Made by a program: the position numbers and the translations under genes. Of a stretch of 43,597 nucleotides of DNA, positions 1-43,597 are shown in pieces. The notes below the pieces were generated by a model. That model had not been told where the DNA came from, ran no database searches, and worked only from the letters and a program-made list of their open reading frames with translations. Origin of the DNA: Proteromonas lacertae (taxonomy: Eukaryota); the NCBI GenBank assembly GCA_002245135.1, contig NGBS01000054.1, positions 1 to 43,597 on the forward strand, in the 5' to 3' direction. Position 1 is the stretch's first letter; every line of letters begins with the position of its first letter.

Positions 1-381
1 ATTGAACAATGTGAAAGGCGAAGCAATAATGTTGGGAATTTATGAAGGCAATGATAAATATGTTATTAATAATCGTTTAATTTGTTCATTAAAGTGAATC
101 CTGATGCAGATGGTAGTTTGTCTATCAAATTGGATATGGACAAGTATTTTCATGTGAAATATACTGTTCAAAATCAGACAGGTGAGTTTGATATTAGAAA
201 TAGATTATATGTTTAAATTAAATATACTAATCTAAGTTTCCTTATTCTTTATACAACTATTATTAAATATATATATGTACATTTATTTTGTTTGGTTATT
301 GAGAAAAAGGAAGAAATTTAAATAAAAGAATCAAACCCATAATCAAGCATAGTTCGTTACAAGTTTTTTATTTTTTGAATT

Positions 382-3300
382 ATGTCTATTAAAAGAACAG
401 CTAGAGATACTAGAAGAACGATACGATCATTAGGTGGTTCTACAGTATCTTATGGAATGGTAGACAAACAGTATATATTTAATTATTGACATTTGATAGA
501 CCATACTGTGATCCTGTCAGATCAACAGAACCAACTAACACAGAAGAAGCATATTTGAAAGAATTAGAAGCTGGATACAATACTCGATATACTGTTAATG
601 ATCCAGGAATGGGAAATATATCGAATCGAGAATGATAAACACAATTTATTTGCACGTATGTATAATATGTATATTTGAATTTAGAAACCGAAAAATTCCA
701 AAGAAGACAACGACATTTACCAAAGATTAGCCGAATTAGAAAGACAAGAAAAGATAGAAGAACGTCGACGAAGAATCCGACTTCCTGACTTATACTCTTC
801 ATTGAAATCTGCAAGAGAAGAAGCAGAAAGACCAAAAGTTGAAGGAATGTTTAATACCAAACTAGAAGCTAATGTAATTCGTTGTATTTTAACTCGAGAG
901 AACTATTTAGATAAATTATCTCGAATCTTATTAGAAGGAAATGTATTAAGTGATGAAACAATCTCTGCATTAAAATCATATTCGTAATTCAACAGTTAAT
1001 ACAATCGAAGCAATAAATGAATGGAAATCAGTTCAAAGAAAAGAGAATGAGCCATTTATGTGGAATGATTTAAATTATATACTTACAATACCATCTGATT
1101 TAGATTTTCTATCAAACATCAAACCATTAGTGAAATTGTTAGGTTTTGATTTAATTCGAAATCCATTTGTATTACCATCAAATTTAGATAAATCAACCTC
1201 TGAACCAGATCCAAAGAATGATAACACTTGCATAGATGGTATAACAATAGGTAGAATAAAAGAATGTGAAAGAACCATAAAAGCAGAAGAAGATAAATAT
1301 GGTGTTATTAGTAGAGACAGAGAAGGTAATTATATTATTAGAAATCCCTGATAAATTACCTCCCAAGAAGAAAGATAGACTAAATCCAAAGATATTAAAA
1401 TCTTCATCAATGCCATCATTACCATATCAACAACAACAAGATCATCAATCATTTGAAAATTCATTAGAACCAACTATCGAAGAAAATGAAGATGGAAATA
1501 TAAGTCCAATTGAAACACCAACCAAACAACGAGCTCGAAGTGAATTAAATACTCCCAAATATCAATCGTTAGAACCATTAGAAATACAACCAGCCAATAA
1601 TAGTGAAAATGAACAAACAAAGACGTGAAAATGTAACACCTAAATTCTCTTTATATAATATAAAATCAAAAAAAAGTCGAATGTCCACAAATCGTAAAAG
1701 ACCAGAATCAGCTAAAACCCTTGAACAACGTCAAAAACAAAAAAGAATATGAAGCTGAAAAAGATAAAAATCGTCAATTGAAGATAGAATTAGAAGCTAT
1801 TAAAAGAGATATTCGATTGAAAGAGAGAGAATATCGTCGAGTAAAACAACAAATGAAAGAAGTGGATGATATTCGATGTGATGGTAAAATCAGTATATTA
1901 CGTCAAAAACTTGAAGAATTTTACTTATTGGAACAAAGACAGAATCAAGCTGATGAAATCGTCGAACAAGCAACTAATAATAATAATAATGAAGAAGAAG
2001 AGGATAATGAAACGGAGTAATACTCAAACCAATGAAGAAGAAGATAACAACAACAATGAGAATGAAGAAGAGAATCGTAAGAAGCAATTTGAAAAATTCA
2101 AAGAAGAAAATCGAAAAGATAAATTATATTATTTAAATGATCCAAATTTAAGTGAAATAGAAAGACAAGAACAAGCTTGCAATTCATATTCAATCCTTAA
2201 TAAGAGGAGGAATAGGAAGAAAAGCCTTTCATATAAAGAAGAAGGAATATAATTACAAAGCAACAATAATCGAATGCGGAATAAGAAAACATTTAGCCAA
2301 AAAGACAGTGAAAGAACGAAGAATCTATTTGCATAAAGTATTAATAATAGAATCAGTAATTCGAGGATTTTTAGCTCGAAGAAGAGTCAAACATATTCGT
2401 TATGAAATATTACGAAATAAAAGTGCAGTAAAAATCCAAAAGACATTCAGAGGTGAAATTGGTAAAAATCGAATGAAATTACGAAGACAAATGATTCAAT
2501 TATCGTTACAATGTGAAAATATAATAAATAGTTTATCAATCGTTCATATAAATACAATATGTAATTTAGATCCTCCACCTTCAATTGTTTATACAGTTTG
2601 TAGATTATTATGTATTTTATTATGTAAAAATATTGAAAGTATTAATTATGGAATCTTAAGTTGGAACGAAATAAAGACATTACTTCAACCATCAATTCTA
2701 TTTCCAATCTTAAAAGAATTAACAAAAATGACAAAGAGAGGTGAATATAGAATGAATGAGAATAAGAGATATTTAATAGGAATATTTCTACAAGATATAA
2801 CCATAACCAAATCAGATTTTAATTCCTTACCTACTTCATATGGCTCAATATTATACCAATTATGTCAATATATTCATTATTTATATGAAATACATTCTTA
2901 TTGTGAAATATTTGAAGAAGATAATAATAAGATCGAAGAATATACAAAGAAAAGTGAAGATAATTGTATATTTGTTAAGCCAGCACAATCTCTTCAACAA
3001 TACAATGATAATAATGAAATGAATAATGTAGAAAATGAAACTGAAAATGAACATTCTAGTGAAGTCCCTTTAATTTCATCACCAAGTAAGAATTATTCAT
3101 TTTATATAAATCCTGAATTAGTCAATAATCCTGAACCAGAAAACCATCAACAATATATAATACTGTTTAATAAATACATTCCCACATTACAACGACATGA
3201 TTTAGTTGTTGAATATTTGACTTATTTCCCAATTCATTCAATAGCTTTGAATATAAATGATATAAATAATGAAATATGTAAAGAATTGATAAATTATGGA

Positions 3301-6300
3301 TATGATTTATTATTAGAATGTGATGCAGGAATATCAAATTATTCACATAAATCATTCAATGAATATTTGAGTGGAGAATTGTTAAAAGATATAATACCAA
3401 ATAATACAGCTAATACATGTAATAATAATAATAATGAATTATCTCAATCCTCCATTGATTCATTTAAATCCCCATTAATAATCAAAACACAACAACAACA
3501 ACAACAAAATCAAGAGGAAAATAATAAACAAAATAATAATCCAAACCAACCGAAAATCATTATGTTTACAGCTAATTATAATAATCGAATATTTGAAGAA
3601 AAAACTCATTATGGAATTTATCCTCAAGAAAGACAATCATTAATCGATTATGATATAAAAATACTATTAGAAAAAGCAGTGAAAGAGTATTATGAATTAA
3701 GTGATCCAAATGTGTTAATGGAATTGAAATTAATTAGTAGCCCAGGAAAATGCCCCAATGTTTTCTTACCCCACATTTTAGAAGCATTAAATATAATATT
3801 GAATAAAGATAACGATGAGGACTTCCCATCCAGAAATCCTAATAGTGAAGATCAAGATAAAGAGAATGAATTAAGTTGGGATATAAACAGATCGTTATTG
3901 TTTAATCCAAACAAATTATTACAAAGAATGAAAAATAATAATCCATATGAAATTCGATATAAAAGCTATTTAATCTTAAAAGCTTATTTGAATCACATTT
4001 ATTGGCCTAAAAATGAATGGATAAATGAACAAAAAGAATGTTTAATACACTTAATAATGTGGGTTAAATATCGAATTGAATTCTTAAAGAAGTTATATGA
4101 AAAAGGAGGTCCAATTCCTTATTTATCTAGTGAAATGGGAATTTATAATCAAATAATCGAAGTGTATGATGGTGATGTAAATGGTTATGAAGATAATACA
4201 ATAAATAATAATGCTGGAACTGGTTGGAGAAATTCGTTTGTAATATTATTAAAACAGATTTTAAATGATTATAAATTATTTAAAGATGGCAAAAAGATTG
4301 ATGGAATTTACTTTATAAATGAAATTTATGGATTGAATGATAAATTATATATAGTAATCTACGAATCAATTGGAACATCAATGAAATATATCTCTGTGAA
4401 TTTAGAACAGATTAATTACTTATTAAAACCATTGACATTAGATAAATATTCAATAAAAGAACCACCCACAACTCGTGAAGATTTATATAGCCGATTATTG
4501 AATCTATTAGTCTTACAACCAATCATTTACAATAATAATAATGACAATTATTCAACCAATACAATTCATTCAAATATTACATCATCTTCCAATAGAATAA
4601 CTGATAATTCATTACCATTAACATCCACCAATCAAATTGCAGCTAATAAACACTTATTTATCGAAAGAAAAGCATGTGAATTAAAGAAAAAAACAATGAG
4701 AATAGGAAATAGTAGAATCTTTATAGTAACAGTATATCAAATCCCAGAAGGTGGTTTATTATTCAGTTTATTATGTACAAATAACAACAAAGAACAAAAA
4801 TTAGTAATTCCATCTGAAATGATCAGTATAATAAAAGAAAATGCATCTGAATCTGAAAGAAAACAATTAGTTAGTTCCAACCCTGATATATTCCTCGAAC
4901 CATTATTTGATCGATTAGAATGTATAGATGAAGAAAGTGGTGAAATAACAATGAAAAAGAAAGTATTAGATTCAAAGATCATAAAGAAGGAAGGAATTAG
5001 AATAGGTGAATATACTGGTGATATATCCATCTATGAAGAATTCAATGATGAACAAATGACTGTAATAACAATAACATTCAAAGATGTAGATTTGAATGAA
5101 GAAATTGTCTTACAATTAAGTGAAAATGAGTTTATGGAGATCTTTACAAATACATTTGATAATTGTGATAATTCCATAATTAATAAGATCTTAAAAAGAA
5201 TCTCAATTCATTATGATGAAGCTTATAAATGTCATTATATCGTATTAGATCATAATATATTCAAAGGAACAGTAAAAATCAGTGGTTATTCATTGAATGT
5301 GAATATAAATGCAAAAGACAGTAATGAAAGTAATGAAAGTGGTAGTAATAATGGTATTATAATCTATATATCCAGTCCAAATTGTAGTGAGAAAGAATAT
5401 ATCGAATTGAATGAGAATTATTTATCCTCATTATTCTTTAATATAGTTGAATGGCCTCCAAGAACTTCTAATATGAGAATAGTTGCGATTAACCACTTAA
5501 TATCGTTATTATCAGTAGAAGCAGTAGATGGAACAAATGGAATAAATGTAGAAGGAAATATCATGAAAATAATATTCAATAAAGAGATAAATGGTTTATT
5601 GTGTGATGCAGATGGTAAAATTATAAAGAATATGAATAATTCAATGATGAATAGACCATCAATACTGAATGATGATGAAATAGAAAGTAGTATAAAGAAT
5701 AATAATAATAATGAAGAAATAAACAATACTGTGAATGAAGATAATAATTACAATACAAATTCTAATGAAAATATGGTAATATATGATGGATTTGAAGATA
5801 CAGTTAGTGAATGGAATGAAGTATATAAAAAGGGAATTCAATATGGAAATGGTAAATATCATTGTATTAGTACAATTTATGAAAGAATGACTAATTACAA
5901 TAACACTAATAATAATAATAATAATAACGAAGAAAATAATGAAAGAATGAAAATTCAAATTTATTGTCAAGAATACTCTTGTCAACCACAAATCATCTTA
6001 AATCGATTAGAAATCCAAGATTTAATAGGTAAAAGACAATATTTAATGGAAAATGAAAAGAAACGAGATAGAGCTGAGTATATAATAAATGAAAAAATTG
6101 AATTAGAGAAGTATGAAGATAATAATAATGTGAATATAAATTATTATGGTAAAAATGTTCCTCATAATGGATTTTATATAAAATTACACCCAAGTCACAT
6201 TTATATTACAATTTCAACAACGACCTCATCATCAACAGTAACAACACCGAAATTAGTAGAAAGAGAATCTCAACTGTTAGAAAGTAATATATTATATAAT

Positions 6301-8253
6301 GAATACGATGTGATTGAAGTAAAAAATGAAAATGATGTAGATAGTGATGGAATAAGTGTAATGAAAGAACCAAATGAAGTTGAAAGTAAAGAAGAAGTTG
6401 AAAAGAATCGTATTTATATAGTGAATAATATCGAAGATATGATTCAACAAGAAGAACCTCCACCAATAGAAAAACCATCTACTCCTAAATCAAGTGATTT
6501 AAAAGGAAATGTAAATGAAGAAGATACTACTTCAACTTTACCTCCATTAACTTCAGAAAGTGAAGTTACAAATGAAAATAGTGAAGTAAATGAGATAAAT
6601 GAAGAAGAGAAAAAGCTAGAAGAAAATAATGAAGAAGTAAAAGAAAATGAAGAAAATGATGATGATGAAGTAAAACAAGAGAATGATAATATAATCGATA
6701 ATATGATAGAAAATAATAATATAAATATTAATAACGAAAGTATTGGGTTAGAAAGTGAACCTGAAGATTCATTAGAAGCTCCAATCTATTCTGAAGATTT
6801 CGATTATAAAGGAGATGATTATATGCTATCAATATTTCAAGATAATCCTGACATATTATCGTTAAGATTTCAAGCTTATTTCCATGATAGTCAATACAGT
6901 TGTGAATTATATTTAAGCAATGAAGATGTAAATAACATAATAAAAGACGAAAGTAGTGTGAATGAAAATGATATGGAAAGTATAATAAACTATTTAATAA
7001 ATCGAATAAAAATTCGTAAAATTGACAATTATGAGATGTTATATTATACTGGAAATAATCCTTATTATAATCAAAATAATTTCCCTCCATCTCGAAGTAG
7101 TATCTCTACAACCAATTCCAATACAAATTCAACGAATATTGGAAGAATTTCTTCTACTAATATATCTGTCGATGATAATAGCATGAATATGAATATAAAT
7201 AATAATATAATAAATGATGAATCAATCAATATCGAAATATATGAAGGAATCGAAGTAATAAATGAAACATCTTATCAAATAACAGTATATGAAAAGCAAA
7301 TCAATAACAATCAAAGTCAAAATACTTTATTAAAATTATGCGATTTAGAGAATGGAATTGAAGGATATTATTGTCATAAAAACTCCTTATTCAGTGATTT
7401 ACAATTCAAACCTGATATACTTCAAAATTTGTTATTAAAACTAAAGATTGAATATATAAACACTATAAAAGGTGAAATATTATATATTTATGATGAAGAA
7501 GATAATGAAAGATATGATAAAATGAATGATGAAGTAATGAGTGTTAGTAAAGGTGATTTTATTTATACAATATATTATTCAACATTACATGGAATCTATA
7601 TAAATTGTAAATTATTATCCAAGAAAAATGAAAATGTAAATATAAACGAAGAATTGAATGGAACATTTAACATATCAATATGTCAATTACCTTATTTATA
7701 TGGACCATTTTATGAGATGTATTTTGATAATTTCCACATCGAATTAAGTCTGATGTTACTCTTATCGTGTATAAAAACGAAGGATGTAAATGATTGTGTG
7801 AATAATCGAAATAATATAATGATGAGTTTAAATATGGAAAAATGGCGATTAAATAGTTGTTTATTAAATGCATTATATTTACCAGAATCCAATATTGAAA
7901 AATCCTATAAAATCCATTTAAATACTAATATAGAAAAAGAAGATGAATTAATAGATATTGATAATTATGCTAAAGATGAAGAAAATGAAGAAAAAGATGA
8001 TGATGATGATGATGATGAAAGAAAAGATGAAATCAATGTAATAATTATCGATTCAAATATAATATCATTTAAACGAATATTAATATTGAAGGGTGAAAAT
8101 GGGAAGAGCAATATAATTATGTTAAATGATGTAAATAATGAAGAAAATGAGAATAATGAAGAAGAAGTGAAAGAAAGTGAAGTAAGTAATAATAGTAATC
8201 TATTAAATAAAATTGAAATGAATAAAGATGGAATATTTTATTTAAATATCTAA
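382..8253 (+). CDS. Host large IQ-motif protein with dynein-stalk-like segments; 5' part (382-2307) broken by introns and frameshifts, main ORF 2308-8253
   Basis: ATG at 382 and consecutive same-strand ORF fragments lead into a 1981-aa ORF. IQ-like motifs IESVIRGFLARRR and IQKTFRGEIGKNR. Two segments resemble the dynein microtubule-binding stalk (PPPSIVYTVCRLLCILL...SWNEIKTLL; PHILEALNIIL...SWDINRSLL). Asn/Glu low-complexity tracts. Confidence 0.6.
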
Positions 8254-8329
8254 ATAATAATAATAATATATGTTTTTTATAAATATTTTTATAAGGAATA
8301 ATTATAATTAAAAAATAAGAATTATTAAA

Positions 8330-10422
8330 TTTAAAAGTGATGAATAACTGATAATAATTCAAAGAAGTGTAATATATCCACCTAACACCGCATAATGGAT
8401 ATAATGGAGAAGGTAAATCTTTCAACAAGTAAAACAGGAGATGAATTCATTATGACTAATCCAAAATTCTCTTTTATTCATATCAACTATCACTTCATAA
8501 ATTGAACCATCTCCATGATTATAGAAATTTGGATTTTTATTAACAACTCTTCCAATATGACAATATCTAGTAATATAATAACTTTCACCATTCCATGCAT
8601 AATAATTACATGTTGTTGATTGATATAAAATATAATTACCAGAATATATATTATTAGTTGATAATCCTAACGTCATTCCATCACCTTCACTTCCATTTTG
8701 ATAAAATTTATATTTGATATGATAAACTCCATTTTTCATTTTCAAATTCAAATAACAATGATGCCAACCATTTTGAGGATTTGTTATTAATTTTCCATTA
8801 TTTGATATTGATATTCCATCACATTTGTTTAATTCTGTGAATTTAATCTGAAATTCTAATGATATTATCAATATCTTTTCATTTAGAATATTCTTACAAC
8901 TTATTTCATATTCTCTATTTTCGATTTCTTTATTCATTTTTCCTTGAATTATTCCATTTTCTTCATCTATCATTAAACCATCAGGTAAGGAAGGATTGAT
9001 TGAAAATTCACATCGATTTCCATCAAATGAAGGAATTATTGATATTTCTTCATTAATAGCAAATGAATATTCTGATTGAGAATATGAAAATGATGTGATT
9101 TCTTTTGTTTTTAATTTTTTCAATAATTCTTTATCTTTCATTATTTCTATCATTTCTTCTTCTTCTTCTAAACTCAATTTATTCTCTTTTATATATTCTA
9201 TTATTAACTCTTTAGATTTGGAGTTTAAATAATCATCTTCATTTAATATTCTAAAAAGAATTTCTTTTCCACATACTTCTTCTATTATTGAAATATTCTT
9301 TTTATCATCAACAAATAAACATAAACATTTCATTGTTCGATTTCTTTTATTCTCATTATATTCTATGCATAATCTATCCAATAGATTTCTCTTTTCTGTA
9401 TTTGAGATATATTCTATTTAAATATATTTTTAGTATTTATACTTTCCATCTTCGCATTCTTATATTTCATTATCATCAATACTATCTCGATCATTTTTAT
9501 TTTATTCATTTCTAATATACACATTATTTCATCATTTAACTCTTCTTCTTTCATTTTATCCAATATTTCTCTTTCTTCTTCATTGAATTCTTCTTCTTTA
9601 TTATCTTCATTGTAATTATTCATTATTACATTTTGAATTCTCTCATCTTTTATTAAATATATTTCTATATGATTTTTACATTCATTTTTCTTTAATTCTA
9701 TTTTCATTTCTTTCAACATTTCTTTATTCTCTTTTTCTATCTCTTTCTCTTTTATCTTTTCACAATCGATATCTTCTTCTATCAATTGCTTAAAATCATC
9801 TTTAAACTCTTTATTATCATACTTATTCTTTTGGAATTTATACCATTCCGAATAACCGATTTAATAACCATAACTCATTCACTATTATCACATCTTTCAT
9901 ATTTAATATCTCAATCAAATTATTCATTTCTAATCTCAACAAATATTCATTCTTATATAAATATTTATATCCTCGCTTTTCTATTTCCATATTTTTCAAT
10001 TCTTCTATCTCTCTCAAACATCCACCAAATACATTACATATATGAATTAATTTCATTAATACTTCATCATCTATATTATTCTTCATAAATTCATAACAAT
10101 CATTTATTATCTCTTTTTCACAATAACATAAACAAAACATCAACACTTCACATACACTCTCTTTACAGATTATCAATTCACCACCACTGTAGTATTTCTC
10201 CATCTCATAATATCCAATTTCTTCGATTTCTTCATATAACTCCAAAACTCCAACAAACTCACTATCTAACAACAGTTTCTTTACAGTCTCATTTCCATTC
10301 ACTAGAATTGACTTGATTGACATTATTCGGCTATCTCTAATCTTCACTTCTATATCACTAAAACCACTTTCGACCAATTTTCGACATAATCTATCATAAA
10401 AATAAATATATATAATACCCAT
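8330..10422 (-). CDS. Host multidomain gene (BTB/BACK-like, putative Ig repeat, SPRY-like C-terminus), fragmented by frameshifts
   Basis: ORFs 9838-10422, 9414-9785 and 8422-9381 are colinear. FSDIEVKI...LLLDSEF is BTB-like. FSINPSLPDGLMIDEENGIIQG is a putative Ig motif. GDGSIYEVIVDMNKREFWISHN is SPRY-like. Ends are approximate. Confidence 0.55.
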
Positions 10423-10679
10423 ATTCTCTTATGCTTTTATTCACTTTTCTTATCATCTTTATGTAAATATATAACAAAAATAACGAAATTCGATTTTTAT
10501 CAAAATTTTGAATAACCCAAAAATTAAAATGTGATTTAAATCACATGCAGAAGGTGTGATAAAAACAATAATACTCAATTCTGATTCATTAATGCATATT
10601 GCATATGATATGATGATATAAATGCTAATTAATATTTGTTGAAGAAAAGTGAAAATTTAACTTGTAATGCAATATATAT

Positions 10680-10947
10680 AGTATATAAATGGGACTCTGG
10701 CACATTATGCCAGAGTCCTAACGAGTTTTCTAGGGGTCCGTCCCTTTCTAGATTCAGAGTTGACTTTTACGGGAGCTTCATCGATTGCATCGATGAAGCT
10801 CCCGTAAAGGTCAACTCTGAATCTAGAAGGGGACGGACTCCTAGAACACTCGTTAGAACTCTGGCATATTGTACCATAGTCCCATTTACGTAAGGTTCCT
10901 ACGGGATTCCTCCCAACAGGGTCTACTTCTCAACGGGGTCTACTTCC
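10680..10947 (+). repeat. Left TIR of element A, containing a 203-bp imperfect palindrome (10686-10888)
   Basis: Reverse complement of 18385-18651 and near-identical to 19672-19939. Palindrome centre ATCGAT-TGC-ATCGAT at 10787. Confidence 0.97.
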
Positions 10948-10986
10948 TAACAGGGTCTTCTTCCCTACGGGGTCTACTTCCTACGG
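10917..10986 (+). repeat. Four degenerate tandem copies of an approximately 17-bp GGGTCTACTTC-containing unit
   Basis: cagggtctacttctcaa / cggggtctacttcctaa / cagggtcttcttcccta / cggggtctacttcctacgg. The other three termini carry two copies. Confidence 0.85.
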
Positions 10987-11086
10987 TGATTCATTGTCCG
11001 GCATTAAGGGTAATTTCCTTGGCCTTATTGTAGTTTTCATTTTCCTAGCGATCTTGACTTCAACAACTCAACACTCTTTTGATCTC

Positions 11087-13270
11087 ATGAAGCGTAAGCA
11101 ATCCTCCTCATCGTCCGATGATGTTCCTAAGTGCAAGGGTAAGCATCATCGTCTACAGACAGACTCTGAGGTCTTTGTAAGCACTAAGGACAACATCACG
11201 ATCGATGGTATCTCATTGACTAAGCCTAAGAGAAGATCATCATCCACGTTGAAAGCAAAGCAACAGAAACCCAAGGTAGTTGAACTAGATGGAATACAAC
11301 AAGCGATCCGGGCTGCTTTAATGAAGAAGAGTCAGGAAGTACCAGCGATGGACCATAAGCAAGATATCAATACCATCAACAACCCTGAGAAGTCTTTACC
11401 TAGCTACCCTAAAGAGCATCACACCTTATTCCCATCTACATCATCATTCATTGCCCAGGAGAATATCTATTACAATACCTACTTGGATCAGTTAAGGAAG
11501 AAGTTCAAGGACCTTGGAACTTACTTGAAAGTCATCCTCAAGGAGTATATGCACTCAATGATCTTTCCCAATGAATGTTACGATGCTCTTGTCAAGATGA
11601 TAATAGAGGAGGAGGACTCCGAAGGAGTCTTCTTAAGGTACATTACTAGAGCAAGATCCATCGATAAGAACAACTACAATGAGATGGAGCAGGAGTACTT
11701 ACTTACCCGTCACTATCAACTCAAGATTATCTCCGAGAGAATGGATCTCTTCATTAACAGCACCTGTAAGCTCCAAGGAAGTGATCTTCTAAGACCAGCC
11801 TTAAGAAACATCCAAGAACGCCTTGAAGATATACAACACTTTGTCAAGGACTCCAAGATCAAGGAGGATAATACCAACTACTTCATCCTCACATCGCAGT
11901 TCATCGATAAGGTCATCACTTCCCTAAGACAACTTAGTAAAGCTGCTAATCACCTGGTTGTTGAACTAAAGGCTTATGAGAAGATGCTTCAACACGATCA
12001 TCCGATGCTCTTCAAGGACAAGACAATCTCCCTGGATGCATACCTTAAGGCAACTAACTACTTGATCAACTACACTGATGAAGTTATTCAGATCCTGGAC
12101 TCGGAGAAGCTGTATCTTCCTAAGAATCAAATGCTGAAGGTGTTTAAGAAGCTCTATCAATCTCATGAGCATTACGTCCTTAAGGATTCTGCTTACTTCC
12201 TTAAGTGCAAGAGTCAATCCTGGAGCTACGTGAAAGTAGAGAACCGACCTAATACAAGACCAGACTCCGAGAAGGTACTTGTCTTTGACGAGGACAACTT
12301 ACTTCATGCACCCACAGCTGTTACTTACACGCAAATGAAGTTAGTCAAGGAGATGATGGATCACGTATCTCAACGCTACGTAGACTTCAACAAGGAGATG
12401 ATCACCTGGTTGAAATATTACGGTATTGACTTTCAGGATCTTCCAGTTACTTCATTGAGTCTCAACTTTAAGGATTCCATGCAGAAGGAAGAAGGCATCA
12501 CTGGTAATGAGTCCATGGAGGAGGACAATGATGTTAGTAATATCGATGGTAAGCAGGAGGATTCATCTTCAGTAACAACTTCGATCCCGAGTAAGGAACT
12601 TATAAATCCACAACCTCAACAATCTCATGACCGTCTCGACATCTTTAGCAGTGACAACGATACCGATAATGAAGATAATGATAAGGCCGGTAAGGAAGTT
12701 AAATTAACTCCAGTCAATGTCAATGAAGAGAACGTTCCTAAGCTAGTTGATGAATTGCTAGAGCAACCACCTCCACTACCTCCTAAGCCTGTAATCACCA
12801 AGACTGCTGATAAACCTACAATTACAAAGAAGAAGAAGAAGACTCCTAAGCAATCTACTGCTAGTAATCTTCCAAAGCATTCATCAGCAAGATCAAAGTC
12901 CCGATCTAAGGAACCATCAAAGGAACCATCAAAGGAACCATCAATAGAGCCTTCAAAGGAGCCTTCAAAGGAGCCTTCAACAATACCAGTAATCACCAGC
13001 GATGATCTTGAGAAACAATCAGCAGCTTCCTATCTTGTTGAGAATAACCATGAGGATGTCAAGGGCTCTGATGATGATGATGATGATGATGAACTTAACT
13101 TAGCTTCCACGGGACCAAAGTTACCTTCAATGATAAGTCCAGCTCCACAAGAGACTAACTCCTTGGAAGGCACCGAGATAAACAATACCTCGCAGTACAC
13201 CAGTTGTTTACCAGACTTAGAAGAAGAACCGTATATGAACTCACCTATACCTGACTTAAATATGTTTTAA
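11087..13270 (+). CDS. Element A large hypothetical protein (basic N-terminus, helical core, disordered C-terminus with KEPS repeats)
   Basis: ORF 10994-13270, first ATG at 11087 (MKRKQ, NLS-like). No recognisable catalytic motif. Confidence 0.8.
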   Translation: MKRKQSSSSSDDVPKCKGKHHRLQTDSEVFVSTKDNITIDGISLTKPKRRSSSTLKAKQQKPKVVELDGIQQAIRAALMKKSQEVPAMDHKQDINTINNPEKSLPSYPKEHHTLFPSTSSFIAQENIYYNTYLDQLRKKFKDLGTYLKVILKEYMHSMIFPNECYDALVKMIIEEEDSEGVFLRYITRARSIDKNNYNEMEQEYLLTRHYQLKIISERMDLFINSTCKLQGSDLLRPALRNIQERLEDIQHFVKDSKIKEDNTNYFILTSQFIDKVITSLRQLSKAANHLVVELKAYEKMLQHDHPMLFKDKTISLDAYLKATNYLINYTDEVIQILDSEKLYLPKNQMLKVFKKLYQSHEHYVLKDSAYFLKCKSQSWSYVKVENRPNTRPDSEKVLVFDEDNLLHAPTAVTYTQMKLVKEMMDHVSQRYVDFNKEMITWLKYYGIDFQDLPVTSLSLNFKDSMQKEEGITGNESMEEDNDVSNIDGKQEDSSSVTTSIPSKELINPQPQQSHDRLDIFSSDNDTDNEDNDKAGKEVKLTPVNVNEENVPKLVDELLEQPPPLPPKPVITKTADKPTITKKKKKTPKQSTASNLPKHSSARSKSRSKEPSKEPSKEPSIEPSKEPSKEPSTIPVITSDDLEKQSAASYLVENNHEDVKGSDDDDDDDELNLASTGPKLPSMISPAPQETNSLEGTEINNTSQYTSCLPDLEEEPYMNSPIPDLNMF

Positions 13271-13479
13271 CTTAAGGTTACTCTTGTTATTGAATATCAT
13301 TCTTGTTATTGTGGGGTTGCACTGATACTGCTACATAAATCTTATCGGAACATCGTCTATTGATGATAGCCATCACACGATCGCCTATCGGCTGTTGAAT
13401 GATGGTTATCATCAGTCAGTGTTATCCTTGCTTGTGAATCTCCCGATAGAACAACTAACTACGATAACATTAAAAGGAC

Positions 13480-13785
13480 TTACTTTAAGTTTCTTATATA
13501 CACCTTGCAGATCCTTCTGAGTCTAGCAGCTTCATTGACTTTGCCTTTACCTTTACGGGATGTTTTCTTCCTGTTGATCACGTTCTTGATCCAGTCCTTG
13601 ACCTTCCATAAGCTACTTCTTCCTCCGATAGTTAGCAGCTCTAAGTCATCCTCAGAAGTAGAGCTTAAGCTTCTTGCACGATAACCATTCCTTCCTTCAG
13701 GCATCTCCAAGGAGTCCTTGAATTTACCTAGTACTTGTTGCTTGCGCTTCTGTAACTGGTCGTACTCATAATTGATCGGAGCCAT
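13480..13785 (-). CDS. Small basic protein with a GG site followed by an amphipathic Trp helix; candidate virion core protein
   Basis: ATG at 13785. TIGG-RSSLWKVKDWIKNVINRKKTSRKGKGK resembles RRGGSLKSIWGKIKSG in the element C protein at 41747. Confidence 0.5.
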   Translation of the reverse strand: MAPINYEYDQLQKRKQQVLGKFKDSLEMPEGRNGYRARSLSSTSEDDLELLTIGGRSSLWKVKDWIKNVINRKKTSRKGKGKVNEAARLRRICKVYIRNLK

Positions 13786-13900
13786 TGTAGCGTAGATATT
13801 CCTGGGCAATGAGTAAGCTGGCAATCTCCTTTGATACCTTTACATTGAATTTCTTTTGTTTATCCCAACAATTGCAATTAGGAATCAACTCAATAGCTTA

Positions 13901-14566
13901 CTAATCATCCTCATCTAACATACCCAGCTTCATGCACTTTACCGTGATATCCTTCACATCATCTATTCCCAAGGAGATGTTTATTGTGTTGTACTTATCT
14001 AGGTTCATCTTATCGGTAAAGTCAAAGGTCCATTGCCTTATGAAGATGCGGACGATTCTCTCTCCGGGATGTGCAAGACCGTAAATCTTCCTACGATCAG
14101 TCATGGGATTGTACTTCACTAGGAAGCAATTGTCCTTAAAGAGATATTCACCTGATCCTCTAAGCACTTCCTCAGCTTCATGATCATCATCTCCGATAAT
14201 CCTGAAGAGTCTCTTGAGTACCTCCCGATTACGATCCACGATCTTGAGTTTAGCGTAACATTGATGATACATTGGAAGGGTGATCTTCTTATCGTCTGGG
14301 TCAGGGATGAACTTAGCGATGCAATCTATGATCACTGGTTTCTCGGGAGTGATGGTAAGTCTTCGATAGCTATGTCCTTGCTGATGATACTCTGAGTAGA
14401 TGCTAGCCTGACCGTATAGTTCTGATTCCTTTACAGTTGCCTCGTAAGTATAGATTCTCATTACCATCTTTGAAAGCCCTTTCATCATGAACTCATCCTT
14501 ACGATCATCTTCATACTTCTCGGTGATCTCCTTGATTAGATTGAAGTAGCTTCTGTTCTTATTCAT
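13901..14566 (-). CDS. Hypothetical protein, 221 aa, tandem paralogue 1
   Basis: Aligns with 14677-15342: YFNLIKEITEKYE/YFNLIRQVTENYD, IIGDDDHEAEEVLRG/VIGDNKHNAEDVLRG, WTFDF/WTFNF, GIDDVKDIT/GINDVEDIT. Confidence 0.85.
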   Translation of the reverse strand: MNKNRSYFNLIKEITEKYEDDRKDEFMMKGLSKMVMRIYTYEATVKESELYGQASIYSEYHQQGHSYRRLTITPEKPVIIDCIAKFIPDPDDKKITLPMYHQCYAKLKIVDRNREVLKRLFRIIGDDDHEAEEVLRGSGEYLFKDNCFLVKYNPMTDRRKIYGLAHPGERIVRIFIRQWTFDFTDKMNLDKYNTINISLGIDDVKDITVKCMKLGMLDEDD

Positions 14567-14676
14567 CGATCAAGTATAGGAATAAGTTTATTGAACTGAA
14601 TCAACCCCGAGATTACCATCCCTCTGAGAACTATCACTCCTGGAGGATTGAATTCCATGATGGATGGATGAGATCA

Positions 14677-15342
14677 TTACTTGGTATTTCCTTTGAACTC
14701 CTTCCTTGCAGCTATGCATCTATCAGTGATGTCCTCCACATCGTTGATACCAACAACGACTTCTAAGGTGTGGTACTTGGAGTAGTCCTTTGAGTCAATA
14801 AAGTTAAAGGTCCATCTAGGGAGTCTTAAACGAAAGATCCTCTTACCAAGACTTGCTAGGTGTTGGAACTTACTAATTGTTTTAGCAGCCCGTAGCTGAC
14901 ATTGCAACTGTACATAATCAGTTCCTCGGGAATTGCTTACTATTATCGTTCCTCTTAGAACATCCTCAGCATTGTGTTTGTTATCTCCGATCACATCGAA
15001 GAGCTTCCTTAAGGTCTGATGATTGTGATCATGGATCTTCAGATAAATCCTATTGTCACCTAAGTCCCGAACAACACTTCCAACACAGTCCACAATCACG
15101 GGGATCACCGGAGTGATGGTTACCTTCCTTGGTCTTGGAATGCCTATATCCATAAAGCTTTTTATCATAGCATCCCCGTAAGTGTCAGAGTCTTCTACTC
15201 GTATCTTATAAGTGAAGAGCTTCTCAATCTTCTCCTGTCTGGTTGTCTTCTTCGGGAAGGTCAATTCCTCCTTACGTTCCTGATCGTAGTTCTCGGTGAC
15301 TTGACGGATCAGGTTGAAATAGTTCTCATTCATTGACTTCAT
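14677..15342 (-). CDS. Hypothetical protein, 221 aa, tandem paralogue 2
   Basis: Paralogue of 13901-14566, same motifs and length. Confidence 0.85.
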   Translation of the reverse strand: MKSMNENYFNLIRQVTENYDQERKEELTFPKKTTRQEKIEKLFTYKIRVEDSDTYGDAMIKSFMDIGIPRPRKVTITPVIPVIVDCVGSVVRDLGDNRIYLKIHDHNHQTLRKLFDVIGDNKHNAEDVLRGTIIVSNSRGTDYVQLQCQLRAAKTISKFQHLASLGKRIFRLRLPRWTFNFIDSKDYSKYHTLEVVVGINDVEDITDRCIAARKEFKGNTK

Positions 15343-15459
15343 CGGATGAGAATTATCGGACTGCCCTCAACTTACTTTGTTAATTAAGTCTTGACGTTTC
15401 CCAGAATTGACTTTTTTTTTTACTCACTCCTGGTAATCACGCAATTCCCGGTCATCTCC

Positions 15460-16275
15460 ATGAAGATAAGGATTCCTCCGAAGAATGAACTTAGAGCAAA
15501 TGCAAAGTCCCATCAACACGATAAGCTAGCCCAGAAAGTAATAGCAACCCTTGGAATTCTTAAGCCTAGACAATCACTTACTTTAGTTCACCAGGAAGTG
15601 TTATCTCAAGAGTCTTCATCGCCATTATCAATTCGTTGTGGTTCAGATACTGGTTCAGATACTCCTTCAAGAACATCATCGTCTCTGACTTTACCGAGTG
15701 ATGATAAGGACTCCATCGTTTATCAAGAATGTTACCTCGAAGTTCCCTTTACAGCAGTACCAAAGGCTTTCATCAATCTAAGCATAGATGGGAATGTAAA
15801 GGGTTTTGTTTGTTGTGGCAGCTCCTTCTACATTGCTTTATTAGCTTCACTTCATCGTGAGGAGATCAAAGGTATTCACAAGAAAAACCTTGTAAGATTC
15901 CTATGGTTCAAAGCGTTCTCGTACTACCTACGGCTAAGTGAATGCATCTCCAATCCCTTACTATGCGATAAGTCGATTACCAAGATAGAGGAGGACAATC
16001 ATCTATCCATTAACGTATTCAAGATGCTTCAGAAGCCAGATCTTCACTTAGTCCCTTTACGTACTTCGAAGACACCTTCCAATGATTCCTATAAGCAGGT
16101 GAGCTTGCTTTACCTGGAAGAGAATTGTAAGCCTTCAACATCTCCTAGTACGGATACTCACAATGATGAATCTCTTAGAGGCTCTACAATCATCCATTTC
16201 CATTACGTTACCATCGTTGATCCGTCTATGAGCTTATCAACCCAAGACAAGAGAAGTAATAGAATCACCATGTAA
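15460..16275 (+). CDS. Hypothetical protein, probable member of the gene family shared by A, B and C
   Basis: ATG at 15460. YLEVPF...NLSIDGNVKGF...SFYIALL resembles FVSVPY...QVQLRGTIHQI...NFIIQLL of 27000-27329. Confidence 0.65.
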   Translation: MKIRIPPKNELRANAKSHQHDKLAQKVIATLGILKPRQSLTLVHQEVLSQESSSPLSIRCGSDTGSDTPSRTSSSLTLPSDDKDSIVYQECYLEVPFTAVPKAFINLSIDGNVKGFVCCGSSFYIALLASLHREEIKGIHKKNLVRFLWFKAFSYYLRLSECISNPLLCDKSITKIEEDNHLSINVFKMLQKPDLHLVPLRTSKTPSNDSYKQVSLLYLEENCKPSTSPSTDTHNDESLRGSTIIHFHYVTIVDPSMSLSTQDKRSNRITM

Positions 16276-16276
16276 G

Positions 16277-17023
16277 TTAGAAGAAGAAGTCTGGCCTTTG
16301 ACGTCTATTGATCATGCGTGTGATAATCCTACTCCATTGATCTATCAACTCCGACAACTCGTTAAGGATCTTGCTTATTGAATCTAGTCTTTGTTGGGTG
16401 TAGTCAACGATATAGATATACCTTGTAGCTACCTTAGTGCTGGTTACCGTAGTGACTTCATTGTCTTGTTCACTACTAGGCCTTGAAGGTTGTTGGCATC
16501 TCCTTAATTCCTCTTGAGATAGTCTACTCCTTCCTACGTGTTCCTCCAATTCCTTCTCACGACCACGTCTCCTTACCGAGAAGATTGCAAGGTAATTGAT
16601 CTCCTTATGAAGCTGCTGATCCATCTTCTTGAAATCAACCTTACCAAGGATCGGTAAGTTGCTAGTTACCTCCTCATCGTCGAAGTCTTCTAGGTATTGA
16701 CTCATCATGGACTTATCGATATAAGCAAGTTCCTCAGCGATGGCACTTAGGACATAGTACAATTGACTTAGCTGAATCTTGTTAGTCTTCACCTTTCCTA
16801 GAACTTCAAATGATCTCCTTGTCTTCTCAGTTGAGAACATCCCATCACAGTTATTGAACTCTCCGAGGACACCTCCCTTATCTAACAATGAACGGATCAT
16901 CGCTATAGCTCTTCTTATCAACTGAGAGTACTGCCTCTCACAACCCTGGTGCTTGAGATAATCCTTTACCCTCTGGTTCCTTTGCAGCAACCTCTTATCG
17001 GTAGTGTTCTTGAAGTATTGCAT
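16277..17023 (-). CDS. Hypothetical helical protein, 248 aa
   Basis: ATG-initiated ORF, tail-to-tail with the 16275 stop (1-bp gap). Confidence 0.75.
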   Translation of the reverse strand: MQYFKNTTDKRLLQRNQRVKDYLKHQGCERQYSQLIRRAIAMIRSLLDKGGVLGEFNNCDGMFSTEKTRRSFEVLGKVKTNKIQLSQLYYVLSAIAEELAYIDKSMMSQYLEDFDDEEVTSNLPILGKVDFKKMDQQLHKEINYLAIFSVRRRGREKELEEHVGRSRLSQEELRRCQQPSRPSSEQDNEVTTVTSTKVATRYIYIVDYTQQRLDSISKILNELSELIDQWSRIITRMINRRQRPDFFF

Positions 17024-17344
17024 TCACGGGAGGTGTTCAGAAATTGCTTACTGCCGAGATAGTTGAACTTTTCCGATGCCTCCTTCTATAGATCACTATG
17101 TGTCCGGCATTAAGAACATTTACTTACTATCCTTCTACGTAGTGCTAGTATCAATGGTCCTTGCCTTTATCGATATGAAGCTTCAGAGAATACAACACCA
17201 GGTAAGATTATTTCTTCATGATGACCTTGATGGATTCAACAATCGTTTCTTAAGATTTTACCCAGCTGATCTCCTGCTCCTTGTAGGTAACAATGTAGTT
17301 CCCGTGAATGAGGTTTTCGACGATGACTTCCTAGATGATGAAAC

Positions 17345-17641
17345 TTACTTACAATGGAGGATGCATTGGCCTTTAAGATAACTAGATCTCCCGCTTATCG
17401 TTGTGGTTGATGGTACCTTTGCTTTGTTGGGATGATCGAAAAACATCATCTTATCGGGGATAGGTACAATGGATAAGCACCTAGCCTGGTTCTGAACAAT
17501 GTGAAGGTTCAGTAACAGATTACCCAGTGATTGGTAAAGAGCTAAAGGCTTCTTCCGTAAAGTACCATTCATGATCATGATGGAGTGGTAGGGTAGTTTG
17601 GAACTGACTGCTTGCTGATCCTTAAGGATGTTATCCTCCAT
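17345..17641 (-). CDS. Possible small hypothetical protein, 98 aa
   Basis: ATG-initiated ORF only. It overlaps the end of an opposite-strand ORF (17076-17381). Confidence 0.3.
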   Translation of the reverse strand: MEDNILKDQQAVSSKLPYHSIMIMNGTLRKKPLALYQSLGNLLLNLHIVQNQARCLSIVPIPDKMMFFDHPNKAKVPSTTTISGRSSYLKGQCILHCK

Positions 17642-17911
17642 ACTCTTCAGAATTGAATTAGTTTACCTAGACAATTAACAAGGACGATGAGACTTACCTT
17701 CAGAAGACTGTTGAGATTGCTGCTATCTCTTTTCAAGGTCCTTGAGAATTATAGAAATGATTGAAGCCTCCCGAAGTCACCATTGTATACTTGTTAACAA
17801 TTGTAAAGTCCCAGTTCTTCATTGAGTTGTTCATTGAGTTCCAAGATTGCCCTGTTGATTACCCTAGCTTTTCAATGGCCTTGTAAATTGACTGATTAAT
17901 AGAAGAACCAT

Positions 17912-18019
17912 CAAGACCTTCCCAGATACGTCCAGCCGTGCATGACTGCGTCAGGGAATCTCCCATGAAGGGAGATTCCCTTCCTTGCCAACACGGCTGT
18001 TCTTCTCGGGAAGGTCTTG
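17912..18019. other. Nested three-stem hairpin in a non-coding region; candidate structured RNA or cis element
   Basis: CAAGACCTTCCC/GGGAAGGTCTTG, CAGCCGTG/CACGGCTG and AGGGAATCTCCC/GGGAGATTCCCT around an ATGAA loop. Confidence 0.75.
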
Positions 18020-18074
18020 GATGAACTTACCTAGGAGAGTTATAAGGATGATAAAACATACCTTCAGAAGCCTT

Positions 18075-18651
18075 CCGAGATTGCTAATCATTATCTTCAA
18101 GGGCCCTTGAGAAATCCACAACTAGCTAGAACCTCCCGGAGTTACCATTTGGTAACTTGTTAACAATTGTTAACTTGTTACCAATTGTAAACTCCCGGTT
18201 CCACGATTGGTTTCCACGGTTCAATTAAAAGCCCTTACAAGGTCACCAGCGTAGCAAGGAGAGTCAAGAGCATGATTAGAATCATCACCTCGAGGTAACC
18301 AACACTTCTAGATAGTTTACAGGAGTACCCGTAGGAGATCGTCTCATAGATAGGTATAGAAATAGCATAGAGGAGTTCCCGTAGGGAAGTAGACCCCGTT
18401 GAGAAGTAGACCCTGTTGGGAGGAATCCCGTAGGAACCTTACGTAAATGGGACTATGGTACATTATGCCAGAGTTCTAACGAGTGTTCTAGGAGTCCGTC
18501 CCCTTCTAGATTCAGAGTTGACCTTTACGGGAGCTTCATCGATGCAATCGATGAAGCTCCCGTAAAAGTCAACTCTGAATCTAGAAAGGGACGGACCCTA
18601 GAAAACTCGTTAGGACTCTGGCATAATGTGCCAGAGTCCCATTTATATACT
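18075..18651 (-). repeat. Right end of A: TIR (18385-18651) plus an extended common region, inverted copy of 19672-20249
   Basis: About 577 bp near-identical to the left end of B in reverse complement. Hairpin at 18444-18645. Confidence 0.97.
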
Positions 18652-18797
18652 ATATATGCAATTAGTGTGAATATACAAGTTATTTTTAAATTTTTTTATA
18701 TCACTACTTTTAGTATATTAATTATTTCAAATATAACATGTATAATCAGACAAAATCATCACTCTTCAACAAGCAATTACAACATAATATACATAAA

Positions 18798-19555
18798 TTA
18801 ATACCTGTTATTTAAATATGGACATTCTTCCATATGTTTTTTAAAAGCTTTCTTCTCTTCAACAATCTTGCAGTATTTGTATTTCAAATCTTCTATTTCG
18901 TCAAAAAAATTAGAATCAAATGCACTTAACTCATTTCTTAATTGCATATTCACTATCTTTTCATCTTCCAACTTCTTTTTCAATACTTTGATCTCTTCAT
19001 TCTTATCTTTTTTCATATTCTCTAATTCATTTTCTAATCGGCTCATTTCCTTTGCATTACTATATTATAATGCAAAAATATATTATTATATACACAGCAA
19101 GAGGAGGTTCTTTCTTTAATATTTCTATCTGCTTATTTGCATCACTTAATGCATTTTCTAATTCTCTAAGTCTACTGGCTCTTTCTCCTGAGCTTCTAAA
19201 ATACATAAATGCATATTATATTATATTATACCTTTCTGATTTATTCTTCATAATTATATTATTAGCTTCTTCTAATTCATTTTCTAATGAGCTTATTTTT
19301 CTCTTCAATGAAATATTATCTGATTCTAATAACAATAACTGCTTTTGTTTTTCTTTTACTTGATTCTCTGTATCTACCATTACATTTTGTTTCTTTTGTT
19401 GTATGTATTTACCACTTTGTTTTGAAGCTAACTGATTCTATGCAATTATTATATATATATATTTATTTATTTATATATACTCTTAATTCATCCATTTCTT
19501 TCAGATATTGATTATTTAATCGTTTCTGTTCTTTTAAGTCATTTTTCACTTTCAT
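18798..19555 (-). CDS. Host coiled-coil gene resembling the CEP290 C-terminus, with short introns (19060-19093, 19196-19231, 19438-19480)
   Basis: ELSAFDSNFFDEIEDLKYKY resembles the CEP290 C-terminal motif as I recall it (ELENFDPSFFEEIEDLKYNY). Removing the GT-AG introns preserves frame. The start is uncertain. Confidence 0.6.
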
Positions 19556-19671
19556 ATACTATTGAAACAATAGGTTATATATTATTATTTATACTTCTAT
19601 GTTAATAACAGTATTATTGATTCATAATTATAATATTACAATAAATTGTATATCTTAGTTAAAAAGTATAT

Positions 19672-20249
19672 AGTATATAAATGGGACTCTGGCACATTAT
19701 GCCAGAGTCCTAACGAGTTTTCTAGGGGTCCGTCCCTTTCTAGATTCAGAGTTGACTTTTACGGGAGCTTCATCGATTGCATCGATGAAGCTCCCGTAAA
19801 GGTCAACTCTGAATCTAGAAGGGGACGGACTCCTAGAACACTCGTTAGAACTCTGGCATAATGTACCATAGTCCCATTTACGTAAGGTTCCTACGGGATT
19901 CCTCCCAACAGGGTCTACTTCTCAACGGGGTCTACTTCCCTACGGGAACTCCTCTATGCTATTTCTATACCTATCTATGAGACGATCTCCTACGGGTACT
20001 CCTGTAAACTATCTAGAAGTGTTGGTTACCTCGAGGTGATGATTCTAATCATGCTCTTGACTCTCCTTGCTACGCTGGTGACCTTGTAAGGGCTTTTAAT
20101 TGAACCGTGGAAACCAATCGTGGAACCGGGAGTTTACAATTGGTAACAAGTTAACAATTGTTAACAAGTTACCAAATGGTAACTCCGGGAGGTTCTAGCT
20201 AGTTGTGGATTTCTCAAGGGCCCTTAAAGATAATGATTAGCAATCTCGG
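19672..20249 (+). repeat. Left end of B: TIR (19672-19948, hairpin 19678-19880) plus extended common region
   Basis: Inverted copy of 18075-18651. Confidence 0.97.
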
Positions 20250-20689
20250 GAGCTTCCTAGAGGTAAGTTACAATGACCTTATAATTCACCTAGGTAAAGT
20301 GTTCCAATGCTCAACAATTGTCCGGGAAAAATGAGACTGATAGACCGTAGAAACTACGGGGGGTTCTACGTTCTGAATAGCATGGAGGATGCAGAGAAGT
20401 CAACACTCCGAGAACTCCATAGTCGTACTTTTCTTGCAATCGCTGATAAGTAAAATTACCATGGATAGCAATATTGATTCTAGTAGTCTTGCGAAGCTTT
20501 CCAGGGATGAGTTAGAAGCATTGATCATCAAGGTCGAGAAGGAACAACAAGATCTGAAAGAGCATAAAGGAGAAGGCAAAGGGTAAGGCTTCGGAAGTAA
20601 CTTCAAGGAAGCGTAAGTTCAATGCTAAGTACTACATCCGATGCATCGATCAGGAGTCAGCTAAGGAATGTCTCACGCTTACCAAGGAG

Positions 20690-21076
20690 ATGGAGGAGTA
20701 CTTCAAAGAGATCACAGGCATGACTGATGAGGAAGCTTCCGTGATCAACAACCAGGAGGAAATAATGAAGGCTGTGAAGATAAAGTCCATCGCTGATTAC
20801 CTATTGAAGTCCTTGACCTTACAAGTACAATTCAAGGAGTCAGAGGATCGCAGCAAGACTCCATTCCCGATACTACCTTACAACTACGAGGTATTCTTAA
20901 CTAAACGCAACCAAGGAAAAGCACTCAGCAAGAGGATGAAACTCAAGATGGAAGCAACTGTTCATGACAACTTACCAAGAGAAGACAACTCCCTTGATAG
21001 TAAACCCTCGGAAGAAGCAACAACCCAACAAGACAACTTATCAGAAGCAGAAGATGACTTTAACGCGGCCTTCTAA
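20690..21076 (+). CDS. Hypothetical protein; may have an upstream part at 20461-20586
   Basis: ATG ORF whose stop abuts the stop of 21077-21646. Weak resemblance to 33734-34372 (YFKEITGMTDE vs LYNYISGMKSE). Confidence 0.6.
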   Translation: MEEYFKEITGMTDEEASVINNQEEIMKAVKIKSIADYLLKSLTLQVQFKESEDRSKTPFPILPYNYEVFLTKRNQGKALSKRMKLKMEATVHDNLPREDNSLDSKPSEEATTQQDNLSEAEDDFNAAF

Positions 21077-21646
21077 TTAACAGTACTCCAGGACATAGAA
21101 GCAAGGATGAACTAACACCTTAAGTAATGTTTTCTCTTGGCTCTGTTGGACTGTTTGCTTAAAACACTTCATAAGACTGACAGAGGATAACAGGCACTTG
21201 AAGTAATGATAGGAACAGTCCTTAGAAGTCTCTTGCTCTATGTCCTCCATAGGTTGATCAGGGCTGGTAAGTAGCTCCATCATGTTGAAGTCAAGGGAAT
21301 CGTAGGAGAGTACCTGATGATCATACTCAATAACCTCAAGTAGATCCAAGGACATTGTAAGCACATCCTTCAAGGAGTTGATAAAGGACTGATGAAACAT
21401 CCCTGGCCATTGCACCGGCCTTACATTATTCAACTCAACCTTGATAAAGCCATCGGAAGATGATCGATCGAAGGAGTAAACACTCCCGTAAACAACAAAG
21501 CTAAAGTTCATACTCAAGGTGTTCATGGTCTTCTCCTCCATACTGTTGATGAACTTACAAGGATAGCTATCTCGGAGAAGTATAGCAAGGTGATCATCGT
21601 CAGGTAAAGGACTAGAGGAATTGTCGGGAGATTGATTGCAGCTCAT
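21077..21646 (-). CDS. Hypothetical protein, probable member of the shared family
   Basis: SFINSLK and VLVHPCFYV parallel MFIKSLR and VRIFPHYEI in 27401-28327. Confidence 0.7.
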   Translation of the reverse strand: MSCNQSPDNSSSPLPDDDHLAILLRDSYPCKFINSMEEKTMNTLSMNFSFVVYGSVYSFDRSSSDGFIKVELNNVRPVQWPGMFHQSFINSLKDVLTMSLDLLEVIEYDHQVLSYDSLDFNMMELLTSPDQPMEDIEQETSKDCSYHYFKCLLSSVSLMKCFKQTVQQSQEKTLLKVLVHPCFYVLEYC

Positions 21647-21717
21647 TACAATGCACGATGAAAATCAAGGACTATGAGAAGCTCAATAAATAATTTCCCA
21701 AGATAAAACATAAGGAC

Positions 21718-22161
21718 ATGGACACCAAAGTTATAAGCAATATTGTAATCCCTTCAGCTCACTTGCAACCCAAAGAAGAAGAAGACAAGACCGAGGATAA
21801 CCAAGAAGGAGATATCCAAGAAGTCGAAGACCAAGGAACTGCACCTACTTCAACACCATTGACTGAGTCACAATCAAGTGAGTTATTCATGGAAGTCAAG
21901 ACTGAAGAAGTCAAGACTGCAGAAGTCAAGACTGAAGAAGTTAAACAACCAGAGTTAGAAAGAGACCGAAGTAGTCATCACTTACACGATGAACAAGACC
22001 TAGATGCTGAGCTTATTGAAGACATGACTGACGAAGAGATTACTAACTTAAGAAAACACCTTGAGGAACTTATCGAGGTAGAGAAGGAGTCTAAAGATGA
22101 AGACAAGGATGAGGATGAGGATGATAACAACGAGATCCAGGAAGTAAAAGACTCTGAGTAA
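21718..22161 (+). CDS. Acidic low-complexity protein with EVKTE repeats
   Basis: ATG ORF of 147 aa. A similarly acidic ORF occurs in C (40270-40743). Confidence 0.75.
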   Translation: MDTKVISNIVIPSAHLQPKEEEDKTEDNQEGDIQEVEDQGTAPTSTPLTESQSSELFMEVKTEEVKTAEVKTEEVKQPELERDRSSHHLHDEQDLDAELIEDMTDEEITNLRKHLEELIEVEKESKDEDKDEDEDDNNEIQEVKDSE

Positions 22162-22251
22162 AGTAATCATAAGGAGGTACTCATAAGGAGGAACTTATAA
22201 GGAGCAACTCGCAAGGAGGTACTTACAATATCTCTTTTCTCAGGAGTAATC

Positions 22252-22824
22252 ATGAACAAGTTCAAGAGATTCAACTTAGCTGATAGACGAAGAGTACTTT
22301 TCAAAGGCAATGGAGTAGACAAGGATGATTACAATGACCTTCATGAAGCTTACTTACAATCACTAGCAAGAGAACGTCAAGGAGCTATCTCCCGAAGAAG
22401 GAATCGAAGGATAGATGAACTCCGAGGAATGCTCAGAGACTACAACACGGAACATCCGATGATGGGTAAGGATGCAGAACTCCAAGGAGCTTACAATGTA
22501 GCTAGTGACTATCTTACTGCCTTGGAGAACAATGAGTTGATGAGTCAAAGGATGGCAAAATCGTTGATCCCCAAGAAGACTAAGAGCAAGAACAAGAGAG
22601 TTGCTTACAAGACAGACTCCATCGTAGATGCGATATCAACTCCTGGCTTCCTTGTAGTTCCTACAATCATGAAGAGCATTGAAGCTGACCGTGAAGTAAG
22701 TGACTCCTCCGAGGATCTCGACCCTTTAACAATGATGATGATGATGATGAAACAAGGAGCCAGAGGAAGCTCCGATGATGGTGATGAGAATACAATGGCC
22801 TTACTAAGTCAACTACTTACTACT

Positions 22825-22855
<31 letters not shown>

Positions 22856-23151
22856 AAACAAAGAAACCTACCTCTGAGGATATCAAGAAGGTAATGGACT
22901 CACTCAAGACTGAATACTCCGATACAGTCTTCAATGAACTAGCCAACTCCATCCATCCTACTCCTATTACCGAGAATAAGTATGAGAATGATAGTAAGTA
23001 CGGAGTCTCTGATGAAACAAAGGAATCCGATGGGCTTGGAATGTTAACTAAGGAACTGGAGCAGACAATTGAAGATATCAATAACAACAAGACCGTAATT
23101 GACCTTCCTGAAGAAGAAGAGTCTGATGAATCAACTTCTGAGGAGGAGTAG
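22252..23151 (+). CDS. Hypothetical protein, N-terminus related to the frameshifted C gene at 42929-43496
   Basis: YNDLHEAYLQSLARE...RNRRIDEL vs YQNLYQNYLTSTAKD...RDEQIEQI. Confidence 0.8.
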
Positions 23152-23196
23152 ACAGAATATCATCAGTAATTCATTTCCCTTAAGTATAGTCTTGTT

Positions 23197-23391
23197 ATGA
23201 CTAAGAAACTCAACAAGAAGCAAAAGGCAAAGCTCAAGGAGCTGATCATCAAGAGATTGAATCAATGTAAAGCAACTCCTAGCAGTCACTACTCTGACCT
23301 TTACAAGAAGTACTACCAGGCAATCACTGATCATTACAAGGATGTCGATATCAATGTCCATGGCAATGAAATAGACTCCTCCGATCTCTAG
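23197..23391 (+). CDS. Small basic protein, possibly the N-terminal part of 23418-24440
   Basis: Lys-rich start plus HYSDLYKKYYQ, echoing the start of the C gene at 42929. Confidence 0.5.
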   Translation: MTKKLNKKQKAKLKELIIKRLNQCKATPSSHYSDLYKKYYQAITDHYKDVDINVHGNEIDSSDL

Positions 23392-23417
23392 TAATCCATT
23401 TCTCTCTAGTAAAGGCG

Positions 23418-24440
23418 ATGAGAAGCAAGGCAAGTAGCAAGAGTCCCAAGAAGGTAAAGACAAGTGATGATCCTCTGGTGATCATCAAGAAGCAATTGTT
23501 GGAGGAGTTCAATAAGAAGGTTGAAGGTATCACCGATGTTAAGAAGCTCTCAGCAATGACCGTGAAGATGATGGAGAACAACACCAAGGTAATGGAAGGT
23601 AACAATCAGCAGATAGTATCGATGAACTTAACTCCCAGCAATATACAATCAGGTACTATGGTAAACAACTCCCCAGCAAGAGAACTTTACAAGGCCAACA
23701 TGATTAACCAGTACGGTAAAGCCAACTACTATAACTACCGAGACTTTGCTGGTAACATCAACACTCCAGCTTCAAGGAACCTCTCAGCACTCTATCCCAA
23801 TCAATCAACTTACTATCGCAATCCATCGGTAAGTCTTCCTAGCTTACAACAGCAGGCTAAACAAAATCAATGGATGAGCAATCCCCATCTAGTCTATCAA
23901 CAGAACACTGCCCAGATCAACAACGTTCTTAGCAACTTACAATCAATGATCGAGAAGTACAAGTACGCAGCTCCTGATCAGAAACCATTGATCAGGACAA
24001 GCATAATCAGCTTCATCGAGAACTTAAGGAACGCTACCAACACCGGAGCTACGAACAGTGATGTTACCAGAGCAGTCTTCAATTATATCAACAACCCAGA
24101 AATCAAAGGCCTCTTGAACTTCTCCGATGAGATGATCAAGACTTCCTTTGGACCGACAATGTACCAGAGCTTCATGGACGTCACCAACAACACGATTGGA
24201 GCAGTCGGAACCACTGCAGACTTCGGAAGGAACTTACTTAACCTCAGAGATGCTTACAATAAAGGAACCTTATGGAGCAACCCACAACAAGTGATTGGAA
24301 ATGCTGCTGGGTTAGTTCAGAACCTTGGTAACTTCGGAACATCCCTGGACAATGGCTTTCAAGCAGTCAAGAGACTCTTTGGATATGGTAAGGTAGGAAG
24401 AAGAATCCCCTTATGGAAGCTTTACCGAAGGCGTAAGTAA
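23418..24440 (+). CDS. Putative virion core or minor protein with a C-terminal amphipathic helix, LFGYG site and basic tail
   Basis: Directly upstream of the minor capsid gene. Ends GFQAVKRLFGYGKVGRRIPLWKLYRRRK. KKLSAM...QQIVS...REL...NYYNY matches the C protein. Confidence 0.7.
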   Translation: MRSKASSKSPKKVKTSDDPLVIIKKQLLEEFNKKVEGITDVKKLSAMTVKMMENNTKVMEGNNQQIVSMNLTPSNIQSGTMVNNSPARELYKANMINQYGKANYYNYRDFAGNINTPASRNLSALYPNQSTYYRNPSVSLPSLQQQAKQNQWMSNPHLVYQQNTAQINNVLSNLQSMIEKYKYAAPDQKPLIRTSIISFIENLRNATNTGATNSDVTRAVFNYINNPEIKGLLNFSDEMIKTSFGPTMYQSFMDVTNNTIGAVGTTADFGRNLLNLRDAYNKGTLWSNPQQVIGNAAGLVQNLGNFGTSLDNGFQAVKRLFGYGKVGRRIPLWKLYRRRK

Positions 24441-24494
24441 GAGACTTATGGTAAATCGTTATTCAGTCTTTTCTCTAAGATCATTTACTCGGAC

Positions 24495-25457
24495 ATGTCC
24501 AACCAAACAAGAACGATCAGCATTAGCTCAGCTAGAAGAATTGCCCAGAAGAATAAGTACGAATTGATCATTGCTATCCCCACCGATGTAAGGAAGGACA
24601 ACTACAAGTACATTGCCTTGAAGTATGCTAGCATCCCCAACTCCTTCTATGTTGTCCAAGAAGGAGTCAATGACCAGATGACCTATGTCTTCCAGATCGC
24701 TATCCGTACTGTAGGAGATAAGTATGAACACGTAGAGTTCAACTACAACATGACAATCCCTCAAGGAGACTATAGTGGTGATGAGCTCCTTGCAATGTTC
24801 AACAGTCCCTTTGAGAAACTCACTCAAGGAGAAGTTATCAAAGTGATAAAGACCGTCCATCCAGAGTTAGAAGCAAGTAGTACCGGAAGCAACCTCCTTA
24901 TGTTTGATCCATCAACAGCCTTTGGTAAGAAGAAGTGCACGTCCTCTGATCCTCATCATATCCACACAACTAATTTAACCTTTACAGGAGCTAGTAATGT
25001 CATCGGCCTTAAAGCAAACAACATCGCTGGTAATGAGTATACAGGAGCCTTCATCTGCTCTATCAAGTTAAAGTCTCCAGGGATTGCTTATCGATTCCTC
25101 GGGATGGGAGATACTCAATATGTCCTAGCTGATCATCAACACACTTCATCCAGTCTATTGACTTACAAGTATCCAGAAGTAACATTGCCTGGAGAGCCTA
25201 CGATCATCTGGGTAGACTCTGTAAGCATCAGGATGGACATGGTGAACCAAGATCAAGACTCCAAGATCCTAGAAACTTTCCCTATCGTGGATTTTACCCA
25301 GCCTTACATTGCCTTCAACAACAACGATCTCATCTCCCGAGCAAAGCAATTAGGTAACTACACGGAAGGTCAAGTAATCGTTAGCATTACCCAACAAGAT
25401 GGCTTCCAGCTAGACCTCAAGATGCATGACTACAACTTCGAGGTAGCCTTATTCTAA
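24495..25457 (+). CDS. Minor capsid protein (penton, single jelly-roll), PLV/virophage type
   Basis: ASIPNSFYVVQEGVND and IPQGDYSGDELL are typical of PLV pentons. Immediately upstream of the MCP. Homologous to 34482-35471 (PTIIWVDSVSIRMDMVNQDQDS). Confidence 0.8.
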   Translation: MSNQTRTISISSARRIAQKNKYELIIAIPTDVRKDNYKYIALKYASIPNSFYVVQEGVNDQMTYVFQIAIRTVGDKYEHVEFNYNMTIPQGDYSGDELLAMFNSPFEKLTQGEVIKVIKTVHPELEASSTGSNLLMFDPSTAFGKKKCTSSDPHHIHTTNLTFTGASNVIGLKANNIAGNEYTGAFICSIKLKSPGIAYRFLGMGDTQYVLADHQHTSSSLLTYKYPEVTLPGEPTIIWVDSVSIRMDMVNQDQDSKILETFPIVDFTQPYIAFNNNDLISRAKQLGNYTEGQVIVSITQQDGFQLDLKMHDYNFEVALF

Positions 25458-25508
25458 GTTCCTTTCCATTGAATCATTTCCTTTGTGTATTCTAAGGAGT
25501 TATTAGCA

Positions 25509-26879
25509 ATGTCAACTCAAGTGATCATCCCCGAGGAGCAACAACATGCTCCTATCATCCCAATCATGAATCCACTCTACCAGACGATAAAGCTTACTCC
25601 TACTCAATCTTATCCTAAGGTCGACTGCCCAGAGCAAGGCATGACTCCTGAGATCACCTTTGAACTCCCTGGTAATTACTGCAGCAACTTAAGCAAGAGT
25701 TACATCCAGTTCTACGTTGACTATTACGGTAACAATGGAAAAACTATGGAACCTGATATTAAGAATGCTGATAAGTCAGGGGATTGGAAGTTCTTTTACG
25801 ATACTTACGTGTTATCCAACTCTTATAACTTAACCGAGATCAAGGTCTACAACTCCAATGGAGTTCAGTTACTGTATGCAGATCATCAGTATGAGTTGTT
25901 CCGACAAATGATGGTTCAAGTGGCAAGGAAGAACATTGATAAGTATAATCAGAAGGTTTACTTTGATGGTTGCTATGCTGAGGAAAGCAAAGACACTGAG
26001 GACTATGAAGTCATGGAGTTTAAAGTAGAAGAATTAAAGGACGGGCATTACCGACGTCTAGTAAAGATCTTCCTTGGAGAGCTCTTCAATACAATACTTA
26101 GTTCAGCAACAGATGTCTTCTTCTCGGAGAAGCTATTCATCACTTTGAGATTCGGTAAGGCTGATGGTTTCTACAACCCTAAGGAAAGTAAGAGTACTAA
26201 GTTCAATGAGATGAAGGATAGCACAGCTAAGGATATGACCGATCCAGTAAAAGCAAAGATGATAGAACCCAAGGTAAAAGTTAGCCTAGACAACTTCTAC
26301 TTCTACGTGAAGGTTAACAAGGATCCAGCCTGTAATGACAACACGATCAAGTATTGCCTTAACAAGACAATTGACTTCAATGACTTCCATTGCTTTACTG
26401 TCACTAGCAGCTCCGGCATGGACTTCTTTCGATATACCTTTACCTTGAATAGTAGTCTCGGTAAGTACATCAAGTTCATTGCCTATCGTCCTTATGATGG
26501 GAACGACAAGATCCAGAAGCTAGATAAGCAAAGTACTAAGTTCAGATGGCTTATCAATGACTTCCAATACAACCCAGACTTTGTTAACCTCAAGGACTAT
26601 GATAACTACCACATGATAAAGCCTTTGCTAGCCTGTAGCTGGCACGATCAGTACAACTACGTTCAGGAGGAAGATAAGTTCATCGAGGTACTCAACTTTA
26701 GTAACTTTGGCTTATTCGATCTCCAAAATAGACAAGGCAAGAGAATGGATCAAGATATTAAGTTTACCTTTGAGATGTACTCCGACACCCTCAAGACCGA
26801 GAACATCTTCCATCGCTTCTACGTGGTCACTGGCCGAGGAGCTACTGTCAATGAAAGTGGTATCGTGAACATCATCTAA
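25509..26879 (+). CDS. Major capsid protein (double jelly-roll), PLV type
   Basis: About 456 aa, beta-rich. ITFELPGNYCSNLSKSYIQF is a PLV-MCP-like N-terminal motif. Full-length homology to 35508-36935, which sits beside a packaging ATPase. Confidence 0.82.
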   Translation: MSTQVIIPEEQQHAPIIPIMNPLYQTIKLTPTQSYPKVDCPEQGMTPEITFELPGNYCSNLSKSYIQFYVDYYGNNGKTMEPDIKNADKSGDWKFFYDTYVLSNSYNLTEIKVYNSNGVQLLYADHQYELFRQMMVQVARKNIDKYNQKVYFDGCYAEESKDTEDYEVMEFKVEELKDGHYRRLVKIFLGELFNTILSSATDVFFSEKLFITLRFGKADGFYNPKESKSTKFNEMKDSTAKDMTDPVKAKMIEPKVKVSLDNFYFYVKVNKDPACNDNTIKYCLNKTIDFNDFHCFTVTSSSGMDFFRYTFTLNSSLGKYIKFIAYRPYDGNDKIQKLDKQSTKFRWLINDFQYNPDFVNLKDYDNYHMIKPLLACSWHDQYNYVQEEDKFIEVLNFSNFGLFDLQNRQGKRMDQDIKFTFEMYSDTLKTENIFHRFYVVTGRGATVNESGIVNII

Positions 26880-27329
26880 AGGACGATGATCGGAGAGATC
26901 ACCTCATACTTGGGATAGATGATATCGATGGAAGGAGTTCTCTTGATTGTGAGCTGATGGTTCTTTACCCACAAGACAACTTCCTTATAAGTGCAGTCCT
27001 TATCTATCCCGTGTAGATCTTGGTGACTTGCTTACAACAACATAGACTTGCTTAACGTTATCGGGAGAGGCTGGTAAAGCAACATTGTACTTTGCCTGAA
27101 TCTTGCATTGCTTCTCGGCAATCATTAGCATCTGGTTCTTCAACTCCTCGGAGATGTTCCTCCAGCACTTGAGCTCTCCATTGTTGAATCGTAGGAAGGT
27201 AACATTCAGGAGCTGGATGATGAAGTTCTTGTCAGTCTCAATGATCTGGTGAATCGTTCCTCGGAGTTGTACTTGCCATTGAAGTGCATAAGGAACACTT
27301 ACAAAGATGTTATTATCGGTGCTATCCAT
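26876..27329 (-). CDS. Shared-family protein interrupted near 27000-27035 by a +1 frameshift or a 37-nt intron
   Basis: The N-part matches 38675-39418 (DNNIFVSVP/DKENVYVSLP). The shifted frame continues DCTYKEVVLWVK...IIYPKYEVISPIIVL*, matching YIYPKFEL. Its stop overlaps the MCP stop. Confidence 0.65.
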
Positions 27330-27400
27330 AGACGATTGAACCCAATATCAAAAGTTAATGATAATCAGTAAAGCCTTAAGAAGAAGTTAAGTACTAGGAA

Positions 27401-27467
27401 TTAAGCCGATGTTGAAGTCATTGAAATAGCTGCTGGTTGCTCAGGGTTCTGAGGAGTCTCTTGAGGC

Positions 27468-27501
<34 letters not shown>

Positions 27502-28327
27502 GAACTCCTTGAGGTGCAACTACTTGAGTAGGAGTAGGAGTAGGAATAACTACTTGAGGAATCATCCCTTGAGGGAACTGAGGTTGTGGAGGCTGATAAG
27601 CATTCATGGAGATGTCCTTGATCTCGTAATGAGGAAAGATACGTACAGGTTGAATAAAGTTACCTCCTGTTGTAGTTCCATCGCTAGACACTTCCTTACC
27701 GGGATAGATAACTGCATCCTTGATCACTAGCAAGAACATGAAGACTTTACCGACGTTACTATAGATGTTCTGCTTAAAGGCCAAGAGCTTCTTGTTGCTT
27801 CTCTTCCAGAGAGTTGCATTGAGAGTACCTGATCGAGGAGTTGAAACATAGGTGGTGTTGGTGATCTGAAGATGCTTAGGGAAGGTTGGATCTTGTTGAG
27901 TTGCCATAGCCACGTTGTATCGTAAGCTCTTGATAAACATCTCGGTGTTGTTGGAGTCAATGAAGAAGGACATCACCCTGGTAACATTCAACTGGAGGTA
28001 GTAGTTGGTATCATACTCGGAGATCTTTTCAACCATGGCTTCAACATAGAAGTGTACTTGATCTTGCTTAAGGAAGTAGTGCCAGTACTTACCACAGATA
28101 CGGAGCTGGGGCTTCTCAGGTTGTAATTGTCGTTGTTGCTGGGCAGCTCCGGGAAATGCAAAGGAATTTGAAGGAGCCGATGGAGACATCATCATCACTG
28201 GCTGGGATATCACGGGTTGATTCATCATTGGTAAGACTGAAGCTGGATTGAAAGAAGGAGCTGTCATAGGAGCAGGCATTGCTGGGTAAGGAACTTGTTG
28301 CATAGCTGGTTGATTGAAAGAGTTCAT
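27401..28327 (-). CDS. Shared-family protein with Gln/Pro-rich termini
   Basis: Core TNYYLQLNVTRV and VRIFPHYEI vs TNYHLLSFNRIKV and FYIYPKFEL in 38675-39418. PolyQ tract. Confidence 0.8.
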
Positions 28328-28533
28328 AGGAAACGATAAAGTAGTGAAAGATAAGATCGACCAAGAAATATATGACTGAAGTGAACCTAAGAAGGAACCT
28401 GAGAAGAAACCTTCAAAGGGATCGTAGAACCATCCTAGTCTTTACAATTGGTTTCCACGGTTCTGTAGATGAACTTTTCTTTGAAAGAGTTCTTCTCGTA
28501 GAATACTCCTTGAAGATCATCCTGTAAGAGATC

Positions 28534-28810
28534 TTCCCGTAGGGAAAGTAGACCCCGTTGAGAAGTAGACCCTGTTAGGAGGAATCCCGTAGGAACCTTA
28601 CGTAAATGGGACTATGGTACATTATGCCAGAGTTCTAACGAGTGTTCTAGGAGTCCGTCCCCTTCTAGATTCAGAGTTGACCTTTACGGGAGCTTCATCG
28701 ATGCAATCGATGAAGCTCCCGTAAAAGTCAACTCTGAATCTAGAAAGGGACGGACCCTAGAAAACTCGTTAGGACTCTGGCATAATGTGCCAGAGTCCCA
28801 TTTATATACT
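28534..28810 (-). repeat. Right TIR of B (hairpin 28603-28804)
   Basis: Reverse complement of 19672-19948. Confidence 0.97.
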
Positions 28811-28898
28811 ATATATAAAAAGTGTTATAAAAGAAAATGAATGTTCAAACTCGTTTGACATTTTAAAACCAAAAATCAAATTTACTCAATATATTGTG

Positions 28899-30755
28899 AT
28901 GTTTGTGATTTATTACAAGATTATATTTCCTTTGTTTTTTGTTTATTTTATTTCTGTGGTTGTTTGTTTAAGAATAAGTGATGTAGAAAGAAAAGAGTAT
29001 GAAGCAGGAGAGAGAGTATATTTTTCTATTTGTTATTGATAGATTGATATATGTGCTAGTAGATTTATATCTGCTAAAACTAGAATGCCAATGAGGCACT
29101 ATTTTCTTCCCGTGAGTTGTTTGGAAGTTAAATGGTGTTTATACAATTTGTTTTTATCTAAATATTATGATAGAACTTATTCCTGTGAGTTCAATATGTT
29201 GAGAAGTAAAAATTTTATAGTGGGAAGTTTTTATATATCAAACATTGGATATGCAGAACACTTGCGTAGATTAATAAAAAATGATAATGATATTATTTTA
29301 ATAAAAGAATTTATTGGAGTGGAAAGACTATCCTTAATAAATTCAATTAAAAATGATAAAGATTATTATTATGAGAATGGATATATATTTGGTAAATATG
29401 ATAATAGAAACTATTATATACAGAATCATTTATCATTTATAATAAAATATGAAAAGATTAAAGAAAAAGAAAATCATTATAGAATAATGGAAATAGAAAT
29501 AAAACCATCAACAATGAATAATAATGTAAGTGTATGTGATAAAAATACATTTAAATACTACATTGATGAAGATGATACTAAAACATCGCTGATGATTTTT
29601 CATACTTACAGTGTTGAATATATAGAAGAATCAAATATAAGAAATGATGTAAATATAAACATGAATGTTGAAACAGTTAAACCTAATTGGTTTAAATTTG
29701 GTTTATCAATGATAATAACTGTGATAATAAACACTGTAATTGGTTTAATAATCTTTCGAAGAGTAGTTGAAAATATTTCAAGATATAATATTCATAATTT
29801 TGGTAGTTATTATTACAATAGTAATTATAGGGGAAAAGATGATGATTTAGAAGAAGAAAGTGGTTGGAAATTACTTCAAAAAGATGTATTTCGTCCTCCA
29901 CTAAATCATCCAAAGTCATTTACAATAATCGTATCATCAGGTAGATCAATGTTCTATACAGCCTTTCTTTGCTTTTTTATAATCTATTTGCGAAATTATT
30001 TTACTCAGTTTATAGACATATTTTATTTCTATATATCTCTTCAATGTATCGAAGGATCCACTAAATATTCAATTTATTCATACAAATCATGTGGAGGTAA
30101 TAGTGTAAAGAGTTTGATAAAATACATATTATATTACATTCTTTCTATTATAATAATTATATTTTCATTTAGTTATTTAATCTCTTATAAAGTACTTTTA
30201 GAAGATTTTGGATTAACATTGTTATGGTTATTTACATATATAGTTGTTGTAATTTTATTTACAAAAGCTGGAACATTTATTGGATTTAATCAAAAAATAT
30301 ATAAAGAATTTGTAATTAACCAAATACCTCGTGAAATTAAACCACAACCATGGTATAGAAAAACAATTCCATCAATGTTATTATCTGGATTATTACCATT
30401 TATTGAATTTATGATGAATTATCATTTCTTCATTAATTCCAATTATCCTCAAAAACAATATGTACATTTTTTACTTTTCATGATATATACAATGAGTTTG
30501 ATTTGTTCTTGTGAAATGTGTTTGATTTTTTGTTATTATCAATTAAATGGAGAAGATTGGAATTGGTGGTGGAGATCCTTCTATACAGGTGGTTCAATAT
30601 CGATATATATGTTAATATATACATTATTATATGGAATTGAAAATTTATCATTAATGTGGTTTTTCTATATTATATTATTTCTAATCAATGGTTCAATGGG
30701 ATTCTATTCGTGTATGTGGTTTATTGTAAAGATATATTCTTCTATTCAAATTTGA
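28899..30755 (+). CDS. Host nonaspanin (TM9SF/EMP70 family), 27-nt intron at 29016-29042
   Basis: Signal peptide. EEESGWKLLQKDVFRPP, NQIPREI, YYQLNGEDWNWWWRSF and C-terminal KIYSSI are TM9SF hallmarks. TGTTTGTT lies downstream at 30790. Confidence 0.93.
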
Positions 30756-31058
30756 CATATATATAATAATTGTAAATATAATGAATATATGTTTGTTAAA
30801 AGTCCTTATCTGTATATTAATGTTTTAAACACTTTTTAAAATCTTTCAAACAGGTTCTAGTATATTTCACAAATATATGTGTATAACCATCATAATATCT
30901 ATCATCGCATAAAGCTATTTCTCTTTCGCCATCTTCTTAATTATCAACTATATGTAGAATTGATTTAAGTTTGCAGTTATATTTTATATTTTCAAAAGTA
31001 AAGAAAATTCTGAAAAATTACTAATCTCATTCAACAACTAAAGACAAGCAAATAATAT

Positions 31059-31255
31059 TTATTTTATTAAATTGTGATGAGAAACTGATTGTAGTTCAAG
31101 TGAAATATTTTCATGAAATAATACAGCATATGGATATAATGGAGAAGGTAAATCTTTAACAAGTAAAACAGGAGATGAATCATTATGACTAATCCAAAAT
31201 TCTCTTTTATTCATATTAACAATCACTTCATAAATTGAACCATCTCCATAATAAT
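31059..31255 (-). pseudogene. 3' fragment of a SPRY-like gene (paralogue of about 8340-8525), cut off at the element C border
   Basis: GDGSIYEVIVNMNKREFWISHNDSSPVLLVKDLPSPLYP is nearly the same DNA as 8396-8516. Similarity ends near 31256. Confidence 0.8.
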
Positions 31256-31502
31256 AGTAAATAAAGGTTCTGGCACACCGAGCCGTATGACTCGGGCTAC
31301 TGGCACACCAAACCAAACTTTTTAAAAATACGTGACCTATGTCATATTAGGTCATAATTTATTTTTGCATTTTCTAGAATATTCTAATATAATTTTATAG
31401 AATTTTCTTTCTAATCTAATTTACATATATTATTAAACAAACACCATTTCAAACAATGATATTAATTTAATTAATTTATTTATTATATTTTAATTTTAAT
31501 TA

Positions 31503-32582
31503 TCAATCTTCTTCATCCACATCTACTACGTCAAGTTTGTTTTGTTTTAAAAGCATAATTAGCTGCTTTTTTTCATATTCTTCTTTTTCTCTTTCTTCTT
31601 TTCTTCTTTTAACTTCTTCTTCATTATTTACTTTAGTAAAGAATCTGATTTTTTTTGTTTTATTCTCTTCTTCACTTTCTATAAATGAACTTTGCTTCCT
31701 TTTATAACTTGATAATTTTTGTTTAACCTCATCTTCTAATTTATAACACAATGACATAATATAAGATGAATCTTTGAAAAATGTTAACTCTATATCATTA
31801 TCATTTCTATTGTAAAACTGTGCATAATTACTAGGATAATATTTATATAAGTAATTGATATAATATTTTTCTAAATTGAATTCATTTTCTATAATTGTTA
31901 TTTTAAAATCGCTAATGAATGAATTTATAAATTCTGTAATATATGTATTATTGAATTTTCTGCTACATATATCCAAATTGTTATATAAAGCTTTTCTTCG
32001 ATTAGAATCCATATTTGATAGATTAGTGTTATATAAAAGAAACTTTTCCATTGCATTTAAAATATTTATATCATTAAATCCATTATACTTTTCTATTGAT
32101 TGTATAATACTATGAAGATAATGTAAATGAGGATAAATGTTATCAAGTATTTTTTTGGAGTATTTGGATAATAATAATATATATTGATAATATTTTAATA
32201 AGATAAATATAACTGTGCTCTCAAACCAGTCTTTAATTAGATCAGATTTGAAATTGTGAATTAATTTTGATATTTCATCCACAATAATAACTAGAACCAT
32301 TATAAAACTGTTATCAACTCCTATACTCCTGGTTAAAATTTCAAATATGAAATGGCAACAAAAATTTATATCATTAAGAACAATTATGCTGTCTGTGTTC
32401 TTTAATTCATTATAGATATGTTTATCTTCTATAAAAGTATAGATATAAATTATACCAGTTTCTAATTGAGCTTTTAAATGCTCATTTTCTTTATCATTTG
32501 TTGCATACTAACATAAATAGACAAATATTAATACATTACATCTTCCTGTTCTCATACAACAACTTGGTCTAGTCCTAGCCAT
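31503..32582 (-). CDS. Element C hypothetical protein with a 27-nt GT-AG intron (32508-32534)
   Basis: ATG at 32582 is in frame with ORF 31503-32300. The only interrupting TAG is the acceptor of gtattaatatttgtctatttatgttag. Confidence 0.65.
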
Positions 32583-32893
32583 AGATATTAACTTAAAAAA
32601 TAATAATTAAGAAAATATGAAACGTAAATTGGGTTAATTTATTTTTGTTTATTTTTAATAACCCAAATTTTTAAAAACTTTAAATAGCAATATATAAACA
32701 ATTTAATAACATAGTAACAATATTTATTTAAATAGTTTGTTTATATCTACCTATCTTTGAGTTTATATTTGGTTTGCTTTTCAAAATGTCATTAATTTCA
32801 ATCTGACTTTTTAAATTGTTGATTGTTTCTTCATGAGCAAGACCTCTCTCTATAATCTCATTCATATTGACTCTCATATCTGACAGCTCTTGT

Positions 32894-33534
32894 GTGTTGT
32901 TCCCCGTATGGCGGAAATCCCCGTATGGCGGAACTCTATATTGCAGAATGATTCAATCAAAACTAATATGATATTCATGATGTTCGGAGTTAGTTATTAA
33001 CAAATATATAGTTAGTTTGTCATATGACCTACATCTGTGATATACTTTTTTATGAACTTCATTATTATCAATATTAAACTAATTTTTGTATATTTTCTAT
33101 TTTAATGTATCAGTGACTACTACAGTCTAAAATACATTATCTGATATGAATAGAATACATTATTTTTAATGTTAAGATAATAAAAAAGGAAATTAAAGAG
33201 CAGGCTTGAGTGAGGCTTGAACTTATTTTTTCTTTTTTCTTTTTTGACCACCTTAACATTAAAAATAGTGAATTCTATTCATATCAGATAATGTCATTTA
33301 GACTGTAGTAGTCACTGATACATTAAAATAGAAAATATACAAAAATTAGTTTAATATTGATAATAATGAAGTTCATAAATAAGTATATCACAGATGTAGG
33401 TCATATGACAAACTAACTATATATTTGTTAATAACTAACTCCGAACATGATGAATATCATAATAGTTTTGATTGAATCATTCTGCAAAATAGATTTCCGC
33501 CATACGGGGATTTCCGCCATACGGGGAACAACAC
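32894..33534. repeat. 641-bp palindrome: 283-bp arms (32894-33176, 33252-33534) and a 75-bp spacer
   Basis: The arms are reverse complements with a few mismatches. Outer edges carry two tandem TCCCCGTATGGCGGAA units. TTGT flanks both sides. Confidence 0.97.
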
Positions 33535-33733
33535 TTGTGAATTAGGTAAGCAATTGTGAGATTTCATATATTTCCACAATGCCATAGCTATAATATAGAG
33601 AATAAAGACTAAGACGCTTAGAAATATGTTAAAATAATCGTTTTCCATTCAAAACAGAGTTTTTTAAAAGTAATTGAACAATTTAATTTAAAAAATTTTA
33701 ACAAAAAAACAAAATAAAACTATAAAAGACATA

Positions 33734-34372
33734 TTAATACATATAACCATTATTCAAACTATCATTGAATAGATTGTTGTAACTCATATAACATTCATCA
33801 CGTGCGATATCATTAATGCTATCAAGAGATAGATTGCTATTACTATTACTTTCTCTATTATTTAGAGAATAAAGCGTATTATAATTACTATTTATTACTT
33901 TTGAAGTGTTTTTAATAAGTGTCTCAGATGGGATTATCTTCTTGACTTGTTCATTTAGATTAATTATCTTCTTTAATTGTTGTTGAATATTTTGTTGGTT
34001 TTCTATAATTCTTTTTTGACCCATAGTCCTCTTCTCTTTGTTATTAAAACTTCTAATGAATGATGATGATGAGAATGGAGGTAAATTGTTCTCATCTATT
34101 GCGAATTCTTTACTTAAGTCTCTAAACCATAAGCCTTTTTTAAGCCTTTCTTCTACATCGCATTGATACTCTGGATCAATGTACTGTAGTATATATCTAA
34201 TTTCGTTGTATGTGAGTTCAGACTTCATACCAGAGATGTAATTATAAAGTTTAGTTCTAGTGGGAGATCTAATTTTACCATCATTTCTGAAACATCGCAT
34301 TATTATATGCTTATCTAAGTTATTCAAACATAGATTAACCTTTTTAGATTGCTTAGAATTTTCTACGCTCAT
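33734..34372 (-). CDS. Hypothetical protein
   Basis: ORF 33734-34408, first ATG at 34372, divergent from the capsid module. Confidence 0.7.
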   Translation of the reverse strand: MSVENSKQSKKVNLCLNNLDKHIIMRCFRNDGKIRSPTRTKLYNYISGMKSELTYNEIRYILQYIDPEYQCDVEERLKKGLWFRDLSKEFAIDENNLPPFSSSSFIRSFNNKEKRTMGQKRIIENQQNIQQQLKKIINLNEQVKKIIPSETLIKNTSKVINSNYNTLYSLNNRESNSNSNLSLDSINDIARDECYMSYNNLFNDSLNNGYMY

Positions 34373-34481
34373 TGTATAAACAGAAATTAAAAATATTAAA
34401 TTGTGCAAAAATGCTTATAATATTAATAATGCTTATTATGCTTATTTCTTCAATTTCGGTTACACATTTATATAAAAACAA

Positions 34482-35471
34482 ATGATTCCTTATGAACATC
34501 GTACTTATTACCTTAATTCTGATATGGTATCTTCTGCTAATCAGTTTTCTACTAAGTATAAAAAAGTTTTGCATTTACCTGCATTCGATGAAGATTATTC
34601 TGACATTTCATTGAAAGACTGTGTTATTCCTAATAGTTTTCCTACTATACAAGAGGATACTAATGACACTTTCAGTATATTCATAGATTTACAAGTTAAT
34701 CCAAGTTATGGATCTTATAAATTTGATAGAGATGAATTATATAAAGGAGTTAAAATACCAGAAGGTTTTTATACTCAAGATCAAATACTTAAGATTATTA
34801 ACAATGTATTCAAAGATATTACATTAAAAGATTTTATGCCTTATAATGAAGAAGTATTATCAGAGGATGATTAGAATATGCAAATGTTTATAGGTGATGT
34901 ATTTGAAATAGATGATAAAGATGATTTTCAAACTAATCACTTACAAATAGTTGGTAAAACAACAGTCTTATATGATCCTGTTAGAAGTAGTGGTAAATAT
35001 AGTTATCCAATATGTTGGATTAAAACTATTAAAATAGTTACTAAAGATTTAGCATATAAATATTTTGGTATATCAAAGAAAGGTTATTTTGATTGTTATA
35101 ATCCAGAAGGTAATATTAAATTTGAACCAGGTATGATTAAAGATAACAAAGAAAGATATATTGAAAGACAATTACCATTAGTTCAATTACCTTTCAGACC
35201 TACTTTAATATGGGTTACTTCCATTACTATTAGAATGGATATAGTAAATATAGATCAAGATAGTCATGTTTTAGATAGTATTCCTATAACAAATCCTGAA
35301 TCAAGTTTTATCACTTATCAGAATTATGATATTTTTAATACTAGTAAAAAGTTTAATAATACTTATAGTAATGGTCAGATCATTTTGCAGATTACACAGC
35401 AAAATGGTTATGAGTTGAATTTAGATAATATAGAGTTTTGTATGAGTATTGTTGTTTTTAAAAGAACTTAA
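34482..35471 (+). CDS. Minor capsid protein (penton) with one in-frame TAG at 34872-34874
   Basis: VIPNSFPTIQEDTND, IPEGFYTQDQIL and PTLIWVTSITIRMDIVNIDQDS. Both halves are in one frame and colinear with 24495-25457. Confidence 0.8.
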
Positions 35472-35507
35472 TTAATTTCTTTTTAATCTATTATTTCTTT
35501 GCTTAAT

Positions 35508-36935
35508 ATGTCTTTATCTATTCCAAAAGAACAAAAACATGGTGTAGAGACACCTGTTATGCTTCCTTTTTATCAGTATGTAAAATTAAGTCCAGTTGGA
35601 TCAGCAAGTGATTGGACTATAAATGGAGATACATATACTCAAGAAATAAAGTTTGAATTAAGCGGAGATAACATAATTAACTTGTCTAAGTCTTACATTC
35701 AGTATGATCTTGTTATTAGAACTACACAAATTAAAAGTACTGTAAAAGGATGGACTGGTGATAAAACTAGTGATAAAGATAGTTATCCTAATTTTATTAA
35801 AGGATTAAAAGAAGGTTTTGGTATTGCTTCATTCAGAATATGCAATCAGACAGGTACAGATTTAGTTAGAGTTGATGATAGTTATGAACCATATCGTATA
35901 TTTATGGATGAAATTGTTCGTAAAAGACCAGATCAATATTATCAAGCAAATTATTATGATGGCATACAATTAAAATGGAATGATATAATAAAAGATAAAG
36001 TTATAGAAGATGAAGCTGAGTTTCAAATACCATGGAATAATAATAATAAAATATCAAATTCTGACGGTGATCATTATACATATGATAATGAGCCAGAATT
36101 TAGATTACATGTTAAAATACCTTTAGGAAGATTTTATAATACATTTGCAGCAATGAAAAGTGATGTATTCTTTGCAGAACGTATGTATATATGTATTAAA
36201 TTCCAAACTATTGATAAATTTGGTCCATTTAAATCTTATGCTAATAAAGCTACTTTTAAAACAGCTGGAGATGCTTTAGATAATGCATGTACTTTTAGAA
36301 CACCAGAAGTTGTTGAAAATAACATAAAAATAGAAAATATGAGATTTTATGCATATTATAATAAGGATAGTCAATGCAATAACAATACTAAAAACTATTG
36401 TTTATCTAAACCAATACAATTCAATGATTTTAGATGTCATCAAGTTTCTTATAGTTCTCCTAATGGAATATTCAATTATAGTTTTACATTGAATAGTTCT
36501 AATGGACCATTTTTAAGATTTATTATTTATAGACCATGGGATGAAGACGATAGTAAATGGTTACGTATACCAGAAAATGCACAATTTAGATGGATGATAA
36601 ACGACTTTGTTCATCAACCAGATTATGCTTTAATGCAATATTATGATAGTTATATGATGGTACAAGATTATTTTAAAGACTCATGGTATGATGTTTTCAG
36701 ACAAGATAAAAGTTTCAATGAGAAATTTTTCGAAATTTTAAACTTTGGTTCAAGAGATTTAGATAATATTAAGAATCAAGCAGGTAGACCTTTAGCTGCT
36801 GATTTAAAAATTACTTTTGAAATTAGTTGTCCTGGAGATCCAGCATTTACAACACATAGAATATGTCATAAATTTTATATTATTACAGGTAGATTATGTA
36901 CTATTAATGGAAGTGGTATTGTTAGTGTTGTTTAA
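35508..36935 (+). CDS. Major capsid protein (double jelly-roll), PLV type
   Basis: IKFELSGDNIINLSKSYIQY. Lies between the penton and ATPase genes. Shares DVFF, FNDF.C, FTLNSS.G, FRW.INDF and TGR...N.SGIV with the B MCP. Confidence 0.85.
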   Translation: MSLSIPKEQKHGVETPVMLPFYQYVKLSPVGSASDWTINGDTYTQEIKFELSGDNIINLSKSYIQYDLVIRTTQIKSTVKGWTGDKTSDKDSYPNFIKGLKEGFGIASFRICNQTGTDLVRVDDSYEPYRIFMDEIVRKRPDQYYQANYYDGIQLKWNDIIKDKVIEDEAEFQIPWNNNNKISNSDGDHYTYDNEPEFRLHVKIPLGRFYNTFAAMKSDVFFAERMYICIKFQTIDKFGPFKSYANKATFKTAGDALDNACTFRTPEVVENNIKIENMRFYAYYNKDSQCNNNTKNYCLSKPIQFNDFRCHQVSYSSPNGIFNYSFTLNSSNGPFLRFIIYRPWDEDDSKWLRIPENAQFRWMINDFVHQPDYALMQYYDSYMMVQDYFKDSWYDVFRQDKSFNEKFFEILNFGSRDLDNIKNQAGRPLAADLKITFEISCPGDPAFTTHRICHKFYIITGRLCTINGSGIVSVV

Positions 36936-37023
36936 ATAACTATTCTCTTTATTCTTCTTATATTACTTATATCGACTATTTCTATTATTCTTTTTGTCTT
37001 TTAATATTTCTTATATTAAATAA

Positions 37024-37830
37024 ATGCAACTTGAAAAAATAAACGATATTACAATAAACCCTGTAGAGTCTGTTGAAAAAATAAAAAAGAAAAAGGGTAA
37101 AAAATCTGTTGTTGGTTATGATTACTTTTCAGAACCTTTCTGCAATATTTTTGTATTAGCTAAGAAAAATTCTGGTAAAACAACTTTAATTTTTAATATG
37201 ATTCAACACCTGTTATTATCCAAAAGTGATCAAGTTGTTTATTTCTTTGTTGGTACAATAACAAAAGATATAATTTATGAAAAAATAACAGATATGTTGA
37301 AATATAATGAAATAGAGTATCACTGTTATGATAGTATAGTAGATGATGAAAGAATAAACGTTTTAGATGCTGTATTAGAAAATATAAAAGAAGTAGATAA
37401 AAAGAATTTTGACTATCCTGAAAATATATTTATTTTTGATGATATATCTTATGACTTATGCAATAGATCTATTTCAAAGTTATTAAAGTCTAATAGACAT
37501 TATAAAAGTAAAGTAATTATTTCAAGTCAATATATAACTGATATAACACCTAGTTCTAGGTTACAACTTGACTATTGCTTAGTTTTTAAGAATCTTTCCC
37601 AAGCTAATTTAAAGAACTTATATCATAGTTTAAATATATGGATAGATTTTAATAAGTTCAAAGATCTTTATAAAACAGCTACTACTTATAACAATCATTC
37701 TTTCTTATACATAGACAACGTAACGCATGAATTTAGAATAAATTTCGATTTAAAATTTAATAATATTAATAGTGATATTAGTGATAGTGATATTGATACT
37801 GATATTTCTAATAATTCTGATAGTGAATAA
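37024..37830 (+). CDS. DNA-packaging ATPase (A32-like, FtsK-HerA superfamily)
   Basis: Walker A AKKNSGKTT, Walker B IFIFDD, arginine motif NRH and motif C IISSQ. Confidence 0.92.
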   Translation: MQLEKINDITINPVESVEKIKKKKGKKSVVGYDYFSEPFCNIFVLAKKNSGKTTLIFNMIQHLLLSKSDQVVYFFVGTITKDIIYEKITDMLKYNEIEYHCYDSIVDDERINVLDAVLENIKEVDKKNFDYPENIFIFDDISYDLCNRSISKLLKSNRHYKSKVIISSQYITDITPSSRLQLDYCLVFKNLSQANLKNLYHSLNIWIDFNKFKDLYKTATTYNNHSFLYIDNVTHEFRINFDLKFNNINSDISDSDIDTDISNNSDSE

Positions 37831-37915
37831 TATATGTAATTATTTAATAATAATGTTTTTTATTATTTTTATTTTATTTTTATTTATTTTTTCTTATTGT
37901 CAATATAACATAAAT

Positions 37916-38623
37916 ATGTTTGGACATGTAGCAAAAAAAATAGCTGTATCTAGTAGTGGAGATATAGGAGCAGTGAGTAAGGAATTAACTAAGATTGAAA
38001 ATATGATTGAAGAACAAAATACTAAAATGCCAGATGTTACAGTATTAGCATCTAAAGAAGATGTTAAAGATGTTGTAAAGAAAGATGATATTATTGGATT
38101 AGCTACAACTAAACATGTGATACAAATTCAACGTTATATAGCTCAAGGATTAACTCCTATTGGATATCCAACATTATGTGGAAGACAAATGGTTTCATTC
38201 TCTTTTACTGTTTGGAACTTTGATAAGACATATTCAAGTTCTCACATAATTCATTTAGATTTTTATCCTAATTTTATACTTTTTAAGATCAAACAACCTA
38301 TTATTTTCTATCAAGATGTTAGTAATTATGGTAAATTTGAAATCAAAAGATTAGATGATTGGAATATACCAAATGAATCATATAAAAATAGTTTAAATGA
38401 ATATCTTGATTTAATAGATGTAGGTGGAGGTATGGGTTTAGAAATTATAGTAAATGATAGAGGTTCTAATATTTTACGATCTATATATTTAAACGAACAA
38501 ACTGATCATACTAATATGCATTTTGGTGTTCAATATATGAATACAGAAGAAGGAATTTTTGAAATTCCTATTCAAACTTGTTATATTTATACAAACAGAA
38601 ATTATAAAGGTGAAACATTTTAA
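37916..38623 (+). CDS. Putative fibre or receptor-binding protein
   Basis: ATG at 37916. Short coiled coil and LASKEDV/VVKKDDI/LATTKHV shaft-like repeats, then a beta-rich C-terminal domain. Follows the structural module. Confidence 0.45.
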   Translation: MFGHVAKKIAVSSSGDIGAVSKELTKIENMIEEQNTKMPDVTVLASKEDVKDVVKKDDIIGLATTKHVIQIQRYIAQGLTPIGYPTLCGRQMVSFSFTVWNFDKTYSSSHIIHLDFYPNFILFKIKQPIIFYQDVSNYGKFEIKRLDDWNIPNESYKNSLNEYLDLIDVGGGMGLEIIVNDRGSNILRSIYLNEQTDHTNMHFGVQYMNTEEGIFEIPIQTCYIYTNRNYKGETF

Positions 38624-38674
38624 TAGTAGTAGTAATTAGTAATTAGTAATTAGTAATAATTAGTATTAATTAAA

Positions 38675-39418
38675 CTAATTCTTTTTATACTTCTTGTTTA
38701 CATTATTTTGTCTATTATTAGTATTAAAATCATTAGCAGAACCATATGTTTCTCTTTTAACACTTAAATTCAAATTAGGTGTTGTAGGTTCTGTATCTGC
38801 ATTCTCTAAATCATCATCATCATCATTAATAGCAGAATTATTAGGTGCTACAATTCCAGATTCTGATTCTAAATTACTAACATCTTCTATAAGTTTAGTA
38901 GATGGTGTTAAATCCACAATACTAGAATCCAACTCAAATTTAGGATAAATATAAAAGTTACCTACACCATCTTTAGATTGAATCACAGAAAATTGTCTGA
39001 TTCTTACATCAAATTCACACCAATGAAGTCTACCTTCCATAATATTATAACCTTTTGAATCCCAACTCCAAACATTAACTTTAGGAGATTCCATGTTTTC
39101 TTTAGGGAACTTGAAATAAAGCTTATTTCCCCACTTCATAATCAACTCCAATAAATCTGGATCGTTCTTGAATTCGGAATACATCTGATTAATAATCCCA
39201 ATATATAATTTGTTTAATGGTTGGACCACTTCCTTCTGTAAATTTCTTATAGCTACATTATTATATGTCTGCACCTTAATTCTATTAAAGGATAACAAAT
39301 GATAATTAGTTTTTGCTTCTACTTGTTTATATTTACCTTGGAATGTTAAGTAAGCTATATTAACTTGTGGTAAGCTTACATAAACATTCTCTTTATCTAT
39401 TTGATAGGTGACAGACAT
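38675..39418 (-). CDS. Shared-family protein (single copy seen in C) with acidic tail; possible ssDNA-binding protein
   Basis: ATG at 39418. Matches 26876-27329 and 27401-28327. The function is inferred only from a beta-rich core plus acidic tail. Confidence 0.7.
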   Translation of the reverse strand: MSVTYQIDKENVYVSLPQVNIAYLTFQGKYKQVEAKTNYHLLSFNRIKVQTYNNVAIRNLQKEVVQPLNKLYIGIINQMYSEFKNDPDLLELIMKWGNKLYFKFPKENMESPKVNVWSWDSKGYNIMEGRLHWCEFDVRIRQFSVIQSKDGVGNFYIYPKFELDSSIVDLTPSTKLIEDVSNLESESGIVAPNNSAINDDDDDLENADTEPTTPNLNLSVKRETYGSANDFNTNNRQNNVNKKYKKN

Positions 39419-39596
39419 AAAAGATATTCTCAACCAATGAATTACTAATTACAAGTGGTCCAATAGAAATTCAAAATAAAGATCATGTGAGGCTTTTAGT
39501 TATTTAGTCGTTTCAAAATTTAAAAATAAGTTAATTTCAAATATATATAGATATATAAAATGAAATAATTTTAATTAATATTAATTAATTGTAAAT

Positions 39597-40217
39597 TTAA
39601 AAATAAGCAACTATTTCTGTATTTTGAATTGTGCTTATTGTATTAAATATATGATAACATAACTTATCATAAAGATCCCATTCTCTCTCTGTTTTACATA
39701 CACATATAAAATTACTTCTATTTTCTGAAGATATTTCAAATAATGCTTTCACTGTTTGATTTAAACTTCTTATAATAATACCATATGGAGTACTTGCATT
39801 TTCACATAATCTAATAATAGGATCTATATGTCTTACACAGAAATTAATCTTTTGACTATTACATAGATTGAATATATTACATTCACTTGGATTCTCTAAA
39901 AGTACAAGTTTCCACATAAGTAGTATATTTTCTATTTGCTGAGGTGATGCTATGTTTACATGACCAGTAATCTCATTACAACCACCTATAGGTAATTCAT
40001 TTACTGATCTACTTTGACTTAACTTCTTTAATATATCTTCTGCCTCCTGGTTAATTCTTTCTGCTTCAGATAAATTTAATGAAGGTACTTCATTTCTTAT
40101 AGGCTCATTAGATTTATTAGATTCTGCATTTGGCGCGTTAGCTACAGAAGGTGTTTTATATACAGCCTGGTTGTTAGTATCACTTTGCATAGGCTCCCAT
40201 ATACTTTTTGTTGACAT
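39597..40217 (-). CDS. Hypothetical protein
   Basis: ATG at 40217 within ORF 39597-40295. Confidence 0.7.
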   Translation of the reverse strand: MSTKSIWEPMQSDTNNQAVYKTPSVANAPNAESNKSNEPIRNEVPSLNLSEAERINQEAEDILKKLSQSRSVNELPIGGCNEITGHVNIASPQQIENILLMWKLVLLENPSECNIFNLCNSQKINFCVRHIDPIIRLCENASTPYGIIIRSLNQTVKALFEISSENRSNFICVCKTEREWDLYDKLCYHIFNTISTIQNTEIVAYF

Positions 40218-40269
40218 AATAATAACAATAACAAAAAAAAATAGCAAAAAATAAAATTTAATAAAAATA

Positions 40270-40743
40270 TTACTCAGAATCTGAGAGATTTTCAACCAAG
40301 TCGCTTTCTCGGTTTTCGGAACCGGCTTTAGAACCGTCCTTTTTGACTAAATGCTTCCTAAATGGAGCTAATGAGTTTAATAAAGCATTTGTTATATTTT
40401 TTCTTTTACCTTTTATTATTATTATATCATCTTTATTTTTATCTTGCATATCATCATCATCGCTAGATGCGTATTCATCCTCCTCCTCTTCAGATTCTGT
40501 TGGCTCATATGACTCATCATCATCGTCATCGTTAGTTATGAAACCTATTAAGTTACCTTCTGAATCGACATCTGATGCATTTTCATCATCTTCAGAATCG
40601 TATGAATCCTCGTCGTCTGAACCTCCACAACCTTCAGCTTCTCCATAGAAGTAATCCATCATATCCTCATAATCCTGTTCAGCATTACGCTTTCTTTTCT
40701 TAGCAGTTATATTTTCTAAGTTATGGTCTGGATTATCACTCAA
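40270..40743 (-). CDS. Acidic protein with NLS-like KKRKR
   Basis: D/E-rich ORF containing DVDSEGNLIGFI. The true start is uncertain. Confidence 0.65.
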   Translation of the reverse strand: MSDNPDHNLENITAKKRKRNAEQDYEDMMDYFYGEAEGCGGSDDEDSYDSEDDENASDVDSEGNLIGFITNDDDDDESYEPTESEEEEDEYASSDDDDMQDKNKDDIIIIKGKRKNITNALLNSLAPFRKHLVKKDGSKAGSENRESDLVENLSDSE

Positions 40744-40887
40744 ATCATCGTCTACTATGTTAAATATGATGCATAGTAGTTTGGAACTTTTTGTTATTAT
40801 TGTTAGAACTCATTTTATATTATTACAAAAGAAAAAACAAAGAATAGTTATTATTAAAAGTATAACAGATATTTATATTATGGTTAT

Positions 40888-41151
40888 TTATGAAGGTATG
40901 TCTTGCATTAATACTTCGTCAGCCATTTGATTTAATATTCTTAATGCTTCTCGATATGTGCCTGGATTCAATGTTGATAATAATTGTCTAACATCTGGTG
41001 GTATTTGTTGAAGAATTTGTTGTAATTCTTGTTCATTTTGTTGCTGTTGTTGCTGTTGTTGAGGTGTTTGTATATATACAGGATTATGACCATCTGCTTG
41101 TGGAGCAACACCACTTTGAAATTGATAATCTGGAATAGGACCTTCTGACAT
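40888..41151 (-). CDS. Small Gln-rich protein
   Basis: ATG ORF of 87 aa. Confidence 0.6.
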   Translation of the reverse strand: MSEGPIPDYQFQSGVAPQADGHNPVYIQTPQQQQQQQQNEQELQQILQQIPPDVRQLLSTLNPGTYREALRILNQMADEVLMQDIPS

Positions 41152-41254
41152 TTTATTCTTTTATTGATTGATTGAATATATAATGCTTATAGATATAATA
41201 AACATAATAGAAGTTATTTCTTATTATCATATTTTTAAAATAGTTTTATTTATT

Positions 41255-41596
41255 ATGGTAAAAAGAAGAAGCAGTAAAAGAAAATGTTGCAGAAGATATG
41301 TTATAGGAAAAGGTAAGTTTTGGGATGGTGTGAAAGGCTTTTTAAAGAAAACTAAGATATTGTCTACAGCTGCTAGTTTAATACCTGGTGTAGGACCAGC
41401 ACTAGGTAATGTAGTAAGTAATGTAGGTTATGGACGTAAGAGAAGAAGAAGAAGTAGAAGAGGTGGTGCTACTAATTGGTCAGAAATAATTAAAAAATAT
41501 GGCAATAAATCAGGAAATAAGTTATTAGTGAGAAAAACTGTAGGTGGACCTTCTTCTTGTCTTAGAAAAGAAGGAATTTCCAACAGGTGGTGGTAG
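41255..41596 (+). CDS. Arg-rich core-like protein with an amphipathic helix
   Basis: ATG at 41255. GKGKFWDGVKGFLKK and VGYGRKRRRRSRRGG. A shifted frame continues GGGRRRRRRRYRRR. Confidence 0.75.
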   Translation: MVKRRSSKRKCCRRYVIGKGKFWDGVKGFLKKTKILSTAASLIPGVGPALGNVVSNVGYGRKRRRRSRRGGATNWSEIIKKYGNKSGNKLLVRKTVGGPSSCLRKEGISNRWW

Positions 41597-41746
41597 AAGA
41601 AGAAGAAGAAGAAGATATAGAAGAAGAAGTAATAGTACTAAAAACTTAGATAATCGTTATATAGATAATAAAGATAGAGTTCTCTAAAATAATTATTCTA
41701 CTTATTTCTTACTTTTTTCATCTTTTTTTAAAATAACATAATCAAA

Positions 41747-42067
41747 ATGGTTTTAGGCGGTAGAAGACATCGTAGAAGACATGCTAGAAGAGGTAGACGT
41801 AGAAGAGGTGGTTCTTTAAAGTCAATATGGGGTAAGATCAAAAGTGGTGCAAGCAAGGCCTTCAATTGGGCAAAAGACCACAAAATAGCCTCTAAAGTGG
41901 CTAGAGAGTTAGGCTACAATGATGTAGGCAATGGCTTAGCTATGATGGGCTTAGGAAGAAGAAGAAGACATAGAAGAAGAGGAGGTGCCAGATTGCCTTT
42001 TAATGGAGGCGCTAACCAACAAGCATTATTAAGTGCATATTTGAAAACTAAAGTGCCTGGAGCATAA
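41747..42067 (+). CDS. Arg-rich core-like protein (adenovirus pVII/pX/pVI-like organisation)
   Basis: MVLGGRRHRRR, RRGGSLKSIWGKIKSGASKAFNW and MMGLGRRRRHRRRGG. Confidence 0.8.
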   Translation: MVLGGRRHRRRHARRGRRRRGGSLKSIWGKIKSGASKAFNWAKDHKIASKVARELGYNDVGNGLAMMGLGRRRRHRRRGGARLPFNGGANQQALLSAYLKTKVPGA

Positions 42068-42179
42068 AAAATAATATTGCTAATAATGTTTATTATTATT
42101 ATATTACTATTATTATTATTTGTTTGATTATTATTATTATTATTATTTTTCATAAATAAAATAAAATAAAATATATATT

Positions 42180-42859
42180 ATGAGTGATAGCGAACAAGAC
42201 TCTCAATCACAAGGATCTTATTCTTCTGAATCAGAGGAAGAGGATGATAGAATGAGTTATTCATCTGAAAGTACTGAGTCAGGAGATGATGATCTCGATA
42301 AAATTTAAAATGATTCTGACAATGCTCTCTTATATGAGACAATTAAAACTTATTTAAAAACAGAACATCCAGATGAATATGTTCAATATAAAGATAAAAT
42401 AAAAAATATTGTTGGAAATGGTAATAATAATAATAGTAATAGCAAATCTAAAAAGTCTAAAAAATATAGTGAAAAACCTAAAAGAAAAGGTGTTAAGGAT
42501 ATAGAAATTAGAAAATCTAAGCATAGTCATTCTGGAGGTAAGAGTAATAAATTAGATGAACCTCCTAGTAAAAGAGGTCGTGGAAGACCAAAAAAAGGTG
42601 AAGATAGTGTTCCTTTATCTAGAATGACAAAGAAAGAATTACAAGCATATTGTAATGAAGTACAAGAAAATTATCTAAATATGAAAAGAAATATATGAAA
42701 TCAAAAATTAATAATAATAATAAAAAAGATAAAAATGATAAAGAAGAAAAAATGAAAGAAGAAAAAAAGGAAGAAGAAGAAGAAAGTGATGTTATTATTC
42801 CTAATGATATTAATGGAAGAGAAATTGTAACTACTCCTATTGATCCTTATTATATCTAA
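42180..42859 (+). pseudogene. Acidic/basic protein with an AT-hook; one in-frame TAA and one frameshift
   Basis: MSDSEQDS...LDKI*NDSDNALLYE...KRGRGRPKK, continuing after a shift to ...TTPIDPYYI*. The end coordinate is approximate. Confidence 0.55.
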
Positions 42860-42928
42860 AATCTTTATTTTGACTATTATTTTTATTTCTCTTTTTGCTT
42901 TTGTATTTTGTATTAAATAAATAAAAAT

Positions 42929-43496
42929 ATGCGTAAATATCTTAAAAAGAACATACAACGCTTAATTAAAAAGAAAATAACAAAGAAAATTAGAGGTAAG
43001 AAAGAAATTCTACATATGATCATAACAGATATTATCAAAATTTATATCAAAACTATTTAACATCAACAGCAAAAGATGAAGTAGAAAATAGAAATAATTT
43101 AAGAGATGAACAAATAGAACAAATAAAACATAAAATAGGTAAATTAAATGAAGCTAAAAAGATGAAAATAATTCTGAAATTAAAAAATTATCTCTTATGC
43201 AAGAAATGTTAGAAAGGGATAGAATAAAAGATCAGCAATATGTTAGCGATTTAAAAATAGGTAATAATTTAGCAAATCCTATAGCTACCAACCAAAGAGA
43301 ATTAGACGACCAACATTTATTTGGCTCAATGATGTATCAGTCCATGAATAGACCAAACTATTTTGACTATGCTAAGAAATTGGCTCAGGCAAGAGAAGAA
43401 ATTTCTAAATTAGATCCAACAGGAGCTGATAGTAGAAAAGGTTTTAAAGATAGAGTTATGAAAAAATTAAATAATATGTTAACCGATGATGTATAG
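42929..43496 (+). CDS. Frameshift-interrupted gene related to the B ORFs at 22252, 23197 and 23418
   Basis: MRKYLKK... / YYQNLYQNYL... / EIKKLSLMQEML... join across two shifts in A-rich tracts. Confidence 0.55.
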
Positions 43497-43597
43497 AAAT
43501 AATAATAATAATAATATAATAATATATATTATAATATACTTTATTATAATATTCTTCTTTTTGATAATATTTTTATTTTTGATTATTCTATTTTTCT

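Follow-up and report, generated by a model that had tools for sequence, protein, structure and literature searches.

Two integrated DNAs with the same hairpin termini and different genes in Proteromonas lacertae: candidate segments of a multipartite Polinton-like virus

Two elements integrated near each other in a contig of Proteromonas lacertae have near-identical hairpin ends and unrelated interiors, and may be segments of a multipartite Polinton-like virus (PLV) in which an enzyme segment elsewhere would hold polymerase, integrase and packaging ATPase, a reading to which we give about an even chance. Within the 43,597-nt window (the whole stretch of DNA that was analysed), element A (7,982 bp; 10674–18655) contains orphan genes only and element B (9,149 bp; 19668–28816) contains a structural module without an ATPase. 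Polintons, PLVs and virophages, as described, each consist of one molecule on which capsid, ATPase and replication genes occur together.

Two separate integrations

Both elements are islands of high GC content (0.414 in A and 0.421 in B, compared with 0.23–0.25 in host DNA). Each has its own target-site duplication (TSD): ATGCAAT for A (10667–10673 and 18656–18662) and AAAAAGT for B (19661–19667 and 28817–28823), with a length of 5–7 bp that varies with the cut point of the (AT)n tail. The two 7-mers occur in host DNA at frequencies of about 1 × 10−4 and 7 × 10−5 per position, respectively, and cross pairings between A and B yield AT-dinucleotide matches only. With a separate TSD at each element, A and B represent genuine integration events and not a mis-join. 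The sequence-only reading of this DNA had raised as an alternative that the assembly was mis-joined across the repeats, and the TSD pairing answers it. Four near-identical repeats inside 18 kb could favour such an error, and one strand-dependent G-run (the left ends each have 4 G and the right ends 3) suggests consensus errors; however, the two TSD pairs tie host flank, spacer and host flank into one pre-insertion locus, and the spacer (18663–19660, minus strand; GC 0.23) carries an ordinary intron-containing, coiled-coil-like host gene. At most, interiors could be swapped or inverted, and we regard a mis-join as the origin of the layout as very improbable. The measured lengths match the earlier estimates of about 8.0 and 9.1 kb; the elements had been located correctly, with true ends that lie 4–6 nt further out.

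Termini and subterminal regions

A core beginning AGTATATAAATGGG is present at all four ends (10680 and 19672, and as reverse complement at 18651 and 28810). About 270 bp are common to the four ends, and the first ~268 nt differ at 1–3 positions, which bears out, with the GC values, the common ends and similar composition noted earlier. The terminal inverted repeats (TIRs) are ~268 bp long in A and ~278 bp in B. Each end contains an imperfect palindrome of 202–203 nt (10686–10888, 18444–18645, 19678–19880 and 28603–28804) with a folding energy of −105 to −108 kcal/mol (z of about −25; 0 of 200 shuffles as good), and 17-bp tandem repeats come after the hairpin. The four hairpins have the same orientation, each with an external tail, which argues against flip-flop hairpin-telomere replication.

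Further inward the ends diverge in structure. The left end of A (10674–10990, plus strand) comprises an (AT)3 tail, the terminal motif, a 203-nt hairpin and 17-bp repeats with two extra units. The right end of A (18027–18655, minus strand) is long, with a subterminal block beyond its TIR that is shared with the left end of B (19668–20297, plus strand), where an (AT)2 tail, the hairpin and repeats precede the same type of block. These two long ends are identical over 554 columns save one G-run position, with decay until ~640, and the match is twice the reach of either element's own TIR pair. Inside A lies an older, ~75% identical copy of the long block's inner part (17646–17807, minus strand; score 129–144 compared with a shuffle maximum of 39.5). 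At the right end of B (28430–28816, minus strand; TIR 28534–28816), degenerate repeats after the hairpin reach position 384, and outside a 17-nt motif (28447–28463) the subterminal region aligned with the long ends no better than chance (48.5 compared with a shuffle maximum of 51.5). Exact copies of this motif occur at A-right, B-left and B-right only (3 matches, 0.08 expected). Because it has this diverged subterminal region of its own, B-right looks, as far as its sequence goes, like an old end rather than a fresh break. The pattern of the A and B ends was not found in three sequence collections.

Past the subterminal region the interiors are unrelated, as had been stated before: a blastn comparison of A with B recovered the termini, the 631-bp subterminal block of A-right and B-left and its degenerate part-copy inside A, and nothing else, and no protein or DNA was found in common between the two bodies.

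Gene content

The largest gene of A is an inward-pointing orphan ORF of 727 aa (11087–13270, plus strand; no informative match) with ~370–395 ordered residues and an acidic, proline-rich tail. It is followed by a basic orphan of 101 aa (13480–13785, minus strand); two tandem paralogues of 221 aa each that are 38% identical (13901–15342, minus strand; copies at 13901–14566 and 14677–15342), for which no homologues were found and the structure model is of low confidence (pLDDT 52); and orphans of 271 aa (15460–16275, plus strand) and 248 aa (16277–17023, minus strand). No viral hallmark gene was detected in A, and no double-jelly-roll (DJR) capsid was found there.

B begins with five small or acidic orphan ORFs (20690–23391; 20690+, 21077−, 21718+, 22252+ and 23197+), followed by a 340-aa ORF with a basic C terminus (23418–24440, plus strand) that is possibly a core protein (core-protein profile E = 0.26, not significant). 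The next ORF (320 aa; 24495–25457, plus strand) is likely to encode the penton, a minor capsid protein of the single-jelly-roll family; it matches a profile of 25 relatives (E = 2.4 × 10−10), is 29–30% identical to two penton pieces in a neighbouring element, C (see below), and takes its name from the position before the major capsid protein (MCP) in relatives. The 456-aa ORF downstream (25509–26879, plus strand) is predicted from its structure model to encode a DJR MCP (AlphaFold2 pLDDT 79, pTM 0.80), with Foldseek matches to PBCV-1 Vp54 (E = 2.8 × 10−11), mavirus (6.6 × 10−10) and Sputnik (8.2 × 10−10) and a value of 0.97 against the ESM Atlas. It is 35% identical to the MCP of C, and these two form, with 8 Logan proteins, a long-branched MCP group of their own (quick tree, SH-aLRT 100). 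Of the capsid pair proposed for B from sequence, the MCP is thus backed by AlphaFold and Foldseek, and the penton is rated as likely. Two inward-pointing orphan ORFs on the minus strand (27000–27329, 109 aa; 27401–28327, 308 aa) occupy the place at which relatives have the ATPase (27000–28327).

The bodies of both elements are ~89% ORF, at either end of each the outermost long ORF is directed inward and no ORF is visibly cut. Codon usage correlates strongly between A and B (RSCU r = 0.81) compared with A or B against the host or C (r = 0.41–0.57).

Dependence on enzymes in trans

What A and B lack is precisely the set of enzyme genes. An ATPase profile that matches C with E = 8 × 10−130 gives E values of at least 0.27 for the best ORF of A or B, phmmer searches for the ATPase were negative in both, and there is no Walker A motif in their ORFs of at least 90 aa; tblastn with 120 ATPases returned 0 lines in B, 1 raw line at E ≤ 0.01 in A and 132 in C. 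Among relatives, the MCP that best matches the B and C profile (E = 9 × 10−59) belongs to L024, a 16-kb contig on which a protein-primed polymerase (pPolB), retroviral-type (rve) integrase, helicase, MCP and ATPase occur together, and of 8 relatives that have 2.5 kb of sequence on both sides, 7 have the MCP at most 1.1 kb from the ATPase. Pfam detects the pPolB of L024 and has no pPolB match in 53 six-frame ORFs of at least 60 aa from A and B; PolB motifs (patterns from general knowledge) are also absent from both, and their longest ordered stretch is ~395 aa. There was no sequence match to an integrase or tyrosine recombinase and no significant match to a cysteine maturation protease (Pfam and the proteases of two relatives) in either element, searches in which single sequences have low sensitivity for this lineage. 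Helicases had no Pfam match in A or B, and A also has no Walker A motif. The sequence-only reading had likewise recognized none of these functions. Sensitivity is limited in that phmmer with the L024 MCP misses the MCP of B, and searches of A could therefore overlook an integrase or protease that is very divergent. On these searches, which detected none of the five (pPolB, integrase, ATPase, protease and helicase), A and B would both depend on enzymes supplied in trans.

A third, AT-rich relative, overlooked in the sequence-only reading, starts 2.4 kb from B and runs off the window (element C; 31256–43597, plus strand; GC 0.26). Its terminal motif resembles that of A and B, with ~25 nt of end motif in common, and it contains a 641-bp palindrome (32894–33534), a penton gene interrupted by a stop (34872–34874), adjacent genes for MCP (35508–36935) and A32 ATPase (37024–37830) and two arginine-rich core-like genes. 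Its penton, MCP and ATPase genes are carried together by a molecule that measures at least 12.3 kb. With C so close to B, the region may be an insertion hotspot, and the co-location of A and B counts for less as evidence. C is a poor helper candidate for A and B because of its different composition, 35% MCP identity, common end motif of only ~25 nt and broken penton.

Segments, arms or satellites

In its fuller form, which we hold to be about as probable as not, the multipartite reading posits three or more linear segments of 8–9 kb (structural, accessory and enzymatic) that would share hairpin termini, be replicated and integrated singly by enzymes in trans and stay in the protist genome as dispersed proviral segments. 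A protein-primed polymerase supplied in trans would start at the open ends, where the predicted fold of the 3′ end, a stem of 100 bp that leaves 12 AT-rich nt unpaired as a tail, could be a plausible initiation site. An rve integrase, also in trans, would read the shared terminal ~25 nt and insert molecules singly with 5–7 bp duplications; rve is described as typically yielding 6-bp TSDs (PMC12220804). B would provide capsid and penton, a third segment the ATPase, and A would be the accessory segment; recombination between co-replicating segments would keep the shared ends uniform.

The two molecules have the common termini and non-redundant genes of a multipartite layout. Segments are supported by separate TSDs and unrelated bodies that nevertheless match in GC and codon usage; by similar sizes (8.0 and 9.1 kb), high ORF content, inward outer ORFs and no cut gene; by the old-looking B-right end and the internal subterminal copy in A; and by the absence of the ATPase, although it lies beside the MCP in relatives and in C. 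Against segments, no third one is seen in the window, C has penton, MCP and ATPase on one molecule, integrated PLVs without a detectable integrase have been reported (PMC11296320), and the identity of A-right and B-left beyond the elements' own TIRs is the pattern predicted by two arms of one genome. Bidnavirus segments share less with each other than each shares with itself. The sequence-only reading did not weigh this 554-bp match, which also fits two arms.

A would then be the right arm and B the left arm of a longer monopartite Polinton-like genome (~25 kb, TIR ~640 bp), each truncated, provided again with a short TIR by copy-back and integrated by an intact parent in trans. This accounts for a match whose decay resembles that at the inner boundary of paired TIRs and for short TIRs that stop within the 17-bp repeats in both elements; relatives are monopartite, and truncated EMALEs with regenerated TIRs exist (3 of 33 EMALEs reported are TIR-flanked truncated virophages; PMC8547959). 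However, it requires two non-overlapping truncations, clean at gene boundaries and losing only enzymes, and has to contend with the diverged repeats and end-specific 17-nt motif at B-right and with an ATPase that is absent also from its usual place within B; we consider it rather unlikely. Also compatible with old-looking ends is a long-standing satellite status under a complete helper with the same ends, B being capsid-bearing and A a transpoviron-like accessory DNA with captured helper termini. A lacks a viral hallmark gene, and transpovirons are ~7-kb linear DNAs with 380–520-nt TIRs that are carried in virophage particles (PMC7031253); but all transpovirons in that account encode a helicase, for which searches of A were negative. 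If the helper had a capsid of its own, B would also have less reason to keep an intact structural module, C is a poor candidate for that role, and we think satellites unlikely. Of the earlier proposal, segments of one virus or satellites mobilized in trans, the two independent integrations, common termini, capsid in B only, lack of detectable enzymes and, with it, movement in trans stand; among segments, arms and satellites, segments are the likeliest reading, at about even odds.

If A and B are segments, their divided genome would give the DJR viruses a new architecture and would be a possible double-stranded DNA counterpart of the segmented bidnaviruses, which took their polymerase and TIRs from Polintons. 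Surveys keyed to capsid or ATPase would miss entire segments such as A, and some 'incomplete' endogenous PLVs would be complete segments. Independent segment integration would raise a testable question, the re-assembly of a full set from scattered proviruses. Under the rival readings too, the capsid lineage is an uncharacterized one, its terminal hairpins of 100 bp are unusual and its non-autonomous partners are rich in genes.

Comparison with known systems

A and B have the TIRs and 5–7 bp TSDs, and B the DJR MCP after a penton-like gene, of Polintons/Mavericks and Gosseviruses (class Polintoviricetes; 10.64898/2026.06.19.733378), and the relatives resemble Gosseviruses in gene content, L024 through pPolB and rve and L001 through a cysteine-type protease. 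In the Polinton and Gossevirus genomes described there, morphogenesis and replication genes share one molecule of 15–30 kb, whereas A and B are 8–9 kb, B lacks the A32/FtsK ATPase and enzymes, including pPolB, and A lacks hallmarks. The Tetraselmis PLVs TsV-S2 are also integrated, with AT dinucleotide repeats at genome ends like the (AT)n tails here, but are monopartite, 18–19 kb long and have TIRs of 583–1,724 bp (10.1101/2025.10.09.676808).

The truncated Cafeteria EMALEs are similarly short, TIR-flanked, integrated derivatives of DJR viruses with short TSDs; they are reported as shortened copies of known full-length types (PMC8547959), whereas A and B have non-overlapping bodies, one set of ends and no cut gene. 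Transpovirons resemble A in that they are ~7-kb linear DNAs (A is 8.0 kb) that have TIRs, lack a capsid and rely on other viruses for propagation. They are described as episomes with a helicase core gene (PMC7031253) and are not known from that account to share ends with the capsid donor; A is chromosomal and has the ends of B.

Bidnaviruses and Drosophila Vesanto virus have linear segments with TIRs that are similar between segments, and Polinton-derived pPolB on only some of these segments, of which Vesanto has up to 12 (PMC4061559, PMC8363768). The analogy drawn with bidnaviruses in the sequence-only reading holds for architecture but not for ends or capsid: bidnaviruses and Vesanto are described as single-stranded DNA viruses with a parvovirus-type capsid and SF3 helicase, and bidnavirus TIRs as lacking hairpins (PMC4061559, PMC8363768). 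Placement of A and B in the Bidnaviridae, with the traits given in PMC4061559, is contradicted by the DJR capsid and hairpin ends. A and B combine a DJR capsid, 100-bp hairpin ends and integration of each molecule with its own TSD.

Two islands inserted separately

The host DNA in the window is AT-rich (~0.24 GC), with introns and ordinary genes such as one for an EMP70 protein, and its compact arrangement of genes suggests a protist. Within it lie two islands of 0.41–0.42 GC: element A (10674–18655; 7,982 bp) and the capsid-bearing element B (19668–28816; 9,149 bp). The 1,012-bp spacer between them contains an intron-containing host gene. ORFs make up ~89% of A and of B, with the outer genes pointing inward, and codon usage is alike in the two elements (RSCU r = 0.81) compared with 0.41–0.57 against the host or element C, a third, related element. 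The bodies of A and B have no DNA or protein in common.

A is flanked on both sides by ATGCAAT and B on both sides by AAAAAGT, giving target-site duplications (TSDs) whose length of 5, 6 or 7 bp varies with the cut point chosen in the AT tail. These 7-mers have a frequency of ~1 × 10−4 per host position, and the remaining two pairings of the ends yield matches of AT dinucleotides only. Each element thus has its own TSD pair and was inserted separately, in agreement with the independent integration proposed in the sequence-only reading. The same reading had raised a mis-join across the repeats as a possible source of the layout; this is unlikely, because such a join cannot create two TSD pairs. 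We rejected a 6-bp ATATAT duplication with the element ending at AGT, which would leave the outer 7-mer duplications unexplained, as well as a single composite insertion of A, spacer and B, the outer flanks of which have no TSD. The 18.1 kb from the left end of A to the right end of B, host gene included, are bounded by matching ends and might in principle move as one unit. Overall, three viral insertions occur in 21 kb, as would be seen at a hotspot for insertion or in a genome that carries a heavy load of such elements.

Structure of the shared ends

All four ends of A and B carry the same ~270 bp, with 1–3 differences. From the outside inward, they consist of a short (AT)n tail, AGTATA, an imperfect palindrome of 202–203 nt and 17-bp repeats. 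At the left end of B (B-left), 7 positions of the palindrome are unpaired or wobble. The predicted fold of the palindromes (z ~ −25) leaves a 12-nt tail unpaired at the 3′ end. Searches of viral contigs, metagenome contigs and prokaryote genomes for the end pattern gave no matches. We rejected flip-flop hairpin ends that are covalently closed, as in poxviruses or parvoviruses, because the hairpins lie in one orientation in 4 of 4 cases (a 1-in-8 chance taken alone) and have a tail of unrelated sequence on their outer side.

The four ends are not equivalent to one another. In one run of G residues, the two left ends have 4 and the two right ends 3, which is probably a consensus error. Except for this run, the right end of A (A-right) and B-left are identical over 554 columns, with identity falling to 84% and then 68% in the next windows; the terminal inverted repeat (TIR) pair of each element stops at ~268 in A and ~278 in B. 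An older copy of the inner part of the A-right/B-left block, about 75% identical, lies inside A (17646–17807). The right end of B runs on into degenerate repeats, and its subterminal DNA has no alignment above chance to the long ends apart from a 17-nt motif, which is confined to A-right, B-left and the right end of B (3 matches with at most 3 mismatches versus 0.08 expected).

More imperfect palindromes occur at 17911–18018 (in A, just inside the long subterminal block) and at 18135–18198 and 20126–20189 (within the block), and are possible protein-binding sites. Within the outer arm of the hairpin lies a mini-hairpin with a perfect 11-bp stem (10692–10718), the inner-arm counterpart of which is broken by mismatches; this suggests that the outer copy alone was retained as a putative recognition site.

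Gene content of A and B

On the strength of a profile search, a structural model and a fold match, the B gene at 25509–26879 encodes a double-jelly-roll major capsid protein (MCP). The model, built from an alignment of 15 sequences (pLDDT 79), matches the capsids of PBCV-1, mavirus and Sputnik (E = 3 × 10−11 to 8 × 10−10), and the full-library profile search yielded 23 proteins. As a lone query, this MCP scored none of 1,964 candidates, and scans of viral contigs gave no relative. The B gene at 24495 likely encodes a penton, as it belongs to the family encoded ahead of the MCP in relatives. The match of B 23418 to a core protein was not significant, and homology between B 27401 and C 38675 was unsupported (E = 24).

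For the proteins of A, Pfam, PHROGs, NCBIfam and PDB sequences returned a low-complexity repeat and nothing informative, a homolog search found 0 of 995 candidates, and viral contigs and the ESM Atlas were also uninformative. Two A proteins are tandem paralogs (38% identity). The model of the 221-aa pair is poor (pLDDT 52), has no clear fold match (best Z = 5.5, best E = 0.014) and speaks neither for novelty nor for the absence of a known fold. Rfam gave no matches across 10600–43597.

The earlier impression that neither element carries recognizable enzymes held up. All 53 six-frame ORFs of at least 60 aa listed for the two bodies lacked a Pfam enzyme match, and the pPolB, retroviral-type integrase (rve), helicases, proteases and ATPase of relatives gave nothing significant when compared with 255 six-frame segments from the two elements. 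In these searches the absence of the ATPase is firm, because the positive control, element C, was found at E = 8 × 10−130, as is that of pPolB, because no ORF has a sufficiently long ordered region. The absence of integrase and protease is softer, because a relative’s MCP likewise missed the B MCP in the same test.

A third element and its relatives

Element C extends from 31256 to the window end (43597), with its right end beyond the window, and has 0.26 GC and host-like codons. Its penton, MCP and Pox_A32-type ATPase genes are adjacent in that order, and its MCP is 35% identical to that of B; polymerase, integrase, helicase and protease were all undetected in the visible 12.3 kb. The first ~25 nt of C are similar to the A/B terminus (equal or better score at 2 of 51,754 background positions), and this sharing suggests that the motif is likely the signal recognized by the integrase of this lineage. 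C is inserted where homology to a SPRY-type host paralog ends (the He_PIG-containing gene at 8422–9333; regions 31030–31260 and 8290–8530), and has probably disrupted a host gene copy.

The penton gene of C is broken by a stop at 34872–34874, between two ORFs, which may reflect either true damage to the gene or an error in the consensus. A 641-bp palindrome (32894–33534; 299-bp arms, 95% complementary), 1.6 kb inside the left end, is bordered on each outer side by 15-bp tandem repeats and could be an origin or the end-to-end junction of two molecules. Two small Arg-rich genes (41183–42067) match small-protein families conserved in related Polinton-like viruses (PLVs; E = 1 × 10−6 to 1 × 10−12) and are, we presume, reminiscent of adenovirus-type core proteins.

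Close homologs of the C ATPase (48–89% identical, 16 clusters) come from Logan assemblies only. An MCP lies at most 2 kb from the ATPase in 43 of 82 fetched loci, and within 1.1 kb in 7 of the 8 loci with 2.5 kb on both sides; these loci were selected by ATPase, and capsid-only molecules are invisible in such a sample. The conserved MCP–ATPase module implies that B has lost or moved its ATPase. In a quick MCP tree (n = 33: B, C, 21 locus MCPs of at least 400 aa and 10 of the 23 profile hits, the other 13 being fragments or odd hits), a long branch (SH-aLRT 100) separates B, C and 8 Logan proteins from the rest, with the tree rooted only at its midpoint. Locus L024, which has the best MCP score against the B/C profile, carries pPolB, rve with a chromodomain, helicase, MCP and ATPase on 16 kb. 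Internal inverted repeats (5364–5789 and 10277–10701) bracket its capsid–ATPase module, hinting that the module may be invertible or separable. None of 16 contigs with close ATPase homologs exceeds 10.3 kb versus 16 of 104 distant ones above 12 kb, a non-significant difference (P = 0.085) that is confounded by short-read fragmentation.

A possible divided genome and its alternatives

A and B are real, non-autonomous elements with common ends. The multipartite virus proposed in the sequence-only reading is consistent with these ends, the separate TSDs, the capsid on B and the lack of detectable enzymes, but the divided genome itself is unproven. We nevertheless consider segments of a divided genome to be the single most likely reading, evenly poised between right and wrong, because the missing genes would fit about one further molecule of similar size, the bodies are intact and non-overlapping, and the ends look old. 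The long match between A-right and B-left is in keeping with two arms of one genome, as is the precedent of TIR-flanked truncated EMALEs (3 of 33 in an excerpt of PMC8547959); we regard this origin as unlikely. A and B would also fit as stable satellites of a full helper, which we consider slightly less probable still; integrated PLVs in which no integrase is detectable have been described (PMC11296320, in part).

An rve integrase acting in trans would insert A and B, given that TSDs are absent after insertion by tyrosine recombinases and are typically 6 bp long with rve enzymes (PMC12220804, in part). The single hairpin orientation and external tail suggest that protein-primed replication would start from open ends, with the hairpin and its free 3′ tail as a putative initiation site.

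Comparison with known systems

In the open-access papers searched on Polintons and PLVs, titles and abstract openings reveal no segmented double-jelly-roll virus, and supplementary element catalogues may contain some. The abstract and sections 5 and 7 of a 2026 PLV framework (10.64898/2026.06.19.733378) mention none, and such elements are not described in portions of a long-read genome paper (PMC12129017) or under the terms searched in 10.1101/2025.04.19.649669. A and B work like Polinton and PLV proviruses, although neither alone fits the family definition. AT-repeat ends as in A and B occur in Tetraselmis PLVs, according to an excerpt of 10.1101/2025.10.09.676808. In the excerpted accounts of bidnaviruses and Vesanto virus (PMC4061559, PMC8363768 and PMC11071296), the layout is similar to that of A and B, whereas the capsid fold, hairpins and integration differ.

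Follow-up and report, generated by a model that had tools for sequence, protein, structure and literature searches.

We analysed a window of 43,597 nt, the whole stretch of DNA considered here, from Proteromonas lacertae (contig NGBS01000054.1, assembly GCA_002245135.1). Two inserted elements, E1 and E2, stand out in it by a GC content of about 42%, against 23-25% in the background. A third one, E3, probably begins further to the right. The elements and the genes that serve to classify them are the following.

10674..18656 (no strand): element E1, 7983 nt, GC 0.418, TIR of about 273 nt, orphan ORFs only
19667..28816 (no strand): element E2, 9150 nt, GC 0.423
24495..25457 (+): probable gene for the minor capsid (penton) protein of E2, 320 aa, from its position and its homology to the gene before the E3 MCP
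25509..26879 (+): double jelly-roll MCP gene of E2, 456 aa, from a structure model and Foldseek
31250..31309 (+): probable left end of E3, a short repeat tail plus the TCTGGCACA motif, without the long fold-back

A sequence-only reading of this DNA had noticed TIR-bearing segments with shared ends. This observation holds. E1 and E2 are two TIR elements whose genes do not overlap, and none is common to both. The TIR that they share measures about 273-283 nt at 99% identity. Moreover, E1 at its right end and E2 at its left end have 631 nt in common at 97%. A single gap separates these two ends in the first 550 nt; the identity then fades, to 42/50 and 33/50. The ends of E1 and E2 have clearly been homogenised. 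We discarded the idea of a single composite insertion because each element has its own target duplication (TSD). About 460 nt inside the shared long end there is a second, looser palindrome of 64 nt, made of 18-bp repeats (18135-18198 and 20126-20189). An older, diverged duplicate of that region lies about 365 nt further in, at E1 17653-17817.

The ORFs of E1 encode 727, 271, and 248 aa, two 221-aa paralogues, and smaller products. All of them are orphans. The two 221-aa paralogues lie in tandem (13901-15342) and are 36% identical; no relatives were found, and Atlas returned for this ORF hypothetical proteins only, with low recognition. We also considered related ssDNA-binding proteins as the products of the 221-, 308-, and 247-aa ORFs, without finding support. 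Only the 727-aa ORF was judged long enough for a pPolB. It lacks the pPolB motifs tested and gave no usable Atlas match. No capsid gene was found in E1. The element also contains an imprecise internal duplication, a 149-nt match at 74%.

The 456-aa protein of E2 was identified by its fold. Its model, built with 25 sequences in the alignment, reached a pLDDT of 77.3; an earlier model from 2 sequences had a pLDDT of 38, and the fold search on it was uninformative. With the better model, Foldseek matched the PBCV-1 capsid (E 9e-12), Sputnik (1.6e-10), and the mavirus MCP (4.6e-10), and also an iridovirus. In the BFVD viral library the top matches start at E 4.5e-14, and many are named major capsid proteins. 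A profile search gave 23 relatives. The 10 of the 23 that were looked up are all Logan-assembly proteins without names. The MCP has no Pfam match. Word-index protein searches with the MCP, the 221-aa pair, and a host gene gave no match, and neither did PDB sequence searches. Likewise, searches for related DNA with the MCP, the MCP alignment, a distant MCP, and the E3 ATPase found none. The 320-aa ORF just before the MCP gene is 27% identical over 326 aa to 34527-35459, the gene preceding the E3 MCP, and has no family match. From position and homology, it is probably a minor capsid (penton) protein.

Given the double jelly-roll capsid protein of E2, we regard E1 and E2 as elements of polinton-like viruses (PLV). 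They have the PLV traits of a double jelly-roll MCP (in E2) and TIRs of some hundred nt with a 5-6 bp TSD. A packaging ATPase was not detected in them, and they have neither the full length of 14-40 kb nor detectable genes for replication and integration. As for strict Polinton/Maverick traits, short tandem repeats are present at the tip, while pPolB and the rve integrase were not detected. Pfam and motif scans of 95/95 stop-to-stop frames of at least 50 aa in E1 and E2 detected no polymerase, integrase, HUH/SF3, resolvase, protelomerase, or ATPase, although such scans are insensitive for this orphan family, as even the E2 MCP has no Pfam match. Walker A is absent from all 95 long frames, neither element has a PolB motif or an rve integrase Pfam match, and no terminal protein was found in them. 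A bare HUH-like regex pattern matched once, towards the C-terminal end of the 271-aa ORF, without family support. The sequence-only reading had proposed to search these segments for HUH/SF3, protelomerase, or pPolB genes. Since none was detected, the replication and integration proteins would come in trans. The best classification for E1 and E2 is as PLV-derived, non-autonomous elements that are mobilised in trans, and not as complete PLVs.

The subject of this work is the structure at the element ends. Its parts, as seen at the left end of E1, and the other three copies are listed below.

10668..10673 (+): left TSD of E1, TGCAAT; its partner is 18657-18662
10674..10685 (+): TA-repeat tail outside the palindrome, 12 nt, true end of E1; no complementarity with the sequence further inboard
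10686..10785 (+): outer arm of the fold-back, 100 nt; putatively the ancestral and constrained copy
10692..10718 (+): nested 11-bp stem without mismatches (-13.4 kcal/mol), with a 5-nt loop and CTGGCA motifs in inverted orientation
10786..10788 (+): loop, TGC on the 5'-end strand and GCA (a GNA triloop) on the 3'-end strand
10789..10888 (+): inner arm, putatively a later inverted duplicate; 7 mismatches common to all copies plus 1 private to this copy
10856..10882 (-): decayed counterpart of the nested stem in the inner arm; 3 changes common to all copies, -3.5 kcal/mol in the E2 left copy
10894..10981 (+): 17-bp tandem repeats adjoining the hairpin on the inboard side, possibly iteron-like
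18444..18645 (-): hairpin copy at the E1 right end, 202 nt
19678..19880 (+): hairpin copy at the E2 left end, 203 nt, 7 mismatches
28603..28804 (-): hairpin copy at the E2 right end, 202 nt

The true ends lie further out than previously thought. The hairpin had been described as starting 6 nt inside an AG end, but this dinucleotide is not the terminus. A scan of boundary registers found perfect 6-bp TSDs at E1 and E2, 5-6 nt outside the AG. The TSD of E2 is AAAAAG (19661-19666 and 28817-28822). The register within the TA run is ambiguous, and 5-, 6-, or 7-bp duplications fit; those registers that agree with both elements all put the end outside the AG. Symmetric 11/11 tails would require one mismatch in the E1 duplication. 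With the AG as the end, E1 shows a 6-bp match of TA type and E2 one of just 4 bp. The background chance of a 6-mer TSD match is 0.0012 each, before allowing for the choice of register. Placing the end at the AG would thus make both outer duplications accidental, each with a chance of about 0.001.

The palindrome is a fixed part of the terminal repeat shared by two PLV elements, placed 11-12 nt inside the true end. The shared long ends show that E1 and E2 are oppositely oriented, and each then has one 11-nt and one 12-nt tail. The tail is identical at both ends of each type, and TA repeats occur at all four tips. Compared with the sequence inboard of the inner arm, it matches at 3/11 or 4/12 positions, and so it is not complementary. 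Lacking an inboard template, it could not be templated by an unfolding hairpin. Folds of 20-60 nt and of the full length all left the 3' end unpaired. What had been described as an unpaired end of 6 nt is thus 11-12 unpaired nt between the 3' end and the stem. We also considered whether the TA tail is an opened mini-hairpin. This was rejected, since TA repeats make symmetry trivial and the tail at the probable E3 end is asymmetric.

Inside the tail, the imperfect fold-back is present as first described, with 100-nt arms, a TGC loop, and 7-8 mismatches. A hairpin of 203 bp had been claimed for every terminus. It occurs at 4/4 ends; its length is 203 nt in the left-hand copies and 202 nt in the two right-hand ones. 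The copy at 10686-10888 has 8 mismatches between its arms versus 7 in that at 19678-19880. The same 7 mismatches and the same apex recur at 4/4 ends of E1 and E2. Folding the terminal repeat had been suggested as a check. The DNA fold of the palindrome has an energy of -100.3 kcal/mol (z = -25.3), and 0/200 shuffles are equally stable. On the 3'-end strand the stem reaches -105.7 kcal/mol. The GNA triloop on this strand (GCA) has a chance of 1 in 16. An Rfam scan gave one generic hairpin match, far below the threshold (34.6 vs 100 bits), and hairpin patterns had 0 matches in viral and metagenome contigs.

The four end copies differ at 1-3 positions in 270, and no compensatory change is demonstrable among them. 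The difference in length comes from a G run, with four G at the left ends (10733-10736) and three at the right ends (18596-18598 and the matching E2 positions). It tracks the + strand in the assembly and not the type of end. This 1-nt gap may be a consensus error. As the sequence-only reading had stated, the orientation relative to the end is identical in 4/4 integrated copies (0/4 flipped), which has a chance of 0.125 under even flip/flop. Taken alone, this is weak evidence against flip/flop.

The two arms are not equal. The outer one carries the 11-bp stem noticed earlier, perfect at 10692-10718, a stem length that 0/3000 mononucleotide shuffles of the arm reached. Three of the 7 shared mismatches (positions 12, 16, and 32) fall within it, which is unremarkable for 22 stem positions (P = 0.18). 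At all three the outer copy is intact and the inner copy is broken (-13.4 vs -3.5 kcal/mol). By simple arithmetic, this one-sidedness has a chance of about 1 in 8. The arm mismatches as a whole are evenly spread, as expected of neutral decay, and 5/7 are transitions.

The probable E3 end gives these changes a direction. A host gene fragment at 31050-31260 belongs to the sole host paralogue pair found by blastn in the window, and E3 appears to interrupt this gene, which is paralogous to 8422-9333. Near-identity to the intact copy ends at 31249, with 2 mismatches in 70 nt and then 4 in 13. The window's best match to the first 40 nt of the E1 end starts at that breakpoint, and it is the only site with a score of at least 30 among 5254 windows. 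On score alone the match is not significant window-wide (25/200 and 22/200 shuffles reach 33). However, it coincides with the breakpoint and points towards the E3 genes, both noticed together, and for this reason we take 31250 as the likely left end of E3. There the long fold-back is missing (best stem 7 bp, z = -1.95), which suggests that it is not required across the clade. The sequence-only reading would have given up its proposal if relatives lacked the palindrome. The outcome is divided: it is absent from this probable end of E3 and kept at 4/4 ends of E1 and E2.

Alignment of the probable E3 end scores 31 with the outer arm version and 23 with the inner one, which polarises positions 12 and 16. 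If the 31250 site is indeed the end of E3, its agreement with the outer arm, without a long fold-back, would make the outer arm ancestral and the inner arm a later inverted copy. The palindrome thus likely arose by inverted duplication of the terminal 100 nt, with the inner arm as the later, unflipped copy. Regular flip/flop would not leave such one-sided decay, which argues against hairpin transfer of the parvovirus type. This is a stronger argument than the orientation count at four ends.

For PLVs and virophages without pPolB of their own, the text of a 2026 preprint (10.64898/2026.07.28.741278) proposes hairpin priming as the way in which ends with palindromes are copied. For E1 and E2 we favour another role, as a tentative choice and somewhat short of an even chance. 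The 203-nt palindrome would be a fold-back cap that rebuilds a duplex origin and leaves the tail free for initiation by helper proteins, without acting as a self-primer. Helper proteins in trans would excise or copy the element. When the end turns single-stranded, as a displaced strand or a 3' overhang, local folding into the 100-bp stem would be immediate. The folded stem would rebuild duplex with the CTGGCA sites, shield the end from nucleases, and keep the TA-repeat tail single-stranded. Synthesis would begin at the tail, most likely protein-primed with jump-back on the repeats. Copying in the order tail, outer arm, loop, and inner arm would never flip the orientation. The tail would stay available for an RVE-type integrase making a 6-bp duplication.

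Initiation at the tail is preferred because it accounts for all features without extra steps. The short tandem repeats at the ends, together with the Maverick precedent, count for it: the text of PMC8097293 links motifs of this kind at Maverick ends with the jump-back step of protein-primed replication. The 6-bp TSDs count for an rve-type integrase, since these integrases typically make 6-bp TSDs, according to the text of PMC12220804. Protein-primed synthesis at Streptomyces telomeres acts on folded palindromic 3' overhangs with GNA loops, as described in the text of PMC5449611. The priming mode is one that we infer, because E1 and E2 yielded neither polymerase nor terminal protein nor integrase in scans that are insensitive for this family. 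Several facts count against a cap. The mismatch spread is neutral-like, compensatory changes are lacking, and the fold-back is missing at the probable E3 end. In addition, the end palindromes of Halocafeteria go preferentially with non-pPolB elements (text of 10.64898/2026.07.28.741278).

Some of the same facts would suit a functionless relic, in which a single template switch at a fold-back made an inverted duplicate of the terminal 100 nt, end-to-end copying spread it, and the inner arm decays neutrally. The inner arm bears all three polarisable changes, the mismatches are evenly spread with 5/7 transitions, and the terminal motif stands without a fold-back at the probable E3 end. Other decaying duplications exist in the elements, such as the 149-nt one inside E1, and the homogenised ends of E1 and E2, with their single gap, agree with end-to-end copying. 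Long near-perfect palindromes are prone to deletion. Nevertheless, this one has been retained at 4/4 ends of two elements with different genes. End palindromes also recur in 5 Halocafeteria subtypes (text of 10.64898/2026.07.28.741278), which suggests selection. A relic explains the data nearly as well as a cap, and we see it as possible, on the doubtful side. An artefact of assembly or amplification, a fold-back chimera, is hardly credible. One hint of a consensus error inside the palindrome is the 1-nt gap, which goes with the assembly strand. However, chimeras would yield perfect arms at random places, and here the same apex and 7 mismatches occur at four loci, correctly inverted, between perfect TSDs.

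Self-priming by the hairpin has a different cost. The 3' tail would be trimmed as a flap, the stem would prime a host or helper polymerase, and the tail would be recopied from the other TIR. The very stable stem on the 3'-end strand (-105.7 kcal/mol) and the failure to find pPolB in E1 or E2 speak for it. The Halocafeteria preprint, in which end palindromes occur preferentially in non-pPolB elements, proposes such priming in its model D (text of 10.64898/2026.07.28.741278), and a single orientation is reported for one parvovirus left end (text of PMC1185569), so the missing flip/flop is not fatal alone. Against this, 11-12 nt would have to be trimmed and restored by a separate repair step, as the tail has no inboard template. 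Strand-by-strand reasoning leads one to expect arm-swapped ends, but 0/4 are of this kind, and the nested stem of the inner arm shows decay. Nor was an HUH or SF3 gene detected: in 95/95 frames of at least 50 aa there were 0 relevant Pfam matches, and the regex match of HUH type mentioned above is the only one. Rolling-hairpin replication with hairpin transfer swaps the arms and copies only sequence in or inboard of the hairpin. Under these rules, a non-templated tail would not be preserved, and both arms would be under the same selection. Parvovirus-like rolling-hairpin replication at these ends is thus not supported, given the unpaired 3' tail of 11-12 nt without inboard template and the one-sided decay of the inner arm. 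The wider idea of hairpin priming fares better, because a published model proposes the same for PLV and virophage ends. Trimming and repair from the other TIR can rescue it, and the parvovirus with a single orientation offers a precedent, so we keep self-priming as an unlikely alternative and do not discard it.

The palindrome could also be a signal for resolution or packaging. Cruciforms would be cut by a junction resolvase to give a linear genome with hairpin ends, as in poxviruses, and a packaging protein would read the mismatches. An imperfect palindrome is indeed present at both ends of each element, and mismatches in the vaccinia hairpin are needed for virion maturation (text of PMC8956199). 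E1, which is without a capsid gene, would need a cis signal common to E2 if it is packaged. Nevertheless, resolution would discard the tail, which is incompatible with tail-bearing insertions flanked by TSDs, and both isomers would be expected. Scans of E1/E2, of low sensitivity for this orphan family, detected neither a resolvase nor a protelomerase. We consider this role decidedly unlikely.

End palindromes in the TIRs of PLVs and virophages are already known, and the present one is a longer, set-back variant. According to the text of 10.64898/2026.07.28.741278, palindromes lie within TIRs and adjoin TSDs in virophage subtypes 1, 2, 5, and 6 and PLV subtype 4 of Halocafeteria seosinensis. 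They occur preferentially with non-pPolB replication genes, and hairpin priming is proposed, with accidental annealing as the alternative. The likeness is evident: a palindrome in the TIR next to the TSD (here it starts 11-12 nt from it) of an integrated double jelly-roll element without pPolB. However, the Halocafeteria example given in that text has 52 nt at the extremity of the TIR, whereas ours has 203 nt, is imperfect, and lies 11-12 nt inside the end. The nested stem, the one-sided decay, and the size of 8-9 kb without a detectable replication or integration gene also set our elements apart from those in that text. No description of a set-back version of about 200 nt, or of a segmented PLV, was found in the literature covered, and the figures and supplements of the preprint, which lie outside that scope, may hold set-back or longer cases. 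The texts of PMC11296320, 10.1101/2022.07.28.501842, 10.64898/2026.10.13.758929, PMC8547959, PMC6431247, and PMC10214139, as far as they were covered, contain neither a set-back palindrome of about 200 nt nor a segmented PLV. The additions of the present case are the corrected end, the non-templated tail, and the asymmetry of the arms. Together, they argue against a role as flip/flop primer in the E1/E2 family.

Other terminal structures resemble this one in part. Mavericks/Polintons have TIRs of a few hundred nt, a 6-bp TSD, and tandem repeats at the tip that suit jump-back (text of PMC8097293). E1 and E2 are half their size and without pPolB, integrase, ATPase, or protease. The covered text of PMC8097293 on Maverick ends has 0 occurrences of a hairpin. 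Streptomyces telomeres offer an analogy, since palindromes with GNA loops fold in the 3' single strand and template protein-primed synthesis (text of PMC5449611); our palindrome likewise has a GNA triloop, GCA, on the 3' strand. These telomeres are bacterial, with several short palindromes from the first nucleotide and the Tap/Tpg proteins (same text), and we claim no homology. Parvovirus telomeres also are imperfect terminal palindromes of similar length (text of PMC1185569). Unlike them, our elements have an unpaired 3' end with an outside tail, no Rep/NS1 found, a double jelly-roll capsid, and TSDs from integration. A base-paired 3' OH is lacking, no HUH or SF3 gene was detected, and flip/flop is not seen (0/4, counted in integrated copies only). 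In the same way, a resolvase or protelomerase gene, expected with closed-hairpin telomeres of the poxvirus or protelomerase type, was not found in E1/E2.

Two further systems bear on the pairing of E1 with E2. Bidnaviruses are Polinton-derived and have two components with a conserved terminal structure (text of PMC4061559), which makes them the closest precedent for a segmented E1/E2. They differ in their ssDNA, parvovirus-type capsid, own PolB, and inverted terminal repeats that do not form hairpins (same text). The truncated EMALEs of Cafeteria are short, integrated, gene-losing elements with TIRs (text of PMC8547959), and they offer the ordinary reading of E1 and E2. E1 and E2 differ from them in that they have no genes in common with each other. 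The covered text of PMC8547959 has 0 occurrences of palindrome or hairpin.

E1 and E2 may be either deletion derivatives or segments. In the second case, they would be parts of a multipartite double jelly-roll protist virus, with the shared end module of 270 nt as origin and packaging signal, and a third segment would carry polymerase, integrase, and ATPase and serve all of them in replication, packaging, and integration. This module comprises the repeat tail, the nested stem, the 200-nt fold-back, and the 17-bp repeats. The lack of shared genes, the intact ORFs, and the perfect TSDs are points for segmentation. The gradual fading of the end homology, from 100% up to about 550 nt to the lower values given above, is expected of replicons that have coexisted for long. 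No segmented PLV was found in the literature at the level of titles or abstract openings. We consider segmentation fairly unlikely. Should the two co-replicate as segments, then a segmented virus with a double jelly-roll capsid would use the end module as its cis signal. The locus offers a test of the hairpin-priming model from sequence: the tail and the arm decay say that the hairpin is unflipped and probably not a primer. The comparison of tail, arm asymmetry, and outgroup end is applicable to any genome with many copies.

The third element, E3 (31250-43597), is PLV-like, has a host-like GC (0.26), and runs off the window. It carries a probable minor capsid gene, an MCP, an ATPase-like ORF, and two small basic ORFs rich in Arg/Gly (41183-41596, 41747-42067). 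Its MCP is 35% identical to that of E2. The ATPase-like ORF has weak AAA matches and a PHROG match with E 1.8e-5. The probable minor capsid gene contains one in-frame stop codon (34872-34874), and the other ORFs follow the standard code.

A palindrome of 639 nt at 32895-33533 was considered as the end of E3 and rejected, because its own 6-bp TSD and TG..CA ends make it a separate fold-back element. It is non-coding, with arms of about 299 nt at 95%, a spacer of 43 nt, and 17-bp tandem repeats at both ends. Its TSD, CTTGTG, is perfect. It resembles a MITE from an rve/Ginger-type family that has moved into the probable E3.

Three PLV-type insertions and this MITE thus lie within 33 kb (10674-43597). 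The gap between E1 and E2 is 1010 nt, and their TSDs are separate. The cluster possibly reflects a hot spot or co-delivery. Among the host genes, the window contains an EMP70 gene (E 2e-73). Between E1 and E2 there is a fragment of a host coiled-coil gene (18798-19046, - strand), whose C terminus presumably resembles CEP290; this would imply a flagellated host.
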